Source of the DNA: Myxococcota bacterium
GTDB lineage: Bacteria; Myxococcota; Kuafuiibacteriia; Kuafuiibacteriales; Kuafuiibacteriaceae
Assembly: GCA_965223435.1 (NCBI GenBank)
Contig: CBDCWQ010000023.1
Location: 790,694 to 854,693, forward strand
DNA length: 64,000 nucleotides
Direction of reading: 5' to 3'
How positions within the stretch are numbered: position 1 is the stretch's first letter; every line of letters begins with the position of its first letter. Both the position numbers and the translations under genes were made by a program. The notes under the pieces are model-generated. The model ran no database searches, was not told the origin of the DNA, and worked only from the letters and a program-made list of their open reading frames with translations. Below, in pieces: positions 1 to 64,000 of the stretch.

Positions 1-2014
1 GCCGACCCAAGGCTTCTTCGAAACGATCGTCTCGCTGGGCTTCGTGGTAGGCCGCGAGGGCTCGTGCTGGCTCGAGGGTGTTCGGGGCTTTTCGTTGGGC
101 TGCGGTGGCCATCTTGAACGCAGAGCTCAGCAGCACCGCAGCTTCGCTTCTTTTGTCGGCGGCCAGGGCACGCAGGGCTTTGGGGTCGGGGTCGCTTGGT
201 CGCGGTTCGACTTGTCCCCTCCGCTTTTTTGCGCTCCAGGCTTTTAAGCGCCCGTCGATGCGTTTTGCGGATTGTTCCAAGCTGAGTGCCCATGCTTCCA
301 GCGCGTGTGCACGAATGACCCGCGCGTGGGCCCGATCGGCTTCTATCGCCGGATCTCCCGGCATCAACTGTTGAACTTGTTCCAGCAACAAGGATGCGTG
401 TTTCAGGCTGGGCAGGGTATCTGCATCGAGTGCGCGGCGAGACTCGAGTAGAAGCTTTTCGGCCCGGGCGTCGATGGGTCGCTTGGGGAGGATGGCGTAC
501 TTTTCGCCGAGGGCTCGCAACGCGTTGTCTCTCGGACCGTACATCGCAAATGCATAGGCTCCGGCGAGTCCGAGAACCGTGAGCGCACCAAGAGCCCAAC
601 CGATCTTGCCTCTGCGGTGCTGGCGTTTGAACTCGTCGACAACGCTGTCGGCGGCGCTCGGCCGTCTCTCGTGAGGGTATTCGAAGGAGAGGTCCCACGA
701 GGCGGATGCAGGCTGAATGGGTTGTTGCAGGGGACCCAAGTGTTCGATGGCGTCTTTCTGTCTTGGCTTGGCTTCGAGTGGGGGCACGATGGCCTTTTTG
801 ATGGTCGGGGCAAGCTGGGGTTGCTCCGGCAGCTGGGGCGGGATCTTGACGTCTGACCAAGCGTCGTCGTCATCTTCCTCTTGGCGGGTGGTTGCCCCTG
901 CGATTGAGTTCGGGCCGGTGGTCGAGGCTGCAGGGCTGCCTCTCCCCGTGCCCTTTACGCCAGGCGCGCCGCTCGGTGACAGGGACCCATCGGTGGACAG
1001 GACCTGCCCGGTGATGGGAACCGGTGCCAGCGGCTCCGCGGAGGTGAGCGGCGCCTGGACGGGATTCGATCGGGGTGACGACGCCAGATTCGGGTTGGGT
1101 TGGGCCTGTACCCCGTGCGGATTCGGTGGCGCCAGATTCGGATTCGGAGTGTGCGCCAGATTCGGGTTGGGTTGGGCCTGTACCCCGTGCGGATTCGGTG
1201 GCGCCAGATTCGGATTCGGAGTGTGCGCCAGATTCGGGTTGGGTTGGGCCTGTACCCCGTGCGGATTCGGTGGCGCCAGATTCGGGTGGGGCGCGGCTGC
1301 CAGGTTCGCGTTTGAGGGGGTCCGGGGCGCGTTCATTTGGCGCGGGGCGGGGGGCCCATTGGGGTTTGGCGGCGCCAGGTTGGGGTGGGGGTGAACCGGG
1401 GCGACGTTCGGTGAACGCACCGGAGAGGCCACCCGAGAAAGCGGGCCTTGGCTCGCGGGCGTAGCCCATGCCGCTCGCGCTGCGGAGGTGGTCAAGGGGG
1501 CGGCCAACGAGGCTGCAGCTTGGGCGGCCGCGGTCTGCGTCGGGGGCTCTGACGCAGGCGAGGGCGGCCCGGACTCAGGAACCAGGCTGGGATAGGGGGC
1601 CAAGCTTTGGCTGTCTTGGGCGCCAGGCTGGACCTGGGACGCGCGCTCTACGACGCTAAAAAACGGCTCGAGCTCACCGATATTGCCCAAACGTTTCCAG
1701 GTCTCGCCGTTCTTGCTGATCTCGTCATGCCGGGAAATACGCCCCTCCACGATCCATTTTTGGAGGGTGGTGAGCTCCCGGAACGCGATCATTTGACCAC
1801 CTGGTTTGCGGACGTACCACTCGCGGTCCTGGGGGCCAGCCCCGATGATCGTGGTGGCGCGCGCGGGCGGCGCCGGATTCGAACGAGGCTCGACCTGGAA
1901 CACATGGCCGCAAGCGGTGCACTTGACTGCGACCCCCGTCGGGCCAATACGGTTCTCCTCGAACTCGTACTCCGTGCCACATTTTTGGCAGCGAACATCC
2001 ATGAGGTTGGCCAT
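1..2014 (-). CDS. 5'-complete, 3'-partial (runs off window start) multidomain protein. N-terminal MJ0042-type zinc ribbon (CxxC…CxxC), then a GYF/DUF4339-like domain (REWYVRKPGGQMIAFRELTTLQKWIVEGRISRHDEISKNGETWKRLGNIGELEPFF). Next a Pro/Asn-rich region with 24-aa tandem repeats, one TM helix (GKIGWALGALTVLGLAGAYAFAMY), and a helical C-terminal region.
   Basis: Manual translation of the minus strand from ATG at 2014..2012 (immediately after the helicase stop, same frame) shows no stop down to position 1 (~671 codons). It begins MANLMDVRCQKCGTEYEFEENRIGPTGVAVKCTACGHVFQVEP. It is not in the supplied ORF track, presumably because no in-window stop exists. Confidence 0.6.
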   Translation of the reverse strand, partial: MANLMDVRCQKCGTEYEFEENRIGPTGVAVKCTACGHVFQVEPRSNPAPPARATTIIGAGPQDREWYVRKPGGQMIAFRELTTLQKWIVEGRISRHDEISKNGETWKRLGNIGELEPFFSVVERASQVQPGAQDSQSLAPYPSLVPESGPPSPASEPPTQTAAAQAAASLAAPLTTSAARAAWATPASQGPLSRVASPVRSPNVAPVHPHPNLAPPNPNGPPAPRQMNAPRTPSNANLAAAPHPNLAPPNPHGVQAQPNPNLAHTPNPNLAPPNPHGVQAQPNPNLAHTPNPNLAPPNPHGVQAQPNPNLASSPRSNPVQAPLTSAEPLAPVPITGQVLSTDGSLSPSGAPGVKGTGRGSPAASTTGPNSIAGATTRQEEDDDDAWSDVKIPPQLPEQPQLAPTIKKAIVPPLEAKPRQKDAIEHLGPLQQPIQPASASWDLSFEYPHERRPSAADSVVDEFKRQHRRGKIGWALGALTVLGLAGAYAFAMYGPRDNALRALGEKYAILPKRPIDARAEKLLLESRRALDADTLPSLKHASLLLEQVQQLMPGDPAIEADRAHARVIRAHALEAWALSLEQSAKRIDGRLKAWSAKKRRGQVEPRPSDPDPKALRALAADKRSEAAVLLSSAFKMATAAQRKAPNTLEPARALAAYHEAQRDDRFEEALGR
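1083..1298 (-). repeat. 72-bp tandem direct repeat, 3 copies, in-frame within the CDS above. It encodes 3 x 24 aa (PNPNLAHTPNPNLAPPNPHGVQAQ).
   Basis: The same string gccagattcgggttgggttgggcctgtaccccgtgcggattcggtgg recurs at 1083, 1155 and 1227 (period 72). Confidence 0.85.
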
Positions 2015-2020
2015 CCGAAG

Positions 2021-4465
2021 TTACCACGACTCGTCAACGGATCTCACGAACCGGGCAACCACCGTCTTGGACCCAAAATCGGGAAACTGGATGGTGAGGC
2101 GTGCGTTAGGGCCTACCCCGTCGACGCCCTGGACCAAACCCTCCCCAAAAGTGTTGTGTTGGATGCGAGCGCCGATTCTGTAGGGGTTTTCCGGCTCGAT
2201 CTCGTGGGTGTTACGGGAGGGGTTGGGCGGGGTGAGGGGGCGCCCATGTCGGGTGGGCTCGTCGTATTCGATTCGATCTTCGCCCCGAGAGACCGTGCGC
2301 CGGTGTGGGTTTTTGTGCCTGTGGCTCGGCGGGTTGTGGGGCGCCCCGAAACCCATCTTGGGGGCGGCCGGAAAGGGGCCCACGATCGCCTTCGGGAGGT
2401 CGCCAAGAAATCTTGACGGCTCCCGGTACTCTTCGCGGCCGTAGATTCGGCGATTTTTGGCGGCCGAGAGGTTCAGCTCGTGCATGGCCCGAGTGAATCC
2501 GACGTAACACAACCGCCTTTCTTCCTCCATCGACTCTTGGCCCCCTTCGACCGCTTGGCGGCTCGGAAAAGTCTGTTCTTCCATGCCGGCCATGAACACG
2601 GTCGGGAACTCCAGCCCTTTGGCGCTGTGCAAGGTCAACAGCGAAACCGAAGCGCCTTGACCCTCTTCGTCTACCGCGGATGCGAGCGCCGCTTCATCAA
2701 GAAAGGCCTGTAGGGGCGAACGCGCATCTTGGGCGGTGGCAAACGGCGCCGCTGATGTCGGATCGTCATCGGTCGTGTAGACGCTTTGCCGACTTTTGGG
2801 GTTCGCTTCGTGCTCGGCGATGGAGGAAATGAGTTCTGCGACGTTGGCCCCTCTGTCTTCCGCGGTGGCCGGCTCCGAAGTGACCAAATACTGCATGTAC
2901 TCCGTTTCTTGAATGATCGCATGCGCAACCTCTGTGGCGCTGCACTCTGTCGCATGGGCACGAAAGCGCTCCAAGGTGTGGCCCAGGGTTTGGAGTTTCC
3001 GGATTTGTGCCGTTTTGAGTCCGCCGTTTCTGAGAATATCTTCTGGGAGCGCGAGTGCGTGGGCCCCTAGGCATTGATGGGTTTGGCCAATGGCTCGGAG
3101 TTTTTCCAGGGTCCGTTCCCCGAGTCCTCGGCCCGGCGTGTTGGCGATGCGGTCAAAGTCAGCCTGGGACGAAGGGTTGGCGGTGATGCGCAGATAGGCC
3201 ACGATGTCTTTGACCTCTCGCCGCTCGTAAAATCCCATGCCGCCGATGAGCACATACTTGAGGCGGGCGCGTCGAAAAGCCTCTTCGAAGAGACGGGACT
3301 GGGCGTTTTGCCGATACAGAACCGCGAAGTCACTGGGGCTCTGGCCCGCCCGGATGCCTGCGTGAATTGCGTTTGCGATGAGATGGGCTTCTTCTTCGCT
3401 CCGATGACAGATATGAAGGCCGATGGGCTTTCCGGCAGCCTTTTGGGTTTTCAGTGCCTTTTTGTGACGCCCTTTATTTTTCGCAATCACCGCGTTGGCC
3501 GCCTGGAGGATGTGGCCCGTGCTTCGGTAATTTTCTTCGAGCTTGATCACCGAGGCTTCAGCATACTTCTCTTGAAAGCCGAGGATGTGGCGAACCTCTG
3601 CGCCGCGCCAGCGGTAGATGGCCTGATCGTCGTCCCCGACCACCCCGAGGTTGCGATCGGGTTCGACCAGCTGTTCGAGGAGTGCGTATTGGACTTGGTT
3701 GGTATCTTGGAACTCATCGACCAGGAAGTAGCGAAAGCGACGGGACCACGTTTCTTTGACTTCGGGGTATCTTTTGAGGAGCTCTACCGATTGAAGCAAC
3801 AGATCCCCAAAATCCATCGCGTTTGAGCGCTCGAGGAGCGATTGGTATTTGGGGTAGGCGGCTCGTGCGGCCCCTTTTGCCGGGCCCTCTTGGCCCGCGC
3901 TCGTTCGCAAAAAAGCGTCTACCGTGAGCCCTCGGTTTTTGGCGCGGTCTATTTCGTTGGCAATGGCCGAAAGAGAGCTTTGCTCTGGGTTTGCGTAGGT
4001 GCCGAGCTCTCGAAGAACTTTTTTGAGGAGCCGCTTGGAATCGTCGGCATCGTAGATGGTGAAACTTCGGTCGTAGCCCAAGTGATGCGCTTCTCTTCTC
4101 AAAAAGCGCGCCGCTAGGCTATGGAACGTCCCGATCCAAAGGTTTCCCAGGTCAGATCCGAGGAGGGCTTCGAGTCGTCGCCGCATTTCTTGGGCGGCCT
4201 TGTTGGTAAAGGTGACCGCAAAGATTTCCCAGGGCTGGGCGCGCTGGGTTTCAAGAATGTACGCAATGCGGTGCACCAGGACCCGTGTCTTTCCGCTGCC
4301 GGCTCCGGCCAGGATCAGAAGGGGCCCTTCGGTGGTTGTGGCGGCCCGGAACTGCTCGGGGTTCAATACGGTACGGAGAATCTTGCGACAGGCGGCGTCG
4401 CCGGGTGCCTCTTCCAACACCCGAGAGCCTACGGTTTCGCTTTCTTGGAGGCAACGCCGACTCAA
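2021..4465 (-). CDS. UvrD/PcrA/Rep-family ATP-dependent DNA helicase (814 aa).
   Basis: Walker A 'LLILAGAGSGKTRVLVHRIAYIL', 'TFTNKAAQEM', 'VDEFQDTNQVQY', 'YRST' and 'TLHSAKGLEFPTVF' motifs, typical of SF1 UvrD-like helicases. Confidence 0.9.
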   Translation of the reverse strand: MSRRCLQESETVGSRVLEEAPGDAACRKILRTVLNPEQFRAATTTEGPLLILAGAGSGKTRVLVHRIAYILETQRAQPWEIFAVTFTNKAAQEMRRRLEALLGSDLGNLWIGTFHSLAARFLRREAHHLGYDRSFTIYDADDSKRLLKKVLRELGTYANPEQSSLSAIANEIDRAKNRGLTVDAFLRTSAGQEGPAKGAARAAYPKYQSLLERSNAMDFGDLLLQSVELLKRYPEVKETWSRRFRYFLVDEFQDTNQVQYALLEQLVEPDRNLGVVGDDDQAIYRWRGAEVRHILGFQEKYAEASVIKLEENYRSTGHILQAANAVIAKNKGRHKKALKTQKAAGKPIGLHICHRSEEEAHLIANAIHAGIRAGQSPSDFAVLYRQNAQSRLFEEAFRRARLKYVLIGGMGFYERREVKDIVAYLRITANPSSQADFDRIANTPGRGLGERTLEKLRAIGQTHQCLGAHALALPEDILRNGGLKTAQIRKLQTLGHTLERFRAHATECSATEVAHAIIQETEYMQYLVTSEPATAEDRGANVAELISSIAEHEANPKSRQSVYTTDDDPTSAAPFATAQDARSPLQAFLDEAALASAVDEEGQGASVSLLTLHSAKGLEFPTVFMAGMEEQTFPSRQAVEGGQESMEEERRLCYVGFTRAMHELNLSAAKNRRIYGREEYREPSRFLGDLPKAIVGPFPAAPKMGFGAPHNPPSHRHKNPHRRTVSRGEDRIEYDEPTRHGRPLTPPNPSRNTHEIEPENPYRIGARIQHNTFGEGLVQGVDGVGPNARLTIQFPDFGSKTVVARFVRSVDESW

Positions 4466-6714
4466 AAGTTGATCGTTCCCTTGGTTTTGGATGGCGCACT
4501 CACGGGCACGAGCAGTTTCGGCAGCGATTCGCCGGCCAGCAGTCGGTAGATCATCAGAGTTTCAAAGACACGACGCACATACCGCCGTGTTTCGCGGTAG
4601 GGAATGCGTTCGACAAACTCGTCGAGGGGCCAGCCCCCAAAATCATTGAGCCACTGTCGGACGGCGGTCGGACCCGCGTTGTAGGCCGCGATGGCGGGTG
4701 CCCGCTGTCCCTCGTACTTGTCGAGTAGGCTGCCCAGGTACCACGTTCCCAGCCATACGTTCGCCTCCGGGCGTTTGTAGCGATAGGCATAACGTCGACC
4801 TCCAGTGGCCATGCGTCCGATGCTTTTTGCGGTTTTGGGCATCAGCTGCATCAGCCCGCGGGCCCCGGCCGGGCTCCGCACGTGCGGTCTGAAATGGCTT
4901 TCGGTCCGCATGATGGACCATACGAGGACGGGTTCTACCCCGTGGGATTTGCTCGCAGCCAGCACCGCTTTTTTGAACGCAAAGGGGTACGCGTGCCGAA
5001 ACGCCCGCCAGGCCGACGCGCGCCCCGAAACCAAATCTGCCCCCGAAGCGGCGACCGACAATGCCACGCGGAATGCTTGGTGATGTGCGCCCAGGTTGTG
5101 AAGGAGGTCCGCCACCCGGGTTCTTCCGGCGGGCGACTGCAACCGCCTGAAGAACCGGTCGGCTGCACGGAGGTCTTCGAGCGCTTCCTCTTTGAGGCCC
5201 ACGTCGTGAAGGGCGATGGCGCGATCCACGATGATCGGGCGTTTCGGGCCGAGCCCGGTGATGATTTGTTCGGTCTTGAGCGCTTTTTGGGGCGGGGGGG
5301 CCTTAAGGACCACTTTTTCTCCGAGGCTTTCGAGCCGAGCCGAAGCCCAAAAGCCGTAATAACTGAGCGGGCTCATTCTCAGGACTTCGCGGTATTCCCC
5401 TTTTGCGGCATCGATTTGGGCCTGCCTCTCTCGAAGTCGGCCGAGCCAGTAGCGGGCCTGAGGCCCGAGGGTGCTTTTGGGGTGGTCGACCAGAAGCTGG
5501 CCAAACGCGCGCCGAGCCATGCCCTCTTTTTTGGCGAGGTAGGCGGCCCATCCGGCGTACCACAGGGCGTCGGTTCTTTTCTTGCTTGTCGGGTACCGCT
5601 CTGCATAACCCAGCATCCGCCTCGATGCGGTCATGTATTGCCCCCGGTTGTAGGGAAGCCAGGCCGCGAAGTACTGGCCTTCTTCCGCGTGCTTCGACTC
5701 TGGAAACCGCCGTGCGGCCTCATGAAACCAGGCGGTGGCGCGGGTGTCGTCATCGCGGCTCATCGCCAGTTTGCCGAGGCGAAAAAGCACTTCATCGCCT
5801 CGCTTCTTGAGGGGGCGCTTGTGGAGTCGAAGAAGAATCTCTTCTTCTTTTTGTCGCCATCCACGCCGGCGGTACATTCTTGCATAAAGAAAGTCGATGG
5901 CCGTTTTGGCCTTGGGTGAGGTCTTCTTGAGTTTGTCCAGTCGTTTCGTGGCCCGGGTGTAGGCAGAAGAGCGGATCAGGTTCTTGATGCGTAAAAGCTC
6001 GAGTTTGGTGGTGGTGATCGGGACTTTGATGCCTTTTTTTTTCTTTTTTTGGACAAATCGCTCGAGTGCTTGGGATACGCGGGCGCCCGGGTGATTGAGT
6101 AGGGCTTTCCAAGCCACATGGGTCGCCTTTGTTTCGCGGCCGAGTCGGTCGAGGGTCGTTGCTTTTTGGAAGAGCAGATTGGGACGCCGAGCCACGTTTT
6201 TTTCTTTGAGAAGCGCTTCAGTGAGCTTCAGCTTGGCTTCCATGTCTCGGGTTCGGGTCAGAACGTTGATCAAGCTCCGGGCGGCCCGTCGGGCGATTTT
6301 TCGAGTCTGCGCGTGCTCGAGCGCATCTTTGTACGCGGTTTTCGCACGCTTGTGGTGGCCGAGTGCGAGCAGTGCGTCCCCGCGTAGCAGCGCGATGCGA
6401 TCTTCGAGCATCCGGGGTCGGGCGTTTTTGAGGGCTGCGAGTGCCTGGGTGGGGGCGCCCCGCCTCAGCGCCGTTTTGGCCTTGGCGTACGCCCGCTCGG
6501 CGCCGGTGAGGCGTGCTCGGTTGTGGGCACGTTTGGTGCGAACTTTCAGTCGGCCGCGCTCATCGAGCGGCAGTGAGGCGCCCGTGGTCAAAAGGAGTAG
6601 GGCAACGAGCAAGCTCCCGAGCGCCCACTTGGGGGGCTTCGGGTGTACCGGCCCGTGTCCCGGTTGCTGAGGGCCGTGCGCCTCCCGGTGATGATCCGAT
6701 GTCAGAGGGTTCAA
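4462..6714 (-). CDS. Soluble lytic murein transglycosylase (Slt family). N-terminal superhelical domain plus C-terminal SLT catalytic domain.
   Basis: C-terminal 'SIMRTESHFRPHVRSPAGARGLMQLMPKTA…AYNAGPTAV' is the ES…GLMQ…AYNAG goose-type lysozyme/SLT signature. N-terminal signal-like hydrophobic segment. 4-nt overlap with the helicase start. Confidence 0.85.
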   Translation of the reverse strand: MNPLTSDHHREAHGPQQPGHGPVHPKPPKWALGSLLVALLLLTTGASLPLDERGRLKVRTKRAHNRARLTGAERAYAKAKTALRRGAPTQALAALKNARPRMLEDRIALLRGDALLALGHHKRAKTAYKDALEHAQTRKIARRAARSLINVLTRTRDMEAKLKLTEALLKEKNVARRPNLLFQKATTLDRLGRETKATHVAWKALLNHPGARVSQALERFVQKKKKKGIKVPITTTKLELLRIKNLIRSSAYTRATKRLDKLKKTSPKAKTAIDFLYARMYRRRGWRQKEEEILLRLHKRPLKKRGDEVLFRLGKLAMSRDDDTRATAWFHEAARRFPESKHAEEGQYFAAWLPYNRGQYMTASRRMLGYAERYPTSKKRTDALWYAGWAAYLAKKEGMARRAFGQLLVDHPKSTLGPQARYWLGRLRERQAQIDAAKGEYREVLRMSPLSYYGFWASARLESLGEKVVLKAPPPQKALKTEQIITGLGPKRPIIVDRAIALHDVGLKEEALEDLRAADRFFRRLQSPAGRTRVADLLHNLGAHHQAFRVALSVAASGADLVSGRASAWRAFRHAYPFAFKKAVLAASKSHGVEPVLVWSIMRTESHFRPHVRSPAGARGLMQLMPKTAKSIGRMATGGRRYAYRYKRPEANVWLGTWYLGSLLDKYEGQRAPAIAAYNAGPTAVRQWLNDFGGWPLDEFVERIPYRETRRYVRRVFETLMIYRLLAGESLPKLLVPVSAPSKTKGTINF
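6034..6050. repeat. Homopolymeric T9-C-T7 tract (A-tract on the coding strand) inside the Slt CDS. It encodes a KKKKKK run.
   Basis: gcc ttttttttt c ttttttt gg at 6034-6050. Unusual in a ~63% GC genome. Confidence 0.8.
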
Positions 6715-7373
6715 AGGTTGATGATGCCCTGCCGGATACCTTCCGTGACAGCCTCGACGCGGTTGGAGACATCGAGTTTTTCGTAGATGTGTTCCAAGTG
6801 GGTGCGAATAGTGGCCTTGGAAAGGCCCAGGACTTTGGCCGCTTCGTGATTGGAGAGCCCTTTGGCGATGATCTGCAGGATCTCCAGCTCTCGTTCGGTC
6901 AGGGGCGATGCGTCTTTGGCCGCCTGCAGCGAAGACGGCCCCATGCCGGTCCGGGTCTCGATGAGCCGGAGGAGCGCACGGGCCAAGTTGGGCTGAATCA
7001 CCGCCCCGCCCGCGTGCACGTCCTTGATTGCTTCCACGATTTTTTCGACGGGGGTGCCCTTCAGAAGGTACCCCGCTGCGCCGGCGGCGATGGCGTCGAT
7101 GACCTTCTCTTCTTCGTCGAAGATGGTGAAGATCAGAATCTCTATCTTGGGATGGGCTTGGCGCACCCGCCGGGTCACCTCGATGCCGCTCATGTCGGGG
7201 AGGCCGAGGTCCAGCAACATCACGTCTGGCTGGAGTACCTCGAGCTGCGCCAGCGCGCTCTCTCCGGTCAGGGCTTCGCCCACGATATGTAGCTCTGGGA
7301 ACGTCTCCAGCAGCTTGATTTGCGCTTTGAGGATTTTAGGCTGATCCTCGACCACCAGTAGACGAATGCCCAT
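6711..7373 (-). CDS. NarL/FixJ (LuxR-type) two-component response regulator: REC domain plus C-terminal LuxR HTH.
   Basis: 'RLLVVEDQPKI…VMLLDLGLPDMSG' receiver motif and C-terminal 'LTERELEILQIIAKGLSNHEAAKVLGLSKATIRTHLEHIYEKL' LuxR HTH. Start chosen at MGIR (ATG 7373) with an AAAGG SD. The track ORF extends to 7442. 4-nt overlap with the Slt start. Confidence 0.85.
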   Translation of the reverse strand: MGIRLLVVEDQPKILKAQIKLLETFPELHIVGEALTGESALAQLEVLQPDVMLLDLGLPDMSGIEVTRRVRQAHPKIEILIFTIFDEEEKVIDAIAAGAAGYLLKGTPVEKIVEAIKDVHAGGAVIQPNLARALLRLIETRTGMGPSSLQAAKDASPLTERELEILQIIAKGLSNHEAAKVLGLSKATIRTHLEHIYEKLDVSNRVEAVTEGIRQGIINL

Positions 7374-7585
7374 GTAAACCTTTGCCGCTCCACTTACCGA
7401 AGCCGTTGAGCCAGGCACAACACCAAATTTCAGAGGGTGCATCTCACATTCAGCGCTTTGGGCGCAAGCGACGCTCTACGGATGTCGCGAATGCGTGGCA
7501 AAACACGCTGTTTTTGCTGGTACTTAGCGTGGATTTTGGGGCCTGACGCAATCCGCTTGCCTAGGGCCCCCGCCGTCCGCGAGGC

Positions 7586-8530
7586 TTGTCTTTGTCGATG
7601 CCAAAGAAGGCAACCATCGTGTCCCGCCGGCCTTTGACGGGCGAGACGAAAAACGAGGCCCTGGTTTTGGGTCGCAAACGGTCAGACCGCGTTCTTCGGA
7701 GGGCATTGGACGGGTTTGTGGCGAAGGCCGATAAAGAGGCCTGCGTCGAGCGGGATCCCTTGGCGCTTGTGCGTCGCTATCGCGACCCTCACGATCAGGA
7801 AGTCGCGGGCTTTTTCGTGGCGATGCTCGCCTACGGGCGGGCGCAAAGCATTCAGGACAAGGCGGGTGCGTTGCTCGACTTGCTCGGGACGCGTCCGGCG
7901 CGCACCCTCGGGCGCGGCCAGGCCGAGCGTTTGCTCTCGGGGTTTGTGTACCGCTTTCAACAGGGACGGGATCTGCCGCGCTTGGCGGAGGCGGTTCGGC
8001 GTCTGCGAAAAAAGAGGGGCAGTCTAGGGGCCGCCTTTTTGCGGGGCGCCAGGCCCGAAGAACCTCACTATGTCCCCGCGATGGGGCGTTTCGTGAAGGC
8101 GCTTGAAGGCGAACTGGAAGGCGCGCTCACCTACGGCCTTCGGTTCTTGCTGCCCCAGGTCGACCGTGGGGGTGCGGCCAAGCGTTTGGCCCTCTACCTG
8201 CGTTGGATGATTCGACCCGACGATGGCGTCGACCTGGGTACGTGGCGGCGGTTGGCTCCGGGGGTTGATGCGCAAAAGCTGGTGATTCCCCTCGACACCC
8301 ATGTGGAGCGCATCGGTCGCTACCTGGGTCTGACCGATCGGCGTTCCTCGGGCATGAAGACGGCCCTGGAGATCACCGCGGCCCTCCGGCGTTTGGCCCC
8401 CGAAGACCCGTTGGTCTACGATTTGGTGCTTTGCCACCTCGGTATCAGTGGGGCGTGTCCTCGGCAAAAAGACCCCGTCCTTTGTCGAGGTTGTCCCATC
8501 AAGCAGGTGTGCCGCCTGGGGTCTTCTTGA
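7586..8530 (+). CDS. TIGR02757/DUF2400-family conserved hypothetical protein (HhH-GPD-like fold family) with a C-terminal Cys cluster.
   Basis: Motifs 'DPLALVRRYRDPHDQEVAGFFVAMLAYGR', 'PLDTHVERIGRYLGL', C-terminal 'CHLGISGACPRQKDPVLCRGCPIKQVC'. Family assignment from memory, not verified. Confidence 0.5.
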   Translation: MSLSMPKKATIVSRRPLTGETKNEALVLGRKRSDRVLRRALDGFVAKADKEACVERDPLALVRRYRDPHDQEVAGFFVAMLAYGRAQSIQDKAGALLDLLGTRPARTLGRGQAERLLSGFVYRFQQGRDLPRLAEAVRRLRKKRGSLGAAFLRGARPEEPHYVPAMGRFVKALEGELEGALTYGLRFLLPQVDRGGAAKRLALYLRWMIRPDDGVDLGTWRRLAPGVDAQKLVIPLDTHVERIGRYLGLTDRRSSGMKTALEITAALRRLAPEDPLVYDLVLCHLGISGACPRQKDPVLCRGCPIKQVCRLGSS

Positions 8531-8803
8531 GCTTTTGTAACCTACTGAAACTCATGGTCGTTTTTTTGTTTTGGTCCGCGGGGGTGCGCCTTGGCTACCG
8601 GGTCAGGGTGGTCGAACCTCCGACTCGGGATGGTGGACGCCGGGGCCGAACCGGCGTAATCTCGACAGCAGCTGATCCATGGGTGCCGTCGTTTTTCGTT
8701 ACTCCGTTCTTGACTCTACGACACCCCTTGTTGGACGACGCACCTCCGTGTTTCCTTCTTTGACCTGCCGCCTTTCTGATTCGATCAGACGCGCACTGCT
8801 CTG
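8531..8803 (+). promoter_or_regulatory. 273-nt GC-rich structured leader upstream of thrS. Contains an AGGGTGGTCGAACC element loosely resembling the T-box core (AGGGTGGNACCGCG).
   Basis: Long non-coding spacer before a tRNA-synthetase gene with a GGGTGG motif and several hairpins. Purely sequence-pattern based. Confidence 0.25.
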
Positions 8804-10789
8804 ATGCAAGTTTCTTTACCCGACGGTTCCGTGCGTGAGGTCCCAGATGGGGCCAGTTTCCTTGATTTGGCTCAAGACATTGGGCCTGGCTTGGCGAAGG
8901 CCGTGGTTGCGGCCAAACTCGACGGGGAGCTGATGGATATCCAGGCGACCATTCCGCGCGAAGGGCGGGTGGAGCTTTTGAAGCTCGATGCGCCCGAGGC
9001 TCAGGATATCATTCGCCACACCTGCGAGCACGTCATGGCGACGGCGGTCTGCCGGCTCTATGAGGGCGCCCAGGTGACCATGGGGCCGAAGGACCACGGC
9101 AAAGACTTCTACTACGATTTCGACATCGGTCGGCCGTTTACCCCCGAGGATCTCGAGAAGATCGCGGCCGAGATGAAAAAGATCATTGCTGCGGACGAGC
9201 CTTTCATCCGGCGGGTGGTCCCCAAGCGCGATGCCCTGGAGATTTTTGCGGCGCTGGGGCAGCGCTTCAAGCCTGAGATTCTAGACTGGATCCCCGGTGA
9301 CTCGGTCACCCTGTATCGCGATGCCGATTTTGTGGACCTTTGCCGCGGTCCACATCTTCCCACTGCCGGGCGGATTGGGGCTTTTTCGCTGACGGGGGTT
9401 GCTGGTTCCTACTGGCGCGGTGATCGGACTCGGGATGCCTTACAGCGCATCCGCGGTGTGGCCTTTAAGAGCAAAAAAGACCTTCAGGCTTACGAAAAAA
9501 AACAGGCTCTGGCCAAGGAACGAGACCACCGCAAATTGGGCTCGGAGCTCTCTCTTTTTGGTTTCTCCCCGCTCGCACCCGCTTCGCCTTTTTTTCTGCC
9601 CAAAGGCGCGATTGTCTATAACCAAATGGTGGCCTACATCCGCGCGATTTATCGGCGCTACGGTTACCAAGAGGTTGTGACCCCGCAGATTTACAACACA
9701 GACCTGTACCGAACGTCCGGGCACTACGACAACTACCGCGACAACATGTATTTCGCGGAGTCTGGCAAGACCGAGGGCGGTGACTCCGGCGAAACCGAAG
9801 AGGCTTCCGGCGTAGAATGGTCGGTGAAACCCATGAACTGCCCCGGCCACTGCGTTCTTTATGGGATGAAGCACCACAGTTTTCGCGACCTCCCCTGGCG
9901 GGTGGCTGACTTCGGTCGGCTTCATCGTTCCGAAGGGGAGGCGGTTCATGGACTGATGCGGGTACGAACCTTCGCCCAAGATGACGCCCACATTTTTTGC
10001 ACCCGCGAACAAATGCTCGGGGAGACCAAAGCCTTTATTGACCTCGTGGGGGAGGTCTATCGAGATTTTGGCCTTTCGAAGTTCTCGGTTGTGTTGGCCA
10101 CGCGGCCAGAGAAACGAATCGGTGAGGATGCGCTTTGGGATGAAGCCGAGGCGGCCCTCAAGACTGCGCTTGTCGACAAAGACCGGCCGTTTGACCTGGC
10201 GCCGGGCGAAGGGGCATTTTACGGTCCGAAAATTGAGTTTCATGTCCAAGACGCGCTTGACCGTGATTGGCAGCTCGGGACCATCCAGGTCGACTTTTCG
10301 ATGCCTGGGCCTGGCGCCTTTAACCTCGGTTACGTGGGGGCTGATGGTCAGCGCCATACCCCGGTGATGCTTCATCGAGCGATTTTGGGCAGCCTTGAGC
10401 GTTTTTTTGGTGTTTACCTGGAGCACACGGGCGGGGCTTTTCCGACCTGGTTGGCTCCGGTGCAAGCTGCGATTTTGCCGGTCACCGATCGGGCCATGGC
10501 CCACGCGGACCAGATTCAGGCGGTCCTGGCGCGTGCGGGAATCCGCGCCGATGTCGACCGCAGAAACGAAAAACTTGGACGCAAAGTCGCGGAATCACGA
10601 GTGATGAAGGTTCCTTATATGCTCATCGTGGGCGATCGCGAGGTCGAAAACGGGGGCGCATCGGTTCGGGTTCGCGGGGGGAAGGATCTGGGCCCCATGA
10701 CCACCGATGCCTTGAAAGCATTCTTGGCCCAAGAATCGAGGATGCCGGGGGCCGCGGAGCTTTCGGCTCCCGGGAGCACTGGGCTTTGA
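8804..10789 (+). CDS. thrS: Threonyl-tRNA synthetase.
   Basis: N-terminal TGS domain (MQVSLPDGSVREV…), second additional domain (HTCEHVMATAV), class II core (FRDLPWRVADFGRLHRSE…, GAFYGPKIEF), C-terminal anticodon-binding domain. Followed by infC-rpmI-rplT as in the canonical operon. Confidence 0.95.
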   Translation: MQVSLPDGSVREVPDGASFLDLAQDIGPGLAKAVVAAKLDGELMDIQATIPREGRVELLKLDAPEAQDIIRHTCEHVMATAVCRLYEGAQVTMGPKDHGKDFYYDFDIGRPFTPEDLEKIAAEMKKIIAADEPFIRRVVPKRDALEIFAALGQRFKPEILDWIPGDSVTLYRDADFVDLCRGPHLPTAGRIGAFSLTGVAGSYWRGDRTRDALQRIRGVAFKSKKDLQAYEKKQALAKERDHRKLGSELSLFGFSPLAPASPFFLPKGAIVYNQMVAYIRAIYRRYGYQEVVTPQIYNTDLYRTSGHYDNYRDNMYFAESGKTEGGDSGETEEASGVEWSVKPMNCPGHCVLYGMKHHSFRDLPWRVADFGRLHRSEGEAVHGLMRVRTFAQDDAHIFCTREQMLGETKAFIDLVGEVYRDFGLSKFSVVLATRPEKRIGEDALWDEAEAALKTALVDKDRPFDLAPGEGAFYGPKIEFHVQDALDRDWQLGTIQVDFSMPGPGAFNLGYVGADGQRHTPVMLHRAILGSLERFFGVYLEHTGGAFPTWLAPVQAAILPVTDRAMAHADQIQAVLARAGIRADVDRRNEKLGRKVAESRVMKVPYMLIVGDREVENGGASVRVRGGKDLGPMTTDALKAFLAQESRMPGAAELSAPGSTGL

Positions 10790-10863
10790 GGTAGCCACGA
10801 GACGCCCCGAGAGGTAGACGGCTTGAGGGTCGTTCCCAGTGGGCACTGACGGGAGGAGTAGCC

Positions 10864-11652
10864 ATTCCACGAGCAAAGCATAGTCGCCGCGACGACAAAA
10901 CGCGCGAGCCACGGGTCGATCGAAGAATCCGCGTGCCTGAAGTCCTGGTCATTGACTCTGACGGGACAAAACTGGGGGTGATCTCTACGCAAGACGCCCT
11001 CCGCCGAGCCCGGGACCAGGGCCTCAATTTGGTTGAGGTGGCCCCGAACAGCCGGCCTCCGGTGTGCCGTATTCTCGACTACGGGAAGTACAAGTACGAC
11101 GAAAAGCAGGCCCAAAAGCGCAAGAAGCGCAACCAGGTTGTGGTTGAAGTCAAGGAAGTGAAGTTTCGGCCCAAGATCGAAAAGCACGATTTTGAGTTTA
11201 AACTGCGCCACGTGGGACGGTTTCTCTCGGACGGGAACAAGGTGAAGTGCACCGTCATGTTTCGGGGTCGCGAGATGGCCCATACGAACCTTGGCGAGCT
11301 CATGCTGGAGCGGGTGCTTGGTGAGCTTGAAGGCAAAGTCAACGTTGAGCAGTCCGCCAAGCTTGAAGGGCGCAACATGACCATGCTGATCGCGCCAAAG
11401 GTGGGTGCTTGGCCGAAGAAAGAAAAAGAGCAGCCTGAGGCGGCTCGATCCAAAGATGGCAAGCGGGGCAGCCAGCGCCCGCAAAAGACCGAAGCAGCGG
11501 ACGGCGAAGTGCGCGCCGAGGGCGGCGAAGAGGCACCCGAAAGCCAAGCGCCGGCCGTTGCCGGCGGCGAAGTCGCGGGGACTGGGGCTGCCGCGCTCAG
11601 CGCCGACGCCGGCTCGGAAACCCCGAAAGAACCCGCCGCTGAGGCCTCCTGA
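10864..11652 (+). CDS. infC: Translation initiation factor IF-3 with an Ala/Glu/Lys-rich C-terminal extension. Proposed non-canonical ATT start at 10864; the first canonical in-frame start is GTG at 10933.
   Basis: 'RRIRVPEVLVIDSDGTKLGVISTQDALRRARDQGLNLVEVAPNSRPPVCRILDYGKYKYD…FRGREMAHTNLG…LEGRNMTMLIAPK' matches the IF-3 N and C domains. The frame is open upstream to a TAG at 10792. A strong SD GGGAGGAG (10851-10858) lies 5 nt before ATT 10864. Confidence 0.8.
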   Translation: MPRAKHSRRDDKTREPRVDRRIRVPEVLVIDSDGTKLGVISTQDALRRARDQGLNLVEVAPNSRPPVCRILDYGKYKYDEKQAQKRKKRNQVVVEVKEVKFRPKIEKHDFEFKLRHVGRFLSDGNKVKCTVMFRGREMAHTNLGELMLERVLGELEGKVNVEQSAKLEGRNMTMLIAPKVGAWPKKEKEQPEAARSKDGKRGSQRPQKTEAADGEVRAEGGEEAPESQAPAVAGGEVAGTGAAALSADAGSETPKEPAAEAS

Positions 11653-11986
11653 AGGACGGGGGCCCGCCCCGCCGTGAATTGGGCCCATGGCCATTGTGTC
11701 TCGGCTCACTGGAATGCATGCAAACGAACCCGTTTGGCGGGTGTGCGTCGAGGTCGAGAGGTGGGCCGAATTTTAGATTCGGCCTAGGCGCCCTGAGGTC
11801 GCCCCCTGTTGCTGGGGCTCGGCTATCCGTGAGGCACGGCGCAACGGATCCGTGCGTTCAAATAAGGGGTTTTCTGGTTTCGTGCGCAGGCGGGTCAAAA
11901 TCGATTGGCGGTCGAGCCCTGGAGGTGATAGCAGAGCGTTTCTGCTGCGGGTTGGACCGGAGCGACTTCGAGGGAGCCCGTCAGGA
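11653..11986 (+). promoter_or_regulatory. 334-nt structured spacer between infC and rpmI. Candidate L20 (rplT) autoregulatory leader/attenuator.
   Basis: Unusually long gap inside an otherwise tight operon. A GC hairpin (acgggggcccgccccg) sits right after the infC stop. In other bacteria L20 represses rpmI-rplT via a leader structure. Confidence 0.3.
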
Positions 11987-12184
11987 ATGCCAAAAATGAA
12001 GACAAACCGAGCCGCCGCCAAACGGTTCCGCGTGCTCGGATCTGGAAAGTTTAAGCGCGCCAAGCAGGGTCGTCGTCATATCCTTTCGAACAAAAATCGG
12101 AAGCGAAAACGAAGACTTGGTGAAATTGCGTACGTACACCCGTCCGACGAAAAAAGCGTGCGGCGGATGGTTCCCCACCTTTAG
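11987..12184 (+). CDS. rpmI: 50S ribosomal protein L35.
   Basis: MPKMKTNRAAAKRFRVLGSGKFKRAKQGRRHIL… Start ATG 11987 preceded by AGGGAG. The track ORF 11852..12184 includes upstream read-through. Confidence 0.9.
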   Translation: MPKMKTNRAAAKRFRVLGSGKFKRAKQGRRHILSNKNRKRKRRLGEIAYVHPSDEKSVRRMVPHL

Positions 12185-12255
12185 GTCTTCCCCGGTCAAA
12201 GCGCCGGTAGGCGCCGGGGAACCATGGGTTTGAGTAAGAGAGGGAGTTTTTCTCC

Positions 12256-12603
12256 ATGGCGAGAGCAAGACGAGGCGTCAAGGGTCGGCGCCGTCATAAG
12301 AAGTGGTTGAAGCTTGCGAAGGGCGCGTTTGGCCGACGTTCCAAGATCATCAAGTCGGCGAAGGCCACAGTGGAAAAAGGGCTTCGTTACGCCTACGTGG
12401 ATCGCAAGCTTCGAAAGCGAAACTATCGACGACTCTGGATCGTGCGGATCAACGCGGCCGCCCGCCAGCACGGGATGTCGTACAGTCGGTTCATGGCGGG
12501 GCTCAAGCGGAACCAGGTTGAGCTTGACCGTAAGGTCTTGGCCGATGTCGCCATCCACGATCCCCAAGCCTTTGCAGACTTGGTCGCTTGTGCTTCAGCC
12601 TAG
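12256..12603 (+). CDS. rplT: 50S ribosomal protein L20.
   Basis: [80 protein letters not shown]…. Confidence 0.95.
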
Positions 12604-12863
12604 CGGGCAACGCGACGTCCGCCGCCCGTGAACCGCGGCAGCCCCAGCCCCATGGGTGCCTCGATGCCCTTCGGACCGGCCCCTCTCTGAACCGCCGCCA
12701 AACCCGATACGTCTGTTCAAAGATGCGCGCGATGTCTTTGTCGTCATTTTGACCGAGCCGGCCTGGGGGCCGGTTGGCGGGTCTCTGACCGCCGTGGTAG
12801 CTCCTTTGCCAGCGATGGTGCGGTCCTGGCGAAGGGCGGCCCATCGACGAGGGAGGAACGTTG

Positions 12864-13763
12864 ATGCGACGGGGAACGACGCGAAGCGCGGGTGTATGCT
12901 CGCACCGGAACCATGCAAACTGGCTTTCCCTTGGTGCGTTTTGCGCACTGGTGGCGTGCACCGAAAGGCCAACGGGCGATGCCCACACCCAAGTTGCGGG
13001 CACCGGTATGCTCCGCATCGGGCTGGCCTCGGCGCCGGACGAAGCCTTTGATGTGGTCCAGGTTCGCTTTGTCGTCACCTCGAGCGCGACCGGTCAATCT
13101 CAGGAAGCCACGGTTTTTCTCGAGGAAGAGGGGCTTCCAGAGGCGCTGGATGCGGCGCGCGCTGGGGTCCGGTTCGCCGATTGGTTTGTGGTCCTGAACG
13201 CCGGAGACTATCTCGTACAAGCGATGCCGCTCACCCAAACGGGCGCGCCGTCGGTGAGTTGTTCGACGGCGATGGGAAGTGCTTCGGTGCTTTCGGGGGC
13301 CACGACCGAAATCGTGTTGGAGTCCGCATGCGGAGGTGTCCGTTCTGGAGCTCTGGACGTGGTTTTCGTGCTGCAGCCCACGCCGTTTATCGAGGAGCTT
13401 TTTGTCGAGGACAGTAAATTTATCTGTGAGGACGAAGCGCTTTTGGCCACCCTTGCGTTGGGCGCCTCCGTGGACGGTTCGGACTGCACGTGGACCGTGA
13501 GTGGCACGCCAGACAACGTAGGCGAGGAAAGCTACTGTTTGGTCTCGAACGGAGGACAGGCAAGCTTTTCGGCGAACGCGCCAGGGCGCTATGAACTCAC
13601 GGTGAGCGTGGCGACCAGCAGCATTTCGACGGCGCTCCGTTTTCCGGTGTACGTGTCTTCGTGCGGTCTTGGGTCTTCCTGTCCGGGGGACCCCGCGTTG
13701 TCGGACATCCCATCGCCCCCAGGACTTTCGTCGGGACAATGCGTGTGTTCGGGCGACGAGTGA
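12864..13763 (+). CDS. Secreted lipoprotein of unknown function (Cys-rich, probably Ig-like beta fold).
   Basis: Signal peptide with lipobox LVAC (…LSLGAFCALVACTERP). SD GGGAGG at 12851. ATG 12864 (the track ORF starts TTG 12861). Confidence 0.55.
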   Translation: MRRGTTRSAGVCSHRNHANWLSLGAFCALVACTERPTGDAHTQVAGTGMLRIGLASAPDEAFDVVQVRFVVTSSATGQSQEATVFLEEEGLPEALDAARAGVRFADWFVVLNAGDYLVQAMPLTQTGAPSVSCSTAMGSASVLSGATTEIVLESACGGVRSGALDVVFVLQPTPFIEELFVEDSKFICEDEALLATLALGASVDGSDCTWTVSGTPDNVGEESYCLVSNGGQASFSANAPGRYELTVSVATSSISTALRFPVYVSSCGLGSSCPGDPALSDIPSPPGLSSGQCVCSGDE

Positions 13764-13787
13764 CGGTTTCAAAAAGGGAGCACAGTG

Positions 13788-15029
13788 ATGGAACGAACAA
13801 AAGCATCCAAACAGTCTTTCATCCGTCGTGGGGCCACCTTGATCGACCTCGCGGGCGGCATGGGCCGAGGTCGAAACGTCTCGGTCGCGGTCTTCGCTCT
13901 GATCTTGAGTCTGGGTCCTAAGGGGGTAGAGGCGGCGGGAGATGCGCCTCCGATCCCTGAAGCGTACCGGGTGACCATCCAGAATCTGACTGGAGGTCAG
14001 CCCTTTAGCCCGCCCTTGGTTGCGGTCCACAACCATCGGATCGACTTTTTTAGCGTGGGCGCGGTGGCATCCCGCGGACTTCAGGCCATCGCCGAAAACG
14101 GCAACAACGCGTTGATGAGCGGTCGATTCATGATGCAGCCCGACCGTATGGTCTCTCGGGTCGCGGAGGCTGCGGCGCCGTTGGTTCCTGGATCCAATCC
14201 CGGCGGGACCATGTTTGAGAATCACGTGACCCTCGACCTGGCCACCCTCAAGGGAACGCGTTTTTTGTCGATGGCCACGATGCTGATCTGCACCAATGAC
14301 GGTTTTACCGGGCTCGACAGTGTGCGGCTTCCACGCAAGGGATCGCGGACCATGGTCACTCGGGCGTACGACGCGGGAAGTGAACAAAACACCGAGGACT
14401 TCATCGACATGGTGCCGCCGTGTCAGGGACTCATCGGTGTGAGCTCCCAAGATCCCGGCACCGGCGAAAGCAACCCGGCGCTGTCAGAAAACGGAAGCAT
14501 TGGACCCCATCCTGGAATTGGGGGTGGCGCCGATCTTCTTCCGGACGTCCACGGGTGGCAGAACCCGGTGGCTCGGGTCACCATCACGCGGGTGTCGCCC
14601 ACGGGCCAACGCTTTGGGGCGCCCCTGAGCGGTCGAAGTGAAGTGGTGGAAGCCGACGACGGCCAGGTAGGGATGGTGGACAGCGCGGCCACCGGTCTGG
14701 CGATTTTTCGTTTACAAAACGGCGAAACCGAGCTTGCCTATCGGCTCACGGTCAGCCGACTCGAAGGCGTCACCCAGGCGCATATCCACATCGGAATGCC
14801 TCACGAGAACGCACCGGTCGTTGTATTCTTGTTCGGCCCGGTGGCACCGAGCACCGGGCAAGGCTCGATCGCGGAGGGCGTGCTCACCGCCGATGACCTC
14901 GTGGGGACCGTTGCGGGTGACTTTGCGGCTTTGGTCTTGGCGATGAGGGAGGGCCGGGCCTACGTCAATGTCCATACCGAAGCCCACCCGCGCGGCGAAA
15001 TTCGTGGTCAGGTGGGGGTGGTCTGGTAG
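13788..15029 (+). CDS. Secreted spondin_N-domain + CHRD-domain protein.
   Basis: N-terminal 'YRVTIQNLTGGQPFSPPLVAVHNHRIDFF…TMLICTNDGFTGLD' resembles the spondin N-terminal domain. C-terminal 'GVTQAHIHIGMPHENAPVVVFLFGP…AYVNVHTEAHPRGEIRGQV' resembles the CHRD domain. SD AAAAGGGAG. Alternative start at ATG 13860 would give a cleaner signal peptide (MGRGRNVSVAVFALILSLG). Confidence 0.7.
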   Translation: MERTKASKQSFIRRGATLIDLAGGMGRGRNVSVAVFALILSLGPKGVEAAGDAPPIPEAYRVTIQNLTGGQPFSPPLVAVHNHRIDFFSVGAVASRGLQAIAENGNNALMSGRFMMQPDRMVSRVAEAAAPLVPGSNPGGTMFENHVTLDLATLKGTRFLSMATMLICTNDGFTGLDSVRLPRKGSRTMVTRAYDAGSEQNTEDFIDMVPPCQGLIGVSSQDPGTGESNPALSENGSIGPHPGIGGGADLLPDVHGWQNPVARVTITRVSPTGQRFGAPLSGRSEVVEADDGQVGMVDSAATGLAIFRLQNGETELAYRLTVSRLEGVTQAHIHIGMPHENAPVVVFLFGPVAPSTGQGSIAEGVLTADDLVGTVAGDFAALVLAMREGRAYVNVHTEAHPRGEIRGQVGVVW

Positions 15030-15087
15030 GGCGTGCAACCCATTCACCGCCGTCGAGTTCGGGTACGCGTACGGGCAAGGGCACGGG

Positions 15088-15113
15088 GGCAGGGTGTTTT
15101 TTAACACCTTGCC
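15088..15113. terminator. Inverted repeat (ggcagggtgtt-tttt-aacaccttgcc) between the convergent spondin/CHRD and glnII genes. Possible bidirectional terminator.
   Basis: 11-bp stem with one mismatch and a T-rich loop, located between two convergent stops. Confidence 0.3.
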
Positions 15114-15119
15114 AGAGGT

Positions 15120-16154
15120 CTACCAGAGATCGCAGGTTGAGCGGACGATCGCTTCGCACACGCCATAAGGATCGGCGTTGGCAGCAGGACGTCGGTCTTC
15201 CATGTATCCCTTCTTCTCTTCGGCGACCTGACGCGGAATGCGAATCGAGGCCGTACGGTCGGCCACGCCCCAGCGGAAATCCTTGTACGAGCAGGTCTCG
15301 TGAAGGCCCGTCAAGCGGGACTCGTTGCCTTGTCCATAGCGCTCGAGGTGACGGGCATGATGCTCGCCAAAACGGTTGCATGTTTGCTCAATGATTTTCA
15401 TGCCCCCCTCATCTCGCATCGCCTTGGTTGAGAAGTTGGTGTGCATCCCCGCACCATTCCAGTCGCCAGGGACCGGCTTGGGATCTAGGGTTGCTGACAC
15501 GTTGTGGTTCTCGCCGATGCGATAGAGCAACCAGCGTGCGAACCACAAGTGATCCGACGCCGTCAGGGGGTCGACCCCGGGACCGCCACACTGGAACTCC
15601 CATTGGCCAGGCATCACTTCAGCATTGATGCCGGTCAGATGAATGCCCGCCTTCAGGCATGCCGCCAGGTGCTCTTCCACGATGTCTCGGCCGTAGACTT
15701 CGTCGGCGCCGACGCCGCAGTAGTAGGGGCCCTGGGCGGCGGGGAAACGACGCTCGGCGGGGAAGCCGAGTGGCCGTGAACCCTCGAAAAAGGTATATTC
15801 TTGCTCAAAGGCGAGCCAGAAATCGGCTTTGGCCGCGCCTTTGTCCATGGCATCGCGCAAAAGGGCGCGGCGGTTCGAAGCGTGCGGCGTTCCGTCGGGT
15901 TCCAAGACCTCACACATGACGAGAAAGCTGCTTCCACCCCGCACCGGGTCCGGCACGACGCAGACCGGCTGAAGGATACGATCCGAATCTCCACCGGGGG
16001 CTTGGTTGGTGCTCGAGCCGTCGAACGCCCAAACGGGAAAGGCCTCTGGCTTGGCCTCCACGTCTTGAGGAATGATTTTGGTTTTGGAGCGCAAGAGCGC
16101 TGTCGGTTCGGTACCGTCGGTCCAGATGTACTCAGCTATTGTCGTCACATTCAC
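15120..16154 (-). CDS. glnII: Glutamine synthetase type II (eukaryote-like GSII, ~344 aa).
   Basis: 'EYIWTDGTEP', 'FDGSSTNQAPG', 'GPYYCGVGAD', 'NAEVMPGQWEFQ', 'GAGMHTNFS' are GSII signatures. Size fits GSII, not GSI/GSIII. Confidence 0.85.
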   Translation of the reverse strand: MNVTTIAEYIWTDGTEPTALLRSKTKIIPQDVEAKPEAFPVWAFDGSSTNQAPGGDSDRILQPVCVVPDPVRGGSSFLVMCEVLEPDGTPHASNRRALLRDAMDKGAAKADFWLAFEQEYTFFEGSRPLGFPAERRFPAAQGPYYCGVGADEVYGRDIVEEHLAACLKAGIHLTGINAEVMPGQWEFQCGGPGVDPLTASDHLWFARWLLYRIGENHNVSATLDPKPVPGDWNGAGMHTNFSTKAMRDEGGMKIIEQTCNRFGEHHARHLERYGQGNESRLTGLHETCSYKDFRWGVADRTASIRIPRQVAEEKKGYMEDRRPAANADPYGVCEAIVRSTCDLW

Positions 16155-16208
16155 CTCTGCTCCGGAAGAACTGGGTCTATCCGGACATGTTTTTTATTTC
16201 TGGTCCCA

Positions 16209-16224
16209 GCAAGCTCGATGCCAA
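16209..16224 (-). promoter_or_regulatory. Sigma54 (RpoN) -24/-12 promoter-like element TGGCATCGAGCTTGCT upstream of glnII.
   Basis: Minus-strand read TGGCAT-N5-TTGCT with GG and GC spaced exactly as in consensus TGGCAC-N5-TTGCW, ~55 nt upstream of the glnII ATG. N-regulated GS genes are classically sigma54/NtrC dependent. Confidence 0.5.
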
Positions 16225-16351
16225 CGTCAAGACCACTGTGTTTTGTGGCTTTTACCGCGTTTTGGGTCCCTTTGGGGCTACATTTTCGTAGGATGTAGGC
16301 TCAGATCCTACCAGAATGTAGGGGATCCAAGGAGAGATTGGCTCGGGTGCA

Positions 16352-19300
16352 TCAATCCCCATCGGGGGCCGATGTCGGGTTGGGTTCATCGAGGAGCCAG
16401 TAGTTCCATTCTTCCACGGATTGGTTGGGGGTGAAATACATCCGGCCGTTCGGGTATGTTGCATCTTCTTTCCAAAACCGGAGGATCTGGACCGTGTCTG
16501 GACCGTTCAGGGTGGCGATGTAGAGGGCTCGTTCGTCGTCGTCTTGGAGGGTGCGGTGCATGAATGCGTTGATGGGGTTGAAAGTGTTGATCGCGGCGGC
16601 TTGGGGTTCAAAGCCGAGGGCGGCTCGGTGCTGTGGATTGAGCGCCGTCTCTTGGGGATTGAGGGGTGTTTGTCCAGCTTGAGGCATCCGAAGATGTTCT
16701 TTCCATTGGTCTTCCAAAAAGCGAAGATACGATTCGAGGGTGACCGTCGGTTTGGGGCCTGGGGCCAGTTCGAAGGGGCTTAGGTCCTTCAGCACATCTT
16801 TGAGGAGCACGCGGTCCACCTGCCAGTCCGAACTCATGAATATCTGGATGGCCTCGGCCTCGAACTCGAACGTGTTCCCGTCGGCTTTGGCGATGGCAGG
16901 CACAAACGCAAGAAAAAGAGCGGTCCCGAAGAGCGCGGCGCCGGTCTGACCCGACATGACGCGGAAAGCCTCCTCTGGGTCCTTTTTCTTGATGGCCAAT
17001 AGATCAATGCTTCGGTACGGAAGGAAAACGTCGTCGATGACTTTGGCGACGCCAAACGCATCGTCAAACTGTGTTTGCATGGCGTCGATCACGCGCGCAG
17101 CGCTCGTCTTTTCGATGGGGACCCGGCACACGCGGCACGCGGGGACGAAGTAGGTTTGACCAAGCGTCATGGAGAGCAAGGCGTTTTCGAGGCGCACGAA
17201 GGGCTGTGAGGGTTGATAGAGTCGTTTGGTTTCGAACAATGCGCCCGCCGAAGGGTCTGGGATCACGTCGATGATGGCAAAAGGCCCGGGAAATTTCGCT
17301 TCGTGGATTTCGGGGTCCAAGGTGTTTGGGTTCTCCTCCGGCGGGCCCCAGCGTGGGCGAATGTTGGGCCCGAACAGACCTTCAGCGAATGCGGAAAAAC
17401 CGATGAGTACCGGGCCTCCTTTGCCGGTTTCTGGGTTGACCGTGTGGAGGGGAACCCAGAGTCCTGCCTTTTCCTTGGCCGGGGACAGCTCCTCTTTGTG
17501 CAGAGCGTACAGTTTTTCGATGATGGCTGCGGTGCTGCGCTCAGGATACGGCGTAAGGGCTTGATCGACAACCGGGTGAATGTTCATGAGGTCGTGTCGC
17601 GCCTCGTAAAAATTCGTTTGTACCGCCTGCACCATATCCTTGTTGGTTCCTAAGAAGACGGACGCGAGTCCAGCAAAGTTCCGGAGGATAAAAGTTTGGG
17701 CACGATTTTTTGGACTGGTAAGCCGTTTATGCTCTTTGAGGCTGGTCGGAATCGCTGTCGAATAGACATACATGCCCGAGACGCGCAAAAGCGCGGCCAG
17801 GGTCATGAGCTGCGTGCTTTTTCCGTAGCCGTCTCCAAGTTGGGGTTCTTTGGGGGGAACGACACCGATCGGTTGTAACGGAAGCTCTGGCGAGGGATGA
17901 GCCGAGGCGTCCGGAAGCTTGGATGCCTCTTGCTTAAGCGTATCGGTGGACTCGGTTGGGTTTGAAGGGGGGGGCGAATCCTCCACGCCTGGGGCGTTTG
18001 CCATGTAGGTCACGGGGGGCGTGCGGAAGTGGGCGTAGCGTTCCGCTTCTTTTTGAGAGAACTCCCCGCGAATGGTGAGTTCAATCCAAAAGAGGATCTG
18101 TGCTTTCATGGCGTCCGGAAGAAAAGAAAGACTCTCTTCGGCTTTCTTCATACGAAGATGGTTCTTGACAAACGCAGCCAGGATGTCGCTTTGCGGGTGC
18201 GCACTTTTGAGCGCGTGGACTTCAAAGAGGGCGCCGTCCTCGAAGGTCAAGATCCCCAAGGACCCAAAGGGTGTTTGGTCTACGCCCATCCAATCGATGG
18301 TGACGTGGTAGATTCGGTCATCGTTCATGAGGATCGATGGCCCCAACAGTGGATCGCGTCCGAGATCGGTCGAGGTGTACACCGGAACCGTCGTGCGCAA
18401 CACGTCTTCGTCCTTGAGGTAGGTTCCAAACGGCGCGAGCAAGTCTTCCCCGCGCACCAAGCCAACCGGCTCCCATGCGTGCGGGCTGGGGGGCGCGCTC
18501 CCCACAAATACACCCAAAAGGCCGGGGTCGACCTCGAGCCCGAGGCTTGCGGCGTAGCTGAGTACGCTCGGGGCCACGGCCGTGACTGCAGCGAGTTCGG
18601 GCGGGAGAGCCAAAAGGTCGTCGAAGTGCCGGGCGAGTTCTTTCAGCACGAGCGTCCGCGACTTGGTCGCGATCACCCCTGGGGGCCCAAGGCCCGCCAA
18701 CTCGGTGGTGCCCAGCTTTTCGCTGTGTTTGGAAGAACTGCGGTCCTCGTCGTTGCTCGGCATGTTGTCCTCAGGGGTGAAGACGAACGACGACTTGGTG
18801 GTGTCTTTCTCGTCGGGAGGCAGGCGGGCTGCGTTTGCGAGGCGGTCGAAATCCGACTCGGTGATTCTTCCGGTTCGCATCATGAGGTGGACGCGAAGCG
18901 GCGTGAGACCGGCCGTTTCGGCCAAGTCGGGTAAATTGCCGCTGTGGTAGCGGTTGATGAAGCGACGCAGTTGCCGAACATTTTCTTGGAAGAAGGCGTA
19001 ATCCGCCTCGTCCGAAATAATGAACGCGCCCCCTGGTATCCATGTCGGCTGGGCATAGAGGAGTTGGTCCAGCGCGACTTGGGGAGAGATTGCCCCCGTA
19101 TGGAACCGGGGCGTCTTTTCGTGTTTTTCGATGGCTCTGAGCTCGATGGCCGTTCGATGCCAATAGTTGGGAGACGCAGAATTTTTGAGTGCAATCAGGT
19201 CAATTTCTGGTGTGAAGTAGTAGGGCGGTGTGACCGTGGTGACGGTTTTTTCAGCCGCCTGGGTCCATAGTCGGCGAAGTTTGTTCGACAGGGTGCCCCC

Positions 19301-22300
19301 CGCTTGGTCGGCCATGCTGTCTTCGTGTGCAAGCATGGCATAGATGGTGGATTCGCGTTTATCCGTCTCGTCCACATCGAGATTGCCGAACCGGGCAACG
19401 GAAAAATCACGTGGTCTGGGCATGGTGACCACCCGGGCGAGTTGTATCAGCTCGAAACCGAGATCGGTATTGGGGTGCTCGAGCGTGAGACTCGTGACCG
19501 GTTTGGGGCCCAGTCGTTTTTGAAGGGCAGCCTGAAAACCTTCGCTGGCCTCTTCACACGAGACGCCGACGAGAGGGCGAAGGTCTGGCGAGGTTCCGAG
19601 GAGTCGGGTTCCTTCGCAAAGGGTACGGAGTTCGTGGACGGTTTCGAGGAGGCGGTCTTCTTGGGGGGTGCTTAGGACGGTCTGGGGCCAGTCTCGAACC
19701 GAAACCTTTTGAACGTACAGGTCGTACGCCGAACCGATGTTCATCAAGCGGTGCAACAAAGTGTCGAACACATGGTCGTTTTGGTCAGACATCAAGAGCC
19801 CGGCCAGAGTCTCCGTGTAGCGGTAGCGGAGCCGATCGCGAACTTCATTGAGATCGGGGATGTTTACCCCGGAGGAGTCAGGAAGCCTGACATCAAGGTC
19901 GGCGAAGGCTGGGAGGTCGAACGGTTCGGTGCTGGGCGGTAAGGTGAAAAACATGTGGCCGGCGCCGTGTCCAAAAAGGCCGACGGGCTCTTCGAGGATG
20001 GCAAGGCCCGCGAGTTCGGTGATGCTTGGCGAGGCGCCGGGCACCAAGGATCCAAATTCGTGCCACGCGAGCTCCTCAAGCCGGGCATCGAGGCGGGCAG
20101 CGGCCCTTTGGGCGAGGACCGGCAGCAGTGGGCTTTGGAGCAAGTTGCTGTCCGCGGACCAAGCGGGGGCGGCATCGGGTGCCTCGTTTTCAGCGACCCA
20201 GGTTATGGCCTCTTTCCAACGAAACAATACGGTTTCGCTCATGGACTGCGAGTGGAATAGAGCCAGGGCGTAGAGCGCCGCGGTGCCTCGGTGGACCACG
20301 TCTGATTCCACTTTCGTCGTGGTGCCGTCTGGAAGCAGCTGGAGGAAAGGAATCAGCCGCCCACGCTCGGCATCCCAAAAGTCGTTCACGATGGCCACAT
20401 ACAGTTCATCGGCCCACCGCATGAGGAAGTGCGCCGTTTCTCGATCCCCATGGAACAAGATAGAGCCGAGGTGTTTAACCGATACCCAGGCAAATATGTG
20501 GTCCGTCAAAGAAAGAATTGGGGTGCGCGGGAAGCCGGTTTTCTCATGGAGGATCGGTGGGGTCTCAAGCTCTAGGGATCTTTTCTCGAGGCCTAAGGCG
20601 CTCCGGGCTGCTGTTGGGTCTCCACCTTCGGTCAGAAGGCGCCCGTCGCTTTCGCTTACGCCGTAGAGGTCCCGAATCGAAAGGGCGAGGCGCGCCAGTT
20701 TCGCATTGATGGCGTCGGTCCATTTGAAATATTGTTCGTATGATGACAGGGCGTACAGGGCGAGAAACTGCATACCGGTTTGGTAGTAGGGCTCGATGGC
20801 GGTGCCGGTTTCGCTGTCGAAGAAATACGGAAACTGGAGATATTCTTCCCCATCGTAGGTCCGGGTTTCGAGGGCGGACATAAGGGCCTTGGACCACTCG
20901 CGGAACCAGGTTGAGTCTGATCCGACCCGATTCAGGTGAATCCGCTGTCGCCGCTGGCGGGCGGCAAAGATCGCCAGGGCTTGGTCCTCAAGAAGGGTGA
21001 CGGGGCGCTCGCTTTTGGCAAGACGCCGCGAAACCACCGGGCCCACCGCGGCCGTGTCTCCGCGCAGGCTGTCCTCGACCCCGCCGAGCCCTTGGGAAAT
21101 GTCGATGATTTCGTACCGATGATGTCCGCCGAAGCGGTGGTGAAACGACCAAACGCCCGCGCCCGCGGTCCACGGGAGGTGCTCCCAACCGCGATAGTCC
21201 CCGAAGCGGTAGACCGAACTTGCGCGGATATGGGGGGCGGTGGGAGACATGAGACGGGCAACCGGAACGGCCTGGATATCTGCCTTGGTAGAGGGCAGGT
21301 TGTGGATGGGCTCGGGTTCTACGCCCGGGGGTGGGACGTCGGTCCATTGACCGTCCTCTCGTTGATACAGGGGGCGGTTGCCGGGGGCCGTGGGGGCCCA
21401 CCCCTCTTCGTCGATGGTGGGGTTTGGAAAGCCTTCTTGTCCCGCCGGGTACGCGAACTCGAATTCCCCAGAGTCGCCGACGTGGTAGAGCGATACAAAC
21501 CATTCGACGTCGTCGATGATCAGGGTGAGCATCAGCGTGCGCGCGCTTCCAGGAGGATCACGGACGCGGCCCTTCAAGACAATCTCGACCTCGTCAAACA
21601 GCCCCCAAGGATTCAGGTGCGACAACAGGCCTTCCGGGGGACGTTTGCGCGCAAAGGCTTCGACCCAGACGGCGGTGGTGTTCACGGGAACGTCGGCGAT
21701 CTCGGTCATGGGAGGGGCGTCACCCCCGGGCACCTGTCGGATGGACGAGGTGGCCAGGCGTTCGTGGCCGGCTTCCGTGATCCATAGGCGCACGCGATAT
21801 TGCGCCGGGTCACCCTCACCGATGTAGGCGCCCCAGGCCGGGTCTCGCCGCCCGTCTTCGAGGCGGGGACCGGCGTAGGCCGTGAACAGGCGGTCTTCAA
21901 AGTTGTGAAGGGCGCGGCCCTTAAGCGCTTCCCAAGCGTCGTCGATGACGGTCTGGGCGCGACGCACATCGACGCCGCGGGCATAGTTGGCGAGAGGCCG
22001 GTCGAGGTCGCGGACGCCACCTTGAATTTCGTCGTAGACGTCGATGAACCAAATGGCGGCCGTGCTGGAGTCGAGTACCGTCATCAGGTCTTGCATCCGG
22101 CGGCTCGAATAAGGGAAGCCGTGGTCTCGAACGAAACGGTTCATGTCGGTGTACAGCACGTCGAGCTCTTGGGCGAAAGCGGAAGATTGTTCGCGCTCGG
22201 GGTGGGCGTCGACGAATCGTTTGAGGCCCAAGATGAGGCCGGCGGTGGCCTCCAAGTGGTACAGGGTTTCGTGGTCGTTGCTGGGGGTGATGTAGGGGTC

Positions 22301-25300
22301 AGAGAACGAATTGGGAAAGTAGTGGGTGCCTCGGTACGTTTGCCCTTGGTAGGGCAGTTCTTTGACAAAGGCGGCGATGGTGTAGTCGAGACACTGCTCG
22401 AGTTTGGTGATGTGGTCCTCTTCGAGGCTCGGATAGTCTACGGACAACGAGAGCCAGCTGCAGTTGTCGATGGCCGAGACCGGGCTCGGGTGAAAGCTTT
22501 GACCCTCAAAGTGGCCCCCGGTGATGAACCGTTCGTTTGCTGGATCCCAGAGTTTGTCGAAGATCGCGTCTCGTAATCGGTTTCGCCAGCGTTTCAGGGC
22601 GTCCTCGAAGGGGTGGTATTCCGGTTTGGCCCGACTTCGGATGGTCTCCCAGTGTTTCAGGGCGTGGTTGAGAACGCTCAGCTGATCCAGATTGTGCTCG
22701 GTCACCACGTGGGTTGCAGGGGTGGGCACCTTGAGTGCGTCGAAATCCGCAGCGGTGAGGGTTCGGGGCTCAAGGATTGACTGCGGGTCGCCGGGGGCGA
22801 ACCGAGACACCACCGGGGGATCCTCGGGATTGTAGCGGCGGTATCCGATGGCATCGAGGACCTCGTAGTAAGCCCAGCCGATGCCTGGTTCTTCGAGGCC
22901 CAGGATGTGGGGCTCGTCTTGGTTCACCAACCCCAAGGTGGTTCGGCCTGCGGTCATAAGGCCCGCGTTTTGGTGCGGCTCCAGTCCTCGGAGTGCTTCG
23001 AAGTAGCAAGCGACGAGTGATTCTTGGCCGTCTTTGTTGAGGTCCAAAAAGGCGCGGTGGGTGATGAAGGTTCCGAGGCCGTGAACCGCCCAGGCATTGG
23101 CGCCGGTGACCAAGCGGGCATCGGCCCAGTCATCGGACCGCGTGTTCCATGAAAAAGGCCAGCCGAAGATCACGGCTTCGCCGTCGCCGTTTTGGCCTCG
23201 CTCGGCGTGTTGGCACAAGAAGTGGGCGAGGGGTGCGGCTCGGGGATCGCGGGTTCGGGTGTATTGCGCGAGGGCAATGCCCTGGGTGTAGGTCCATACC
23301 CGGTCAAATTCGGCCAAATAGCGGGTGTCGTCGTTGTCCTCGTCACCCAGGTATTCGAGCTGGGCGCCGAGTTCAGGGTTGAATAGGGCGTCGCGGAGGG
23401 TTTGGGCGCGGGCATGGTTTCCCGCGGCGCTCGGTGCTTCGAGCATAGGCGCTTCAGAAGAAGTCGCCAGTTCGGCATGCGGTGTGGGCGAGCTGGCGGG
23501 ACCGTCCACTTCCGCCGCCGCCAAGTGAACCCAGGGGTGCGCTTGCCTGAGCGCTTCCAGCGCAGCAGGTGTGGGCGCGCCGTGAGGAGAGGCCTCGGCC
23601 CAGATGGCTTGGTGCGGAGGCGTCTTCGCGTCGGTGGGTGCGCACCGATTGCTCAGCATGTGAAACGCGTCCACACATTCGATGGCCCCCGGCGTCGACT
23701 GGCCGCTCGCGGTGCGGGAAGGCGCGGTCAAGACGAAGCGCGCGGTCTCGGGCTCGGGCGTGATTCGGGCTCGGGTGGTCACGATGCGTGGGGCGTCATG
23801 TTCTCCCTTGGGGGCTTCGACCCAAGTCGCCAGGAGCAGACCTTGGTGGCTGACCACTCTGGGGGCGTTTTCGAGCCGATCTGCACCCTGGCCGTGGCTT
23901 CGGTGGTGGATGGGTTGTGCCTGTTGACCGCTCAGCAGGTGGGGCCGTGGCGTGGAAGGTTCGCCTTTTTGGGGCATGACCAGAGCCTGGATCGACCCCG
24001 GCTGGCCTGCGTTGCCCGCCTGGTAAAACACCGCCGCGCGGGTGTCGTCGGCGGCGAAGGCAGCGTCGGGAAGATAACCTTGAGCCCACTTTTCCGGGGA
24101 CGACCAGCTTTGACCGCGGTCCAAAGAGCGGGCCACCATCAATGGGTTGCCGGTGGCGGCGTTCGGATTGTGTGACGGGCCCTTTTCGTAGATGACCGTC
24201 AGCTGGCCGCCCTTGTTTCCAGAGACCTTGGGGTACGCGGGGCCCCATTCGGCGAGGGGTAAGGACGTCGATGGGTCATCACACGACACCGAGGCGGTCT
24301 CTTGGCGGTCGAACGTGTCGACCCGGTTGATCCGCCAGCGCAAAAAAGTGTCGTCCTTCCATACCCCTTGGCGCCATCCTTCTTCGACTTCGCGTTCTTC
24401 GTCGACCACGTGGACAAAGTTCCCCACCAGTTTGGGAACCCGGACGGTCTTTGTTGTGACTCGGGACCACGCATTTGGGCTCAAAGGCCGCTGCGCAACC
24501 TTGATGTGGTCTCGTTCGTCCCAGCTCCCCTCGACCAGATAGAAGGTTCGGCTTGGGTCCGCTTCACGCCACTGGTTGTCCATTCCGTTGCAGTCCAAAG
24601 CGTGGCGCCGGAGGGCCTGCCGGAATCCCTCGGGGCGCGCCACCGCGCCGAGCAGGGGGCATGCGAGCGCCTTTTCGGGCGTACGGGGCCCCGCCAACTG
24701 CCGATAGGGGCCAAAGCGTCCTGCCCAGTTTGGGTTTTTGACCGGTCGGTTGTCGAAGCTGCGGGTCTGACGGACGGCAATGGTGATCTGCTGGTCATCG
24801 AGGTGTAAAGACGGATGCTCCACGTAGTTTCTCTCGGTCCGTTCGAGGTAAAGACCAAAAGGCGCCCCCCCGTTTTGGGGGTTGGGCTCAAGGGCGAGGC
24901 TGTAGGATTCGGGAACGGGTTCAAGACAGTCGCAGGCATGGTCGTCGGTGCAGTTCGATGCGGGGTACAGCCGCCGGTAACGAACGACCTCGTCGTTGAT
25001 GGATCTTTTGGTTTCGTCAAACACGCTTCTTGGGGGACCTTCGAGGTTCTTGACGTAGAGCGCGCGGTGCGCTTCCCCCCAAACCAAGTGGAGGTCTCCG
25101 TGGATATCGATGCCGACGTCGATGCCGCGTTTCCATCCGGTGCTCTCGTGGACGACCATGGGCGTTTCGTCAAAGCCATAGCCCGCTTCTTGGCTTTGAA
25201 TGGCGTACACCCGGCTCTTGGCAGGTCCTTCGTCGGGGCCGCGTTCTTGGATCGCCAACCACACGATGGCGACCGCCTCCCGATGGGCGGCGATGGCCAC

Positions 25301-26878
25301 GTCTTGGATGAACCAGCCGGGGTTGGCTTGGGCCACGGTCAGCGGTGCGCTGAAGGACCCTCCTTTGGCCAATCGGTCGCTTCGGGCGTAGTGGATTTGG
25401 TCGGTACCGGAATCGGATTCGCCACGCGCCACATACGTGAGATGGGTGTGGACCGCATCGGGTCCTCGTCCAATGGCCATCTCGGGGAGCGTGGGCCGAT
25501 GGGGGCTTGCGGTGACGATACTCGGGGTTTCGAAGGTACCGGTCTTGGTGACTTGCTTCCTGGGTTGGGGACGAAGGGTGATGCGCGCGGAAGGAACGGA
25601 TTCGAAAGAGACGTCTCCGGTTCCTGGGAGCACCGCGGTGATGAACCAGACGGTGGTCTCGGTCGATGGCAGGGGACCCTCGTACCTTGGGTCGCTGAGC
25701 GCAATGGGCTTCGGGTCCGGATGCCGATACAATCGATAGCTCGGCCGCACGCCTTTCGGGATGGGTCTTCCGTTGCTGAGGAGTCGAGGCGCTTGCCACT
25801 GGAAGGTGGCGCGGCCTCCGTGGGACCACGCCAGAATTGACCTCGGGGGCCTCGGGGCATGGTCACTGACAAACGGCTCTTCATGGACGGTGATCTCAAT
25901 GGACTTTGTATGGGTGAGGCCCGCTCGGTCGAGGGCCACCAGTCTCAAGGGATGGGACCCCGCGGTCAGCGTCAGCGCGTGTTCGAAACGCCCTTCCTCC
26001 CAGGCGATGCTCTGATGTTGTCCAGTCCTGAGGTTTGTGAGTTCGAGCCCTTCGAGGTGGCGGTCCCAAACCCGGCCGCTGAGGATGTAATGAGGGGTGT
26101 AAATGTCTTCGTGGGATGGCCCGTCGAGAAGAAGCGCCGGACCCTCTTGGTCGACTGAACTGTGGAGCCCGTGGCCCGGCGCAGGACGCGCCGGGGGGGC
26201 GACGTCCAAACCGGTGCCATGAGGAGGCTTCTGATTCAAGGGATCGGTGTCCGGGGATGGGCTTTCTTCCGGCGAGGGTTGCCGAACCCAGTAGACTTGC
26301 CCTTGGGCTAGGGTAGAACCGCTCGTCCACTCTTTTGGCGCACCGGTTTGTGCATCCCACGTCAGGACCGTCGCGGGTGCCAGGGCGTCCACGTGCAGGG
26401 GTTTCTTTGCCCAAATCAATGCAGGATGCGTGGAGGACAATGGGGCGAGGGAGGGGGGCTCCCTCGGGATGTCGGACTCGGAAGCGCTCGGGGCCACGTA
26501 GATCCAGTAGGGTGCATGGGGGTGAAGGCGCCGAGTCGGCCGAGGGCCGGACTCCCTTTTCTCTGGGGGCCGCGACGCGGACCGGGCGTCGTACGCGACC
26601 CAGCGGTGCGAGGGCAGATCGTTTAAAAGATTTTTGGCTTCGCCGCCCCCAAGGAGATGCCATCCAGCGGAGAGTTCCAAGATCCCCGTGCCGCCGACGG
26701 GTGGGGCTTCATGCCGTTCGGGGGCGCGGCCGCAACCCAAAAAGAGCGCCAGCAGGAGGTGTATGTTCCGGTGGCGCCCCTCGGCATGCCTTCGGCGCCC
26801 TTGAAACGGGCGCTTCGGCACCCGTCGCTTTTCCCATCGCTTCATGGAGGTCCCCCCTCGATGCTTTTCTTGCACCAA
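16352..26878 (-). CDS. Giant secreted (lipo)protein paralog A, 3508 aa. Layout: signal peptide with lipobox-like LFLGC, bacterial Ig-like repeats, FN3-like region, BNR/Asp-box region with Cys cluster, large conserved helical core, unique ~1000-aa C-terminal region.
   Basis: Single uninterrupted ORF. Probable start MKRWEK… at 26845 rather than 26878. Asp-box 'SLDRGQSW'. Shares motif blocks with paralogs B and C ('DNCSWLSLSVDY', 'GTHYFPNSF', 'YHLEATAGLILGL', 'GFPYSS', 'RLVTGANAWAVHGLG', 'VVTEHNLD…LSVLNHA'). Confidence 0.8.
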   Translation of the reverse strand: MVQEKHRGGTSMKRWEKRRVPKRPFQGRRRHAEGRHRNIHLLLALFLGCGRAPERHEAPPVGGTGILELSAGWHLLGGGEAKNLLNDLPSHRWVAYDARSASRPPEKRESGPRPTRRLHPHAPYWIYVAPSASESDIPREPPSLAPLSSTHPALIWAKKPLHVDALAPATVLTWDAQTGAPKEWTSGSTLAQGQVYWVRQPSPEESPSPDTDPLNQKPPHGTGLDVAPPARPAPGHGLHSSVDQEGPALLLDGPSHEDIYTPHYILSGRVWDRHLEGLELTNLRTGQHQSIAWEEGRFEHALTLTAGSHPLRLVALDRAGLTHTKSIEITVHEEPFVSDHAPRPPRSILAWSHGGRATFQWQAPRLLSNGRPIPKGVRPSYRLYRHPDPKPIALSDPRYEGPLPSTETTVWFITAVLPGTGDVSFESVPSARITLRPQPRKQVTKTGTFETPSIVTASPHRPTLPEMAIGRGPDAVHTHLTYVARGESDSGTDQIHYARSDRLAKGGSFSAPLTVAQANPGWFIQDVAIAAHREAVAIVWLAIQERGPDEGPAKSRVYAIQSQEAGYGFDETPMVVHESTGWKRGIDVGIDIHGDLHLVWGEAHRALYVKNLEGPPRSVFDETKRSINDEVVRYRRLYPASNCTDDHACDCLEPVPESYSLALEPNPQNGGAPFGLYLERTERNYVEHPSLHLDDQQITIAVRQTRSFDNRPVKNPNWAGRFGPYRQLAGPRTPEKALACPLLGAVARPEGFRQALRRHALDCNGMDNQWREADPSRTFYLVEGSWDERDHIKVAQRPLSPNAWSRVTTKTVRVPKLVGNFVHVVDEEREVEEGWRQGVWKDDTFLRWRINRVDTFDRQETASVSCDDPSTSLPLAEWGPAYPKVSGNKGGQLTVIYEKGPSHNPNAATGNPLMVARSLDRGQSWSSPEKWAQGYLPDAAFAADDTRAAVFYQAGNAGQPGSIQALVMPQKGEPSTPRPHLLSGQQAQPIHHRSHGQGADRLENAPRVVSHQGLLLATWVEAPKGEHDAPRIVTTRARITPEPETARFVLTAPSRTASGQSTPGAIECVDAFHMLSNRCAPTDAKTPPHQAIWAEASPHGAPTPAALEALRQAHPWVHLAAAEVDGPASSPTPHAELATSSEAPMLEAPSAAGNHARAQTLRDALFNPELGAQLEYLGDEDNDDTRYLAEFDRVWTYTQGIALAQYTRTRDPRAAPLAHFLCQHAERGQNGDGEAVIFGWPFSWNTRSDDWADARLVTGANAWAVHGLGTFITHRAFLDLNKDGQESLVACYFEALRGLEPHQNAGLMTAGRTTLGLVNQDEPHILGLEEPGIGWAYYEVLDAIGYRRYNPEDPPVVSRFAPGDPQSILEPRTLTAADFDALKVPTPATHVVTEHNLDQLSVLNHALKHWETIRSRAKPEYHPFEDALKRWRNRLRDAIFDKLWDPANERFITGGHFEGQSFHPSPVSAIDNCSWLSLSVDYPSLEEDHITKLEQCLDYTIAAFVKELPYQGQTYRGTHYFPNSFSDPYITPSNDHETLYHLEATAGLILGLKRFVDAHPEREQSSAFAQELDVLYTDMNRFVRDHGFPYSSRRMQDLMTVLDSSTAAIWFIDVYDEIQGGVRDLDRPLANYARGVDVRRAQTVIDDAWEALKGRALHNFEDRLFTAYAGPRLEDGRRDPAWGAYIGEGDPAQYRVRLWITEAGHERLATSSIRQVPGGDAPPMTEIADVPVNTTAVWVEAFARKRPPEGLLSHLNPWGLFDEVEIVLKGRVRDPPGSARTLMLTLIIDDVEWFVSLYHVGDSGEFEFAYPAGQEGFPNPTIDEEGWAPTAPGNRPLYQREDGQWTDVPPPGVEPEPIHNLPSTKADIQAVPVARLMSPTAPHIRASSVYRFGDYRGWEHLPWTAGAGVWSFHHRFGGHHRYEIIDISQGLGGVEDSLRGDTAAVGPVVSRRLAKSERPVTLLEDQALAIFAARQRRQRIHLNRVGSDSTWFREWSKALMSALETRTYDGEEYLQFPYFFDSETGTAIEPYYQTGMQFLALYALSSYEQYFKWTDAINAKLARLALSIRDLYGVSESDGRLLTEGGDPTAARSALGLEKRSLELETPPILHEKTGFPRTPILSLTDHIFAWVSVKHLGSILFHGDRETAHFLMRWADELYVAIVNDFWDAERGRLIPFLQLLPDGTTTKVESDVVHRGTAALYALALFHSQSMSETVLFRWKEAITWVAENEAPDAAPAWSADSNLLQSPLLPVLAQRAAARLDARLEELAWHEFGSLVPGASPSITELAGLAILEEPVGLFGHGAGHMFFTLPPSTEPFDLPAFADLDVRLPDSSGVNIPDLNEVRDRLRYRYTETLAGLLMSDQNDHVFDTLLHRLMNIGSAYDLYVQKVSVRDWPQTVLSTPQEDRLLETVHELRTLCEGTRLLGTSPDLRPLVGVSCEEASEGFQAALQKRLGPKPVTSLTLEHPNTDLGFELIQLARVVTMPRPRDFSVARFGNLDVDETDKRESTIYAMLAHEDSMADQAGGTLSNKLRRLWTQAAEKTVTTVTPPYYFTPEIDLIALKNSASPNYWHRTAIELRAIEKHEKTPRFHTGAISPQVALDQLLYAQPTWIPGGAFIISDEADYAFFQENVRQLRRFINRYHSGNLPDLAETAGLTPLRVHLMMRTGRITESDFDRLANAARLPPDEKDTTKSSFVFTPEDNMPSNDEDRSSSKHSEKLGTTELAGLGPPGVIATKSRTLVLKELARHFDDLLALPPELAAVTAVAPSVLSYAASLGLEVDPGLLGVFVGSAPPSPHAWEPVGLVRGEDLLAPFGTYLKDEDVLRTTVPVYTSTDLGRDPLLGPSILMNDDRIYHVTIDWMGVDQTPFGSLGILTFEDGALFEVHALKSAHPQSDILAAFVKNHLRMKKAEESLSFLPDAMKAQILFWIELTIRGEFSQKEAERYAHFRTPPVTYMANAPGVEDSPPPSNPTESTDTLKQEASKLPDASAHPSPELPLQPIGVVPPKEPQLGDGYGKSTQLMTLAALLRVSGMYVYSTAIPTSLKEHKRLTSPKNRAQTFILRNFAGLASVFLGTNKDMVQAVQTNFYEARHDLMNIHPVVDQALTPYPERSTAAIIEKLYALHKEELSPAKEKAGLWVPLHTVNPETGKGGPVLIGFSAFAEGLFGPNIRPRWGPPEENPNTLDPEIHEAKFPGPFAIIDVIPDPSAGALFETKRLYQPSQPFVRLENALLSMTLGQTYFVPACRVCRVPIEKTSAARVIDAMQTQFDDAFGVAKVIDDVFLPYRSIDLLAIKKKDPEEAFRVMSGQTGAALFGTALFLAFVPAIAKADGNTFEFEAEAIQIFMSSDWQVDRVLLKDVLKDLSPFELAPGPKPTVTLESYLRFLEDQWKEHLRMPQAGQTPLNPQETALNPQHRAALGFEPQAAAINTFNPINAFMHRTLQDDDERALYIATLNGPDTVQILRFWKEDATYPNGRMYFTPNQSVEEWNYWLLDEPNPTSAPDGD

Positions 26879-27024
26879 GTCCGCACCCGAAAGCTACCGG
26901 TGGGGCGGTGTCAAGAGGCATGGCGAGAGATCAGAACGGTGAGGTGGGTTTCCCCTTCTGAGAAGCGCGCGCGGGCAAATTCTCAATCGTCGCGCTTTTC
27001 AGATCGAGGAGCAGAAAAATGGGG

Positions 27025-27870
27025 TCATGAGGCTCCCGCTGCGGTCCGGTCGATTTGTTTCTTGATGGTTTCTTCGATAAAGACCCTGTTTGAGAGGGTC
27101 ACCGTGCCTGTGTCTTGCTCGAGGACGACTGCGGTTGGGGTGATGGAACGGAGGGTTCCTGTTTCGCCTTTGACCTCGATGGTGTCACCGATTCGGAATA
27201 CCTTTCTCGCATAAAATCCGGCGAGCATGTTGCGGGTGATGTCGCGGGTCCCCAGCCCAAAAGAAAGGCCAAAGGCAAGCGCTGCCCCGGCGAGAATTCC
27301 GGCGGACAGCAAACGGATGATATCGGTGTCAAGTTTGAGCTGGCCAACGGCCATCACACCGATGACAAAGATGATTCCGCCCGATACGATGTTGCCCAGC
27401 GAAGAGGCAAAATCAATCCCCGCGTTTTTGGCGTTTTGGGTGATGATACGACCGGAAAATTGCGCTGCCGTACCGCCGAAAACCAAGATCACGATGGCGG
27501 CACCCAGGTTAGGGAGATAGCCCAGGAATGACCCGATGGCCTCTGAAATGACCGTGAGCCCCAAAGCGTCGCATGCGGTTCGGGTAAACAAGACCAGCAA
27601 CAAGAAATAAACAACTCGAGGGACCAGTTCGCTCAGCTGGGACCGAACGCCCATGCGATCGATCATTTGTCGGATGCCTACTTTGGCTGAAAGGCTATCG
27701 ATTTTGATGCGGGCCAGAACCACCTGGAAAACCCGCGCGATGATTTTTGCCACGAACAGCGCGCCAATAAACAGGAGGATTCCCGTTGCGATTTTGGGGA
27801 TCCACGCGGCAGCGGTCTCGAAAAACTCAGTGAATGACGAAGTGAGGCTGTTGATAACCTTGTCGAGCAT
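27025..27870 (-). CDS. MscS-family mechanosensitive channel-like membrane protein.
   Basis: Multiple TM helices. C-terminal 'IGDTIEVKGETGTLRSITPTAVVLEQDTGTVTLSNRVF' MscS beta-domain signature. Start MLDKVIN at ATG 27870 (the track ORF extends to 27924). Confidence 0.7.
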   Translation of the reverse strand: MLDKVINSLTSSFTEFFETAAAWIPKIATGILLFIGALFVAKIIARVFQVVLARIKIDSLSAKVGIRQMIDRMGVRSQLSELVPRVVYFLLLVLFTRTACDALGLTVISEAIGSFLGYLPNLGAAIVILVFGGTAAQFSGRIITQNAKNAGIDFASSLGNIVSGGIIFVIGVMAVGQLKLDTDIIRLLSAGILAGAALAFGLSFGLGTRDITRNMLAGFYARKVFRIGDTIEVKGETGTLRSITPTAVVLEQDTGTVTLSNRVFIEETIKKQIDRTAAGAS

Positions 27871-27872
27871 GT

Positions 27873-28100
27873 TTATCCTTTGGGGTCTGTGCGTTGAAAA
27901 CCGAGTGCTTCGAAGAGGGTACAAACGTACTCTACCAAGACCTTGGTCCAGCCGTGGTAGGGCACCTCGGCGATTTGCGAAGCGAGTTGTCGTCTGAAGA
28001 TCGTCCGACGAACGCGCTCTACAAAACGTGCCTCGGGGAGATCCTCGAGGGCTTTGAGATCGAGGGGGCGGTCCGTCCCGTTGTCCAAGTCGTCCGTCAT
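27873..28100 (-). CDS. Small 75-aa protein encoded directly downstream of the ECF sigma factor. Candidate anti-sigma/regulatory partner.
   Basis: Start overlaps the sigma-gene stop (TGATG). No recognisable motif; assignment is by genomic context only. Confidence 0.3.
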   Translation of the reverse strand: MTDDLDNGTDRPLDLKALEDLPEARFVERVRRTIFRRQLASQIAEVPYHGWTKVLVEYVCTLFEALGFQRTDPKG

Positions 28101-28723
28101 CAGGTCAACTCATTCGCGCCGGCTCTGGGCTCGAGTTCTTGGTAGCGGCGACGAAAGGCCTCTCGACCGCGTTTGATGCGCATCTTGGTCGCCGATAACG
28201 TGATGCCGAGCTTTTGGGAGATCTCTTCGTAGCTGAGGCCATCCAGATCGCGGAGCACCACGGGTATGCGGAGCGTGTCACCCAGGCTATCGAGCACGTA
28301 CGTGATTCTTGCTTGTTCTTGGGTTCGACCGACCATTTGTTCAGCCACAGGCGGTGTCTGCATTTCAGGCCTCGCCTCGATACTGGGGTCCACCATGTCC
28401 ACGTGGGTTCTTTTTCGGTTCTTCGCCACATAGTTGAGGCAGTGGTTGATCTTGATTCTCTGCAGCCAGGTTTTGAATGTGGCTCGGTGTTCGAATTTTT
28501 CGATGCCAAAGAACGCCTTCACAAAAACTTCTTGGGCGAGGTCCTCGGCATCTTGAGGGGCTCCAGTCATGTGTCTACAGTTGGCTTGGATATGGCCTTG
28601 GTGGCGGGCCACCAAGGTTTCGAACGCCCAAAGGTCATCCCGAGGCCCCGAAACGGTGCGCTCGACGAGCTCTTCGTCGGCCATCGCACCCAGGCTCTTC
28701 TTGGTGGGCCTTCCTTTGTCCAT
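28100..28723 (-). CDS. ECF-type RNA polymerase sigma-70 family factor.
   Basis: Region 2 'DLAQEVFVKAFFGIEKFEHRATFKTWLQRIKINHCLNYVAKNRKR' and region 4 'LSYEEISQKLGITLSATKMRIKRGREAFR'. Confidence 0.85.
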   Translation of the reverse strand: MDKGRPTKKSLGAMADEELVERTVSGPRDDLWAFETLVARHQGHIQANCRHMTGAPQDAEDLAQEVFVKAFFGIEKFEHRATFKTWLQRIKINHCLNYVAKNRKRTHVDMVDPSIEARPEMQTPPVAEQMVGRTQEQARITYVLDSLGDTLRIPVVLRDLDGLSYEEISQKLGITLSATKMRIKRGREAFRRRYQELEPRAGANELT

Positions 28724-29100
28724 GCCTTCCTATCGTTGGCGAACCCTTCGACCAGAGCTCTGCCCCAAAAGTCACATCCGCACGCGTGGCCGCTGGCCGA
28801 CAAGAAAATCCAGTCGTTCTGACCCGTTCCGGGGCCTTTTCTGCCCCCGCCGGCACACGGTCCTCGTCTTATCCTCACCTGGGGTTCGATAGGGAGCCCT
28901 TCGTTGCTGGCGTGCGGCCTGGAAAATCAGCTTCGCCCTCCTGCCGGGGGCCCGGCGGACAGGGTGAGAACTATGGGAATTTACCCTGTTTGTCTCGCGG
29001 CTGCGATGGGCAGGCCGCCCGTCGGGTTGTGTTGTCGGTGGCAAGCCGCCAAGCTCAGCCGGTGTCGACCGAGGGTGTGAGCCCCAGCGTGCCGCGGAAA

Positions 29101-31239
29101 ATGCCTGGCATGGAGTATCTGGACAGGGTTCCCCAGTCTGCGATCCTTCTTTTTGGCATTCAGCTTGAGCGAAACGCTGCGTACCAGTCTTTCAAACAGC
29201 GGTTTCCCGGAGCCCAGCACTTGAGCTTGGACGGAGGCCTCAAAAAAAACCTCAAGGGAAAAAAGAGGGGACAACGGACCTGGCAAGCCATCGAAGACCT
29301 CAAAAAAGCCCAACCCCAGGTCATCTTGGTGGTGCAAAACTACCGCTATCTCAAACTTTTGGCATTGACCGCCTCGGGCGCGATCGTTCTCGTCTATCGG
29401 GCCGGACGCATCACCCCCTTTGGGCTGCTTGGGGCTGCCATACCCATGGAGCGCACCTTGCGGGCGCGCGCCCAAAACGGAGCCCGTCGCCTTTTGAGCA
29501 CGGTGCTCAAACCCAAGGTTCCTGAGCCCATCGGCGCGGGAAACGATTACAGTTTCATCAAGCGTCGGGTCAAGACCGACTCCCCTGCATCTTGGCACCT
29601 GAAGCTTTCGGTGGTGATTCCCGTCTACAACCGCAAAGCGGTTCTCGACAAAACGCTGGCGGGTCTTTGTCTTCAGACCTACCCCAAGGACCTGTTTGAG
29701 GTCATCGTCAGCGATGATGGGAGCTCAGACAACCCCAACTCTGTCATCGACCGGTATCGTGACCGGCTCAACATACGTTACGTTTGCCAAGAAGATCTCG
29801 GTTTCCGAGCCGCCAAAGCGCGCAACCGGGCCATTTTGGCGGCCGACGGTGAGGTGATCGTATGCCTTGATTGCGATATGCTGCCACCGCCTGGGTACCT
29901 CGCTGCCATGGCAAGGTGGTTTCACGTATACGACGGCCCCCTTGCGGTGATAGGCTACCGGAAGTTTGTCAACACCGATGATGTGAACGCCGATGAGATT
30001 CTCGCCGACTTCGGGGTGGTGCATCGCCTCCCACCGGTGCCCGCACCGCTTGCCATTCGCGTCAGAGATCGCCCCTATGAGGACTGGAGGGTTGCGTCCA
30101 CCGAGAAGTCAGAAGGCTTGAAGACCCACCGCGTCCCGTATAGCGTATGCGCTTCGGGCAATGTGGCTTTTGGGCGTCAGTTGGCGCTTGATGCCGGGCT
30201 TTTTGACGAGGCTTTTTGCCAGTGGGGTGGAGAGGATATGGCTTTTGCCTATCAGCTTTATCGCCGTGGTGCGTACTTCGTCTACGAACCCCGCGCCGAT
30301 GCGTACCACCAAGACCATCCGGACTACGCCCGCCGCGCCGAATCGCAAAAAGCGTCGCGCAGGATGCTGGGTAGACGGGTGCCGTTTTGGCGAAAATTTG
30401 TCGAGGACCGCGAAGGCCCCTTCGAGGGCCCAAAGGTTTCGGTCTACATACCGGCCTACAACTGTGATGCCTGGCTGGTACGCACCATCGAAAGCGCCCT
30501 TTGCCAGACGCTCGAAGACCTCGAAGTCTGCGTATGCAACGATGGCTCGACCGACCGAACGCAAGAGGTGCTTGAGACGCACTATGGCAGTCATCCGCGG
30601 GTTCGCTTTGTGACTCAAGAAAACCAGGGCATCGCCGCTGCGTCTCGAGCCGCGGTTGATTTGTGCCGAGGGGAGTACATTCTTCAACTGGACTCTGACG
30701 ACGAACTTTTACCCTACGCGGCCGAGACGCTGGCCGCGGTCCTTGACAGCGATGTCTCTATCGCATTGGCGTACGGCGGTTTCGAAATTCACGATCCCGG
30801 GGGCCTCCTGTATGAAAAAAAAGAGTCGGTGCCTCAAGCTTTTGACAGCTTTGATCTCCTTCTTGGCTGCGTGACCTCCGCGCCGCGGATGTTTCGGGCC
30901 CGAGACTACTACCGCACCGAGGGCTTCGACCGTTCTTTGCTCAATGCCGTGGACTACGATATCTACCTGAAATTGGCAGAACAGGGCCGCGTACAGGCGG
31001 TTCCTGAGGTTCTTTACCGCTACTACGTGCACGGTCAAAACACCTCATTTCGTGAGCGCGCCACCCAGTTCAAGAACCATCGCAAGGTGGTCGAAAACGC
31101 GCTCAAACGGCGGGGACTGGACTGGGAGATTACCGTGCCGGATCCGTCTCGGCCGCGGGGGCTGCGTTTACACCCACCCGGGGGCCTGTTCCGCAGCGCG
31201 CTCACCCATCTGGCGTTTATGGTCGCGGAGTCGAAGTAG
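29101..31239 (+). CDS. Tandem two-domain family-2 glycosyltransferase (GT2-GT2, ~712 aa).
   Basis: Two GT-A cores: 'LSVVIPVYNRKAVLDKTLAGLCLQTYPKDLFEVIVSDDGSSD…VIVCLDCDMLPPPGY' and 'VSVYIPAYNCDAWLVRTIESALCQTLEDLEVCVCNDGSTDRT…ILQLDSDDELLPYA'. The track ORF 28477..31239 extends through non-coding upstream sequence. First plausible ATG is 29101 (MPGMEYL). Confidence 0.8.
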   Translation: MPGMEYLDRVPQSAILLFGIQLERNAAYQSFKQRFPGAQHLSLDGGLKKNLKGKKRGQRTWQAIEDLKKAQPQVILVVQNYRYLKLLALTASGAIVLVYRAGRITPFGLLGAAIPMERTLRARAQNGARRLLSTVLKPKVPEPIGAGNDYSFIKRRVKTDSPASWHLKLSVVIPVYNRKAVLDKTLAGLCLQTYPKDLFEVIVSDDGSSDNPNSVIDRYRDRLNIRYVCQEDLGFRAAKARNRAILAADGEVIVCLDCDMLPPPGYLAAMARWFHVYDGPLAVIGYRKFVNTDDVNADEILADFGVVHRLPPVPAPLAIRVRDRPYEDWRVASTEKSEGLKTHRVPYSVCASGNVAFGRQLALDAGLFDEAFCQWGGEDMAFAYQLYRRGAYFVYEPRADAYHQDHPDYARRAESQKASRRMLGRRVPFWRKFVEDREGPFEGPKVSVYIPAYNCDAWLVRTIESALCQTLEDLEVCVCNDGSTDRTQEVLETHYGSHPRVRFVTQENQGIAAASRAAVDLCRGEYILQLDSDDELLPYAAETLAAVLDSDVSIALAYGGFEIHDPGGLLYEKKESVPQAFDSFDLLLGCVTSAPRMFRARDYYRTEGFDRSLLNAVDYDIYLKLAEQGRVQAVPEVLYRYYVHGQNTSFRERATQFKNHRKVVENALKRRGLDWEITVPDPSRPRGLRLHPPGGLFRSALTHLAFMVAESK

Positions 31240-31245
31240 ACGCCC

Positions 31246-31262
31246 CTGATCCATGGGATCAG
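31246..31262. terminator. Short inverted repeat (ctgatcc-atg-ggatcag) in the 19-bp gap between the convergent GT2 and giant-paralog-B stops.
   Basis: 7-bp stem. The only intergenic sequence between two convergent stop codons. Confidence 0.25.
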
Positions 31263-34200
31263 TCGGGGCCGCCCACCAACCATTTGGTTTCAAGGAGGCC
31301 TTTGGGACCAATGGTTTCTTTGTACGATTTGAGCGTTGTCCCTGTGGGGTCGACGACCTTGATGTAGCGCTTCCCGTACCCTGGGTTGTTCGCGGCGTGG
31401 AAGAACTCGAAGCGGTAGTTGCCGTCGGGCAGTTTCTCGGTTCGGAAATGTTGGCCCTTGTCCTTGGCGTGGCGGTAAAACTGGTTGGCGCTTGTTCTCA
31501 GGCCACCGGTGAATCCTTTTCGCGCTTCCTGTCGTGAAAGGAAATGGATCGTTGGATTTGTGGAGACCTCAGAAGAAATGGGTCTTTTCAAAGGCACGGT
31601 GAAAATGTTTCCGGTTCGGCCCAGGCTGATTTTTGTGGCCGATGCGAACTTTGGGGCGGTGGTGCTGGCAACCTTGACAAAACCCAAACCCGCGAGGGCG
31701 GCGGTTCCAAGCACGGCACCTACTTTGGCGACGGGAATGGGGGCCAGACCCAAAAGGTCGAGCAAGGTGATGGGGATGGCTTCGCCATTGCCCTCGTAGG
31801 GGTAGTGCACGCTAAACGCGACGGCTTGGTCGCCTTGGTCGTCTTCGTACTCGAGGAGAATTTGAATCACCGGACAATCGGGATTGGTGTAACACTGGGA
31901 AAGATCGATGTTGTCGAGTGTTTCCTTGGTCTCCTCGTCGGCGTAGAGTCGTTCTTCTTCGTGCAATCGCTCGAGGTAGTCTGCAAGGCTGTAGATGCCG
32001 TGATCCTCAAGCTCTTCCCAAAAATCGGGGTCAATGAAAAGACCGCGTGGAAGTCGACCGTCACTGGCGAGACCCTCGAGGCTGTTGCCTGATTCGGGTG
32101 CTACGTTGACCGTGGGGCGGTTTTCGTTATGAATCGCAACGAAGATCAGGTCATCAACAAAAGACTGCCCGTCGTACACTTTGCCCGGCACCAGATCCGT
32201 TGAAAAGTCATTGTATTGGGCACGGAGTGTGCCCTGGTAGTGCTCCCTATCATCGGGATGGTGTGCGCCTTCTTGGAACCTGAGGTTGATGACCGTCTGG
32301 GCACGGGCATCCTCCGTGCCGTACCCCCAAACCGCGTTGATCTTTTGGGTGAACCGGGTCCGGTACGACTGACCGCCGCTGCCCACGGCGACATGCACCA
32401 GACGCTTGAGCTTCTGAATCGCTTCTTCCCTGGCATCAAGCTCCTGCTGGTAAGGCTCGGCACCCCGGAAGGGCCAAAAGGCGTCCACAATGGCTTCGTA
32501 GGCTTCGAGCCTGGTGCCTGACAGGTAGAGCCGGTCCAGCGCGTATCGTGTATCGCCTGTTTTTTCGAGGAAGCTTCGAATCTCTTTGAGCACCACCATT
32601 TCGTAAAAAACGCTTTGGGCCTCAGCGCGCACCCAGGCGTTGAAGTGGGCTTCACGCCACGCTTTTTCTGACAAGGCCGCGCGTGACCATCCGGCGAGGG
32701 TACAGGTGCCGGAGCCATCCGCGCAGGCGTACACCTGGTCTTCGGTCTGTTGATGAAACAGGGGGTGATTGTGGGCGATGCGATGGGTCAGTTCGTGCGC
32801 AATGTGGCCAATCAACCGTTCGGGGTTGAGGGCATGGCGTTCCGATATGAGCACGATTTGTTTGCCTACGGTTCCAGGAACAAAACCGGTTGGGCCGTCG
32901 GTCCACTTCATTTTCAAGCCCCGATCGGGGAGCTGCCTCTGAAGCCAGTTGAACATTGCGGACCGGCCGATGACCTCTTTCACCAGGGGGACATTGAGTG
33001 GGCTGTGGGCGTCTACGATGCGTTTGATGTCTTCCCGTGTTTGCTCGTCGAGGTCCTCGCTTGAGGGTGCGTGGCCGAAGGTGTCGTCATCGGCGTGTGC
33101 TTGGGTTGCTCCGAGCGGCTGTTTTCGGGGCTCGTTTGGACGTTCCTCGGCGTCGGGGAAATGCAACACCCGAGTCTCGATGAGGCCTCCATCGGTTTGA
33201 TTGATAAACTCCAGGGTGATGACCTTCTGGGGAGGGGAGAACGCCGACTCAGGGAACCCGGGAATGCCGCCGCATACCCGCAGCATCGAAGAGGCGCGCG
33301 GGACCAGGGTACGCTCGGGTACGCCGAGCGTTTCAGCCGGTTGGCCGTCCAAGAGGATATTGAGCCAAGAGGAGTCACTTCGCGCGGACCAGACGATGTT
33401 ATGGTCCCCAGTGTTTTCCAGGGGAACGTCCGCACACGGGCTGTGTTTCGAGATGGCTGGGATGGGGGCGGGGAGGCCAAGGCCTGAAGCACTTTGGACC
33501 AAATAGTCGGCGACCCGATGCATTTGACCGTCCACGTTGCGGGTGGCGGCGGCCGTGGCCTCCAACAACGGTGCGCACCGTTCGTCCTCGCCAAGGGCCC
33601 GGCAGCCTAGGAGGAAGTACACGAGTTCGTTGAAGCGGCCTAGGGTTTGGAATTCGCCCACTTCCTGTACGCCCATGGCGCCGCGCCCGCTCTGGTCGTG
33701 GACGGCGGCCAGGGTGCCGGGGTGAAGTCGGGTGTGAACCCAAGTCCCGTGTGGGCTGGTCACCCGGTGCTCGGTGGGACCCTCGGTTGACCCCCCGAGT
33801 CCGCTTCGGGTCAGGACCGTAAGCAGGTCGGCTTTGAAGCCGAGGTAAGGGCTCAAAATGCTCTGGGGCGCATGGGCTTGAATGTCCGCGGCATCCAGGC
33901 GAACGTCACCGATTTCTTGGTATGTGGTGTACGCTGTGTGGGCGACGATGCGTACCGACGAGTCCATATCCAAGAGGGCTTGGTTTGCGGCGCCCACGAT
34001 GCGATCGATGTCTTCGTTGAGTGCATCGACGCCCCCCGATTCTCGGACGGCAGAAGCCGTATAGAGAATGGCCATGTCGATGACGAGGGCATTTTCCTCG
34101 ATGGTGGGGTCCGAGTCGGGGATGCCGGGTCCGGGCGAGGCCTTGCCCCCGACCAAGGGGCGTCGGTACGCGCGGGGGAACACGGACGGGATCTGGGGAA

Positions 34201-37200
34201 GTTGCACATACCCAGAAAGGAAACTTCGGGTTTGGGGGGTGCTCAGCACCACGGCATACATGGGGTCGAATCTGTCTTGGGTGGGTGCGCGCTGAAAATA
34301 GGCTTCGAGCAGCCCGAGATCCTCGTAGGGTGACGCCTTAGCGCAGGCATCGATGCGATGCTGCTCAGCCTCCTCGACGGAAAGCGCGAGGAAGTCTTCG
34401 GGACTGAGCGTCTGGGCGTCGAATCGAAAAACTTCGTAACACACTTCTTTGCCAGGCAGCTCGGTGTTTCCGACCTCTTCGCTTGCGGGCAACACAAAGT
34501 GAACTCGGGGGTTTTTGGGTGTCGCCAGTTCGGTCCCTACCGACGGATTTACGGGGTCAAGAATCGCGGTCGCAAGACCGACTTGGTGAAGGGCCAGTTC
34601 GTTTTTGGGGGTTCCGGTTGCCGAAATATGCACCCGGGGGTCGTTCGGCTCTACAAAGGTAAATCCAGCCTTGTACGCATCAGCTTTTTCTTGGCTCAAT
34701 CCGACGGCGTTCATCATGGACATCAAGTGGGTCTCCAACAGGAGTCCGCTTCGCATGGCACGGTGCACAATAGACGGATCAAGGCCCGCTTGCCGGGCCA
34801 GCTTCGGAAGTTGGCCGCCGGCCTCGGCATTGATGAATCGGCGCAAATGCCCGGCGTTGGTGGCTTCGGCGGAACCGATGACCCCCACCCCAGGCTCTAA
34901 CATCTTCCACGCTTCGGGTAGGGGTTCTCGGGTCGGTATGCCCCCGAGTGCATATCGGGTTTGATGCTCGGGACCTTGGAGCACAAGGTATTCCAGGGCT
35001 TTGCGTCCGGACGCTTCCAGGGAGGCTTTGTTTCCAAGGCCGATGAAGTTGATGCCTTCGACTTCGAACCAGGGCGTTCTACCCAGGTGTCTTTGCTCGA
35101 GGAGCGCGTCTTGGAGGGTTGTTTGCCAGTGCGTTTGGAGCTGTTCTTTTCGCTGGGCGACAGACAGATCCGCGCTGAGTTCGACCGGGTCCGCTTCTCG
35201 AATGAAATCGAAGCTTACCGGGCCCTTGGGCGCCTGGACAATCTGGGTGTTTCCGTGAAGCGAATCGCCGTAGCTGTGGGGCGACGGGACATCGTCTCGG
35301 GTGAGTTGGTAGATGCGCTGGGTCAACTCAAAGGCGTCGTGAGGGTGCTCGATGAGGGCGGCCAGTCGAGAGGGGTCCTCGCTGGTTCCAGTACGGGCTA
35401 CGAGCAGAGCTTTGAAGTGGGCGCTGGCGGCTTCGCAAGAGAGTCCCAACGAACGGTTCAGATCCAAGCCGGTGAGGGCGCCTTGGTTTCGGCTTTCGCA
35501 GAGGTTTTGGAGCGCCCAAACCGTATAAGCCACCCGGTGGCTGTAGGTCTCTTCCCGGTAAAAACTGCGCCACCTCTCAACCGGAACACCTTCGTGCAGG
35601 GCTTCGGCCAGGGCGACCAGCTGGACCATACGGTTCATCCCGGTGTCGAAGCTTTGGGGCCGGTAGGGTGACAAAAAGAGGCTGAGCAGGGTATCCAATC
35701 CCTGCTGCTCGATGCGGCGCTGGACCCTTTCTTCCCAATGGAGGGCGCTTGGGCTTCGTACGAAGGCCACCGGGCTGGCGGTGACCCCAAACAGGTCTTT
35801 GGGATGTTCGGCCAACAGCATGGCCGCCATCGAACCCGGACCCGCCGATGCCGAAAGCAGGGTTTCAAGGCGGCTCCACGCCAGTTGCTCGAGCCGCGGG
35901 TCGATGCGTGCGCCGCCGCGCTCGGCGAGGACGACCAGGGCGAAGGAATTCGAAAAGTCAAAGCCCTTGCCGTCTGCCCACGTGTCCTTCAGCGCATGGG
36001 TCAGTCCGGCCAGGCGGTCCAGCGACAGGTGCGCGCGCCGTACAAGACCTCTTTCGAGCGCGAACAAGGTGTAGAGCGCATGCATGCCGATGCTGTCTTC
36101 GGTGGCATCGACCTTCTGTTCGTCGGATGGGTCTTGGATAAACCGCAAGGGTCGATCGTCTTGCCAAAAAGCATTCTCAAGTTTGTCCTCGACCGAGCGT
36201 TTGAGATCTTTTGCGAGGGCTCGGCCCTTTGGGTCTGGCAGAACCTCGGCTGCCCGGGCAAAGGCAAAATACGCATAGACATGGTCACGGAGCGAGGCGG
36301 ACGCAAAAACGGGAAGGGATACGTCTTCCGGATGGGGTTCTTCGGCGTTTCCTTCGAGGGCCTTTGCCCACGCCTCGGGAAAGCCGTTTCCGCTTTGGAA
36401 AAAACCTTCCAGGGGGTGCCCGGCTTCCTGGTGGAAATAGGCTGTCCGCATCGATTGCTGAAGTTTGAGGATGTGCTCGGCCAGCGTCTGGGCACGCGCC
36501 GGGTGCACCGGTTCGAGGGCCCGGTGGAGGGTCGCCAAGGCGTACAGCGCCATCATTTGGCTTCCGGTTTGATAGTAGGGCGCCACCGCGACCCCGGTTT
36601 CCGCGTCGACGGCGTAGGGAATCAGAGCCAGTGGGTTTTCGGGATGAAACACAGTCTGGGTGACCCGCTTTAAGGCCCAGCCCCAGGCCCAAGCCTGCTC
36701 GAGATCCCCTCGGTGGACGGCGGCCAGAACCGCCAGCGCTTGGTCTTCGGTTCGGGTGATGGGACGGGCCCCTTCTTGGTCCGATTTCGTATACCCCGAC
36801 ACCAACAGGGCCAGGTCCTTTGCGTGGGCGGCGGCGATGGTGTTTTGGGCGTGGTCTTTCAGTTCGAAGGTTTCGCTGTCGGCTCCGTGGATGAACCATT
36901 CACCCTTTTTTCCCGAGTAGCGTGGCGTAGGCTGGTAGACCGCGTGGGCTGAGGTGGCATTCTGAATGCTGGTTGGGCCCCCGGTGGTGGCGAGTATCTC
37001 GCCCGAGCCTCGTCGAAGACGTGCGATTTTGGTCGAGAGGGTGAACCGGTGGGCGTCCCCAAGAAAGACCACCGCGTCTTCTTGTTTGAGCGCGGTTTCA
37101 AAGTGACCGCTTTCGTCGAGGGGGACGTCTTTCACAAAAAGCTCTCGCCCCTCCTGCCGAATGGAAAGTAAGACGCCAAGCTCGGGCCCGATTTCGATGC

Positions 37201-40200
37201 CGGTCACGTCACCGCGAAACACGTAATAGAAATCGTAAAAATAACTTGATGGCAGAAGACTACCGAGTCCCTCTAGCGGTCTTTTTTCGACCCAGGCCTC
37301 CACGGAGATGTTGGCGGCGTTGACGGGGGCACTGTTGCTGAAGTCGACTGGCTCGTCCTCGTAGCCCGGGTGCCCGAGCATGGGGCTTTTTTGTTTGGGG
37401 GTCTGGGCTGGGGCCGCGTAGATCTGGTTTTCGCCCGACGCCGGATCTGCCGAACCCCAGGTCAGGTTCTGGTCCGAGCCGTGAATTTGAAACGCGGTGT
37501 TTGTGGGGCCTTTGTCCCATTCCATCGCGGTCAACTTGGACCAGGCATCCACCACCCAATCTGTGGTCCGATTCAGGTCCGTGCCTTGGGCGTAGTTGAC
37601 CAAGGGTCTATCGAGATCGTTTTCGGTTCGTTCGATGTAGTCGTAGACATCGATGTACCAGATCAAGGCGGTGCTTGAGGTCAAGAGGGTGGAGAGGTCC
37701 TGGATTCTCTGGCTCGAATACGGAAAGCCTTCGCTTTGGACGTACGATTGGACACCGGCCCAAAGGTGGAGCGCTTCCTGCCTGAAGGCTTCACTTCTCG
37801 GGTGCTCTGGGTGTTCATGAACAAAGACGAGGAGCCCCAAAATGAGGCCGGTGGTGGCTTCGAGGTGGTAGGAGGCCTCCTGCAGGTCCGTTTGGTCGAT
37901 GTAGGGGTCTTTGAAGCTGTTCGGGAAGTAGTGGGTACCGCGGTAGCAGGTGCCATTTGTCTTCAGATCGTCGGCGAAGTGGTCGATGGTATAGTCCAAG
38001 CATATGGCCATTTTCTCGACGTACTCGTCGGGAAAGTCTGAGGCTCTGTAATCCACCGACAACGACAACCAGCTGCAGTTGTCGATGGCCGACTCCTCGT
38101 TGGCCTCGAGGGACTCGCCGCGGAGCAGTCCGCCCGTGATGACCCTCGATGGGCTGTCAATGACCCGTGCCTCCCGGCATCCGTTGGCCTCTTTTTCGAC
38201 GTGCAGCGGTTTGTCGCTCCAAAGCGCCTTGAAGGTACCGTTTCTGAGGTCGGTGCGCCAAGTCTGAAGCTCGTCGAGTTGGTCTTCGAGTCCTAGCTTG
38301 GACGCGTTTTTGATCGCGTGGTTGAGTACGCTCAAAACATCGAGGTTGTGTTCGGTGACTACGTTTTGTGCGAGGGCGGGCTCCTTGAGGGCCTCCCACT
38401 CTTCGAGCGAAAGCGTTCGGATGCCGCCATCGAGAAGGCTGCCATCCGCTTGACGGAGGCTCACACGAATGTTGGGCTTTTGGTCCTCGTTGTAGGCTTG
38501 ATACCCGACGGCGTCCAAGACGTCGTAGTAGGCCCATTCTTCGTTCGGCCGGACGGGCGGGGTCATGTCTAGGCGAAGTTCGTGCGGGCTTCTTGCACTT
38601 TGGAGGCCCTTTGTGGTTTCGCCCGCGGTCATCAGCGTGACCCGCGTTCCGTCAGGCGCCACAACGTCGTCGTGCCGGTGGCGTTTGAGGCCTTCGAGTG
38701 CCTGCAAGTAGCAGGTCCTGAGCTTCGTTTGTTCGGAAGCGGAGGCTTCCTCAAAGGCGGCAGAGCTCACAAATACGCCAATGCCTTGAACGGCCCACGC
38801 GTTGGCGCCGGTGACGAGGCGTGCGTCTTTCCACGAGTCGTTGTTGGTGTTTTCTGAAAAATGCCAACCGCGGATGATGGTGCGACCCTGCCACTCGCCG
38901 GTCTCAGCATGGGTGCACAGCCAACGGGCCATCCCCCGCGCGATTTTCTTGGCTTCGGGCCCGGGCGTTCGGGCTTGCTGGGCGAGGGCGATGCCCATGG
39001 TGTAGGCCCATACGCGGTCGAAGCCCGCAAGGTATTTGCCGTCTTGGTGTTCGGGGTCGTTGATGATGTGCGCGACTTGCTGGGCCTCCACGCCGAGGCT
39101 CTCCCAAAAAGCGGGATCCCTGAGGCGCAACGCGCCCGGATCGCTCAGGTCGGGCTGGTATTCGACTTGGTAGTAGACTCTCGAGTCTTCATCCATAGAC
39201 GTGCCTTCGCTGTCAGACGCGCTTGGCGCTTCCGAATAGCGAATGAGGCCATCCCGTAGACGGGTGGCCCACAGATGGTTGCCCGTCAGGTACGTGGGGA
39301 GCACGGAGGTTGAGGCGTGATGCTCGAGGCCGTCTTGCCCTTTGAGGTTGACTTGGTCCACATCGTGGCCGCTTTGGGTGGCTCCAGAGCCGGTGTTGCC
39401 GAAGAGGCCCACATAGGCGGTGGCTTGGCCTCCCTGAATTTCGATGTCGACGCCGCCGTCGTCTTCGGTTGATGCGTTCGGGGTGCCATCGTGCAAAAAG
39501 GCCTGAAGTCCGGATGGGCTTGGGCTGGCTCCGTTCGACCCGAGCCGGACCGATGTGTCGACGTCGAGTTGCTGGTGATACTTGTTTTCTACGGTAACAT
39601 GCACTCGCGCGGCGTGGCCCGCACGAACCTGTGTGGGCAGCTCGGTGTCGATGCGGCTGGCCGTTCCCTCGCGTGAGGAGCGGGTGATGATCACGCGCTC
39701 CTGGCCATCCTGGCCCTGGGCCGGCCTTACCCAGGTCGCCAAGAAGAGGTTTTCGTGGGTGGTGAGCGACGGCACCCCGGCCAGGGTGTCTGCGGCTTGG
39801 GCGTGACTCTTAAAGTGGATGGGCTTGGCCGGAAAGGGGCTGAGGACTTCGGCATCGGTCCAAGAGCGCCCAGCGCTTTGGCTGCGACGGATCTGGATGA
39901 CCCCCTCGTCGTCTGTTTTGGGTACATAGTAGAGCACGCCGACTTCACCCTCTTTGGTGACCCCAAGGTCGGGCAGGTAACCGAAGGCGATGTGATGGGG
40001 GGCGGACCATGTGCCTCCGGCTATGGAGTGCTGCACCATGATGGGGTTGTGCCCGGCGACGTTCGGGTTCGAAGAACTTCCGGTTTCATAGACGACAAAT
40101 TGGGTCCCATCGGGTCCGGTGTAGATCCGAGGATAAGAATGGGTTTGATCTTGCTCCGCTTCTTTTTCGAGGGTCGCCACGACCGAGATTCGCCAGCTTT

Positions 40201-43200
40201 CAAACCGACCATCCACCCAGGTGCCTTGGCGCCAGCCCGTTTCGACGGTTTGCTCTTCTTCGTGCCATGTCAGGAGCCCGCGTTCGATGGGCCAGTTCGA
40301 GACCTCGACGGTGGCGGTCGCCGGCTCAGACCAAGCCCCTTCGACCACGGGCCGCTGTGCCACTTTGATCTGGTCCTCTTCGTGCCAGGTGCCGTCATGA
40401 AGATAAAAATACCAGTTCTTTTCGTGTCGAACATTGGGGTCGTACGAAAAGAACGTTTGGTTCCCTTCGCCGTGATAGTAGGTGTAGGCGTTTTCGTTGC
40501 CCGATTCTAGGTCCCGTCTTCTTGCCCTTTCTTCCTCTGAAAGCCGCGTTCGGGCCTGCGGACGACCCCCTTTGGCTCGATATTCGTACACCTGCAGGAA
40601 GCCCATTTGTGCGCGCCCTGCGCCTTCTTCCGGGCACCAATGGGTTCGGGTGCTTCCGTCCCGGCTGGTGACTTTTTTGTCTAGGGGCGGTGCGAGGGGG
40701 CCATACTCTCCGGTCCATTCGGGGTTTCGGAGCGGTTTGTCATCCCACATTCGATTTTGGCGGGCGACGATCGATATACGCTCGTTGTCGATGTGGAGCG
40801 AGGGTTGGTAGACCCAGGCCTCTTCGACACGCTCGAGATAAGGGCCAAACGGTTCGTTCGTTTTGCGATTGTTCTCAAGTCCGTACGAGTAGCGTTCGTT
40901 CGGCATGTCGTTGCATCCGCATGGGGGGGAGGTGTCCTCACATTTTTGTCGATAGACCCGATAGTAGTCGACCACGATGTCGTTTTTTGTCCGGTAGCGG
41001 CGATCGAACACGCTTTCGGGCGTGCCCTCGAGGTTCTTCAGGTAGTAAGCCTTGTTGCTTTCTCCCCAGACCAGATGGAGGTTGTGGAAGCGGTCGTACC
41101 CAAGGTCGAGTCCTCGTTTCCACGCCGGGGTATCATGAACGAGTCGGGCTTCTTTGAAGTGCGCACCCGCCCTATCGCTTTCGACCACCCACAGTTGACT
41201 GCCGGTCGTTTGGGTGTCCTCGCGGCCGTCTTTTTCGATCCAGCCGATGGCCAGTTTATGCGCCTTTGCGTCCAGTGTGAGATCGGTGATGGCTCGTCCG
41301 GGTTTCGAACCTTGGAGGACGGCCGGTTCGGAAAAGGAATGGGGCTTGCCTGCTTTTTGGCTGCGGACGTACAGCAGTTGGTCGCCCTGTCCTTGGCGAC
41401 CCGGCACGACGTACACGAGGTGGGCAACCAGTTTTCCACCGACTTCGGAAACCGCGGTTTGAGGCAGGACGACGGCTCTTTGACCTCTCGTTGCTGGACT
41501 TGGGGCCTCGAACTGACCGGGCGCGGTGACTGGGCGCTGGAATCCAACTTCGACCTTGAGGATGTTTGAGGCCGACGACTCGATGGCCTGACCGCCTTGG
41601 TCGAACAGGACCGCGGTGACGTAATACCTGTAGACTCGGTCCAGGGTTTCGACCTCGTCCGCAAACGACGGTGTGTCCAAATCTGCCGAGCCGTCATTCG
41701 AAATCTGGACGTCGTCACGGTATACCCGAAATCGGGTGGTGAGACCGCGCGGTATCGATGAACCATCAACCAGTCGTTTGGGCGGTTGCCATTGAAGCTT
41801 GACGCGCTTTCCCACCGAATGTCCGATGAGGTCGGTTGGGGGCATGGTCGGCTTTTCCAGTTGGTATAGATCCTTGTAGGTGATCTCCAAGGTGGTCGTG
41901 ACCTGGTTGTGCGCGAGGTCGGTGGCCGTGAGTTCGAGGACGTTGAGGCCGTCTTGGAGCTGAACCAGGGTCTTGAACCCGCCAAGCTCGTCGGTGGTGA
42001 GCGCCTTGGTGGAGCTTGCGGTGGGCTCAAGGATGGTCAACCGCCTTAGATGGGGCTCCATGACTCGCCCGCTGAGGGTGTACGCACGGTCGAAGACCGT
42101 TTCCTTGAGCGGACCGTCGAGGCTGATTTTGGGGACCTCTTGGTCGAAAACGATGCTTCGTGAAACCTGGTTCTCGAGACCCACCAGATCGCGCGCCACC
42201 ACCACGAAGTCATTTTTGTTTTCGTTCAGCCTCACAATGGAACTGAAGGCGCCGTTCTTTTGGGTCACCACCAGCTGGTTGATGCGGACGAACATCAAGT
42301 TTTCGTCCGAGACACTTCCGGTGACCGTTGCAAAAGGGACGTTGGTGTAGGTGACCGGATGAACGAGGTTTTTGACCTCGAGAAACGGAGGCTCAGCGTC
42401 CGAGCTCAAAGAAATGGGCGCGTCCATTTTGTTGAAGAAACCAACTTTTGAGAACAGCGCTTGGGGCGGTGATGCCTCGTCAGAGGCCAGGCTTTCGACC
42501 CGAACCGATTGGACCTTTTCCACCACCTGAAGATCGTCGAAATAGACGTAGACCCGCTTCCAAGAGGGGGATGCGCCTCCTTCAATGAGGGTACTGAGGC
42601 GGATGCGCTCCATCTGTTCGCCTTCACCAAGAACGACCAATTCGGCGTCCATGTTTTCTGACTGGGCTGCGATGTCTACGAAAAACCCGATCGCATTCTC
42701 GGGTCCGTGAGGGCTCTTTTCGGGAGCGGAAGCCAGGTCTGGCGCAAAGCGCATCTTCACGCCGTCCACGAGCAACCCCAAGGAACGTTCGGTGACAAAG
42801 CCTGCTTGGTCGGTTGCGACAAACCTCAGGACGTGAAGGCCGGGGGACAAAGATGCCCGTTCGAGTCGCTGTTCGAATTGGTCTTGGTACAAGGGGATCG
42901 TTTGACCGTCGACTTTGAGGTCGACCAGGTTTTGCTCAACGACTCGACCGTAGAAGAACACCTCCTCTTGCTGAAGGGCGAGCTGGGATGGGTCTGGGAG
43001 CGTGAACTCGATGATGGGTGGCGTGTCGTCGAAGACAACTTCCCTCAACACTTGGCTTTGGTGGCCAAAGAAATCGATGGCTGAGAAGTCGATGAGGTTG
43101 GTTCCGGGAGCCAACCAGAACGCATGTTCGAAGCTTTGATTTCGCCGTCCTACCAAAAGGTCGTCGATAAAAAATGCGAGCAGATGATCATCGTAGACTT

Positions 43201-43543
43201 CGCCGGATACGATCAGTGGGTTTGACCGGCTAAAAGACCTCTTGAGTTTTGGGGTTGCGACATAGAGCACGGGGGGCCTTTGGTCGGGCGATGTGTAGGG
43301 TTCGGCGACCGATGAGGTCTCGGCGTCGTGGAAGGATTCGCCCGGAGTCGATGTCTGGGTGACGGTGATCAGAGGCTGCTCGGCCGGTCCAGCCGTGTTT
43401 TCGACGGGTTCAGGCTGGGTCAGTGCGGAATGCCCGTCCGACCATGGGGTCAGAATGGGACCTTGCCCGCAGGCGGATAAGCCTATCGCTACGCTGAAGG
43501 CCCAAAAAAGCCTCGAGTCCGTTTCCTTTGTTTTCCGATACAT
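31259..43543 (-). CDS. Giant secreted lipoprotein paralog B, ~4094 aa from the proposed start. Same N-terminal/central architecture as A and C. C-terminal part carries an HExxH zincin-like motif and a basic ~110-aa tail.
   Basis: Start MYRKTKETDSRLFWAFSVAIGLSACGQ (ATG 43543, SD AGGAGA 8 nt upstream, perfect lipobox LSAC). The track start 43585 is probably read-through. 'LIGHIAHELTHRIAHNHP' encoded at 32761-32820. Asp-box-like 'SAGRSWTD'. Cys cluster 'CEDTSPPCGCNDMP' (~40895-40945). Confidence 0.8.
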   Translation of the reverse strand: MYRKTKETDSRLFWAFSVAIGLSACGQGPILTPWSDGHSALTQPEPVENTAGPAEQPLITVTQTSTPGESFHDAETSSVAEPYTSPDQRPPVLYVATPKLKRSFSRSNPLIVSGEVYDDHLLAFFIDDLLVGRRNQSFEHAFWLAPGTNLIDFSAIDFFGHQSQVLREVVFDDTPPIIEFTLPDPSQLALQQEEVFFYGRVVEQNLVDLKVDGQTIPLYQDQFEQRLERASLSPGLHVLRFVATDQAGFVTERSLGLLVDGVKMRFAPDLASAPEKSPHGPENAIGFFVDIAAQSENMDAELVVLGEGEQMERIRLSTLIEGGASPSWKRVYVYFDDLQVVEKVQSVRVESLASDEASPPQALFSKVGFFNKMDAPISLSSDAEPPFLEVKNLVHPVTYTNVPFATVTGSVSDENLMFVRINQLVVTQKNGAFSSIVRLNENKNDFVVVARDLVGLENQVSRSIVFDQEVPKISLDGPLKETVFDRAYTLSGRVMEPHLRRLTILEPTASSTKALTTDELGGFKTLVQLQDGLNVLELTATDLAHNQVTTTLEITYKDLYQLEKPTMPPTDLIGHSVGKRVKLQWQPPKRLVDGSSIPRGLTTRFRVYRDDVQISNDGSADLDTPSFADEVETLDRVYRYYVTAVLFDQGGQAIESSASNILKVEVGFQRPVTAPGQFEAPSPATRGQRAVVLPQTAVSEVGGKLVAHLVYVVPGRQGQGDQLLYVRSQKAGKPHSFSEPAVLQGSKPGRAITDLTLDAKAHKLAIGWIEKDGREDTQTTGSQLWVVESDRAGAHFKEARLVHDTPAWKRGLDLGYDRFHNLHLVWGESNKAYYLKNLEGTPESVFDRRYRTKNDIVVDYYRVYRQKCEDTSPPCGCNDMPNERYSYGLENNRKTNEPFGPYLERVEEAWVYQPSLHIDNERISIVARQNRMWDDKPLRNPEWTGEYGPLAPPLDKKVTSRDGSTRTHWCPEEGAGRAQMGFLQVYEYRAKGGRPQARTRLSEEERARRRDLESGNENAYTYYHGEGNQTFFSYDPNVRHEKNWYFYLHDGTWHEEDQIKVAQRPVVEGAWSEPATATVEVSNWPIERGLLTWHEEEQTVETGWRQGTWVDGRFESWRISVVATLEKEAEQDQTHSYPRIYTGPDGTQFVVYETGSSSNPNVAGHNPIMVQHSIAGGTWSAPHHIAFGYLPDLGVTKEGEVGVLYYVPKTDDEGVIQIRRSQSAGRSWTDAEVLSPFPAKPIHFKSHAQAADTLAGVPSLTTHENLFLATWVRPAQGQDGQERVIITRSSREGTASRIDTELPTQVRAGHAARVHVTVENKYHQQLDVDTSVRLGSNGASPSPSGLQAFLHDGTPNASTEDDGGVDIEIQGGQATAYVGLFGNTGSGATQSGHDVDQVNLKGQDGLEHHASTSVLPTYLTGNHLWATRLRDGLIRYSEAPSASDSEGTSMDEDSRVYYQVEYQPDLSDPGALRLRDPAFWESLGVEAQQVAHIINDPEHQDGKYLAGFDRVWAYTMGIALAQQARTPGPEAKKIARGMARWLCTHAETGEWQGRTIIRGWHFSENTNNDSWKDARLVTGANAWAVQGIGVFVSSAAFEEASASEQTKLRTCYLQALEGLKRHRHDDVVAPDGTRVTLMTAGETTKGLQSARSPHELRLDMTPPVRPNEEWAYYDVLDAVGYQAYNEDQKPNIRVSLRQADGSLLDGGIRTLSLEEWEALKEPALAQNVVTEHNLDVLSVLNHAIKNASKLGLEDQLDELQTWRTDLRNGTFKALWSDKPLHVEKEANGCREARVIDSPSRVITGGLLRGESLEANEESAIDNCSWLSLSVDYRASDFPDEYVEKMAICLDYTIDHFADDLKTNGTCYRGTHYFPNSFKDPYIDQTDLQEASYHLEATTGLILGLLVFVHEHPEHPRSEAFRQEALHLWAGVQSYVQSEGFPYSSQRIQDLSTLLTSSTALIWYIDVYDYIERTENDLDRPLVNYAQGTDLNRTTDWVVDAWSKLTAMEWDKGPTNTAFQIHGSDQNLTWGSADPASGENQIYAAPAQTPKQKSPMLGHPGYEDEPVDFSNSAPVNAANISVEAWVEKRPLEGLGSLLPSSYFYDFYYVFRGDVTGIEIGPELGVLLSIRQEGRELFVKDVPLDESGHFETALKQEDAVVFLGDAHRFTLSTKIARLRRGSGEILATTGGPTSIQNATSAHAVYQPTPRYSGKKGEWFIHGADSETFELKDHAQNTIAAAHAKDLALLVSGYTKSDQEGARPITRTEDQALAVLAAVHRGDLEQAWAWGWALKRVTQTVFHPENPLALIPYAVDAETGVAVAPYYQTGSQMMALYALATLHRALEPVHPARAQTLAEHILKLQQSMRTAYFHQEAGHPLEGFFQSGNGFPEAWAKALEGNAEEPHPEDVSLPVFASASLRDHVYAYFAFARAAEVLPDPKGRALAKDLKRSVEDKLENAFWQDDRPLRFIQDPSDEQKVDATEDSIGMHALYTLFALERGLVRRAHLSLDRLAGLTHALKDTWADGKGFDFSNSFALVVLAERGGARIDPRLEQLAWSRLETLLSASAGPGSMAAMLLAEHPKDLFGVTASPVAFVRSPSALHWEERVQRRIEQQGLDTLLSLFLSPYRPQSFDTGMNRMVQLVALAEALHEGVPVERWRSFYREETYSHRVAYTVWALQNLCESRNQGALTGLDLNRSLGLSCEAASAHFKALLVARTGTSEDPSRLAALIEHPHDAFELTQRIYQLTRDDVPSPHSYGDSLHGNTQIVQAPKGPVSFDFIREADPVELSADLSVAQRKEQLQTHWQTTLQDALLEQRHLGRTPWFEVEGINFIGLGNKASLEASGRKALEYLVLQGPEHQTRYALGGIPTREPLPEAWKMLEPGVGVIGSAEATNAGHLRRFINAEAGGQLPKLARQAGLDPSIVHRAMRSGLLLETHLMSMMNAVGLSQEKADAYKAGFTFVEPNDPRVHISATGTPKNELALHQVGLATAILDPVNPSVGTELATPKNPRVHFVLPASEEVGNTELPGKEVCYEVFRFDAQTLSPEDFLALSVEEAEQHRIDACAKASPYEDLGLLEAYFQRAPTQDRFDPMYAVVLSTPQTRSFLSGYVQLPQIPSVFPRAYRRPLVGGKASPGPGIPDSDPTIEENALVIDMAILYTASAVRESGGVDALNEDIDRIVGAANQALLDMDSSVRIVAHTAYTTYQEIGDVRLDAADIQAHAPQSILSPYLGFKADLLTVLTRSGLGGSTEGPTEHRVTSPHGTWVHTRLHPGTLAAVHDQSGRGAMGVQEVGEFQTLGRFNELVYFLLGCRALGEDERCAPLLEATAAATRNVDGQMHRVADYLVQSASGLGLPAPIPAISKHSPCADVPLENTGDHNIVWSARSDSSWLNILLDGQPAETLGVPERTLVPRASSMLRVCGGIPGFPESAFSPPQKVITLEFINQTDGGLIETRVLHFPDAEERPNEPRKQPLGATQAHADDDTFGHAPSSEDLDEQTREDIKRIVDAHSPLNVPLVKEVIGRSAMFNWLQRQLPDRGLKMKWTDGPTGFVPGTVGKQIVLISERHALNPERLIGHIAHELTHRIAHNHPLFHQQTEDQVYACADGSGTCTLAGWSRAALSEKAWREAHFNAWVRAEAQSVFYEMVVLKEIRSFLEKTGDTRYALDRLYLSGTRLEAYEAIVDAFWPFRGAEPYQQELDAREEAIQKLKRLVHVAVGSGGQSYRTRFTQKINAVWGYGTEDARAQTVINLRFQEGAHHPDDREHYQGTLRAQYNDFSTDLVPGKVYDGQSFVDDLIFVAIHNENRPTVNVAPESGNSLEGLASDGRLPRGLFIDPDFWEELEDHGIYSLADYLERLHEEERLYADEETKETLDNIDLSQCYTNPDCPVIQILLEYEDDQGDQAVAFSVHYPYEGNGEAIPITLLDLLGLAPIPVAKVGAVLGTAALAGLGFVKVASTTAPKFASATKISLGRTGNIFTVPLKRPISSEVSTNPTIHFLSRQEARKGFTGGLRTSANQFYRHAKDKGQHFRTEKLPDGNYRFEFFHAANNPGYGKRYIKVVDPTGTTLKSYKETIGPKGLLETKWLVGGPD
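32761..32820 (-). other. HExxH(xxxH) putative zinc-metallopeptidase motif within paralog B.
   Basis: RLIGHIAHELTHRIAHNHP translated from this interval. Confidence 0.5.
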
Positions 43544-43585
43544 GGGGGGTCTTTCTCCTAAAAGACATATGTGGGTCCTGGTCAT

Positions 43586-43857
43586 GTGTTGTAGGATGGA
43601 TGACTACAGGTGTGTGACCAACCTACACGAACCCACATAGATAGCAATAAAAATTGACATATCTGTGCGACGCGCCTTCCGGATTTTTGACAATACGCGC
43701 CGCCGGTCTGGAAGCTCCAGCTAACTGTGCGAAATCTATATTGCGGACGATCTGCGGCTCGCGCCAAGAGGCGGTGGACCACCCATCAGGCCCAGCGGAC
43801 TTTGACTGAAGCTACGCATCAATGGCTGACGCGTGGGGGATAGAAGTGATCGGGCCT
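43586..43857. promoter_or_regulatory. AT-richer 272-bp intergenic region between the giant genes C (stop) and B (start). Promoter region for paralog B.
   Basis: GC drop (ataaaaattgacatatctg…). SD AGGAGA at its proximal end. Two TTGACA hexamers on the plus strand. Confidence 0.35.
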
Positions 43858-46800
43858 TCAGCGATGGACTACCTTCAAGGCCCAGACAATGTTCTCAAGG
43901 GTCTGGATCAGCGCATCGATTTCGGGAACCAGTTTCTCGAATCTTGGGGAACGTATGTGCTCGGCCTCGAGCAATTCGAGCAGGGGTTCGGTAAATGGCG
44001 CCCAATGGGCCTCGAGTTTATCTTTGAGGTCTTTTTGGAGGGGGACAGAGATGCGGATCTTTTCGTTTGGCGTGGTGCGGAGAAAGGCAAAGTACTTTTC
44101 TACGGCGAGGTGTCCGTCTGTCGTCACGGCGGTGAGCGGTTGTTCGATGTCTTTTTTGAGGGACGTGGTCATGGTGGCGCTCCGGAGTCTTCGAAGGTCT
44201 TCGATGAGGGTTGTGAGCGCTGAGATCTGTTTTTCCAACGTGAGATTCGAAGGGTCAAGGTGCGAGGTGGGCTTGAAGGCCAGGTTTCGGGACTCAGCCT
44301 GGCGCAGTCTGGCGAGGCCTTTATCGAAGGCCGCCAGCGGGTCGGCGGCCGCATAGCTCTCCCCGACGAAATGGTCTAAGGTGGGTGTGTAGTAGACGAC
44401 GCTTCGGTTTGGCATCACCACGCGGACATAGGGCTGGTCTGGAAGCCTTTGGAAGATTTCTTGCACGGCGTTCTCATCGACCGTTGGGTCTCCCGTGCCG
44501 CTCATGCTCACCACCACTTGGCTCTCCTTGGGGAAGACGGCGACCTTGGGGTGTTGCCAGCCGGAGCCATTCATTACGGGGAATGCGGCGTAGAGGCTTT
44601 GTGGAACAAAACCCTTCAGGAAGATCTGGGCGATCGGTTTGCCATGCACAACGCCAGTCACCTCGAGTTCGACGTCGGTGAGGGGTGCGCGGTTGATGTA
44701 CACCTTTCTTTCGCTGAAGCCGGCTGCGCCTGGCCCAGAGCCCGGGGTGTCGCCACGGTAAAGATGCTCCAGTGATATCGCGTTTTCGAGGGGGTCGCTT
44801 GACACCGCGACCTCGAGTTCGTGGAACTTGCCGTCCCGGGTTCGCGCTTGAGGCTTCACCGATTCGCCGGACACGAGGCGAATGACGCTCTGGTCGGTGT
44901 GGTTAAAAAGCTCGTCGAGCTCTTGTTTATCTTTGCTGGTGAGTTGCCCGTCCGACGATGCGGTATAGCCGGTAATGATACGGTCTTCTCGGGGAATGAG
45001 GCCCCAAAAAGAGTTTTTCGGTGAAAATACGATAAAAAACTTCTGCTTGCGATCGTATACCTGGACCACGTTGTACCGGATGTTCACCCGCGGTTGATGC
45101 AGATCTCTGACTTTGGCCATTCTCTTGTCGGTGAGCGCGTCCGGACTGACGCGGACCATGCCGCTGAATCTGTAGTTTGAGGCGAGGGTGTTGAGTTTTG
45201 TCGACGGAATACCGTAGGTCTTGTGGGGCAGGTTTTCTACCTGGGCGATCAGTTTCTCCACCGTGGCGTCCTTGTTGCTTTCGAAGGTGAACGAGAAGCC
45301 GTCTTCGTCTTCGGCCACGGTCAGGGCGTTTCTCTTGATTGCTTGATCGATCTCTTCGCCGGTCAGCACTTCAAAGGGGTCTCGGGCCTCGCGTTTGAAG
45401 AGGACGACGTCAATGAATCGCTCCGGCTCCGCGAGCACGTCGCTTAGAGAACTCGGTGGGGGACCGTAAAGATAGGTGGTGGTGATGCTCCCCGCTTCGA
45501 AGGTCGTTCCCGTCCGCTGAGGCGGCTCGGGCGAAACTCTGTCGAGCAAGTAGATTAAGGGGCGTTCGGTGAAGGGGGACTTGGCGGCGGCCGCTCGTAT
45601 CAGACCGATGGCCAACATGGGCTGGACGATTCCGCTGCCAAGAAGCTCGTCTAGGCTCAGGCTTGTCTGCACCAGCGCTTGTTCGATTTCGATCGGGCGG
45701 GCCTGGGTTTTGTGGCTCAGGGCTTCTAAGTCGAGCACCAATCCCAATGCGGCAGCGTGAGGGCTGGCGAAAGTTGTTCCGCATCGCTCCGCATCCTCGG
45801 CACAGGCGACGGCAGACCGGCCGGCGGCCGCAAGTTTCACTGAGGGGCCGGTGTTGGCATAGTCCCTAAGGCTGGCCCGCTGGCTCGGGCCGAATGAGTT
45901 GAGGGCGGTCACAAAGATCACGTAGTCGCTGAGAGCCTTGGCATTGGGGTGCACGTCTTCGAGGGGCTTGCCGTCGTTTCCGGCGGCGACAAAAATCGTG
46001 ATGCCTGCGGCACGGGCCTCGCGAACGGCGGCGAGAAAGTCATCGTTCAGCCAGGCGCGGAACTTATTGGCGTTGGCAAAGGAGCTGTCGAGACTGATGT
46101 TTAGCACGGAGATCCGTTCGCCGCCCTGATGGTTGTTGAAGTCGGTGCGAAGTTTGGTTGCGAGCCGGACTGCTTCCGGAACGTCCACATTGAAGGGGGC
46201 CATGAACCCGAGAAAGCTTGCGTCATAAGGGTCATGGCCGGCCAACTTGGCAAGCCTCGTGTATTCAAACTCCAACGCGCGACGCACCAGGAATCCGTGG
46301 ATGGCATGCGGATCCTCGGTCATGAGGTCTTTGCTGTTCGGAACCGTAAAGCTGCGTTCGATGATCCCGATGGTGGCCTTGGCTTTGTTTGTTCCGAAGA
46401 GCCGAACCGTCTTGATGGGTGGGGGGGCGGTGCCGAACGGTGCGGGCTTGATCACGGCGGTTCCGCCCTCTTGCTGGGAGTCGACCAGAGGAATGGCCTC
46501 GCCCGTCTCCTGTCTGGTGAAGGGGGATGCTTTCTTTTCGCTCAAACTGCTGTACCCCGCGGCGTCGAGCCACCAGGAGGGTCTTTTGCCTTGATCGTTC
46601 CGGTCCACTTTGACCGCCCGTTCCGCCGTTTTTGCGTCAAAAAACCATCCGAGGAGAAAAGCCCGGCCCCAGCGCAAAAAGCCTTCTTGGAGTGCGGCGC
46701 TGGGCAGGTGCGCCGCGATTTCCAGCATGGCCTGCCACCACTGGTGATGCCGGAGGAAGTTGTCGATCACTTCGCCTCGGCTGTGGGTGGTGTCGAGGGC

Positions 46801-49800
46801 AAACACCTTGACCCGTCCGTCGTCGCCGAGGATTCTCGGCAGATCGGGAATACTGAGGTCGAGCGTCCCGCCTCCCGATTCGGGCACGATGCCGCGTAGC
46901 GGCAAAATCTCGGGCAGATGCCGAGCATCAAAACCATAGATCCGGCCGTCCTCAAACGGTCTTTGGGTGCCCGCTTGGGTGTCAAATTCTCGGTGGCTTC
47001 GAATGGTCTCCTCGTCTTCAAAAAATAGACCTACCCCCGTTTTGTCGTCGAAAAAGACCGCTTCTCTTACAATCTCACCCGCCTGGACGGAACCGACTTC
47101 GACCCAGGCGGAACTCGGCGCCTCTTCGAAAACCACCATCGTTTCCAGGCCGACGTCCGCCTGACCGGCCATGATGGCGCCTGCGGGAAGGGCGAAAGGG
47201 AGCACCGCGGCGGCCAGGCTCGCATCTTGGAGAATCAATCGCTGAAGCCCGGCGTATGTGCCCTTCATCGACTGCTTGATGGCCTTGACGCGCGCCACGT
47301 TGGCGGAGGACACATCTTCGAGGACGGTCACACCCTCGTCCCTGCCAGCGTTCGGGTTGGGGGTGAATGCTTCAAAAAGTTCTAGAAGTTCGGGGGATGG
47401 CCGCATCCACGCCGCCAGGTGTGCGATGTGGTTTTGGTACTCGCCGGCCAGCTTTTCGGCCGCCTCTACGGAGAGGGCCTGACCATAGATTTGGAGTTGG
47501 TCGATGAGGCCGTCAAAGACGTGGGAGACGGCCTTGGCTCCCCAATGTCCGCCGATTGCCAAAGGACCTGCCTCTTCGAGCCCGGGCCATGAGGGGTAAA
47601 AGGATAGGTTCATGGACGCGTTGGCGATGCCGTTTACGTAAAGAAGGCCCTCTTGGATGGGACCCTCCCAGGTGACGGCGACGTGATTCCATTCGCCGGG
47701 CCTCAAGGCGTCGACGGAGATCAGGGTGTGTGCGGTGGGCGTTCCTAGAGGGTTCGTGACCAAGAAGGCGGCTCGATGGTCGGTCATGACCCGAAGCTCG
47801 AACCCCTGGCCCGCTTCGTCTCGATTGCCGACCACGACCCCGTCTTCGGTCAAGGTCCGGGCGGGGTTGAGCCATACGCTGATGCTGAAAGATTCGTCCC
47901 CCCCGAAACGGAGCGCGTCCTTTGGCGAGGGCACTTGAATGGCCCCATAGGCGATGGGCGAGGTGCTGGGCCGGTAGGCGTGGCCTCGTCCGCCTACGCC
48001 TGCTTCGTATCGCCATGCGGGCATGGGACCCATGGGAAAGACGCCCGGTGCGTAGTGCCCGGTGGAGTCGCGGGTATTTTTTTCGAAGGCCCATTCGCCG
48101 ATGGGCGCAAGGGGTTTGGGTTCGGTGAGCGCTTCCTTGAGCGAGGACTCGTCGCGATTTTCGCCTAGTGAAATTTCGATGCTTCGCTCCACCTCGTAGC
48201 CGGTGGCTTTGTTCCTCAGCCGTATGGGGAGGGTGTAGGTCGAAGGCACGGGCAGCCCCAAAAGCCTCCAAGGCTCGGTGCTGACGCAGATGTTGGCGCC
48301 TTCGCGCGCACCGTGTTCGAGGTGTTGTGTCGGATAGCGAGAAACCCAAACCAGGACCCGTGCCTCGTCATCCGGATGGATGAACTGGTGGTCGACCTCG
48401 AGCGCGCCGTCTTTGAGTGCGATAAAACATTGGGTGGCCGCACCGTCCACGGGCGCTTTGATGCGAAGCACTTCAGGCACCACTTCCATGTTTTCGTAGA
48501 CCGCATCCTCGGTCATCGCCCACGCGGTGTTTGGGCGCCCAAGACCCGGTTCTCCGAGTCCACTCAGAGACCAAAGTTCGGCTTCGTTCCCGAGGGTGCC
48601 AAGGTCATCGCCCGTCGGCGCGGAGCCTCGGATCTCGACGGGTGTGGTGTCGAAGGTGGTTCCGTCGTTTTGCCGCAGCCTCAGTGAAATCCAAAGCGGC
48701 TCCCCGCGGCCGGCTGCTCGGACATACTCTGGCCAGGGCTGCCCGAGGATACTCTTGTCTTCGTGAAAGAAGGCGCCGGTGTGGAATGCACCTACGGCGT
48801 GGGTTTGTTCCCCGGCGGAGATGTCACGGAGCAAAAACCGAATGGCGTCGTGGACGCCACCGTGCGCTGTTGACTTCTTGAACACAAAGGCTTCGACGCT
48901 CGTGATCGGGGTATCATCGTCGAGAACGAATCGGGTGTGCACCACCGTTTCTTTGGGGGCAATTCCAATGCCAAAGACGTGCTGGCTTTGAAACTCGGCC
49001 GTGACGTGGACATCGGCCAAGTGGGGTGTCCACGCCTTAGGGGCGTGCACGCTGGGCTCTTGAGGCATTCCCGGGGAAGATGGCTGCATGAGCACACACG
49101 AAAACGGGAGCCCGGGCACCGGTGGGGTGATGACGTACGAGCCTTGGAGGGCCACGCCCGCCTTCCCGACCGGCGTGAAGTGAAAGTGTGTCGGTTTGTC
49201 GTTGATGGCAAACAGCTGTGCATGAAACACGCCCGCATCGCCCTGGCTTCGCCGCGCGTAGACGTCATGGTGCGCCCCTTGAAGGAGTCCCGCATCGTAG
49301 CTGCAGAGGAGGTTCTGCTTGTTTTCAGGAATCGGCGGGTCTTTTTCAGGAATGGTGACTTCGACGAGGCCTTTTTCGAGCGGCCCAAACTGAAAGTCGG
49401 TGGAAAAGGCGACGGCCAGCGCCGATTCTTCCGGCGAGCCCAAGAACCCGAAAAGGTCGCCTGGCGTCGATGTTTGAGGGTGAGACAGCACACTCAGGGC
49501 ACGGTCCGGGGCGGCATCCCAAACCGCCAAACTGCCGATGAACCACGGTGCCCACGGCGCACCAAAACCGGCGCCCAGAACTGACGCGCGATGCGCCCTG
49601 TCGTCGTCTACGGGACTCAACCGATTCCGCCACGCATCTTGGGTGCTCGGGCCCAAGGCATGAGCTTGCCCTCCGGCATGGCCGTCGACCAGCATGTCAA
49701 AGTCTGCGGTCGACAAGACTCCCTGGCGGAGCCTACTGTGGAGCCAGCCCGGGCGCATGGCGATGCGGTGACTGAAAGGGACGAGCCGCCCCTCGCCAAA

Positions 49801-52800
49801 AGTGTGAATGAACTGTCGAAGTTGAGTGCTCCGCACTTGCTTTTCGGCGCTGAGGGGCCAAAGGGGCGGATCCACCGGCACTCCAAGCGCGCTGAACTGA
49901 ACGTGATGGCGGGCGGGCGTTTTTAAGGCGAGGCGAAGCGCGACGTGGGTGGGGAGCCAGTAGGCCAAAGAAGCCGGTGAAAACGCCTCAATGGGATCTA
50001 TTCCGCTGAGTTCGAAGTGTATCGGCTGCTTGTCCTCGCGCGCCCGGGTCAGCGCGTTTTCGACCACGTGGACCAACCGGGCGCGGACGGTCTTTTGGAT
50101 CCCTTCGAGCGAAGCGTCGGGGGGAATCACAGAACTTGTATGGTCTTCAAAGAGGCGGTGGATGCCTTGCCAGCGGTTGGGTGCGGTCCGGAGCTTGAGA
50201 CCGCTTGGTTCTGGCAGAGCGCCGACCACGGGGTCCGTCAGGCGGACCAGATCATTCAACCTAAGAAGGTCCTCTTCGTGATCGTAAGGCAAGATCTCAA
50301 CGAGCTGGTCGGGTGAGGTGCCCGTGCGCGCTCTCAGGAGATGGGCGACGGCGTTTTCAACGACCGCACACGCTTGGGGCGTGCCCAAAAACGCATCCAA
50401 CGAAACCGACGCCTCGGCGAGGAGGTCAGCCTCCTGGGCACACAGGGCAAAAAGGTCGTGTACCGTTTCCCGAACGCGGTCCGAAAACCCGCTTGCACTC
50501 AGTTTTCTTGCCCACGCCTCTGGGGGCGTGGGCCCGCCGCCCGTGGAGCCGAACGCCAGCTGTTTGAGACCAAAATGGATTCTTACCAGCTGCCGGAAAA
50601 GTTCGTCAAAGCGGTGGGCCTCGAAGTCGGACGCCAAAAGGGCGCCCAGGGTCTCCACCATCTTCACCTTGAGACGGTCTTCGAGGGCAAGCCAGGACTC
50701 TGACCTCCGCACCGGTGGACGAGGGTTGGCGCTGACCAGGGCGGGCCCGGCCTGCACGCCCAAAAAGCCCGACGGTTGATGAACAAGGCGCGCGGCGATT
50801 TGGGCCGCGGGGTCGGGGGCTTCGAGGTTTCTGAGGGCGCTCAGCTCCACGAGCGCCAGGGCCTCCTGCCGCGAATCGATCCCCCGCACGCCGCGCCTTG
50901 CCAACGGGACGCCGATGAGATCTAGCCAGGCCAGGGGCTCGGCGCCGCCTTCCCCCGTGCTCTGGGAAAAGGATTGGGGCGCATGCGTGCGGGCGAATGC
51001 GAGCGCGTCGAGAAGGGCGAGGGCCTTGCCCGGCGCTTGGGCATCGAGAAAAAACAACGAGCAGAGGGCATAGGTGCTTGGCCCGTCAGCCTCAACGGAG
51101 GCGCCTTCCCGGAAAACTCTCTTGATGGGTCGGGTGCCCCCTTCGTTCCCGCAAAGCTCGGCGAGGCGTGCCCCGATTCGCTCAGCCCAATCCAAAAACA
51201 CGGGCTCTTGTGGCGAAGCCTCCTTCAGGGCGAAATAAGCGAGGACGTTATCGTCCACGTCGGCGTGGGCCGCGTCCGGGAGGGCGTGGAAGAGGCCCTG
51301 GTCGTGCCCCACCTCGTGTTCTCCTCGGCCCGGCGATAGGCCGCCGTCTGGCAACTGGTGTCCGAGGTCATGGCGGAAGGCCTGGCTTTCAAGAAACAAA
51401 AGTTCGGCTCGGAGCAAGGATTGGGCCTGGGATGCAAGGTCGGGCTCAACACCGTTCAGTTTCGAAAAGGCAGCGATGGCACCGAGCGCAACCATCTTTT
51501 GGCCGAGTGTGACTGCAGATCCGAGTCCCTCCGCCTCGCTGGGCTCGGCCTCCGAGGTGGGGGCTGGGGCCGACGACCGGGCCGCGAGAGGGGCCGTGAG
51601 GGCCAAGCTTTTGAACCACTTGGCCGCGGCGGATGGGTCGTGGTCTTTGCTCGCCGCCCAAAGGGCCAGCGCTTGGGTCTCGAAGGTTGGCGATGAGGAG
51701 CCTTCGCCGTTTGATGGTCCCTCCTTGAGGAACGCGTCGATCCGGGTGTGCGCAGCGTTCACGAAACGTGCGGTTTCTTTGACCCCGATGCCGAGCGCGT
51801 AGTGCGCAAGCGGCCCGTCGCTCCGGTCCTTTTTGGGTTGAAGATGATCGTGCACATCCATGAACCACACGATGGCGGTGCTGGAGTAGAGGCGGGTGGA
51901 TAGATCCTGGATGCGTTGACTCGAGTAGGGAAAGCCGTGGTCGCGCACAAACCGCTGGGACTCTGCCCAGAGGGTGTGCGCAAGCGTTTCGTATTCTGTT
52001 GCCCGCCGGTGCTCCGGGTGGGCGTCCTTGAACTGAAGCAGGCCCATGATGAGCCCCATGGTTGCTTCAAGGTGATAGGACGATGTCTGGAGCACGCTCG
52101 GGGCGATGTAGAGGTCGCGAAAGTCGTTTTGAAAGTAGTGGGCTCCGGTATAGGTCCCGTTCTGGTTCGGACATGCCCCTTCTTGGTCCCCAAGGCAAAA
52201 ACCGAGTTCTTTGACGTAACGAATGACGGTGTATTGGAGGCACCGGTCGAGCTTTTGAACGTATTCGGTGTCTGTCCCTTCGGAACGCTCTGGCGTCAGA
52301 TCGCGGTAGTCGACGGAGAGGGATAGCCAGCTGCAATTGTCGATGGCCGAGTGGTGGCTTTGCCCGGTCAGGGCGTACAGCGGTTCTAGGTCCCCTTGAC
52401 CAGAGGACAGCGCCGCCTGGTTGGCTTTTGGGGTCAGGTCTCCTTGGCTCCCCGTCACCATTCGTCCCAGGGGGCGTTCGGAGTCGAGGGCTTCACGCAT
52501 CGCACGCGCTTCGTTTGTATTGGGGTTCTGGGCGATGGTGGCTTCAAATTCTTGGATCCAGCCCGTTTCGTCCCAAAGTAAAGTGAAGATGCCCCTTCGA
52601 AGTTTGTCGCGCCAGCGCTCCAGGTGTTCTTGGTTTAGGTCTTGGGTTTGATTCAGGCCGAGGGCGCTTGCGTGGTCGAGGGCGTGGTTCAGTACACTCA
52701 GGACGTCGAGGTTGTGTTCAGTCACCACGTTGAGGGCATGGTCCTCCTGTTTCAGGGCCTGCCACTCGGTTTTGGTCAGCAACTTCCATTTCCATACGTC

Positions 52801-55800
52801 TTCGTTGCTGGTGCGGTGCGCGGCACACGCATCGTCGAGGTCACAGACTTTTACGCTGGGTTCAAAGTCGGGGTCGTAGTGGTCGTAGCCGATGACGTCG
52901 AGTACGCTGTAGTAGCCTAGGCGCCCCTGTCGGCTGACGCTGAGGCCCAACGTGTGAGGCTTCGAAGCGTGCCGCAGTCCCCGAGTCGTCCAGCCCGCGC
53001 TCATCAGATAGACCTCTTGGCCGCCTTCGGTATGAAGCTTTCGGCGATGGCGTAGGAGTCCTCGCAAAGACATTTCGTAGCAGCGCTTGAGCCAGTTTTG
53101 GTCCTGGTTCATGGCGTCGTAGGCCAAAGAGCTCAAGAAAACGCCCAAACCATGGACCGCCCACGCTGTCGCTCCAGTGACCAAGCGAGCGTCTCGCCAA
53201 TGGTCCCCCTGGGTGTTCCACGAAAAATGCCAGCCCTTCAGTTCGTTGTCGTGCTGGGCGTCGAGGACCGCTTGGGCGCACAGACTGCGCGCAAGCCCCT
53301 GTGCGCGCCGCTGGGCGTCGGGGTCCCCTTCTCGGGAGGCTTGGGCGAGGGCGATACCCATGGTGTACGCCCACACCCGCTTGTAGCCAGCGAGGTGCTG
53401 GGCATCTTGGGCATCAGGCGATGTTGAAACGTCGTCGGTGCCGGCTGCTTCCCATCGTTCTTGTTTGGCACGCTCGACTTCATTTGGGCGATACTCCACG
53501 AGATAGAGTCCGGTCGTCCCTTCAGGAACAAAGCGATCCTTGTAAAAATACTCGGTGGTCCTTTGGGGCGCTTGCTCATCGGCATTTTTTTCGTTTGCCT
53601 CTTCGGGCGCCAGCGATAGGTCGGTTCGAAGTAGGGCCTTTCGCTCGCTCCAGGCGCGTGCGTAGTTTGCACTGACACCGCTTGTTTCGGGTTCAGCCAA
53701 TCTGAGGTCTACATGGGCATTGTCAAAGGTGACGACGCTTGCCGCGGCCGCGCCCGGGGCAAGGGTGAATTCGATTTGCCCTTGAAAGGGGGCGATTTGG
53801 GGCGGCGGGCTCCCTGTGGCCTCGGAGGCGGGCGCCAAGACACTGGTTTCGGAGCTTTTTGGAACGTCTTTGTATACCGCCACGTGATCCCCATTCACGG
53901 CCCGGACTGTGGCCTGAACGGCGTGGTTGCTGACGCCAAGACTCGGCCTTATGGTTGTCGAGACCTGCCGCACTTCGTTGTCCCATGATGCCCGGGTTGC
54001 AAAGATGCGTTCGAATTGCTCGTTGGTCGCCCCATCTCCCGCGAACGTGACGACGGCCAGGGTGCCCAGGGTTTGGACCGCTGGGACGGCAAAGTAGCTG
54101 TCCTCGTAGGTCGTTCGGGCTTCGGCGTGTGAGCCTTGTGGGTTCAAGTGAGGCGGCTTGACCGGATAGTGGCGTGCACTTCGCGGATCTTGGCTCAGTT
54201 CGCCAAGGGTCCATGTCTCACCGCCGTCGGGGCTCTTGGCCAGCATAAGCTTTGCCGACGGTTTTGGGGTTGAGTCGGTGGGTGCGCGCGGCGCGCCATA
54301 GGCCACCAACAGGGCTCCGTCAGAGGCGACGGCGATGTCTGGCATGTAACCCCTCAGATCCTCGGCACCGGCGCGCAATCGATGCGGTGAGGACCATGTG
54401 AGGCCGCCATCGTCAGATTGCGCCATGTGGATGGCATTCCCGTTCGGTTGATTTGCGTTGGATGACGAACCTTTTTCGTACACGACAACGAGCTCGCCGC
54501 CCGGTGTCGATACGAGGTGGGGGTAGGAAGGGCGCTCCTGGTGATCTTTTTTGGTGACGGTATCGATGGTCGAGATGCGCCAGGGTTGTGTTTTGGATGC
54601 TTGCTCAGCGCGGACTTTGTCTTTTGGCCCCAGCGGACTTTGAAGGGGGCGCATGGCGATTTTGATGTGGTCGTCCTCGTGCCAGGTCCCTTCATAAAGA
54701 TATTGCCACTGGTGACCGATGTGTTCCCACAAAAGTCTATCGCCGGATTCGTAGTGTTTTTTCCATGTTTCTCGCCATCCGACAACGTGTCGCGTGGGTC
54801 TGGGTTGATAGGTGATGGACGCACCGAACACTGGATCTTTCGCCATGCGCAGCCACGCGGGGTTTTCGACGGGTTTGTCGTCCCAGGCGCGAAACTGGCG
54901 CGCCACGATGTAGACCGCGCGGTCGTCCACCCACAGTGAGGGCGCATAGGCGTAGCTGTTTTCTAACCAGTCGATGTGGGTCGCCTCGGCGTCTTCGTTT
55001 TCGCCCAAAACATACGATTCTTCGCACCAGCAATGCGCGCAACGACACTCGCCGTTCACCGGCTCATATTGCACTTTGTATTGGACGACTTCTCGAGCAG
55101 GCCGGCGCCTCGGAACATCAAACACGCTGAGTCGATGGTGGTCTTGCTTCTGGCCGAGCGTCTTGCTCTCTTCTTCCTCGAAATCTCTTGCGTAATAAAT
55201 CTTGTTGCCTTCATTCCACACCATATGGTGGTGCCCGAACCCATCGAAGGCCATCGAAAGGTCTCGTTTCCATTCTCGACTGACACGGTCCGACCAGACT
55301 TCAAAAAAGCGATCGTCGCTTTTGTCTTTTTCCCATACCTGAATATGATGCTCGCCTTTTTCGTTCTGCTCGATAAAGCCGACGAGGACGCGACTGGGGG
55401 TCGCGGCGACGGCGACATCGGTGATCGTCTGCCCGCGTTTGGGTTCGAGGACCCAGGCGCGATGGACAAAGCTGCCCGGAGCCCCACTGATTTCGCTTCT
55501 TCGGTACGCGATGGCGTCCTGGTTTTCTTGGCCGGGGCGACGGACGATGTAGGCGAGGTGCAGGTGCTTTTTTTGCCCGTGTTGGCTGAGTGCGGTTTTG
55601 GGCAACAAGGTACGGTGTTCGACCGGAGTGACCGGGAACGGGGGTTCGAATTCGCCGAGAGCCATGACCGCTTGGGGTTCCACCACCGATTGTACGACAG
55701 CGGTCGAGGGCATGGACCATGGAGCCGTTTGAGATGGGGTCTGAACCACGGCCTGGACCGAGTAGCGATATTCGCCATACGCAGGCACGGTTTCGCTGTG

Positions 55801-57444
55801 GTGGGCCTTGGTGGTTTCGGTGATGCGTGGATGGCCCCAAGAAGTGCGCTCGGTTGCGGCCGACTCTCGGGTCACCCGGTACCGAAGTTGCATCCCCGGC
55901 GGAATTCTTGCCCCGCTTTCGAAAAGTGCGGGGGGCGTCCACGCGAGGACGAGTGACTTTCGGGCGTGGGCGGCAGCCAGCTCCGTGGGGGGGCTTGGCG
56001 GGGAGGTGAACTGGGGTTCGGTTTCGTAGCGGACCGTGACCTCTTGATGGCTCTGGTTTCCCGCCTGGTCGGTTGCCTCCAAGCGGATCTGGTTTTCGCC
56101 TGGCTTCAATGGAATGAGACTCCGGAAGGTTCCATCTTCTTGCACGTGAACCGCTTCGGGCGGGGTGCCGGGCGTGTGATGTTGAAGGGCCCCAAGAAAG
56201 GGTTCCGCCACGCGGCCGTGAAGAATAAAGGGGCTTTCGGTAGCCAGGACGGTTTTGGGACTTCCGAGCACAAGGCGAGGAGCGGTTTGGTCGAGGATGA
56301 CCGTCACCACGTGTTGCGTGCGCTGACCGTTCTTGCCTTCGGCGACGACCCGTAAGGTATTTTCTCCGTCCGCAAGGCGAAGCAAAGACCGAAAGGGCCC
56401 TGGGCGTGTGGTCAAGGTGATACCATCGAGGTGCACCCAAGCCAGGTCGCGGCCTTCGGCGGTGCCCTCGATCCAGAACTGCGGTTCGCGGGTATGGGTG
56501 ACCGGGCTTGGGGGCGACAACAGGGTGAGCACCAGCGGTGGGTGGTCTTGAGGGGGCTGGGTTCGCAGGGGGTCGGGGGTTGGGCCACCGGATACCTTTT
56601 TCGGTGGGGGCTCGTAGAACACGTGTTTTTCTAGAATGCGTCGATTCTGGGCGTGGTCGACAGCTTCAAGAACGATGTGATTGGGCCCCGGTTCTAGACG
56701 GACCATCTGGATGAAGCTGCTGCTTGCTTCGTGGACCCGTACCCGATTGATGTAAAGGCCTAGAAGGTTGGGGTCTTCGACGGTGCCCTCAAGGCGTAAC
56801 CACCGTTGGTCGGTGCGTACATTTTTGGCGGAGGGTGAAAAAACGAAGAGGGCAGGGGCGTGTGCATCGCGGGGGTTTTGGGCAGCGTGGTGGGGTTGGG
56901 CCTCGGCCCAATAGGCGACTCCAGGCTCAAGAAGGTCTCCCGGTTTCATGCGAACGTAGTGGTTTGCTTCCGTATCCCAAGCCAAGAGCCGAGAAGCGTC
57001 GGAGTCCTCGTAGGGGCGTCTTTTCTGTGGGCTCACATGAATCCAGGGTGTGCTCGAAGGGGAGCGCGGCCCGGTATCGGTCACAAGTTGGCCTTCGATG
57101 CTCAGTTCGATGTCCCGGTGGGACCAAACCCAAGTGCCTGCGTAGGGATCAAGTGCTTCACGGGTTCCTTCGCCCGTTTCTGGGGGGCTTCGGAGATGAC
57201 CGTCGGGCTGTGTTGCCGAGGGCCAGGCCGATAGGCCGTGCGCCTCGAGTGCGTTCAGGGGAATGTGGGGGTCGACAAATGGGAAGTTACTCAGATTCCA
57301 GCCCTGTTTCAGTCGATAAACAATCTTTGTTGAAGACGGACCGGCCTTTGTGTCGGGTGGCAACAAGGCTGCGGTTGCGAGGACCGCCGCCCCCACCAAG
57401 TATCGAACGCGTGTCCTATCGGACACCATGCGCCGAGCTTTCAT
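43858..57444 (-). CDS. Giant secreted protein paralog C, 4528 aa. Signal peptide, Ig-like repeats, FN3-like, BNR/Asp-box (AQSDDGGLTWSSP, AKSPDGGETWTLG), conserved helical core, degenerate subtilisin (S8)-like domain, ~690-aa unique C-terminus.
   Basis: Single uninterrupted ORF. MKARRMVSDRTRVRYLVGAAVLATAALLPP signal peptide. Shared core motifs with A and B. S8-like 'ITIFVAAGNDG' (~45968-45990) and 'GTTFASPHAAALG' (~45745-45790). Confidence 0.8.
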   Translation of the reverse strand: MKARRMVSDRTRVRYLVGAAVLATAALLPPDTKAGPSSTKIVYRLKQGWNLSNFPFVDPHIPLNALEAHGLSAWPSATQPDGHLRSPPETGEGTREALDPYAGTWVWSHRDIELSIEGQLVTDTGPRSPSSTPWIHVSPQKRRPYEDSDASRLLAWDTEANHYVRMKPGDLLEPGVAYWAEAQPHHAAQNPRDAHAPALFVFSPSAKNVRTDQRWLRLEGTVEDPNLLGLYINRVRVHEASSSFIQMVRLEPGPNHIVLEAVDHAQNRRILEKHVFYEPPPKKVSGGPTPDPLRTQPPQDHPPLVLTLLSPPSPVTHTREPQFWIEGTAEGRDLAWVHLDGITLTTRPGPFRSLLRLADGENTLRVVAEGKNGQRTQHVVTVILDQTAPRLVLGSPKTVLATESPFILHGRVAEPFLGALQHHTPGTPPEAVHVQEDGTFRSLIPLKPGENQIRLEATDQAGNQSHQEVTVRYETEPQFTSPPSPPTELAAAHARKSLVLAWTPPALFESGARIPPGMQLRYRVTRESAATERTSWGHPRITETTKAHHSETVPAYGEYRYSVQAVVQTPSQTAPWSMPSTAVVQSVVEPQAVMALGEFEPPFPVTPVEHRTLLPKTALSQHGQKKHLHLAYIVRRPGQENQDAIAYRRSEISGAPGSFVHRAWVLEPKRGQTITDVAVAATPSRVLVGFIEQNEKGEHHIQVWEKDKSDDRFFEVWSDRVSREWKRDLSMAFDGFGHHHMVWNEGNKIYYARDFEEEESKTLGQKQDHHRLSVFDVPRRRPAREVVQYKVQYEPVNGECRCAHCWCEESYVLGENEDAEATHIDWLENSYAYAPSLWVDDRAVYIVARQFRAWDDKPVENPAWLRMAKDPVFGASITYQPRPTRHVVGWRETWKKHYESGDRLLWEHIGHQWQYLYEGTWHEDDHIKIAMRPLQSPLGPKDKVRAEQASKTQPWRISTIDTVTKKDHQERPSYPHLVSTPGGELVVVYEKGSSSNANQPNGNAIHMAQSDDGGLTWSSPHRLRAGAEDLRGYMPDIAVASDGALLVAYGAPRAPTDSTPKPSAKLMLAKSPDGGETWTLGELSQDPRSARHYPVKPPHLNPQGSHAEARTTYEDSYFAVPAVQTLGTLAVVTFAGDGATNEQFERIFATRASWDNEVRQVSTTIRPSLGVSNHAVQATVRAVNGDHVAVYKDVPKSSETSVLAPASEATGSPPPQIAPFQGQIEFTLAPGAAAASVVTFDNAHVDLRLAEPETSGVSANYARAWSERKALLRTDLSLAPEEANEKNADEQAPQRTTEYFYKDRFVPEGTTGLYLVEYRPNEVERAKQERWEAAGTDDVSTSPDAQDAQHLAGYKRVWAYTMGIALAQASREGDPDAQRRAQGLARSLCAQAVLDAQHDNELKGWHFSWNTQGDHWRDARLVTGATAWAVHGLGVFLSSLAYDAMNQDQNWLKRCYEMSLRGLLRHRRKLHTEGGQEVYLMSAGWTTRGLRHASKPHTLGLSVSRQGRLGYYSVLDVIGYDHYDPDFEPSVKVCDLDDACAAHRTSNEDVWKWKLLTKTEWQALKQEDHALNVVTEHNLDVLSVLNHALDHASALGLNQTQDLNQEHLERWRDKLRRGIFTLLWDETGWIQEFEATIAQNPNTNEARAMREALDSERPLGRMVTGSQGDLTPKANQAALSSGQGDLEPLYALTGQSHHSAIDNCSWLSLSVDYRDLTPERSEGTDTEYVQKLDRCLQYTVIRYVKELGFCLGDQEGACPNQNGTYTGAHYFQNDFRDLYIAPSVLQTSSYHLEATMGLIMGLLQFKDAHPEHRRATEYETLAHTLWAESQRFVRDHGFPYSSQRIQDLSTRLYSSTAIVWFMDVHDHLQPKKDRSDGPLAHYALGIGVKETARFVNAAHTRIDAFLKEGPSNGEGSSSPTFETQALALWAASKDHDPSAAAKWFKSLALTAPLAARSSAPAPTSEAEPSEAEGLGSAVTLGQKMVALGAIAAFSKLNGVEPDLASQAQSLLRAELLFLESQAFRHDLGHQLPDGGLSPGRGEHEVGHDQGLFHALPDAAHADVDDNVLAYFALKEASPQEPVFLDWAERIGARLAELCGNEGGTRPIKRVFREGASVEADGPSTYALCSLFFLDAQAPGKALALLDALAFARTHAPQSFSQSTGEGGAEPLAWLDLIGVPLARRGVRGIDSRQEALALVELSALRNLEAPDPAAQIAARLVHQPSGFLGVQAGPALVSANPRPPVRRSESWLALEDRLKVKMVETLGALLASDFEAHRFDELFRQLVRIHFGLKQLAFGSTGGGPTPPEAWARKLSASGFSDRVRETVHDLFALCAQEADLLAEASVSLDAFLGTPQACAVVENAVAHLLRARTGTSPDQLVEILPYDHEEDLLRLNDLVRLTDPVVGALPEPSGLKLRTAPNRWQGIHRLFEDHTSSVIPPDASLEGIQKTVRARLVHVVENALTRAREDKQPIHFELSGIDPIEAFSPASLAYWLPTHVALRLALKTPARHHVQFSALGVPVDPPLWPLSAEKQVRSTQLRQFIHTFGEGRLVPFSHRIAMRPGWLHSRLRQGVLSTADFDMLVDGHAGGQAHALGPSTQDAWRNRLSPVDDDRAHRASVLGAGFGAPWAPWFIGSLAVWDAAPDRALSVLSHPQTSTPGDLFGFLGSPEESALAVAFSTDFQFGPLEKGLVEVTIPEKDPPIPENKQNLLCSYDAGLLQGAHHDVYARRSQGDAGVFHAQLFAINDKPTHFHFTPVGKAGVALQGSYVITPPVPGLPFSCVLMQPSSPGMPQEPSVHAPKAWTPHLADVHVTAEFQSQHVFGIGIAPKETVVHTRFVLDDDTPITSVEAFVFKKSTAHGGVHDAIRFLLRDISAGEQTHAVGAFHTGAFFHEDKSILGQPWPEYVRAAGRGEPLWISLRLRQNDGTTFDTTPVEIRGSAPTGDDLGTLGNEAELWSLSGLGEPGLGRPNTAWAMTEDAVYENMEVVPEVLRIKAPVDGAATQCFIALKDGALEVDHQFIHPDDEARVLVWVSRYPTQHLEHGAREGANICVSTEPWRLLGLPVPSTYTLPIRLRNKATGYEVERSIEISLGENRDESSLKEALTEPKPLAPIGEWAFEKNTRDSTGHYAPGVFPMGPMPAWRYEAGVGGRGHAYRPSTSPIAYGAIQVPSPKDALRFGGDESFSISVWLNPARTLTEDGVVVGNRDEAGQGFELRVMTDHRAAFLVTNPLGTPTAHTLISVDALRPGEWNHVAVTWEGPIQEGLLYVNGIANASMNLSFYPSWPGLEEAGPLAIGGHWGAKAVSHVFDGLIDQLQIYGQALSVEAAEKLAGEYQNHIAHLAAWMRPSPELLELFEAFTPNPNAGRDEGVTVLEDVSSANVARVKAIKQSMKGTYAGLQRLILQDASLAAAVLPFALPAGAIMAGQADVGLETMVVFEEAPSSAWVEVGSVQAGEIVREAVFFDDKTGVGLFFEDEETIRSHREFDTQAGTQRPFEDGRIYGFDARHLPEILPLRGIVPESGGGTLDLSIPDLPRILGDDGRVKVFALDTTHSRGEVIDNFLRHHQWWQAMLEIAAHLPSAALQEGFLRWGRAFLLGWFFDAKTAERAVKVDRNDQGKRPSWWLDAAGYSSLSEKKASPFTRQETGEAIPLVDSQQEGGTAVIKPAPFGTAPPPIKTVRLFGTNKAKATIGIIERSFTVPNSKDLMTEDPHAIHGFLVRRALEFEYTRLAKLAGHDPYDASFLGFMAPFNVDVPEAVRLATKLRTDFNNHQGGERISVLNISLDSSFANANKFRAWLNDDFLAAVREARAAGITIFVAAGNDGKPLEDVHPNAKALSDYVIFVTALNSFGPSQRASLRDYANTGPSVKLAAAGRSAVACAEDAERCGTTFASPHAAALGLVLDLEALSHKTQARPIEIEQALVQTSLSLDELLGSGIVQPMLAIGLIRAAAAKSPFTERPLIYLLDRVSPEPPQRTGTTFEAGSITTTYLYGPPPSSLSDVLAEPERFIDVVLFKREARDPFEVLTGEEIDQAIKRNALTVAEDEDGFSFTFESNKDATVEKLIAQVENLPHKTYGIPSTKLNTLASNYRFSGMVRVSPDALTDKRMAKVRDLHQPRVNIRYNVVQVYDRKQKFFIVFSPKNSFWGLIPREDRIITGYTASSDGQLTSKDKQELDELFNHTDQSVIRLVSGESVKPQARTRDGKFHELEVAVSSDPLENAISLEHLYRGDTPGSGPGAAGFSERKVYINRAPLTDVELEVTGVVHGKPIAQIFLKGFVPQSLYAAFPVMNGSGWQHPKVAVFPKESQVVVSMSGTGDPTVDENAVQEIFQRLPDQPYVRVVMPNRSVVYYTPTLDHFVGESYAAADPLAAFDKGLARLRQAESRNLAFKPTSHLDPSNLTLEKQISALTTLIEDLRRLRSATMTTSLKKDIEQPLTAVTTDGHLAVEKYFAFLRTTPNEKIRISVPLQKDLKDKLEAHWAPFTEPLLELLEAEHIRSPRFEKLVPEIDALIQTLENIVWALKVVHR
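45700..46450 (-). other. Subtilase (S8)-like domain inside paralog C with non-canonical catalytic residues.
   Basis: Oxyanion-hole motif AAGNDG is present. The Ser motif reads GTTFASPH (Thr where GTSxAxPH has Ser). The putative Asp region reads IGIIERS (Glu instead of Asp). Confidence 0.5.
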
Positions 57445-57910
57445 GCGCGGCGAGTCTTTGCAGTTTTAGTTGCGAATGGCAACAAAAACGGCCATGGGGC
57501 TAAAGTGTCTAGACGGTAAAGAATTGGCAAAATCCCCTCCCCGATCCGGTGGACTCTCAAACATGGCCCAGACTTGGCACGCCCGAAGCCGAGCGCAAGT
57601 CACCCTTACACCGGATAACCCACCCGAACCCACCTTATCCTACAGAGGCTGTCAACCAAGCCTTTGGGCCATGAGAGGTTTCATGGATTTGCTCACAGCC
57701 CGCCCAACAGGCGTGGATTATCCCTAATACCTAGCTGGACCCCCCGGCTCTACCAGGGAGGCACCCCGAGTTTAGGCACGTCCAGGAGTCGTTCGGTCCT
57801 CTCGGAGCCGGAAATCTACCCGCGGCCACGTCTCTACGTGGTCGTGGTCTGGGGCTTACTCAGGGATACCCCAAATGGGCATGAAAAACCGATCGGGCCG
57901 GCGCGGGGAC

Positions 57911-59062
57911 TCAGTCGCCGGCTTCAAATGGGTCCGAGAACATGGGGTTTTGCACGAACGCATGGTCCGTAAGGCTGTGGAGGAACGCTTTCAGATCCGC
58001 ACGCTCATCCGCCGACAGCACGAAGCCGACCATGAAGGGGCTCTTTTTGGGGCTCTTGCTGCCGTCTCCAAGGTGTTCGCCCTCTGAAATGTTTCGACCT
58101 CCGTTGGCGTAGTGATCGATGGCTTCATCCAAAGTGGCGACGCTCCCATCGTGCATGTAGGGGGCCGTCAGCGCGATGTTTCTCAAGGTCGGGGCTCGAA
58201 AAAGCCCCATGTCTTGCGGATCTTGAGAGACTTCGAATAGGCCGCGGTTCGGCGGGGGATACGCGCCGTTCCCATCAAGATTGTAAAGGCCGGTGTTGTG
58301 AAAAAAAGCCTCACGAAAAACCGTCGTGGCCGAGGCCACCGAATTGGCGAAGTTGAACCCTCCGTGACAATGAAAGCATTCGAGCTTTTCGGAGAAAAAA
58401 AGATCCATCCCACGCTTGGCCGTATCCGAAAGTGCGGTCGCATCTCCGTGGACAAACCGATCGTATGCAGAGTTGCCCGAAATCAAGGTTCTCTCAAAGG
58501 CGGCGATGGCCTTGACCACATGGTCCAAAGAAATCGCATCATCTGCGTCCGAAAACGCCTCCGGGAATAATCTTTGGTATTCCGGATCGGCCCGCAGGCG
58601 GTCGATGAGGGTGTCTTCCAGCCCGGCCAGTCCGAGCTCAACCGGGTCCTCACCAAACATGGGGAGGAGTGCTTGGGCCTCCAGGGTTCGAATCAGCCGG
58701 TTGGCCCAGGTCTGGGCCGAGTTGTAAGCCACGTTGGTGAGGCTCATCGAGCTGCGTGGGGTGATTTCGCCGGTGGATCCGAGCGCCTGTGCCCGGCCGT
58801 CGGTAAACGCGTGTTCTTGAAGATGACAGGAGCCGCAGGCCTGGGTTTCGTTCCCGGAAAGCCGCTTGTCATAGAAGAGACGCCGTCCCAGGGCGACCTT
58901 GGCATCATTCATGGGGTTGTCGGCGGGGACCTCCGGCACCGGAAACCCCGTGGGCAGCTGCCACGGGTACTCTTCTGATTCGCCGCCGCCGCAGTGCAAG
59001 AGAAACGACGCGACGACCAGCGCGCCTAGGCCTTTTATGAGGGGCTGTTTCATCGCTGTCAC
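57911..59062 (-). CDS. Di-haem cytochrome c peroxidase family protein (MbnH/MauG-like).
   Basis: Two CxxCH haem sites (CGSCH, CFHCH). N-terminal signal peptide. Size and layout match the CCP/MauG family. Confidence 0.8.
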   Translation of the reverse strand: MTAMKQPLIKGLGALVVASFLLHCGGGESEEYPWQLPTGFPVPEVPADNPMNDAKVALGRRLFYDKRLSGNETQACGSCHLQEHAFTDGRAQALGSTGEITPRSSMSLTNVAYNSAQTWANRLIRTLEAQALLPMFGEDPVELGLAGLEDTLIDRLRADPEYQRLFPEAFSDADDAISLDHVVKAIAAFERTLISGNSAYDRFVHGDATALSDTAKRGMDLFFSEKLECFHCHGGFNFANSVASATTVFREAFFHNTGLYNLDGNGAYPPPNRGLFEVSQDPQDMGLFRAPTLRNIALTAPYMHDGSVATLDEAIDHYANGGRNISEGEHLGDGSKSPKKSPFMVGFVLSADERADLKAFLHSLTDHAFVQNPMFSDPFEAGD

Positions 59063-59098
59063 CTTCTTACTCCGTGTTTTAGAGCCATGCCAAGCTTC

Positions 59099-59941
59099 CT
59101 ATTCGAAGCGAAACAAACCTTGTTGACCGGCTGGCGCTCCGTCAAACGGCAAACCCAGCTTGCTGAACAGCGGTCCGCACTCGGGATCCGTCGTGCCTGA
59201 CATGCAGCCTGGTTGGGTTCCGGTGGTGTTGGTATTGAGGTCCGAACTTTCGACCAGCGCCCCGATATCGGCCAACAGCGTCTTGGTCAGGGGGTCGAAG
59301 CCGGTCAGTTCTATGGTCGGCCGGTTCGGGTTGTCGCAAGTGGTGACGTTGCCCATCATGTCGCCGTCACAAGCCGTGCTCCCGAGGTGCACGCGAAATG
59401 AGCTCTGCATCGTGGTTTGGGCGTCGATTCGTAAAAACTTGTAGCCACCGTTCCAGTTCCAAAACATGCTGGTCAGATTGAGCGGGGCTTCGGCCTGGGC
59501 TGCGTTTTGGTGGTTCATTGCGAACGGTACTCCGAGCTTGAAGCGGACCCCATTGTAGCTCCCCTCCGGAACACGCCCGATGACGGATGCATTGCGCTCG
59601 CTGGTTCCGTTCTGGCAGACGCTGGACCCGTCTTCAAAGTCCAGGAGCGCGAGGCGCCCTTTTTGCCATTGGCCATCTTCCGTCAATTCGACGTCCACGG
59701 ACGAACCGTCGTTTTTAAGAAGCTCTACGTCGTGCACATAGAGCCGAAAATCGGCCGGAATGAGATCGGAAGCGGTGCTTCCCATACCGCTATAAGTTTG
59801 CCCGCATGCGAAATCTTGATTGCCCACAACACCGCGAAAAGAAATACCGATATCCATCATGTTTTCGTCGTCTTCGCCGCAGCTCGCGAGCAAGAGGCCG
59901 GCGGCGATGATTGTCAGTACGTTGCGCATTCTTTTCTCCAA
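59099..59941 (-). CDS. MbnP-like lipoprotein (the 'metallo-mystery pair' partner of the di-haem peroxidase).
   Basis: Lipobox LLLASCG. Conserved Cys pairs and W-rich 'SMFWNWNGGYKFLRID' motif. Encoded immediately upstream of, and co-oriented with, the di-haem CCP, as in MbnP/MbnH pairs. Assigned from memory of the family. Confidence 0.5.
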   Translation of the reverse strand: MEKRMRNVLTIIAAGLLLASCGEDDENMMDIGISFRGVVGNQDFACGQTYSGMGSTASDLIPADFRLYVHDVELLKNDGSSVDVELTEDGQWQKGRLALLDFEDGSSVCQNGTSERNASVIGRVPEGSYNGVRFKLGVPFAMNHQNAAQAEAPLNLTSMFWNWNGGYKFLRIDAQTTMQSSFRVHLGSTACDGDMMGNVTTCDNPNRPTIELTGFDPLTKTLLADIGALVESSDLNTNTTGTQPGCMSGTTDPECGPLFSKLGLPFDGAPAGQQGLFRFE

Positions 59942-60428
59942 GACACCGGTTTTTTACCAAGACCGGTTTGTGTTTTTGTTTTGTGGGGTCCGGTCCGAAT
60001 CGGGTCGATTGTCGTGAACTGTCCTGGTTTGTCGAGTGGCAAATCGTCGCAGCTTGCGCCGAATACCCCGTGAGGATGCACGTATGCCAGGCCATTTCGC
60101 CACCGGTTGGATACGGTATTGCGGGATCTAGTCCTCAAACGGTAACTCACCGATTGGACCTGACTCGAGAGGGTGACAAGCCCGTGCCACCCGTCTTGGG
60201 CTGCTATTCTCGTTTTCCCCGCTGGATGTTCAGCGTCCTCGAAGGCCCCAGTGACTCCAGTTCGGCCTGCGATGCGCGCTCCTCGTGTGACCCATTTGCG
60301 CTCAAAACCGGCTTCTTCGCGACGGAATCAAACGGAGCGGCGCTCCAGCGGGGCCCGCGGTAAACAAGTTTGCCGTCATCGATGTTTGGCGCATGGCCGC
60401 CAGGCTTGGAACATCGTAGGACACCGAG

Positions 60429-61721
60429 GTGCACCCAAAGACCAAGCGGCGGATGGCCTCGAAGGTGCCCGTGTCAGGAGGGATGTCGCGGGTTTCGGAC
60501 CGGGCGATCCTCTGGGTGACGGGTGTTGCCCACGCTTCGAGCCACGCCTGGGAGCTGATTTTTCCGGCCGTAGCCGTCCCGATGGCGCAGGGTTTTGGTG
60601 TCCCCTTCGAGGACGCGCTGCGCCTGTCTTTCACGCTCTACTTCCTCTTTGGCTTGGGGGCCCCCCTGGCAGGTTGGCTTTCTGATCGTTTTGGAGGCTG
60701 GTGGGTGGTCTTGGGGGGCCTTGGGCTCGGTGGCGTGTCCGGCGTGTTTGTGGCCCTTGCAAGCGACTTCACGACCCTCCGAATCGCCTTTGCGTTCTTG
60801 GGCCTGGCGGCGTCAGCGTATCATCCGGCGGGACTTTCGTTGCTGTCGCTTCGTTTCTCACAGCGCATGGGACGAGCTTTTGCGGTCAACGGCATTGCGG
60901 GCGGGCTGGGAATTGCGCTTACCCCGCTTGTCGCGGGACTGGTGACCTCCGTCTGGGGCTGGAAAAGCGCATTTGTTGTCCTGTGTGTTCCGGGACTTTT
61001 GGTCGCTGTCTTTGCCCTAGTGATTGGAAGACAGACAACCGGTGACCTTGGTTTGTCAAAGAGCAAGGAATCCCCCAGCACCGAGGAGCCCTCATCGTCG
61101 TCGCCCGGTCGTTTGATTCTTCTGGGGTTCATTTTTGTCGCGGGTGGTTTGATTTACCGGCTGCATACCTTGGTTGTGCCGGCCCTGCTGCAGCTTCGGG
61201 TCCCCGGTCTGGCCTATCTCGAGGAACTTCTTCCTTCTTGGCGCTTGAGCCACGTCGAGAATCTCGCGGCCACGTTTTTGACAACCCTTGCGTACACCAT
61301 GGGGGTCGTTGGGCAATGGGTTGGCGGCCGCATCGCCGACCGAAAGCCATTGCTCGGGTCTTACCTCGGGTTTCATCTGGTGGCGTTCCCCTTTTTGGTG
61401 GCGCTCGGGTTCGTGTCTGGCATGCCCCTTGTTTTTTGTCTCTTCGGGTACGTTTTTTGTGCCATTGGCCTGCAACCCATCGAGAACAGCTTGGTCGCTC
61501 GTTTTACGCCGTCTCGGTGGCGGGGTCGGGCGTTTGCGGGGAAGTTCGTGTTGGTGTTCGGGGTAGGCTCGTTCGGGACGTGGATTGTCGGTTGGGTGAT
61601 GCCTTGGGGTGGCCTCGCAGCCTCAGTCTACGTTGCCGCTGGCTTGGAGGTGTTCTTGCTGCTCATGGTGTTCGGATTGTGGCTGCTCGTGCGGCCGAAG
61701 GGTGCATCAAGCGATGCGTGA
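60429..61721 (+). CDS. MFS transporter (12-TM).
   Basis: Hydrophobic helices throughout. 'GWLSDRFGGWWVV' MFS motif-A-like loop. Confidence 0.8.
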   Translation: MHPKTKRRMASKVPVSGGMSRVSDRAILWVTGVAHASSHAWELIFPAVAVPMAQGFGVPFEDALRLSFTLYFLFGLGAPLAGWLSDRFGGWWVVLGGLGLGGVSGVFVALASDFTTLRIAFAFLGLAASAYHPAGLSLLSLRFSQRMGRAFAVNGIAGGLGIALTPLVAGLVTSVWGWKSAFVVLCVPGLLVAVFALVIGRQTTGDLGLSKSKESPSTEEPSSSSPGRLILLGFIFVAGGLIYRLHTLVVPALLQLRVPGLAYLEELLPSWRLSHVENLAATFLTTLAYTMGVVGQWVGGRIADRKPLLGSYLGFHLVAFPFLVALGFVSGMPLVFCLFGYVFCAIGLQPIENSLVARFTPSRWRGRAFAGKFVLVFGVGSFGTWIVGWVMPWGGLAASVYVAAGLEVFLLLMVFGLWLLVRPKGASSDA

Positions 61722-61761
61722 CACTGGTTTCTCTGTTGCGCCCAACATCCATGATGATCTT

Positions 61762-61800
61762 AACCTGGACCTGGACCTGGACCTGGACCTGGACCTGGAG
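61762..61800. repeat. Hexanucleotide microsatellite (ACCTGG/CTGGAC)x6 in the 3' intergenic region between convergent genes.
   Basis: cctggacctggacctggacctggacctggacctggag: five perfect CTGGAC units (61765-61794) plus one imperfect. Confidence 0.9.
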
Positions 61801-61823
61801 GTCGATGCAACTGATGCGTGGCA

Positions 61824-63953
61824 TTACTCGCCGGGTTCCTTGTTTTGGCTGCGCACGGATCTGGCTTCGAGCCACTCGGTAAAAGTTTGTGCGTTGAGGG
61901 GGCGGCTAAAGTAATATCCCTGAACGATTTCGCAGCCCTCTTCGGTGAGGTAGTCTAGTTCGCCGATGGATTCGACGCCCTCCGCCACCACTTGTAGACG
62001 AAGACGCTTGGACAGGGAAATAATGGAGGACACGATAGCTTTGGTGTCGGGGTTGGTCATGACGTCTCCAATGAAGGAACGATCGATTTTCAGCGTGTCG
62101 ATTGGAAACTTCCGGAGGTAGGTTAAAGACGAGTAGCCCGTCCCAAAGTCGTCGAGCGCAACCTTCACACCGAGGGCTTTGATCTGATGGATGATGGCTT
62201 CACCGTTGTCGAGATCCTCCATCAGGACGTTTTCGGTGATCTCCACTTCGAGGTATTCAGGGCTGAGTCCGGTTTCATCGAGGACCTCGGAGATGGTGTT
62301 GAGCAAGGTTTCGTTACGAAACTGTTTGCCCGACACATTGACCGCCATGCGGAGCGGCGTGAGGCCCATGTCCAGCCATCGTTTGGCTTGTTGGCATGCG
62401 GTTCGTATGACCCAGGCTCCGATGGGGACGATGAGTCCGGTTTCTTCGGCCAAAGAGATGAAGTCGAGGGGGGCGACTGGTCCGCGTTGCGGGTGCCTCC
62501 ATCGGATGAGGGCCTCGACCCCCATCGGTTTTCCGGTGCTCACGTCTATTTGGGGTTGGTAGTGGAGTTCGAACTCGTCTCTTTCCAGCGCCAGCCGGAG
62601 CCCGTTTTCCAAAGATAGACGTTCCAGCGCCTGCGCGGTCAATGAACGTTCGTAGAAGCGGTAGGTGTTTCTGCCTTGAGATTTTGCGTAGTACATGGCT
62701 GTGTCCGCGTTCCTTAAGAGCACATTCACGTCCATGCCATCCTTTGGAAAGATGGCGATGCCTACACTCACGGTTGTGTTGATATCGTGTCCTTCTAGCT
62801 CGAACGGTTCGGCGATGGCACATGTGATTCGGTTTGCAACAACGGCAGCGTCTTCTGCTCGTCTCAGATCTGATAACAAGATGACAAACTCGTCGCCGCC
62901 CAGGCGAGCCACCGATGAATCCTGGTCTGCCGCATGTTGGTCTGAGCGGGTGACGCAATCTGATTTTCGCACACATGCACGAAGCCGGTCCGCGACCTGC
63001 ATCAGCAGTTGATCACCAACGTGGTGGCCCATGGTGTCATTGATTTGCTTAAATGAGTCCAGGTCAAGGCAAAGTAAGGCCCCACAGCGTTCGTAGCGGT
63101 TCGCTTGGGCTAAAGCGGTCGAAATATGTTCATGAAGAAAGGCACGGTTTGGGAGGTTGGTTAAACTGTCAAAGAACGCCAGGTGTCGGAGCTGCTCTTC
63201 CGCCTTACGTTTGTCGGTAATGTCTTGCGCAGTACCCATAAGACGTTCGTCGTCGCCGCTATCGTCCGACCACCAGTAAGCATCCTGCCGTATGATGCGT
63301 TCGGTGCGGTCTTTGAGTACAACACGATGTTCTGAAACAAATCCTGTCCGGGAACTGATGGCGTGACTGAATAACTCGTGGACTCTGGCTCGGTCTTCCT
63401 CGTGGATTTTCGACAGCAGATCTGAATAACGTTGAATCTGTCCCGGGTTCAGGTCGAATACGCGATGCATTTCCGCCGAAACCTCCAAGCGTCCATCGGA
63501 TGAAACACACTCCCACCCCCCGAGCCGGGCTACTCTTTCAGTGGCTCTGAGCCTACGTTCGCTATCGTGCAACGTTTGCATATATTGCTGAGATCGCAAA
63601 ATGTAGCGGATACGGTGGACCAGAATCACGGGCTGGAAGGGCTTGATGACGAAATCGGTGGCGCCGACGTCGTAGGCCCGGTCTATGGAGGGACCGTCGC
63701 CAAGCCCTGTCATGACCACAACCGCGCTGTACTTCCTGTTTGGGAGCTTTTTGAGCTCTGCGCAGGTAGCAAAACCGTCGAGGTCGGGCATCACAAGGTC
63801 GAGAAGGGTGAGGTCGAAGCTCGTCTGCTTCGATAGTTCAATACCTTCGCGGCCGGAGTTTGCTTCTTGGATCTCGAATCCCTCGGGGACCAGAGTCTCC
63901 CGAAGGAGAAGACGACTTACGGGGTCGTCGTCAATGATGAGGATTCGAGCCAT
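61824..63953 (-). CDS. Response-regulator receiver + PAS + GGDEF + EAL signalling protein (c-di-GMP turnover).
   Basis: 'MARILIIDDDPVSRLLL…DLVMPDLDG' REC. 'RLGGDEFVILL' GGDEF. 'EALIRW', 'DDFGTGYSSL', 'KIDRSF' EAL motifs. Confidence 0.9.
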   Translation of the reverse strand: MARILIIDDDPVSRLLLRETLVPEGFEIQEANSGREGIELSKQTSFDLTLLDLVMPDLDGFATCAELKKLPNRKYSAVVVMTGLGDGPSIDRAYDVGATDFVIKPFQPVILVHRIRYILRSQQYMQTLHDSERRLRATERVARLGGWECVSSDGRLEVSAEMHRVFDLNPGQIQRYSDLLSKIHEEDRARVHELFSHAISSRTGFVSEHRVVLKDRTERIIRQDAYWWSDDSGDDERLMGTAQDITDKRKAEEQLRHLAFFDSLTNLPNRAFLHEHISTALAQANRYERCGALLCLDLDSFKQINDTMGHHVGDQLLMQVADRLRACVRKSDCVTRSDQHAADQDSSVARLGGDEFVILLSDLRRAEDAAVVANRITCAIAEPFELEGHDINTTVSVGIAIFPKDGMDVNVLLRNADTAMYYAKSQGRNTYRFYERSLTAQALERLSLENGLRLALERDEFELHYQPQIDVSTGKPMGVEALIRWRHPQRGPVAPLDFISLAEETGLIVPIGAWVIRTACQQAKRWLDMGLTPLRMAVNVSGKQFRNETLLNTISEVLDETGLSPEYLEVEITENVLMEDLDNGEAIIHQIKALGVKVALDDFGTGYSSLTYLRKFPIDTLKIDRSFIGDVMTNPDTKAIVSSIISLSKRLRLQVVAEGVESIGELDYLTEEGCEIVQGYYFSRPLNAQTFTEWLEARSVRSQNKEPGE

Positions 63954-64000
63954 AGCCGAACTCGCTTACCAGAGTAACATAGTCCCGAATGCGGTTTTTT

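Follow-up and report, generated by a model that had tools for sequence, protein, structure and literature searches.

A GltJ-like ZnR-GYF module on a TPR-bearing membrane protein family of Myxococcota: a putative inner-membrane adaptor

The ZnR-GYF module, an MJ0042-type zinc ribbon (ZnR) combined with a GYF domain, has so far been dissected in one protein, GltJ, where it is a switch controlling bacterial focal adhesion assembly. According to the main text of the GltJ study, the zinc ligands are the cysteines at positions 5, 8, 28 and 31, the partner of the GYF domain is a proline-rich sequence in AglZ and that of the ZnR is MglB (PMC11135422). The same text describes ZnR-GYF modules followed by membrane modules as widespread and proposes a role for them in trans-membrane signalling; a ZnR placed N-terminal to the GYF domain is the arrangement it reports for myxobacteria and planctomycetes (PMC11135422). 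GltJ is the only protein characterised there, and a TPR-bearing family is not named in the main text (PMC11135422). The GltJ ZnR is further described there as resembling that of ZitP, which binds the polar organiser PopZ, a protein that the text gives as absent from Myxococcus (PMC11135422).

The protein described here fits the dual-domain class of Attia et al. (2024), with a ZnR (residues 1-42), a disordered segment (43-57), a GYF-like domain (60-125), a transmembrane (TM) helix and helical repeats. With GltJ (AgmX) of Myxococcus xanthus (NF033761; PDB entries 7Z0K for the ZnR and 7Z3C for the GYF domain; Attia et al. 2024), also a protein from Myxococcota, it has in common the positions of the four ZnR cysteines (5, 8, 28 and 31), a GYF-type domain after a flexible linker, a long cytoplasmic region, one TM helix and a predicted N-in/C-out orientation.

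An open frame at the window edge

The window is a 64,000-nucleotide stretch of Myxococcota DNA, and the gene runs off its left end. On the minus strand, direct translation of positions 1..2014 gives 671 codons with zero stops, continuing past the window edge, as the first-pass annotation had described; by a rough estimate (about 65% GC, with about 2.5% of random codons being stops), the chance of such a run is about 3e-8. The translation is 100% identical to a public, unnamed protein of 957 residues (here P0001). The frame has no entry in the ORF track because the lister, by its own statement, omits ORFs that run off a window end, which is the explanation offered earlier for its absence.

An in-frame stop three codons 5' of the ATG at 2014 is the TAA (2021-2023) of the upstream helicase gene. 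P0001 begins MDVRC and the aligned homologues (50 of 50) begin MDV(R/K/S)C; judging from these alignments, the true start is therefore probably the ATG at 2002, four codons inside the ATG at 2014. The frame is indeed open from 2014, as first annotated, but the conserved start lies at 2002. The alternative in-frame ATG at 2014 would prepend the residues MANL. With the start at 2002, the window covers residues 1-667 of the 957, that is, the 5' 70% of the coding sequence (1..2002, minus strand).

Long spurious ORFs arise in GC-rich DNA, several overlap at this locus, and a chance open frame or pseudogene remnant had to be considered. Codon-position GC does not separate the minus-strand gene from the ORF antisense to it and in phase, so that the choice between them is made by homology. 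A search returned 162 homologues at E <= 0.001, the closest with an E-value of about 1e-80. A lack of homologues with conserved domain order had been named as grounds for dropping the gene; hundreds share it, with residues that stay unchanged throughout the phylum. The domains of the product are predicted to fold with high confidence, and the overlapping ORFs have no family matches. The non-gene reading is already refuted by homology, and we give it virtually no weight.

The plus-strand ORF listed at 1607..2416 is a shadow ORF rather than a gene. It spans the junction of two homology-supported minus-strand genes, has codon boundaries that coincide with those of the minus-strand gene (1607 and 2012 each equal 2 mod 3) and has no Pfam match, in agreement with its earlier description as spurious and antisense in phase. 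In practical terms, a real gene of 957 codons was missing from the track only because it crosses the edge of the window, whereas the spurious ORF antisense to it was retained.

Domains of the cytoplasmic part

Residues 1-42 (1877..2002, minus strand) form the MJ0042-type zinc ribbon. The first-pass annotation had proposed it from its CxxC...CxxC pattern, and it scores above the curated cutoffs of both Pfam (PF13717 Zn_ribbon_4, E 2.2e-13, 50.3 bits against a cutoff of 30.3) and NCBIfam (TIGR02098 MJ0042_CXXC, 36.8 bits against 20.9). The two cysteine pairs, C5-x2-C8 and C28-x2-C31, lie at the extreme N-terminus with about 19 residues between them, and all four cysteines are invariant in the 50 aligned sequences. 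The AlphaFold model of the ribbon has four strands, with a pLDDT of about 89. By sequence, the top match in the PDB is the ZnR of GltJ (E 2e-6), followed by 2NB9 (E 3.8e-4), which we take to be the ZnR structure of ZitP from Caulobacter crescentus. Like P0001, ZitP is a bitopic membrane protein with an N-terminal MJ0042-type ribbon, but it has neither the GYF domain nor the TPRs.

The ribbon is followed by a flexible linker, residues 43-59 (1826..1876, minus strand), with pLDDT below 50 at residues 43-57. In the alignment, the closest clade shows partial conservation of a motif, PP(R)ATT.IG.GPQ. Between ZnR and GYF, P0001 has only about 17-20 residues, compared to 95 in GltJ, where the linker carries the binding site for MglA-GTP and the ZnR; an autoinhibitory switch of the GltJ type may therefore not apply to P0001.

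The GYF-like domain comprises residues 60-125 (1628..1825, minus strand) and has the topology beta-beta-alpha-beta-(beta)-alpha. The whole-protein Pfam scan does not detect a GYF domain, and a sequence-profile search of the domain against the PDB returned zero GYF matches, with only noise at E >0.5. In isolation, the domain matches GYF_2 (PF14237) over profile positions 1-50 of 50 with 16.2 bits and an E-value of 0.009, below the gathering threshold of 25.8. GYF_2 is also the sole recurring Pfam match when the domains of homologues are scanned in isolation (21 of 26, best E 0.0016). Fold comparison identifies the beta-beta-alpha-beta-beta arrangement of the GYF fold, with solved GYF domains closest and the GYF domain of GltJ among the top matches. 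The domain-only scan and the fold comparison thus support the GYF/DUF4339-like domain suggested previously. Sequence identity to eukaryotic GYF domains (CD2BP2, Smy2, GIGYF1/2) and to Pfam GYF_2 is 14-21%, and the domain here differs from them by an additional C-terminal helix. It lacks the canonical G, Y and F residues, as nearly all bacterial GYF domains do according to the GltJ study (PMC11135422).

Conservation in the family alignment is highest in the GYF-like domain, which has 15 invariant residues, including Trp62, Trp83, Trp102, Phe114 and Phe115; another aromatic residue, Phe74, is kept in 90% or more of the sequences. Together with the presence of the family across the phylum, this very strong conservation suggests that an important partner probably remains to be found.

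A disordered cytoplasmic tether rich in Pro, Ala, Ser and Asn, residues 126-453 (644..1627, minus strand), leads from the GYF-like domain towards the membrane. Its pLDDT is mostly below 50, 21% of its residues are prolines, and the proline-rich stretch PNPNLAPPNPHG belongs to it. Such a Pro-rich tether of about 330 residues between GYF and TM helix is a difference from GltJ. Among aligned homologues the tether is hypervariable in length and sequence, and the GYF-to-TM spacing of 341 residues is the longest in a set of 67 genes of the family, where it ranges from 25 to 341 with a median of 125.

The tether contains three in-frame units of 24 residues, P(N/H)PNLAPPNPHGVQAQPNPNLA(HT/SS), at 1076..1291 (minus strand), delimited by TRF and unit mapping. 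Unit 1 deviates at one residue (His for Asn) and unit 3 at its final two. TRF reports a period of 72, 2.8 copies, 100% matches and a score of 408 at 1082..1285; the triplicated 72-bp repeat placed earlier at 1083-1298 corresponds to this array with a small shift of phase. No aligned homologue contains this 24-residue unit. In-frame repeats of other kinds are frequent, occurring in 49 of 74 family genes. The sequence cluster of P0001 has one member. An exact scan of metagenome contigs with a 38-nt piece of the repeat gave 0 matches, and a protein-guided metagenome scan gave a single, distant locus. We infer that the perfect 72-bp repeat, at 2.8 copies, is recent and lineage-specific, rather than a family feature or a functional hallmark.

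Membrane helix and periplasmic repeats

A single TM helix, IGWALGALTVLGLAGAYAFAMYG, is located at residues 467-489 (536..604, minus strand), directly after the basic sequence KRQHRRGK, and coincides with the one helix counted in the first-pass annotation. It holds the top Kyte-Doolittle window of 19 residues (1.64), and AlphaFold models a continuous helix over residues 454-488. The alignment consensus contains a conserved basic juxtamembrane motif, D.V..F.R..RR, before the helix. The positive-inside rule, the zinc-binding domain and the same topology in GltJ lead us to infer an N-in/C-out orientation, in which the N-terminal module is predicted to be cytoplasmic and the TPR part periplasmic.

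Beyond the helix, residues 494-667 (2..523, minus strand) form the first part of a predicted periplasmic, helical-repeat superhelix, with a pLDDT of 95-98. This in-window part gave no TPR match in Pfam and is TPR-like by fold only. The superhelix extends past the window to residue 767, and after it come a disordered linker and, at the C-terminus, three TPRs (836-955); TPR_2, TPR_16, TPR_8, TPR_19 and other Pfam families score above threshold at residues 835-937 of P0001, beyond the window edge. The helical, TPR-like C-terminal region noted earlier is thus seen as stacked helices of pLDDT above 95, with its sequence-level TPR matches outside the window. A Foldseek search of the PDB with the full-length model returned only generic TPR superhelices and no clue to function. 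The C-terminal TPRs are conserved family-wide, but most of the periplasmic region is absent from the shorter members. GltJ is different in this part, having an unstructured segment and a TonB-CTD-like domain in place of the TPR superhelix and three TPRs.

Gene neighbourhood and possible roles

In the GTDB species genomes the family has 322 loci, virtually all of which carry the label Myxococcota. With residues 1-126 as the query, 1195 representative clusters were retrieved at E <= 1e-10, and in the best 150 of these 1195 the matching region is at the N-terminus or no more than about 100 residues from it. A literature search for a paper on an orthologue found none.

Upstream and in the same direction lies a UvrD/PcrA-type helicase gene (2021..4465, minus strand; PF00580, E 1e-85), with an 18-nt gap between its stop and the ATG at 2002. 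It is followed, further upstream, by a gene for a lytic transglycosylase with SLT and TPR domains and by one for a LuxR-type response regulator, which heads the apparent operon; genes overlap by 4 nt at 4462-4465 and 6711-6714. A terminator-like site was not found on the minus strand of 1..8000, and a promoter and terminator scan gave nothing exceeding the shuffled background. The family gene is probably co-transcribed with these three upstream genes. Of 80 related loci, 18 have a co-directional UvrD gene upstream, and in the 10 closest it is the immediate neighbour; the gene order including the SLT transglycosylase is kept in 7. In about 31 other loci the family gene adjoins ftsK divergently, so the upstream neighbour, uvrD or ftsK, differs by clade; in relatives, gatCAB lies downstream, and it is expected there in this organism too. 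The orthologue in M. xanthus or Anaeromyxobacter has ftsK on one side and gatCAB on the other. These housekeeping neighbours (uvrD or ftsK upstream, gatCAB downstream) indicate no partner, an observation that counts against an adaptor role.

We nevertheless consider it reasonably likely that the product is a bitopic adaptor of the inner membrane, belonging to a family found throughout Myxococcota. Such an adaptor would couple a cytoplasmic partner, either proline-rich or a polarity protein, to periplasmic partners. By analogy with GltJ, the invariant aromatic residues of the GYF-like domain would grip a proline-rich segment of the partner and the ZnR would bind a second one. The cytoplasmic complex would thereby be physically tied to periplasmic or envelope proteins on the TPR scaffold, with the tether serving as a spacer that varies in length and evolves through tandem duplications in frame.

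The emphasis could instead lie in the periplasm, with the TPRs forming a cell-envelope or division platform for peptidoglycan-remodelling or Tol-Pal-like proteins and the ZnR-GYF module acting only as an anchor or localisation signal. The tight co-directional packing with the lytic transglycosylase, itself TPR-bearing and in the same order in the seven relatives, would suit such a scaffold, as would the divergent ftsK neighbour and the family-wide conservation of the C-terminal TPRs. However, the linkage to SLT is limited to one clade and the switching of the upstream neighbour is what a housekeeping neighbourhood would give; moreover, the strongest conservation is in the cytoplasmic GYF-like domain, whereas the periplasmic region is mostly lost in shorter members. 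We therefore hold this scaffold role to be possible but rather unlikely. Doubtful to a greater degree is a second, Glt-independent ZnR-GYF transmembrane switch conserved across Myxococcota, in which the proline-rich tether (here including the triplicated PNLAPPNPHG) would be an autoinhibitory cis-ligand and the repeat number would tune the coupling of a cytoplasmic polarity partner (MglB-, RomR- or AglZ-like) to periplasmic cell-wall remodelling; the latter enters this proposal because the gene is encoded with the SLT lytic transglycosylase.

That P0001 might be the GltJ (AgmX) orthologue of this organism, an Agl-Glt focal-adhesion component binding AglZ, MglA-GTP and MglB, is suggested by the order of ZnR, GYF, TM helix and periplasmic part, by the GltJ ZnR being its closest solved relative and the GltJ GYF domain being among the top fold matches, and by the presence of NF033761 (gliding_GltJ) in the NCBIfam match list. 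That match, however, reaches 23.7 bits where the equivalog cutoff is 450, and its alignment covers residues 7-51, the ZnR, only. Neither the length of the GltJ linker nor its TonB-CTD-like domain is matched (about 17 residues and TPRs here), and the gene lies outside any glt cluster, in a neighbourhood (uvrD, SLT and, among relatives, gatCAB or ftsK) that lacks glt and agl genes. The HMM score, the periplasmic domain, the length of the linker and the genomic context led to the rejection of orthology; as a claim of membership it is largely refuted and highly improbable. Equally remote is a membrane-anchored, anti-sigma-like signalling receptor, in which the zinc domain would sequester a transcription factor and the periplasmic TPRs would sense a signal. 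In its favour are the similar outline, with a zinc-binding N-terminus, one TM helix and a repeat domain in the periplasm, and the LuxR-type response regulator at the head of the apparent operon. Yet the zinc motif, CxxC...CxxC, is that of an MJ0042 ribbon rather than of a ZAS domain of the HxxxCxxC anti-sigma type, known MJ0042 ribbons (GltJ, ZitP) bind polarity proteins, and neither in the window nor in related loci does an ECF sigma gene adjoin the family gene. This reading was rejected for the wrong type of zinc motif and the lack of a sigma gene.

The family places a GltJ-type ZnR-GYF module on a different periplasmic scaffold, across a whole phylum. While this leaves the general picture unchanged, it is of interest to myxobacterial cell biologists.

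Reading frame and start of the gene

The minus strand of window positions 1..2014 is open throughout, with 671 stop-free codons in the reverse-complement translation. Three codons 5' of ATG 2014 lies a stop, TAA 2021-2023, which terminates the upstream helicase gene. At about 65% GC, stops make up about 2.5% of random codons, and a rough calculation puts the chance of 671 open codons at about 3e-8. The first-pass annotation had described a clean minus-strand ORF of at least 671 codons, absent from the window's ORF list probably because of the window edge. Both points are borne out: the frame is open and has homologues in databases, and its absence from the list follows from the lister's own rule, which omits ORFs that run past a window end. 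A search of 5.8 billion proteins returned P0001, a nameless 957-residue protein in NCBI and ENA, encoded on a 2.02-Mb contig, that is 100% identical to the window translation (residue numbers below are those of P0001), and 161 further homologues at E <= 0.001, the closest at about 1e-80. The codon-position GC of the gene (0.69/0.54/0.71) fits coding DNA, but the antisense frame, being in phase, shows its mirror image; the coding status of the frame is settled by homology, not by composition.

P0001 and all 50 aligned homologues begin with MDV(R/K/S)C, corresponding to ATG 2002, 18 nt past the helicase stop. ATG 2014 is in frame, yet none of the 50 uses it. The gene therefore probably starts at ATG 2002, in which case the window carries residues 1-667. 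The listed ORF 1607..2416 (+), suspected of being spurious and antisense in phase, has its codon boundaries at the same positions as those of the gene on the minus strand and crosses the junction of two homology-supported genes; since a Pfam scan of it also gave no match, we regard it as a shadow ORF.

Domain organisation of P0001

Residues 1-42 form an MJ0042-type zinc ribbon (ZnR), matched by Pfam Zn_ribbon_4 (E 2.2e-13) and TIGR02098 (36.8 bits, cutoff 20.9). The CxxC…CxxC ribbon noted earlier is thereby confirmed, and the protein is a member of the MJ0042 family. Cys5, Cys8, Cys28 and Cys31 are invariant in the 50-sequence alignment and occupy the same positions as the zinc ligands reported for the Myxococcus xanthus gliding protein GltJ (PMC11135422). 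GltJ ('Adventurous gliding motility protein X') is also the nearest solved ZnR by sequence (E 2e-6), followed by 2NB9 (E 3.8e-4).

A short linker, residues 43-59, predicted to be disordered by AlphaFold, leads to a GYF-like domain at residues 60-125. The GYF/DUF4339-like assignment is supported by fold: the AlphaFold model based on the 50-sequence alignment (pLDDT 88.3) has a beta-beta-alpha-beta-(beta)-alpha topology, and its best 13 Foldseek matches in the PDB (probability 0.94-1.0, TM 0.51-0.62) comprise ten named GYF domains, including Smy2, GIGYF1/2, an Arabidopsis GYF and that of GltJ (7Z3C), and three TOC-TIC/TIC complex chains. The domain went undetected in a Pfam scan of the whole protein. 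Scanned alone, it matches only GYF_2, over the full profile but below cutoff (E 0.009, 16.2 bits against 25.8), as is likewise found in 21 of 26 homologues, and a PDB search with its sequence profile found no GYF domain. We therefore call the domain GYF-like on the basis of its fold, its sequence match being below threshold. It is the most conserved part of the family: 15 of its residues do not vary across 50 sequences whose identity is otherwise about 30-45%.

Residues 126-453 are a tether predicted to be disordered by AlphaFold (21% Pro, 16% Ala) and hypervariable in the 50-sequence alignment. It contains the triplicated 72-bp in-frame repeat first placed at 1083-1298, which we confirm: TRF reports 1082..1285 (period 72, 2.8 copies, 100% matches, score 408), and three 24-residue units, P(N/H)PNLAPPNPHGVQAQPNPNLA(HT/SS), occupy 1076..1291 in frame on the minus strand. 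A nested degenerate 8-residue periodicity lies upstream, as do older degenerate copies. The 24-residue unit is absent from all aligned homologues of the 50-sequence alignment. In-frame tandem repeats occur in 49 of 74 family genes, with 112 of 114 TRF rows having a period divisible by three, and the GYF-to-membrane tether varies from 25 to 341 residues (median 125), that of P0001 being the longest. We read the repeat as recent slippage or duplication in a length-tolerant spacer, not as a family-defining feature.

The only strongly hydrophobic segment, residues 467-489, agrees with the single transmembrane helix noted earlier and is modelled by AlphaFold as one long helix over residues 454-488. 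The basic stretch KRQHRRGK just before it predicts, by the positive-inside rule, a cytoplasmic amino-terminus, as reported for GltJ. After this segment, the AlphaFold model has stacked helices (residues 494-767, pLDDT 95-98), then a second disordered stretch (768-835) and, last, three TPRs (836-955). The helical, possibly TPR-like carboxy-terminal region that had been proposed is borne out by the model; Pfam TPR matches are confined to residues 835-937, beyond the window edge. Foldseek with the whole model finds generic TPR superhelices only.

Family spread and gene neighbourhood

In a pattern-guided scan covering a single genome for each GTDB species, 322 loci were found to encode relatives. 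Nearly all of the 80 loci kept carry Myxococcota, Myxococcales or 'Deltaproteobacteria' MAG labels, plus Anaeromyxobacter terrae; the sole non-Myxococcota labels are on two MAG contigs, JAWOLE010000220.1 (Thermoanaerobaculia; at 5 kb, possibly mis-binned) and JBDRCO010000087.1 (Pseudomonadota). An exhaustive phmmer search of 1.84 billion representatives with residues 1-126 matched 1195 proteins at E <= 1e-10, of which 135 reached E <= 1e-30. Among the best 150 of the 1195, the matched region is at the amino-terminus or no more than about 100 residues from it, and the proteins are mostly 400-950 residues long, the shorter ones probably being fragments. Database names are absent or generic ('zinc-ribbon domain-containing protein'), and we found no functional study of the family in the literature.

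The gene is the fourth and last of a co-directional minus-strand run. Before it come 6711..7442, coding for a LuxR-type response regulator, 4462..6714, for an SLT-domain lytic transglycosylase that also has TPRs, and 2021..4465, for a UvrD/PcrA helicase. Overlaps of 4 nt join the first of these genes to the second and the second to the third, the last gap is 18 nt, and no terminator-like site was found on the minus strand in 1..8000. The 2021..7442 run is an apparent operon, with an unusual combination of functions for genes transcribed together. The four-gene order, with a divergent upstream DUF2400 gene, is kept in seven related loci (MAGs); a UvrD gene is found upstream of the family gene in 18 of the 80 loci. 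In about 31 other loci (Myxococcaceae), a divergent ftsK occupies the upstream side. Downstream, 25-40 loci have gatC, gatA and gatB. Since these are housekeeping genes that change between clades, the neighbours point to no partner.

A gene for a small Zn_ribbon_TFIIB protein follows the family gene directly in 36 loci (median 16 bp downstream), before gatC/A/B. Its product (in locus L053, about 3014..3313 (+)) has about 100 residues, an amino-terminal charged helix and a PF13453 match (E 2.6e-13). It is absent from the window's closest relatives, where gatC comes next. In 12 loci a tandem paralogue lies directly upstream (for example L035, 5005..6738 (+)), with an MJ0042 ZnR, about 300 residues of Pro/Ala/Gly/Met/Gln-rich repeats (AAGMPPQ-like), a segment resembling a GYF-like domain on visual inspection, a transmembrane helix and TPRs; its long linker between ZnR and putative GYF-like segment recalls GltJ.

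Elsewhere in the window, three giant minus-strand ORFs probably encode huge secreted or surface proteins: 16352..26878 (3508 residues; no Pfam match at E <= 0.001), 31259..43585 (4108; only Glucodextran_B-like Ig domains, near residues 413-481) and 43858..57444 (4528; additionally BNR, Laminin_G_3 and a weak Peptidase_S8 match). Between the first two lie an MscS-like channel (27025..27924 (-)) and a double GT2 glycosyltransferase (28477..31239 (+)). An MbnP-like protein (59099..59941 (-)) adjoins a di-haem cytochrome c peroxidase/MauG-like protein (57911..59062 (-)), a pair resembling the copper-related MbnP/MbnH. Two long ORFs, 10615..11709 (-) (364 residues) and 12744..14450 (-) (568 residues), have no Pfam match; the latter overlaps a CHRD/Spondin_N gene on the opposite strand (13785..15029 (+)) and may be a shadow ORF.

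Comparison with GltJ

P0001 belongs to the class of ZnR-GYF membrane proteins; such modules, when followed by membrane modules, are reported to be widespread and have been proposed to signal across membranes with other ligands (PMC11135422). Identity with GltJ itself was rejected: P0001 scores 23.7 bits against a 450-bit cutoff, has a TPR region where GltJ has a TonB-CTD-like domain, and is encoded outside a glt context. GltJ is the one relative that has been dissected. Its GYF domain is reported to bind the proline-rich sequence of AglZ; MglA-GTP and the ZnR compete for the 95-residue ZnR-GYF linker, and the ZnR, once released, recruits MglB (PMC11135422). The equivalent linker of P0001 has only about 17-20 residues, so this GltJ-specific autoinhibition may not carry over.

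By analogy, we propose that P0001 is a bitopic adaptor, its cytoplasmic ZnR and GYF-like domain each binding a partner. The GYF-like domain would grip a proline-rich segment through its invariant aromatic residues, and the long flexible tether and single transmembrane helix would join the cytoplasmic domains to a periplasmic TPR scaffold holding envelope proteins. Domain order, disorder, conservation and phyletic spread are what the analysis shows, and topology, the type of ligand and the coupling role are inferred. Across the phylum the GYF-like domain is very strongly conserved, which implies that there is a partner to be found.

Follow-up and report, generated by a model that had tools for sequence, protein, structure and literature searches.

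Three genes in a 64,000-nucleotide stretch of DNA from a Myxococcota bacterium (the whole stretch analysed, hereafter the window) encode giant paralogues, which we call A, B and C. On balance, we favor the view that they are surface-tethered, multi-domain glycan-processing proteins containing a six-hairpin family that is new with respect to Pfam, NCBIfam and PDB sequences.

Three collinear giant paralogues

Gene A (3508-aa ORF, 16352..26878), gene B (4108-aa ORF, 31259..43585) and gene C (4528 aa, 43858..57444; P0025) all lie on the minus strand, as do all of their features described below. ORF analysis of the window found the three reading frames uninterrupted, with exactly the limits and lengths reported in the initial annotation, whose ~4094 aa for B counts from an internal methionine (M15, at 43543) that is the probable start. 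The probable start of A is M12 at 26845, which yields a 3497-aa protein identical to database protein P0014. The ORFs themselves occupy 57% of the window; the 64% first attributed to them is their whole span. Similarly, the tandem arrangement holds for C and B, the sole adjacent pair among the giants (272 bp apart, with no terminator-like site found in the gap), and fails for A, with 4.4 kb and three genes lying between it and B.

A, B and C are true, collinear paralogues of one family. Pairwise BLASTP revealed 31.7% identity over 2657 aa between A and B, 29.8% over 1632 aa between A and C, and 32.3% over 1755 aa between B and C, with E-values of 1e-156 to 0 for all three pairs, consistent with the collinear paralogy that had been proposed from short motifs. 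Every motif block quoted in that proposal is present, including HLVWGE..K.YY.KNLEG, the Cys clusters, DNCSWLSLSVDY, YHLEAT, GFPYSS and RLVTGANAWAVHGLG. The order of the cassette is the same in each protein: a signal peptide, Ig-like repeats with an FN3-like domain, a BNR/sialidase-like beta-propeller, (alpha/alpha)6 barrel 1, barrel 2 with a helical domain, and modular tails. We read the paralogues as having separated anciently. We rejected a recent tandem duplication, as A, B and C each have distinct relatives in other genomes that are more similar (38-42% identity) than the neighboring paralogues are (30-32%), and no tandem DNA repeats were found inside A, B or C.

Signal peptides had been predicted on all three proteins and lipoboxes on two, and inspection of the N-termini bore this out. 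A has a lipoprotein signal peptide (aa 12-49, 26732..26845) in which a basic n-region is followed by ..LLLALFLG-C49 (lipobox LFLG-C49), B has a second (aa 15-39, 43469..43543) ending in ..AIGLSA-C39 (lipobox GLSA-C39), and C has an ordinary Sec-type signal peptide without a lipobox (aa 1-35, 57340..57444). We propose that the signal peptide exports each protein and that the acylated Cys would tie A and B to a membrane, with exposure at the cell surface assumed.

The following modules differ in number. A begins with a domain carrying a GWxLL motif (aa ~55-235, 26174..26716), with which the short relatives P0001, P0005 and P0009 likewise start, and continues with a single weak Ig-like, Glucodextran_B-like domain (aa ~247-332, 25883..26140; E 8e-4, under the Pfam cut-off). 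B and C each contain three Glucodextran_B Ig-like repeats (aa ~100-580, 41846..43288, and aa ~190-480, 56005..56877, respectively). An FN3-like domain follows in B (aa 580-722, 41420..41848), in C (aa 485-629, 55558..55992) and putatively in A (aa ~335-470, 25469..25876), where it is recognized by a W..P / YR.YR / Y..VTAV pattern only. Glucodextran_B is the only Pfam family found repeatedly here; like the LamG_3 domain in the tail of C, its Ig repeats are carbohydrate-related accessory domains.

These Ig-like and FN3-like modules would form a stalk. Together with a LamG lectin and great length, such repeats are also typical of adhesins, and the giants could instead be structural adhesins or envelope/S-layer-like scaffolds that fasten the cell to a surface, a partner cell or prey and in which enzyme-like folds serve as non-catalytic binding or spacer modules. 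We consider this unlikely, based largely on the conservation of barrel 1.

A probable propeller and two (alpha/alpha)6 barrels

The propeller region spans aa 479-1137 of A (23468..25444, with the Cys-cluster insert), aa 722-1421 of B (39323..41422) and aa 629-1250 of C (53695..55560). A profile built from the three paralogues matches GH33 sialidase and BNR structures in a partial alignment with E-values from 6.5e-8 (GH33 structure 4fj6) to 1e-3, and the match is carried mainly by the Asp-box blades. Canonical Asp-boxes (S-x-D-x-G-x-x-W) number one in A and two in C; B has none, so the BNR Asp-boxes first described in all three are confirmed for A and C alone. The likeness to GH33/BNR proteins consists of these boxes and the profile matches. 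A, B and C differ from such proteins in the partial alignment, in a weak Pfam BNR_2 match (26.3 bits, below the cut-off of 31.4), in large inserts, including the Cys cluster, that break up the region, in the lack of a canonical Asp-box in B, and in a conserved Y-x-R-S that starts the region in place of a FRIP-type motif, which is not evident there.

Barrel 1 is the most conserved core and covers aa 1179-1660 of A (21899..23344), aa 1499-2030 of B (37496..39091) and aa 1336-1915 of C (51700..53439). Tested for membership of the six-hairpin or (alpha/alpha)6 superfamily, it showed the twelve-helix alpha/alpha toroid fold, in line with the six-hairpin-glycosidase-like module originally suggested as one option for the helical core; any glycosidase activity is putative. 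A second (alpha/alpha)6 barrel with an all-helical domain is conserved at aa 1950-2720 of A (18719..21031), aa 2240-3000 of B (34586..36868) and aa 1890-2630 of C (49555..51777). This second region, shared by all three, and a further module shared by A and C contradict the earlier claim that the proteins diverge completely past the core. An origin of barrel 2 as an internal duplicate of barrel 1 was rejected, as hhalign gave a probability of just 17%.

Across 157 family members, which are otherwise ~25-40% identical, 74 positions of barrel 1 are conserved at 95% or more. Among them are D1184, R1193, N1245, D1249, D1253, R1255, E1394, H1395, N1396, D1398, R1450, D1471, N1472, D1527, H1541 and E1543. 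The motifs YTQG, TGANAW, TEHNLD, DN.SW, (H)LEAT and S.T..W start model helices 18-30, 80-94, 215-230, 292-301, 364-380 and 427-444, respectively, and the fold model predicts that conserved polar residues line a pocket at the N-termini of the inner helices. Helix ends that open onto the pocket are the usual location of the active site in (alpha/alpha)6 enzymes. Because about 16 charged or polar residues are at least 95% conserved at these pocket-forming helix ends, catalysis or very specific ligand binding would be expected of barrel 1, rather than a role as a spacer. Homologues of this ~450-aa barrel, such as P0002 and P0004, also occur alone, as secreted proteins of ~430-600 aa, indicating that it is an autonomous functional unit. 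Both observations argue against a purely structural role for the giants. The corresponding pocket of barrel 2 is much weaker, with few conserved polar residues, as a scaffold would allow, and barrel 2 may be non-catalytic.

Judged against Pfam, NCBIfam and PDB sequences, the shared core is in no named family, in line with the first reading of the sequence, which had recognized none. Neither the barrels nor their stand-alone homologues matched Pfam at E<=5, an NCBIfam scan returned no match for the shared core, and the barrel profile retrieved nothing relevant from all PDB sequences at E<=10. These HMM searches uncovered no well-annotated adhesin or hydrolase family.

The (alpha/alpha)6 fold is used by hydrolases, phosphorylases, epimerases and isomerases, lyase-like hydratases and terpene cyclases, and the chemistry of barrel 1 is therefore not fixed by its fold. 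One comparison is with the AGE superfamily of cellobiose 2-epimerase, mannose isomerase and YihS (PDB 4z4j, 5zig, 5x32 and 7ag4), to which the barrel is 8-11% identical, without a sequence or Pfam match to the epimerase model. AGE enzymes rely on a catalytic His pair and Glu; barrel 1 conserves H1395, H1541, E1394 and E1543, whose equivalence to them would be putative. They are ~400-aa cytoplasmic proteins that act on free sugars, whereas the barrel of A, B and C is embedded in a giant secreted protein.

A second comparison is with the extracellular glycan-cleaving (alpha/alpha)6 enzymes of GH76, GH8, GH15 (glucoamylase/glucodextranase), GH63 and GH88/105, and MmpH. In glucodextranase the barrel is joined to Ig-like "domain B" modules, as it is to Glucodextran_B repeats here. 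A, B and C nevertheless lack sequence-level membership of these glycoside hydrolases, and alignment does not reveal their catalytic acid/base pair. To our knowledge, two barrels plus a propeller is not a described CAZyme architecture. In the glycan-processing model that we favor, the propeller, barrel 1 and barrel 2 with its helical domain would act together on a complex polysaccharide or glycoconjugate, with barrel 1 as the candidate catalytic center.

Variable tails and gene neighborhood

The C-terminal regions are variable, as first noted: the tails (560-1,900 aa) are built of modules and vary from one paralogue to another, and many family members reuse modules in equivalent relative positions. 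The third shared module, common to A (aa 2723-2949, 18032..18712) and C (aa 3371-3640, 46525..47334), is also found in many relatives (about 14). Beyond it, the ~560-aa tail of A (aa 2950-3508, 16355..18031) has no domain match and almost no relatives among the listed family members, with a faint overlap only at aa ~2950-3040. C carries a LamG/concanavalin-like lectin domain (LamG_3, aa 3179-3327, 47464..47910; E 2e-22), and a scan of 12 relatives identified one with Amidase_2. Such tails (LamG lectin, subtilase-like and others) would modulate the binding of targets or contribute accessory activities.

Two tail modules resemble proteases. The tail of B (aa 3001-4108, 31262..34585) contains HELTH, an HExxH motif, at aa 3597-3601 (32783..32797), within a module (aa ~3530-3800) that occurs elsewhere only in the 7.2-k-aa relatives P0073 and P0133 and has no family match. 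These two homologues read HQVTH and HQITH, and we rejected a zincin protease because the Glu of HExxH is not kept. In the tail of C, a divergent subtilase-like (S8) module (aa 3777-3947, 45604..46116) passes the Pfam cut-off (26.1 versus 21.8) with its C-terminal half only aligned. It retains the oxyanion Asn; its nucleophile motif is GTTFASPH, with Thr for the Ser of the GTS kept in relatives P0124 and P0120. An active subtilase was rejected on account of this substitution and the half-domain alignment. The sole enzyme-like tail modules thus look degenerate, a point in favor of the giants being adhesins or scaffolds and against toxic payloads.

Variable tails behind a conserved region had been likened to polymorphic toxin or multi-effector logic, with an N-terminal delivery scaffold and interchangeable C-terminal toxic payloads. 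Polymorphic toxins (Rhs, CDI/CdiA, MafB, MARTX) likewise combine a large conserved N-terminal part with a variable C-terminus and several paralogues per genome; here too there are several paralogues per contig, the tails vary among paralogues as well as among orthologues, and the last 560 aa of A are almost unrelated among listed members. The hallmarks of such systems were not found with A, B and C. As the initial annotation had already remarked, RHS/YD, haemagglutinin/FHA and MARTX repeats are absent, as are PT-TG or other trafficking repeats, from Pfam and NCBIfam scans of A, B, C and 12 relatives. No tail contains a known toxin domain, the window holds no dedicated secretion system, and no small immunity-type ORF was found directly 3' of any of the three, where we instead identified glnII (A), a convergent GT2 gene (B) and gene B (C). 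Moreover, the tails are long and multi-modular, with modules reused in place, unlike short toxin tips, and enzyme-like domains (propeller and two barrels), rather than a delivery filament, make up the conserved part. We regard the toxin interpretation as highly improbable.

The genes between A and B raise another possibility. The gap contains an MscS-like channel gene (27025..27924, minus strand), an ECF-type sigma factor (28100..28723, minus strand), whose link to the giants would be putative, and a double GT2 glycosyltransferase of the EPS type (EpsD/PgaC-like; 29101..31239, plus strand) convergent with B. A, B and C could accordingly reshape exopolysaccharide or envelope glycan of the cell itself, under ECF sigma control, as giant equivalents of the (alpha/alpha)6 hydrolases of EPS and cellulose operons (BcsZ, PssZ). 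The fold matches include PssZ and GH8 endoglucanases, and a lipoprotein anchor would suit periplasmic or envelope work. However, the GT2 gene is convergent and outside any operon with the giants, no Wzx/Wzy, Wza or synthase-export genes were found in the window, and the neighborhood is not preserved at the other loci that we examined. Four to six large paralogues on a contig, with tails that vary, would also be more than the routine trimming of a single polymer requires. Self-directed remodeling is, in our judgment, distinctly unlikely.

A wider family and the Omnitrophota giants

An exhaustive search of representatives revealed a family of 279 clusters at 50% identity, mostly of 2,000-7,200 aa, with the longest member seen, P0133, at 7218 aa. 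By a proxy count, contigs carry 4-6 paralogues each. Scans of GTDB representatives and JGI metagenomes added 5 and 4 loci, respectively; seven of these nine are short or stand-alone, and the other two (L005 and L006) are long ORFs. A stand-alone barrel gene adjoins MltA in a Kofleriaceae MAG. In Omnitrophota, a stand-alone barrel 1 gene lies beside a secretin, after a giant ORF (the secretin being in locus L001).

The long L005 ORF, from Omnitrophota MAG nzgw299 (at least 6149 aa), matches A, B and C at E-values of 1e-80 to 7e-65 over the propeller and barrel 1, with homology that also takes in the FN3 region. Giant extracellular proteins have been described from this phylum (West-Roberts et al. 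2023, bioRxiv 10.1101/2023.11.21.568195; also 10.64898/2026.06.07.730766), with proteins of at least 10,000 aa classed as "large" and those of at least 30,000 aa as "giant" (10.1101/2023.11.21.568195). Cellobiose-2-epimerase-like and GH76-like folds were detected in them by structure only, and cell-wall degradation was proposed (10.1101/2023.11.21.568195).

The two sets of proteins are alike in being very long, secreted and largely dark to HMM libraries. Both have (alpha/alpha)6 folds that emerged through structure prediction alone, a likeness at the level of fold, and for both, attachment to and degradation of cell-envelope glycans is proposed. They differ in length, as A, B and C (3.5-4.5 k aa) fall short of the 10-30 k aa or more of the Omnitrophota giants, and in organization, as A, B and C belong to a compact collinear family with several copies per contig. 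The Omnitrophota-type secretion or pilus neighbors are also missing: we found no secretin, T2SS, type II/IV secretion, pilus or polysaccharide-uptake genes in the window, and A, B and C carry lipoprotein or Sec signals. The GC content of the host DNA is ~60%, compared to 47-50% in three Omnitrophota loci examined (L001 excluded).

Because that proposal was made for the Omnitrophota giants and one of them shares the cassette, foreign cell-envelope glycans or exopolysaccharide would, by analogy, be the likeliest targets of A, B and C. A bolder extension, which we offer as possible but doubtful, is that barrel 1 founds a new catalytic six-hairpin family of glycoside hydrolase, lyase or polysaccharide-epimerase type, and that the cassette is the engine of an unrecognized class of contact-dependent giants attacking envelope glycans, common to the ~60% GC lineage and Omnitrophota. 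If this were true, the enigmatic giants of Omnitrophota would for the first time have a tractable catalytic module that experiments could test.

At the invariant center of these giants lie a sialidase-like propeller and a pair of (alpha/alpha)6 barrels that are dark to Pfam. The family is sizeable and essentially unannotated, and it escapes searches of Pfam, NCBIfam and PDB sequences. Barrel 1, being naturally stand-alone, can be expressed and assayed, with its near-invariant polar residues as targets for mutagenesis. Should it prove to be a glycosidase, it would represent a new carbohydrate-active enzyme family, and since the cassette is common to an Omnitrophota giant ORF, solving its chemistry would bear on the function of the larger Omnitrophota giants.

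Layout and context of the giant genes

The three giant genes, A (3508 aa, 16352-26878), B (4108 aa, 31259-43585) and C (4528 aa, 43858-57444), are uninterrupted ORFs on the minus strand. ORFs this long (10-13.6 kb) cannot have arisen by chance, and homologues were found elsewhere for all three; proteins A and C correspond to database entries P0014 and P0025. The initial annotation had recognized the three long ORFs and their shared strand, which we correct to minus, and its figure of about 64% of the window describes the span of the three genes, with the ORFs proper covering 57%. It had also described a tandem arrangement, but only C and B are adjacent, separated by 272 bp without a terminator-like site. 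A and B are 4.4 kb apart, with three genes between them encoding an MscS-like membrane protein and an ECF sigma factor (27025-28723, minus strand) and a convergent double-GT2 glycosyltransferase (EpsD/PgaC-like; 29101-31239, plus strand).

Pairwise BLASTP supported the proposed paralogy, with identities of 31.7% over 2657 aa for A-B, 29.8% over 1632 aa for A-C (and two more segments) and 32.3% over 1755 aa for B-C (and an extra 789-aa segment), and every motif block quoted in the initial annotation was located in A, B and C. Signal peptides in all three proteins and lipoboxes in two had likewise been claimed, and inspection agreed: read from M12 and M15, respectively, A and B each show a basic n-region and a hydrophobic core together with a lipobox cysteine (LFLG-C49 in A, GLSA-C39 in B), and C has a signal peptide of the ordinary type.

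A role for the giants in remodelling the cell's own EPS is hinted at by the nearby GT2 and ECF sigma genes, but we consider it quite unlikely as the GT2 gene is convergent, export genes are absent from the window and the gene context is not conserved in the other loci examined. No obvious anti-sigma gene accompanies the ECF sigma gene. Directly downstream of A is a type II glutamine synthetase gene (GlnII; 15120-16154, minus strand), beside which lies a gene for a secreted spondin-domain protein (NF038123; 13785-15029, plus strand). Immediately upstream of C is a gene pair (57911-59941, minus strand), one member encoding an MbnH-family di-haem enzyme (TIGR04039, E 4e-151) and the other a copper-binding protein of the MbnP family (TIGR04052, E 1e-83). 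The window also carries two perfect repeats. A 72-bp tandem repeat (1082-1285; 2.8 copies, 100% identity) falls within overlapping ORFs at 717-1394 (plus) and 870-1469 (minus), its peptide being Gly/Ser/Glu-rich or GFG-rich depending on the strand, and a hexanucleotide repeat, (ACCTGG)x6.2 at 61763-61799, lies just downstream of an MFS transporter gene (60429-61721) and close to the start of a response-regulator/GGDEF-EAL gene (61824-63953).

Domain architecture

Pfam and NCBIfam searches returned zero matches for A, only Glucodextran_B Ig-like repeats for B, and three Glucodextran_B domains, LamG_3, a weak BNR_2 and a partial Peptidase_S8 for C. By sequence against all PDB chains, A and B matched nothing and C gave only marginal sialidase, subtilisin and LamG matches. 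In a three-way alignment, conservation peaks at A 1179-1660, B 1499-2030 and C 1336-1915, the first of two conserved (alpha/alpha)6 barrel regions (barrel 1). Upstream of it, the domain order is Ig-like repeats, an FN3-like pattern and a sialidase-like, putative propeller, the last matched by a three-paralogue profile to structures of GH33 sialidases and BNR-repeat proteins (E 6.5e-8). Of the BNR Asp-boxes reported earlier, canonical ones are few (one in A, none in B, two in C), and the propeller region is interrupted by a Cys-rich insert and other insertions. The Cys cluster (A aa ~648-652 and the matching sites of B and C) is nearly invariant family-wide; it reads C.C in A, B and C, with a longer form, C.C..CWC, in C and many relatives, and may be a metal site or disulphide knot.

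Aligning the core with 13 short homologues produced a confident model of barrel 1 (pLDDT 86.7, pTM 0.84), whose structural matches all have identities of 7-12%, and Foldseek concurred (E about 1e-6, TM about 0.45-0.5). The barrel 1 family profile matched no solved structure by sequence, and nothing in Pfam even at E<=5. As modelled, barrel 1 is therefore a known fold in an unnamed family, so that the earlier guess of a 'six-hairpin-like or novel' module was right on both counts. Among 157 family members, 74 positions of barrel 1 are at least 95% conserved, including D1184, R1193, N1245, D1249, D1253, R1255, E1394, H1395, N1396, D1398, R1450, D1471, N1472, D1527, H1541 and E1543, and these named residues lie at the starts of the model's six inner helices. 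It is there that (alpha/alpha)6 enzymes have their active sites, and these residues provide the strongest argument that barrel 1 may hold a working catalytic site or one for highly specific ligand binding.

The second conserved region (A 1950-2720) also modelled well, with B, C and nine relatives (pLDDT 76, pTM 0.82); its barrel (barrel 2) has no homology to barrel 1 detectable by hhalign (probability 17%) and is followed by an all-helical domain of ~380 aa. A third shared module lies downstream of barrel 2 in A (2723-2949), C (3371-3640) and many relatives. Barrel 2 and this module contradict the claim that the paralogues diverge completely after the shared core. The end of the helical domain is marked by strong conservation of the motif NV..LRRFIN..A.G.LP.LA..SG.....LH..MRTG.L.E.DF (A aa ~2640-2700, B aa ~2920-2980, C aa ~2560-2620), which looks helix-turn-helix-like by eye, which is odd for a secreted protein; one relative has MarR/HTH Pfam matches somewhere along its sequence.

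Family distribution and tails

Searching 1.84 billion representatives exhaustively with a profile yielded a family of 279 clusters (207 at E<1e-30), mostly 2,000-7,200 aa long, in which barrel 1 falls around residues 1,000-2,000. Among the best 150 of the 279 clusters, barrel 1 is present in all, the propeller in about 105 and barrel 2 in 60-75. Only this search recovered giant proteins: a word-indexed homology search returned nothing above ~830 aa, missing even the query's own entry, so negatives from the indexed search do not indicate absence. A, B and C are each 38-42% identical to different proteins of other assemblies, closer than to one another, indicating that the paralogues are old lineages; on the same comparison we rejected a recent tandem duplication. 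Using an identical bp figure as a proxy for a shared contig, a fourth member, P0133 (7218 aa, outside the window), appears to lie with A and C on the window's own 2,023,055-bp contig, which also carries B, and contigs of 1,349,314, 1,379,488 and 1,185,363 bp carry six, four and three members.

Barrel 1 is also found alone, in proteins of ~400-800 aa that carry a signal peptide themselves and in some cases share a GWxLL N-terminal domain with A and C. Few loci emerged when GTDB representatives and JGI metagenomes were scanned, among them stand-alone barrels in MAGs of Omnitrophota, Verrucomicrobia and Kofleriaceae and a metagenomic ORF of at least 2932 aa (L006). Two contexts of the stand-alone barrel are suggestive. 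In Omnitrophota MAG nzgw299 (L001, 2-17600), a 605-aa barrel follows a truncated giant ORF (at least 2557 aa) and a GspD-type secretin and precedes TolC/HlyD/AcrB efflux genes, an order that is conserved, with L002 showing an identical ORF-size pattern. In a Kofleriaceae MAG (L004, 6298-13151), a 434-aa barrel homologue lies beside an MltA lytic transglycosylase, also flanked by a pectin-acetylesterase-like protein and a VWA and F5/8-type-C protein.

Tails in this family are built from modules, and the median fraction of a tail that matches another member's tail is 88% (best 150 of 279 clusters). Alignments of A-like orthologues to A stop at residue ~2950, and the last ~560 aa of A are nearly without counterparts in the listed family members: close-relative HSPs all end by aa 2955, with about one non-self match (P0142) extending to aa ~3036. 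The B tail has one module common only to two 7.2-k-aa proteins, and the C tail, partly shared with C-like orthologues, includes a LamG domain and a subtilase-like half-domain. The initial annotation had invoked polymorphic-toxin logic. We regard this as very improbable, every defining feature tested (delivery repeats, toxin domains and, within the window, immunity genes and a dedicated secretion system) having come out absent. An adhesin or scaffold carrying dead enzyme folds would account for the repeats and lectin and for degenerate tail enzymes, as C has GTT where subtilases have GTS and the HELTH of B is HQxTH in the only relatives of that module; it leaves the invariant polar pocket and stand-alone forms of barrel 1 unexplained, and we think it unlikely. 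P0133, the closest relative of the HExxH-containing module, has HQVTH at that site.

Proposed function

Our analyses show domain order, folds, conservation and family structure, and the best-supported reading, for which we infer catalysis, substrate and localisation, is that A, B and C are surface-tethered multi-domain glycan-processing proteins. A signal peptide or lipid anchor would begin each protein, Ig/FN3 modules would form a stalk, the propeller and both barrels would constitute the working cassette, and the modular tails could serve targeting or accessory functions. The chemistry could be that of a hydrolase, a phosphorylase, an epimerase/isomerase or a hydratase, all of which this fold can support.

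As a kind, giant secreted proteins built of multiple domains, with folds related to glycans, are already known. Structure prediction alone revealed cellobiose-2-epimerase-like and GH76-like folds in giant proteins of Omnitrophota, for which cell-wall degradation was suggested as a role (10.1101/2023.11.21.568195; see also 10.64898/2026.06.07.730766). An Omnitrophota ORF from our scans (L005, at least 6149 aa) shares homology with A, B and C over FN3, propeller and barrel 1 (E 1e-80 to 7e-65). Within this kind, the A/B/C family is distinct, compact and unannotated, and is centred on a sequence family new to the six-hairpin superfamily, without a Pfam or PDB-sequence match. By analogy with the Omnitrophota giants, its targets would likely be foreign envelope glycans or exopolysaccharide.

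Follow-up and report, generated by a model that had tools for sequence, protein, structure and literature searches.

A conserved ECF sigma factor, small protein and MscS-type channel module and a KfoC-type glycosyltransferase gene between two giant genes of a Myxococcota bacterium

The interval between giant genes A and B in the window (the whole 64-kb stretch of DNA that was analysed) probably holds two ordinary and independent units that came to lie there by chance, an autoregulated three-gene ECF sigma factor module and a gene for a KfoC-type polymerase, neither of which is dedicated to the giants. The sigma factor, small protein and channel genes form a translationally coupled block that is conserved across at least three phyla, with a conserved ECF-type promoter motif upstream. 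The features of the interval are listed in the table.

Table. Features between giant genes A and B, in window positions.
Feature	Position	Strand	Basis
ECF (group IV) sigma-70 factor	28100..28723	-	Longest ORF, 207 aa; Pfam, NCBIfam
Conserved 75-aa small protein	27873..28100	-	Profile matches in relatives
281-aa minimal MscS-type (CmpX-like) membrane protein	27025..27870	-	PF05552, PF00924
Spacer, 179 nt, channel stop to likely start of giant A	26846..27024	-	Scans, folding
Putative autoregulatory ECF promoter	28746..28778	-	Bipartite motif found de novo
712-aa two-domain GT2 glycosyltransferase, KfoC/K4CP-type homolog	29101..31239	+	phmmer against PDB
Hairpin across the 19 bp that separate the stops of the convergent glycosyltransferase gene and giant B	31237..31275	.	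RNA folding

A first-pass annotation of this DNA had described four genes here, and ORF coordinates and domain searches found all of them in the places it gave. Read directly, the ATG of the small ORF overlaps the TGA of the sigma gene by one base (TGATG), the channel gene starts 2 nt past the TAA of the small ORF, and the TAG of the glycosyltransferase gene lies 19 nt from the giant B stop. The operon-like packing proposed for the three minus-strand genes is borne out by other genomes, dozens of which keep the same tight arrangement. The sigma and glycosyltransferase genes do diverge from a shared region; its length, given earlier as 377 bp, becomes 416 bp if the sigma factor starts at M14 (28684) and has 194 aa. 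This may well be its true start, because a 194-aa database version and the N-termini of homologs agree on it.

Homologous loci were fetched from Gemmatimonadota, Acidobacteriota and Myxococcota-like MAGs, 85 in all. In 81 of them the sigma gene, small ORF and channel gene keep this order, with the sigma homolog directly upstream on the same strand and 212-534 bp from the channel match; two of the four exceptions had no upstream DNA. Sigma homologs at 44-62% identity head the module in these 81 loci, and channel homologs at 40-59% identity occupy the +2 position. At three loci (L004, L089 and L090) the gene calls within the module overlap or stand 0-12 nt apart. The genes that flank it differ in every lineage, and in relatives the channel gene is its last, often followed by a gene on the opposite strand.

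The first gene encodes an ECF (group IV) sigma factor of about 200 aa, with sigma2 and sigma4 regions only and neither sigma1 nor sigma3. Pfam finds Sigma70_r2 (E 1.6e-15) and Sigma70_r4_2 (E 1.6e-11), with PF04542 at residues 37-104, PF08281/PF04545 at residues 140-191 and no other domain, and the NCBIfam model TIGR02937 (sigma70-ECF) reaches 86.1 bits (cutoff 42.9); no NCBIfam equivalog model reached its cutoff. Among ECF sigma factors of solved structure, the nearest are E. coli RpoE (1OR7), M. tuberculosis SigE and B. subtilis SigW (5WUQ), which share the sigma2-sigma4 architecture and match over nearly the full length (E 1.8e-21 to 1.8e-18). However, these are partnered by membrane-spanning class I anti-sigma factors (RseA, RsiW), whereas the +1 gene of the window carries no ASD or zf-HC2 signal, and their -35/-10 elements are of the GAAC/CGT type, in contrast to GTGAC/GTC here.

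That +1 gene is real, as a profile of the small protein matched in all 81 testable gaps between sigma and channel genes (E 1e-15 to 1e-44). Its N-terminus is acidic and disordered, and the protein has two helices, one basic (F..RVR..I.RR) and one hydrophobic or amphipathic (..LVEY..LF); its AF2 model (pLDDT 75) has coil at residues 1-23 and a helix at 24-65. We collected 122 database relatives of 72-104 aa, which are called 'hypothetical' wherever the source gives a name and have no Pfam domain. Searches of the protein itself together with 83 family members gave no Pfam or NCBIfam match, including to anti-sigma domains; hhalign against a zf-HC2 anti-sigma factor returned a probability of 1.8%; and the highest Kyte-Doolittle mean over 19 residues is 0.98 (family median 1.48), against a usual threshold of 1.6. 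The protein does not look like a class I anti-sigma factor, which has a recognisable ASD or zf-HC2 domain and usually a transmembrane helix after it. It is a candidate for a non-canonical anti-sigma factor or an adaptor.

The third gene of the module encodes a protein of the MscS family, with matches above cutoff to PF05552 (52.9 bits, E 3.5e-14) and, for the beta-domain that follows the pore-lining helix, to PF00924 (25.5 bits, cutoff 20.2, E 1.5e-5, residues 210-269). Its hydrophobic segments lie between residues 20 and 208, and it ends 12 residues past the beta-domain, without the C-terminal alpha/beta cytoplasmic domain of E. coli MscS. The solved heptameric 171-aa MscS (PDB 9SEH, 9SDG and related entries) matches residues 112-270 at E 6.8e-6. 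Like that minimal MscS and the MscM beta-domain, the window protein has the core of pore helix and beta-domain and lacks the large C-terminal alpha/beta domain; unlike 9SEH, the putative channel has about 110 extra N-terminal residues that contain the additional PF05552 helices.

A bipartite motif, ATGTGACTTT-N11-12-YKGTCTA, was derived de novo from the DNA before the sigma gene in 73 related loci; the window copy upstream of the sigma gene reads GATGTGACTTTT-N12-TGGTCGAAG. The scan covered 74 regions, one of them from the window: in 51 the motif is found 50-120 bp before the sigma gene, and in 45 it is also present on the opposite strand. When the whole window was scanned with the PWM, the copy before the sigma gene was the only match, at 28.0 bits, against maxima of 10.4-16.8 bits in 20 Markov shuffles. 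From its position, bipartite form and conservation, we infer that the motif is the cognate promoter of this sigma factor. The divergent gene at the motif encodes MscL in 14 of 42 cases (PF01741, E 1.7e-47), and others encode OmpA/OprF-like proteins, BON-OmpA proteins or DUF481 barrels; the OmpA-family cases include L007 and L012 (beta-barrel with OmpA) and L049 (BON with OmpA). We suggest that the putative channel protein would sense membrane tension or fluidity and that the small protein would hold or release the sigma factor, which, once freed, would transcribe its own operon and also envelope genes elsewhere in the genome. Among these we propose mscL and OmpA-type genes because the same motif precedes them in relatives.

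The second unit of the interval is a single gene. Its product has two Glycos_transf_2 stretches (PF00535, E 5.4e-53), and its proposed likeness to KfoC is upheld by phmmer, which aligns residues 138-673 with residues 63-602 of PDB 2Z87 and gives E 5e-115 over both domains for 2Z86/2Z87. Two GT-A domains follow one another as in KfoC/K4CP, and both have a DXD motif; LDCDM and WGGED of the first domain are kept, as are LDSDD and NAVDYD of the second. Database sequences of the E. coli KfoC type are 39-40% identical to the window protein. The protein differs from E. coli K4CP in an N-terminal region of about 140 aa that is common only to a Myxococcota-type clade. The 817-aa database version, which starts at GTG 28786, is probably too long, and we favour the ATG at 29101 because the homolog alignment supports it. 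Unlike the E. coli K4 locus, the 64-kb window has no kps export, kfo or UDP-sugar genes; neither group-2-type capsule genes (kpsMT, kpsCS, kpsDE) nor genes for UDP-sugar supply were found in it. The neighbours of the three closest homologs (47-52% identity) are methyltransferase or Kps-type capsule genes and include no giants, and one of these homologs (L003, 47%) lies beside Capsule_synth (KpsC/S) and ABC-transporter genes. By homology, the enzyme would build an alternating, glycosaminoglycan-like chain of HexNAc/HexA type at the inner face of the membrane, and its product would feed a pathway for capsule or exopolysaccharide, the remaining genes of which would lie beyond the window.

The closest described counterpart of the sigma module, likened by the types of its components and not by sequence, is the P. 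aeruginosa SigX-CfrX-CmpX(-OprF) system, in which SigX, an ECF102 factor, is associated with OprF, the channel CmpX and CfrX, a small (84 aa) putative anti-sigma factor (PMC7826278, PMC8999054, PMC7641640). Both systems cluster an ECF sigma factor with an MscS-type protein, a trait of ECF102, and with a protein of about 80 aa that has no recognisable anti-sigma domain and, in the window, takes the place equivalent to CfrX beside the channel gene. In both, the sigma factor drives the small-protein and channel genes (in the window, to judge from the motif), and the regulon would comprise envelope and mechanical-stress genes. The window differs in its order of sigma factor, small protein and channel as one coupled operon, in the frequent use of the same promoter for mscL among relatives, and in having no OprF-type/OmpA-family or CmaX gene within its 64 kb. 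We think it rather unlikely that the module instead represents a different ECF group whose MscS-type partner was gained independently, with a small protein unrelated to CfrX. This would fit the score of the NCBIfam SigX model (PRK09640, which is separate from the ECF102 HMM), at 90.5 bits below its cutoff of 194 and lower than those of the SigE, RpoE and SigW models; it would also fit the P. aeruginosa order, cmaX-cfrX-cmpX upstream of sigX (PMC7641640), and a Pseudoalteromonas channel relative (27% identity) with no adjacent sigma gene. No Pseudomonas or CfrX-named protein was among the 122 small-protein relatives, but a search seeded by words, as this one was, may miss short proteins. Against independent acquisition, the three component types are the same and similar in size (the small protein has 75-104 aa, CfrX 84 aa), some members (L007, L012) have an OmpA/OprF-type neighbour, and according to a reclassification of ECF factors the channel is also conserved in other subgroups of ECF102 (PMC7826278). 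We therefore propose, tentatively and with less than even confidence, that the trio is a widespread mechanosensing ECF switch, found at least in Gemmatimonadota, Acidobacteriota and Myxococcota-like genomes, in which the soluble, helical protein of about 80 aa, without a canonical anti-sigma domain, would couple the state of the MscS-type channel to sigma release, and the sigma factor would drive its own operon, mscL and OmpA-type genes from a GTGAC-N17-18-GTC promoter. If so, the SigX-CfrX-CmpX model, itself still unproven, would extend far beyond Pseudomonas and gain a defined promoter and a testable core regulon.

The first-pass annotation had suggested that the island serves the giants, with the sigma factor inducing them under envelope stress and the transferase glycosylating them or making a matrix polymer that they bind. 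The units are indeed adjacent to the giants: the sigma operon reads towards giant A on the same strand and ends 179 nt short of its likely start, with no terminator-like hairpin between them, and the glycosyltransferase gene ends 19 bp from the giant B stop. The giants also carry Glucodextran_B, BNR and Laminin_G_3 matches. However, the tests that were possible gave no support for a functional link. The 64-kb window has a single copy of the putative cognate motif, and nothing above 8 bits precedes A, B, C or the glycosyltransferase gene; none of the 85 sigma-module loci contains a giant or KfoC-like homolog; the relatives' module ends at the channel gene, and the transferase's nearest homologs stand in unrelated contexts. 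To our knowledge, KfoC-type enzymes are polysaccharide polymerases and not protein glycosyltransferases, which counts against glycosylation of the giants. Co-conservation was assessed from the sigma and glycosyltransferase sides, because no genome carrying giant homologs was found. We consider a dedicated island very unlikely. A generic module whose transcript here extends into giant A, so that A alone is co-induced with the stress response, is also unlikely, if less so. Giant A could be partly sigma-dependent in this way because no terminator separates it from the channel gene on the same strand: the spacer has no minus-strand terminator-like site, no significantly stable fold (z -1.4 against shuffles), no scored sigma-70-like promoter and no cognate PWM match above 8 bits. 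Nevertheless, simple pattern scans are insensitive in DNA of 60% GC, a 10.5-kb gene would normally be expected to have its own promoter, and nothing comparable lies downstream of the module in other loci. At one of these (L016), a second motif copy precedes a small downstream ORF, instead of read-through.

Our preferred reading, two ordinary units side by side, leaves a carbohydrate link between the transferase and the giants in view, with low confidence, because a conserved domain of the giants, in a low-confidence model, looks like enzymes of the (alpha/alpha)6 type that act on glycans. The hairpin between the stops of the glycosyltransferase gene and giant B folds at -21.2 kcal/mol as minus-strand RNA (z -2.78) and at -16.6 kcal/mol on the plus strand (z -1.2), and is a possible terminator for B.

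The first-pass annotation described the island between giants A and B correctly, and its readings of the sigma genes as an operon and of the divergent GT2-GT2 gene as KfoC-like are also correct; the functional tie that it drew from either of them to the three giant genes is unsupported. ORF listing and domain scans agree with its gene map, which is summarized in the table. The operon reading draws on tight spacing, with TGATG at the first junction and the MscS-type channel gene beginning 2 nt past the TAA of the 75-aa ORF, and on the conservation of the same trio elsewhere. The sigma factor scores above the cutoff of NCBIfam TIGR02937 and reaches no named equivalog model; its true start is probably M14 (28684), which matches a 194-aa database version. 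Both channel domains are above their Pfam cutoffs (PF05552, 52.9 bits; PF00924, 25.5 bits). The parts are new, each belonging to a kind already known. The remaining window is housekeeping in character, with UvrD, an SLT transglycosylase, a LuxR-type response regulator, ThrRS, a glutamine-synthetase-like gene, a MauG/MbnP pair, an MFS transporter and a GGDEF-EAL protein, and it holds no tRNA or Rfam features. The best database matches of the window proteins are to Myxococcota or 'Deltaproteobacteria' MAGs.

Features of the island, the giant genes and their neighbours
Feature	Position	Strand	Remarks
MscS-type gene	27025-27870	minus	281 aa; Pfam PF05552 and PF00924
75-aa ORF	27873-28100	minus	ATG shares the A of the sigma TGA
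ECF sigma	28100-28723	minus	sigma2 and sigma4 domains only
Promoter motif match	28778-28746	minus	before sigma gene
Terminator-like hairpin and T-rich run	29004-29033	plus	divergent region, about 70 nt upstream of GT2-GT2 start
GT2-GT2 gene	from ATG 29101	plus	open frame from 28477; start set by alignment
Giant A	16352-26878	minus	3,508 aa
Giant B	31259-43585	minus	4,108 aa
Giant C	43858-57444	minus	4,528 aa
CHRD and Spondin_N protein	13785-15029	plus	just downstream of giant A
Short glutamine-synthetase-like gene	15120-16154	minus	344 aa; just downstream of giant A
Di-haem cytochrome c peroxidase (MauG/MbnH-like) and MbnP-family pair	57911-59941	minus	immediately upstream of giant C, same strand

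Sigma homologs are many at 50-62% identity, and each of the three contexts looked at first has an unannotated gene of 82-91 aa after the sigma gene and then a 271-278-aa PF05552 protein, with unrelated flanks. A wider scan, in which an alignment of channel proteins was compared with one genome per species, returned 80 loci from Gemmatimonadota, Acidobacteriota (Bryobacterales, Vicinamibacterales, Polarisedimenticolia) and two single MAGs, one assigned to 'Deltaproteobacteria' (59% identity) and one to Acidimicrobiia. Of the 85 channel-match loci, 81 have a same-strand sigma homolog directly upstream, 212-534 bp from the channel match; upstream DNA is lacking in two of the remaining four. All 81 sigma-channel gaps contain an ORF matched by the small-ORF profile (E 1e-15 to 1e-44). 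Two more Myxococcota-type contigs, L089 and L090, were reached via the small protein and carry the same trio with overlaps of 4-8 nt. Judged by this shared gene order, the trio is a conserved, self-contained module. In a Vicinamibacterales MAG the small ORF is uncalled (L006/L024, about 10640-10889), its N- and C-terminal halves standing in different frames through either a frameshift or an assembly error. The only find of a plasmid and chromid search was a Pseudoalteromonas channel relative, 27% identical and without a neighbouring sigma gene.

The small-protein family came to light only via synteny and profiles, as a single-sequence search with the 75-aa ORF against 1.8 billion representatives gave only two weak small-protein matches. 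Its members are 72-104 aa long and are 'hypothetical' wherever a source gives a name. Their N-terminus is acidic, and of their two helices the first is basic (F..R[VI]R..I.RR) and the second has a conserved Glu (..L[LV]E[FY]L..[IL]F). An AlphaFold model built from 83 sequences predicts disorder over residues 1-23 and one long helix over residues 24-65, with pLDDT 75. A clear transmembrane protein was rejected on hydropathy, the window protein (0.98) falling under the usual transmembrane threshold and the family median (1.48) being borderline. A canonical anti-sigma factor was likewise rejected, given the absence of zf-HC2 anti-sigma similarity and of any Pfam domain in the 83 members. In these features the protein can be likened to CfrX, which has been described as a putative anti-sigma factor of small size that is apparently soluble (PMC8999054).

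Bipartite words were enumerated over 300 bp ahead of each of 74 non-redundant sigma genes, and one motif was outstanding: ATGTGACTTT[CT]-N11-12-[CT][GT]GTC[T][A]. By a strict pattern, 51 of the 74 regions have the motif at 50-120 bp before the sigma gene, and 45 of the 74 have it on the opposite strand as well. ECF sigma factors are known for autoregulation, and from this, together with the form and position of the motif, we infer that it is the sigma factor's own promoter. The other loci served to build a position weight matrix, which, run over both strands of the 64 kb, gave a single match above the 12-bit threshold, which lies before the sigma gene and scores 28.0 bits; the maxima in 20 shuffled windows were 10.4-16.8 bits. 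In L016, the 'Deltaproteobacteria' locus whose channel is the closest relative of the window channel, the motif recurs just past the channel gene as another strong match (26.4 bits; 10824-10856, plus strand), ahead of a 121-aa ORF (10865-11230) without a Pfam match.

The opposite-strand copies point to further putative targets. Among the 42 loci with both such a copy and a divergent ORF, the first ORF after the motif encodes MscL (PF01741, E 1.7e-47) in 14 (L010, L014, L017-L019, L025, L030, L048, L052, L073, L076, L078, L080 and L082), so that this ECF family appears to co-regulate two kinds of mechanosensitive channel. Other divergent ORFs encode an OprF-like beta-barrel-plus-OmpA protein, a BON-OmpA protein, a DUF481 outer-membrane barrel and a peptidoglycan-binding protein.

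We file the window module as SigX-like in kind only. Its parts list is like that of the P. aeruginosa SigX system, but the gene order differs, OprF is missing locally in the window, and the sigma factor fails the NCBIfam model named SigX (90.5 bits against a cutoff of 194). The channel is reported as conserved in further ECF102 subgroups (PMC7826278), and a review lists the case under regulation by a 'mechanosensing complex', with SigX the sole studied example (PMC8999054). There, cfrX-cmpX depends on SigX, whose consensus is poorly defined (PMC7641640). The module is compact and strongly conserved, and its clearly definable promoter also stands before mscL and OmpA-type genes in many bacteria. 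The promoter matrix, the small-protein family and the core regulon could thus serve together as a simple comparative handle on possible membrane-tension sensing by ECF sigma factors. Three by-products are of moderate interest in themselves: the conserved promoter, its targets of mscL and OmpA type, and a small-protein family that occurs in several phyla and is uncurated. In a Myxococcales genome a fatty-acid desaturase gene follows the channel gene directly on the same strand (L090, 11194-12246; L091, 1366-2418), which recalls the link of Pseudomonas SigX to membrane fluidity and fatty-acid genes.

The giants themselves are paralogous, with 30-32% identity over 1,600-2,650 residues, and lipoprotein lipoboxes can be read directly in A (FLGC) and B (LSAC). 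Pfam is nearly empty on them, returning Glucodextran_B in B and C and weak matches to BNR, Laminin_G_3 and Peptidase_S8 in C. Low-confidence modelling gives an (alpha/alpha)6 barrel for a conserved block of 356 aa. No relatives of the giants were found in two metagenome scans or in a PDB sequence search.

It had been proposed that the sigma factor controls the giants, or that the glycosyltransferase acts on them, with a cognate motif before the giant genes and co-conservation of the island as the expected signs. Even at 8 bits the matrix adds no match upstream of A, B, C or the glycosyltransferase gene. Nor does co-conservation appear from the sigma or the glycosyltransferase side: homologs of the giants and KfoC-like genes are absent from all 85 sigma-module loci (L004-L088), where weak glycosyltransferase matches are confined to an unrelated single GT2 domain in L071, and the gene calls of L089 and L090 include no giant-sized or tandem-GT2 gene. 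As all three giants are on the minus strand, the sigma operon points at giant A, lying co-directionally 179 nt upstream of its likely start. Transcription of the channel gene may read through into giant A, since no terminator-like hairpin separates the channel stop from giant A and the spacer structure is not unusually stable. However, in relatives the module stops at the channel gene and the following gene is often on the other strand, while in L016 the gene after the module carries its own copy of the motif. None of these results indicates a regulator or glycosylation enzyme dedicated to the giants, which removes a tempting story.

The glycosyltransferase aligns over both catalytic domains with the E. 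coli K4 chondroitin polymerase (2Z86/2Z87; phmmer against PDB, E 5e-115). It retains LDCDM and WGGED in the first domain and LDSDD and NAVDYD in the second, which bears out the KfoC-like reading. Its TAG is separated by 19 nt from the stop of giant B, with an imperfect hairpin across the gap; the terminator-like hairpin in the divergent region, on the glycosyltransferase strand, could be a leader element or could match by chance. Alignment with nine homologs backs the ATG start assigned earlier and gives no support to the GTG at 28786 of the 817-aa public protein, 315 nt upstream, and the public start is probably mis-annotated. That version has 105 extra residues (28786-29100), in which Arg, Gly, Pro and Ser abound and to which nothing in relatives corresponds.

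The closest relatives, at 47-52% identity, have a clade-specific N-terminal region of about 140 aa in common; one sits among methyltransferases and a second tandem-GT2 paralog, and another adjoins KpsC/S-type and ABC-transporter capsule genes. The window itself lacks capsule export and UDP-sugar genes, and the enzyme is best read as a polysaccharide polymerase whose partner genes lie outside it. Among the database matches are proteins annotated as chondroitin synthase or as putative glycosaminoglycan synthase. This lone KfoC-like polymerase suggests that this Myxococcota-like organism may make a glycosaminoglycan-like polymer, which, if confirmed, would be of interest to glycobiology.

Follow-up and report, generated by a model that had tools for sequence, protein, structure and literature searches.

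The window analysed here, a stretch of 64,000 nucleotides from a Myxococcota contig (CBDCWQ010000023.1), contains a cluster of three paralogs, A, B and C. The features relevant to B and its surroundings are the following (B numbering for amino acids).

31259-43585, minus strand: ORF B, a giant predicted lipoprotein of 4108 aa plus stop codon, translated as a single ORF.
43469-43585, minus strand: N-terminal signal region of B with lipobox AIGLSAC (Cys39) and an alternative start at Met15, read from the translation.
34628-42400, minus strand: core common to B, A (16352-26878) and C (43858-57444), approximately aa 396-2986, by BLASTP.
31262-34627, minus strand: C-terminal extension unique to B, aa 2987-4108, by BLASTP and phmmer --max.
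31781-33028, minus strand: region with the His-rich motif, aa 3520-3935, in which no homologs or internal repeats were detected.
32765-32797, minus strand: HELTHRIAHNH, candidate zinc site, aa 3597-3607, a motif in the translation.
31667-31777, minus strand: Gly/Ala-rich hydrophobic segment, aa 3937-3973, LLDLLGLAPIPVAKVGAVLGTAALAGLGFVKV, by Kyte-Doolittle hydropathy.
31262-31561, minus strand: predicted C-terminal toxin-family domain, aa 4009-4108, by phmmer, family HMM and conserved columns.
31240-31258, no strand: 19-bp gap between B and the GT2 gene, with palindrome TGATCC-CAT-GGATCA, from the sequence; the place of the immunity gene in other contexts.
28477-31239, plus strand: convergent gene for a 920-aa protein with two GT2 glycosyltransferase domains, by domain search; a neighbour and not part of the system.

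The N-terminus of B, read by eye from the translation, is a lipoprotein-type signal with a K/R-rich n-region, a hydrophobic stretch and the lipobox LSAC. Glucodextran_B was the only clear Pfam domain in the full-length protein, next to weak matches to Big_13 and BACON_2, and Pfam found in it no RHS/YD repeats, FHA repeats or WXG/LXG N-terminal domain. The first-pass annotation had singled out positions 31259-32830, corresponding to aa 3586-4108, for an HExxH motif, a Gly/Ala-rich linker and a basic tail, and the translation has all three at the places it gave. The tail (aa 4009-4108) carries 17 K+R versus 9 D+E and has a pI of 9.94, against 5.27 for the whole of B.

BLASTP homology among the paralogs ends at residues 2982-2986 of B, 2704 of A and 2618 of C, just after a relatively conserved block (B aa 2897-2964, 45-50% identity to A). 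All three part ways at this one homologous point and continue into extensions of 1122 aa in B, 804 aa in A and 1910 aa in C, among which phmmer --max detected no mutual similarity. The earlier claim that A and C have C-termini entirely different from that of B holds, as neither BLASTP nor phmmer --max found anything in common after B aa 2986. The C extension contains Laminin_G_3 and a Peptidase_S8 match, domain searches recognised nothing in the A extension, and neither end had a tblastn match in plasmids. The idea that the paralogs carry alternative payloads was borne out for B, which ends in a toxin-family domain, and not for A and C, the ends of which are not identifiable as toxins. Neither genome_contigs nor metagenome_contigs yielded any relative or ortholog when searched with the alignment of the A/B/C core.

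The similarity of the B tail to other proteins is far beyond chance. Exhaustive phmmer with the last 140 aa retrieved 135 representatives with E≤1e-3, of which 93 had E≤1e-10 (counted as cluster representatives at 50% identity), the best with E 6e-26 and identities of 47-53%. The matched part of the query was always residues ~41-139, and in nearly all representatives, leaving out the repeat proteins P0067 and P0104, the first-listed match ends no more than ~15 aa from the C-terminus (exceptions P0022, P0079 and P0122, 45-81 aa). These homologs were recovered only by exhaustive search and profile query; a word-indexed search with the last 104 aa of B returned nothing, though homologs exist in that database. 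Carriers of the domain include RHS_repeat/DUF6531 and SpvB+TcdB+RHS proteins, teneurin-like YD shells, and WXG100_2 and T7SS_signal proteins. It also forms the ends of other giant proteins and of orphan cassettes and exists as stand-alone modules of 95-190 aa, and no other carrier shares the region upstream of the domain in B. R, N, Y, T and K residues are nearly invariant in the family, which has no conserved His, Asp or Cys. The C-terminal domain of B is modelled at pLDDT 93-98. Neither this family nor its cognate immunity family has a Pfam or NCBIfam model or a solved or recognisable fold, and literature searches on their sequence motifs found no match.

In 11 of 11 independent contexts other than B, the domain is directly followed by a homolog of the same immunity family. 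These proteins have ~130 aa, are acidic (pI 4.4-5.5, compared with about 9.6 for the toxin domains of the family), contain the motifs WASFVRRGY and LDEIGDxVDG, and lack a signal peptide. Intact downstream copies matched the immunity HMM with E values from 1e-8 to 9e-42, and one frameshifted remnant with E 3e-12. This pairing bears on whether the family might be a secretion or sorting signal, like the T9SS C-terminal domain, instead of a toxin. The family is always found at the very C-terminal end of its carriers, which differ widely, and this would be compatible with a sorting function, as would the fact that no activity is known for it. However, a sorting signal would hardly be accompanied in every case by a small acidic cytoplasmic protein, nor exist as a stand-alone module. 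In addition, in 23 of 133 representatives the domain comes 43-259 aa after the PxxxxDPxG motif at the end of the RHS core, which is the place of the encapsulated toxin, and the domain occurs on WXG100-type substrates of the T7SS, whose export signal is N-terminal. We therefore consider a sorting role highly improbable. The description of the B tail as a toxin-like terminal domain has become strongly supported, with a mobile C-terminal family found on RHS, T7SS and other carriers and provided with its own immunity family. By sequence comparison, B aa 4009-4108 are shown to be an intact member of this widespread and so far unnamed family of predicted polymorphic-toxin C-terminal domains.

B is the only one of the 12 contexts examined that lacks the immunity gene. 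The first-pass annotation had noted that no immunity ORF was evident downstream and that the GT2 gene converges only 19 bp away. The distance from the GT2 end to the B stop codon is indeed 19 bp, and a six-frame search of the 64-kb window gave no immunity homolog (best E 0.09). An 82-aa ORF overlapping the B stop (31035-31283, minus strand) was considered as the immunity gene and rejected, being Arg-rich, antisense to GT2 and without similarity to the immunity HMM.

The missing gene would be accounted for if the tail of B were a toxin domain that is decaying or has been domesticated, and that now serves as a binding or structural module or has no function. Two substitutions at conserved positions could be taken as signs of such decay, F4037Y and Q4076K, the latter at a position with Gln in 86% of members. 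The tail has also fully taken on the composition of the host gene, from the rest of which it shows no shift in GC or GC3. Nevertheless, all five invariant columns (F, G, K, K, P) and 21 of the 23 columns conserved at ≥85% are kept. As other members show between 0 and 5 deviations, the two in B place it within the range of the family. The domain is also complete to its final residue, which is the end of the protein, and matches the family HMM with E 1.3e-39, B itself being one of the 37 sequences in that HMM. A domesticated or decayed tail thus appears improbable to us, and we favor a functional toxin domain.

The Gly/Ala-rich segment ahead of this domain is the only TM-like stretch in B, containing the sole 19-aa window with a Kyte-Doolittle mean >1.6. 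Comparable hydrophobic stretches precede the toxin domain in 21 of the 69 family members with at least 100 aa upstream.

Further upstream, the segment LIGHIAHELTHRIAHNHP begins at B aa 3591 (window position 32815) and leads into HELTH (aa 3597-3601), followed by additional His residues at +8 and +10. It had been proposed as a zinc-metallopeptidase active site. One possibility is that it is a chance motif in a helical, non-catalytic region, in which case B would have no metallopeptidase and toxin release, if any, would occur by other means. When B is shuffled with its composition preserved, 26% of the shuffles contain HExxH, and two further HExxH motifs stand in regions of C that have no metallopeptidase annotation. 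With E allowed up to 10, no zincin family matched the region in Pfam, which was searched with four segmentations, nor in NCBIfam or in PDB by phmmer. The details of the site are less easily put down to chance: HE is preceded by small or hydrophobic residues, the inner positions of the motif are uncharged, and His follows at +8 and +10. Such features are found in 0.4-5.5% of shuffles (5.5% for HExxH with zincin-like flanking context, 1.9% for HExxHx5H, 0.4% for HExxHxxxH and 1.9% for six His in 19 aa), in a test picked after the motif had been seen. Because of these frequencies, HExxH by itself counts for little as evidence, and the extended cluster of His residues departs only moderately from chance expectation. 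A releasing zincin ahead of the toxin domain is also a known polymorphic-toxin architecture (PMC3482391). A single-sequence AlphaFold model of aa 3500-3960, judged unusable at a mean pLDDT of 36, puts the motif helix right behind a beta-hairpin, which would weakly suggest the usual zincin arrangement. The region is not an internal repeat, which sets the motif apart from the non-catalytic repeat that the first-pass annotation had named as its alternative.

Searches for relatives of the HExxH region by tblastn against plasmids and by pattern scans of genomes and metagenomes found none. A word-indexed search with the last 628 aa of B also found no homologs, but this negative counts for little, as the same search missed tail homologs present in that database. 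A separate reading by eye of B aa 3165-3340 as a degenerate reprolysin-like domain was dropped, as it had no Pfam or PDB support. We see the chance motif as having close to an even prospect of being correct. The HExxH of B may be a zincin site and is kept here as a candidate, neither supported nor refuted.

Together, these data suggest that B is probably a giant protein of the cell surface that carries a predicted polymorphic-toxin payload at its extreme C-terminus. It would be exported through Sec and held at the surface by its lipid anchor. The toxin would be expected to act in the cytoplasm of the target cell, because the immunity proteins of the family have no signal peptide. The toxin might act on nucleic acid or a nucleotide without the help of a metal, because a basic toxin is paired with an acidic immunity protein and R/N/K/Y/T but no His, Asp or Cys are conserved; this is the weakest step in the chain. 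The hydrophobic segment, which is Gly-zipper-like and lies 35 aa upstream of the domain, might help the domain to enter or cross a membrane, and the HExxH region, at a distance of ~340 aa on the N-terminal side, may act as a releasing peptidase of the type described for polymorphic toxins (cf. PMC3482391). With no immunity gene linked to B, either this gene has another location in the genome or the toxin never comes into contact with the cell that makes it. The latter could result if a Sec substrate of 4108 aa were exported before its C-terminus folds and if delivery were aimed at non-kin cells.

A more far-reaching proposal takes the three paralogs as members of a class of giant lipoprotein toxin carriers that had not been sampled before, with a conserved body of ~2,600 aa, a fixed boundary block and interchangeable payloads. 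B would then combine a releasing metallopeptidase, a membrane-insertion segment and a cytoplasm-acting toxin of new fold, without self-immunity, and would be used against non-kin or prey cells instead of for kin discrimination. We offer this tentatively, since in its full form it is rather unlikely to be correct.

The toxin-immunity pair family defined here, with 135 cluster representatives (50% identity) across RHS, T7SS and other delivery systems, is a target for activity and structure work. In addition, B puts this domain on a previously unseen type of carrier, a lipoprotein encoded in a cluster of three paralogs without detectable relatives. If its domain is active, B is relevant to two questions, namely how a cell can produce a cytoplasm-acting toxin with no antidote, and whether export order alone might let Sec substrates of great length avoid self-intoxication.

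Like the RHS/YD-repeat toxins (Rhs, WapA and Tc-type TcB-TcC fusions), B would be a large exported carrier with a variable toxic C-terminus, and many of them end in the same C-terminal family (P0003, P0049-51, P0077, P0083, P0096). Unlike them, it has no RHS/YD repeats, PxxxxDPxG core end, PAAR, VgrG or SpvB modules according to Pfam, its unrelated ~2,600-aa core is common only to A and C, and it has no immunity gene. CdiA is also giant and surface-displayed, with a conserved body, a sharp boundary and then a variable C-terminus, in which a pre-toxin segment thought to aid membrane entry precedes a small cytoplasm-acting toxin. In contrast to CdiA, B gave no Pfam match to FHA or haemagglutinin repeats, and its translation shows no VENN boundary motif. 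The scanned neighbours include no CdiB-like gene, no cdiI-like gene lies downstream, and B carries a lipoprotein signal for export instead of using two-partner secretion.

SitA proteins are far smaller than B, and their genes are followed by the immunity gene sitI. Compared by description and not by sequence, B differs from them in its 4108 aa and in having no immunity gene. The SitA proteins are myxobacterial lipoprotein toxins delivered by outer-membrane exchange (PMC5562445, PMC8546572). As B would be, they are lipid-anchored carriers that have a lipobox at the N-terminus and end in a polymorphic toxin domain. The releasing metallopeptidases of polymorphic toxins (PVC-metallopeptidase, Tox-MPTase1-5) are located N-terminal to the toxin domain and release it by autoproteolysis (PMC3482391). 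The HExxH-containing region of B has the same position, although it matches none of Pfam's zincin or Tox-MPTase models and its third zinc ligand was not located. With respect to the hallmarks of polymorphic toxins (Zhang et al. 2012, PMC3482391), B lacks the linked immunity gene and possesses both a putative N-terminal secretion determinant and a C-terminal domain common to unrelated carriers. B is, in this comparison, a polymorphic-toxin-like protein built on a new scaffold.

ORF B is a single 12.3-kb reading frame encoding 4108 aa, and the feature studied here is its 3' end. It lies among two other giant ORFs on the same strand and a convergent glycosyltransferase gene:

ORF A: 16352-26878, minus strand, giant ORF, 3508 aa
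GT2 gene: 28477-31239, plus strand, convergent with B and ending 19 bp from its stop codon
ORF B: 31259-43585, minus strand, 4108 aa
ORF C: 43858-57444, minus strand, giant ORF, 4528 aa

On inspection, the N-terminus of B starts K/R-rich, turns hydrophobic and then shows the lipobox AIGLSAC (Cys at residue 39), and A has a comparable lipobox (LFLGC). B therefore reads as a predicted Sec-exported, lipid-anchored protein. Everything that the first-pass annotation described in the C-terminus was found to be correct. The HExxH motif (HELTH, aa 3597-3601, with extra His at +8 and +10) lies within LIGHIAHELTHRIAHNHP, which begins at aa 3591. The Gly/Ala-rich linker (aa 3937-3973) is the only place in B where a 19-residue window averages above 1.6 on the Kyte-Doolittle scale, and the tail (aa 4009-4108) is basic, with a pI of 9.94 compared to 5.27 for the whole protein. 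The 19-bp gap to the GT2 gene (31240-31258) consists mostly of the palindrome TGATCC-CAT-GGATCA, which may be a minimal bidirectional hairpin. In the 920-aa GT2 product, an unannotated N-terminal portion of about 370 aa precedes two tandem GT2 domains (about aa 377-625 and 655-763).

The tail had been called a toxin-like terminal domain, and comparative evidence anchors this reading well. An exhaustive phmmer search with the last 140 aa of B against 1.84 billion cluster representatives gave 135 hits at E<=1e-3, 93 of them at E<=1e-10; the best reached E 6e-26, and the top matches were 47-53% identical. Two repeat proteins (P0067 and P0104) were set aside, leaving 133 representatives. All matches cover query residues ~41-139 and nearly all sit at the target C-terminus or at most ~15 residues from its end, in proteins ranging from 54 to 3887 aa. 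Long carriers of this C-terminal (CT) domain include RHS_repeat/DUF6531 proteins, SpvB+TcdB_toxin_midN+FG-GAP+RHS fusions and teneurin-like YD-shell proteins, and mid-sized ones begin with WXG100_2 or T7SS_signal domains and adjoin WXG100 genes. The RHS core-end motif PxxxxDPxG precedes the CT domain by 43-259 residues in 23 of the 133 representatives; RHS proteins carry their encapsulated toxin after this core end. None of the carriers shares the sequence upstream of the tail in B. The domain had no Pfam match when 37 members were each scanned at E up to 10, no NCBIfam match and no PDB sequence match by profile, and members named in databases are always "hypothetical protein". On these searches the CT family is unnamed in the libraries covered; unnamed families have recently been reported in PMC13483458 and bioRxiv 10.1101/2021.10.19.465003.

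The gene downstream of the CT domain was examined in 11 independent genomic contexts:

L001, L002: two RHS orphan-cassette arrays
L003, L009: two WXG100 loci
L004: a stand-alone copy
L005-L008: one stand-alone cassette present on seven contigs, four of them fetched
L010: a Shinella plasmid
L011: a 3887-aa protein without RHS repeats
L012: a 999-aa protein
L013: a Tc-like RHS protein
L014: a teneurin-like RHS protein

In all 11, a gene of ~130 aa from one single family starts at or overlaps the toxin stop codon. Its products match one another at BLASTP E 1e-10 to 3e-31, and intact copies score HMM E 1e-8 to 9e-42, the weakest being a divergent 228-aa version in L011; the L004 copy is a frameshifted remnant (E 3e-12). 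These proteins are acidic (pI 4.4-5.5), have no N-terminal hydrophobic signal, share the motifs WASFVRRGY and RLDEIGDxVDG, and found no match in Pfam, NCBIfam or PDB. By the standard logic for such systems (e.g. PMC13483458), the CT domain and its downstream partner carry the signature of a toxin-immunity pair, with a putative toxin active in the cytoplasm.

Some contexts deserve separate mention. L005-L008, contigs from JGI metagenomes, carry the toxin domain as a stand-alone 106-aa protein. It and its immunity gene adjoin a DDE transposase in an island where PIN, HTH and Gp49-type toxin-antitoxin genes abound, a setting suggesting that the pair may also travel as a TA-like or orphan cassette. 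The Shinella sp. plasmid (NZ_OZ000537.1, 14021-14709) has a toxin gene from which the N-terminal half of the domain is missing; next comes an intact immunity gene (HMM E 7e-39), with a fragment of an RHS core behind it. Here the immunity gene has outlasted a decayed toxin, and RefSeq labels both genes "hypothetical protein". The RLDEIGDxVDG motif (alignment A4; e.g. L001 8386-8793) showed a weak likeness to the BH3 of BID/BAK in a PDB profile search (E 0.13-0.8), most likely a chance similarity of amphipathic helices.

AlphaFold modeled the CT domain from a 58-sequence alignment at pLDDT 93-98 throughout, predicting beta1-alpha1-alpha2 and then a five-stranded antiparallel sheet. Foldseek gave a best E of 0.35 against PDB and nothing at E<=0.001 in BFVD, and the fold thus has no recognizable solved relative there. 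The topology is reminiscent of RelE/BECR RNases, but we do not make this assignment, which the fold searches do not support. Conservation among polar residues extends to R, N, K, Y, K, T and K; no His, Asp or Cys is conserved. Given these residues and the pairing of a basic toxin with an acidic immunity protein, our preferred guess is that the domain attacks RNA, DNA or a nucleotide without the help of a metal.

The copy in B, the only CT domain in the window, agrees with the family at all five invariant columns (F4036, G4069, K4072, K4089 and P4094). Of the 23 columns with >=85% conservation it keeps 21, the deviations being F4037Y and Q4076K; other family members deviate at 0-5 positions. 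The GC and GC3 of this copy match those of the remaining B gene, so it is no recent insertion. B is the sole exception among 12 contexts in having no linked immunity gene. That no small immunity-like ORF follows B, as had been noted, was borne out by HMMs built from five and eight immunity sequences, which found no homolog in the 64-kb window translated in all six frames (best score E 0.09, on the antisense strand of a uvrD-like gene). An 82-aa ATG ORF (31035-31283, minus strand) starts 24 nt before the B stop and runs antisense through the GT2 3' end; being Arg-rich, low in complexity and unlike the immunity family, it is probably spurious. By tblastn (E 0.007), the L002 immunity protein has a 65% identical match over its first 17 residues at 31353-31403 (minus strand), inside the B tail and in a frame other than that of B; the match is too short for interpretation and probably due to chance. 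It is possible that the immunity gene is unlinked and sited elsewhere in the genome, or that the B copy is domesticated or decaying. The producer may also never be exposed to the putative toxin, which could arise if export of the 4108-aa Sec substrate outpaces folding of its final 100 residues and delivery is aimed at non-kin cells.

Upstream of the tail, the HExxH region (aa 3520-3935) matched no Pfam model at E up to 10 in four segmentations, zincin and Tox-MPTase families included, and NCBIfam and PDB sequence searches were empty. Residues 3500-3960 had no homolog in a word-indexed protein search (628-aa query), which also missed the tail homologs present in that database, in genome and metagenome pattern scans, which catch close relatives only, or in plasmids; these are weak negatives. 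The region is not an internal repeat. A beta-hairpin followed by an active-site helix is the usual zincin arrangement, and the AlphaFold model places the motif in just such a helix; made without homologs, at pLDDT 36, it is unusable and carries little weight. Shuffling B produces HExxH in 26% of cases (C has two such motifs), a zincin-like flanking context in 5.5%, the metzincin spacing with a third His at +10 in 1.9%, and HExxHxxxH in 0.4%. We consider the chances roughly even that this candidate is a real metallopeptidase. The general polymorphic-toxin architecture includes a slot for a "releasing peptidase" (PMC3482391), and a zincin upstream of the toxin would fit it. Further upstream, aa ~3165-3340 (33565-34090, minus strand) contain ALVIDMAILYTASAV... 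and then FNELVYFLLGC; the resemblance to a reprolysin-like metalloprotease with a degraded HExxH was by eye, and Pfam and PDB did not support it.

BLASTP alignments of B end at B 2982/A 2704 and B 2986/C 2618, shortly after a comparatively conserved block (B 2897-2964, 45-50% identity to A), leaving 1122 further residues in B, 804 in A and 1910 in C. These extensions showed no detectable similarity to one another, even by phmmer with filters off, in agreement with the earlier description of the A and C termini as entirely different. The C extension contains Laminin_G_3 (aa 3179-3327, E 5e-22) and a partial Peptidase_S8 (subtilase) match (aa 3777-3936, E 6e-6), which could be a processing protease placed like the proposed HExxH region of B; nothing recognizable was found in the A extension. 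Only the B end could be identified, and the proposal that the paralogs carry different payloads is plausible but shown for B alone. The shared core of ~2,600 aa, with Glucodextran_B and BNR-like matches near its N-terminus, had no relatives in genome or metagenome pattern scans, and an exact-match gene index lists neither B nor the ThrRS of the window, so that the collections searched appear not to have sampled the source genome.

In the giant protein B, a lipoprotein-type leader precedes the core common to all three paralogs; an extension found in B alone follows, and the protein ends in an intact domain of a toxin-immunity family. We infer that it would be exported and displayed on the cell surface, and that its C-terminal cassette would be released, possibly by the HExxH region. 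Alternatively, the cassette might insert via the hydrophobic segment, which resembles a Gly zipper; of the 69 family members with enough upstream sequence, 21 have a comparable hydrophobic stretch ahead of the toxin. The ~11-kDa domain would then act within the target cell.

The observations of the first-pass annotation stand and its interpretation holds in part, for the toxin-like tail and, as to payloads, for B alone. The A, B and C genes resemble polymorphic toxin genes in layout, with a conserved body, a common boundary and unrelated ends. The defining repeats and domains of RHS, CdiA and T7SS toxins are absent from B, which is therefore none of these, and its likeness to SitA toxins is limited to the combination of lipoprotein and toxic C-terminus. 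A linked immunity gene is a defining criterion of polymorphic toxin systems and B has none. Therefore, B is best described, from its sequence, as a polymorphic-toxin-like protein on a new type of carrier rather than as a canonical member.
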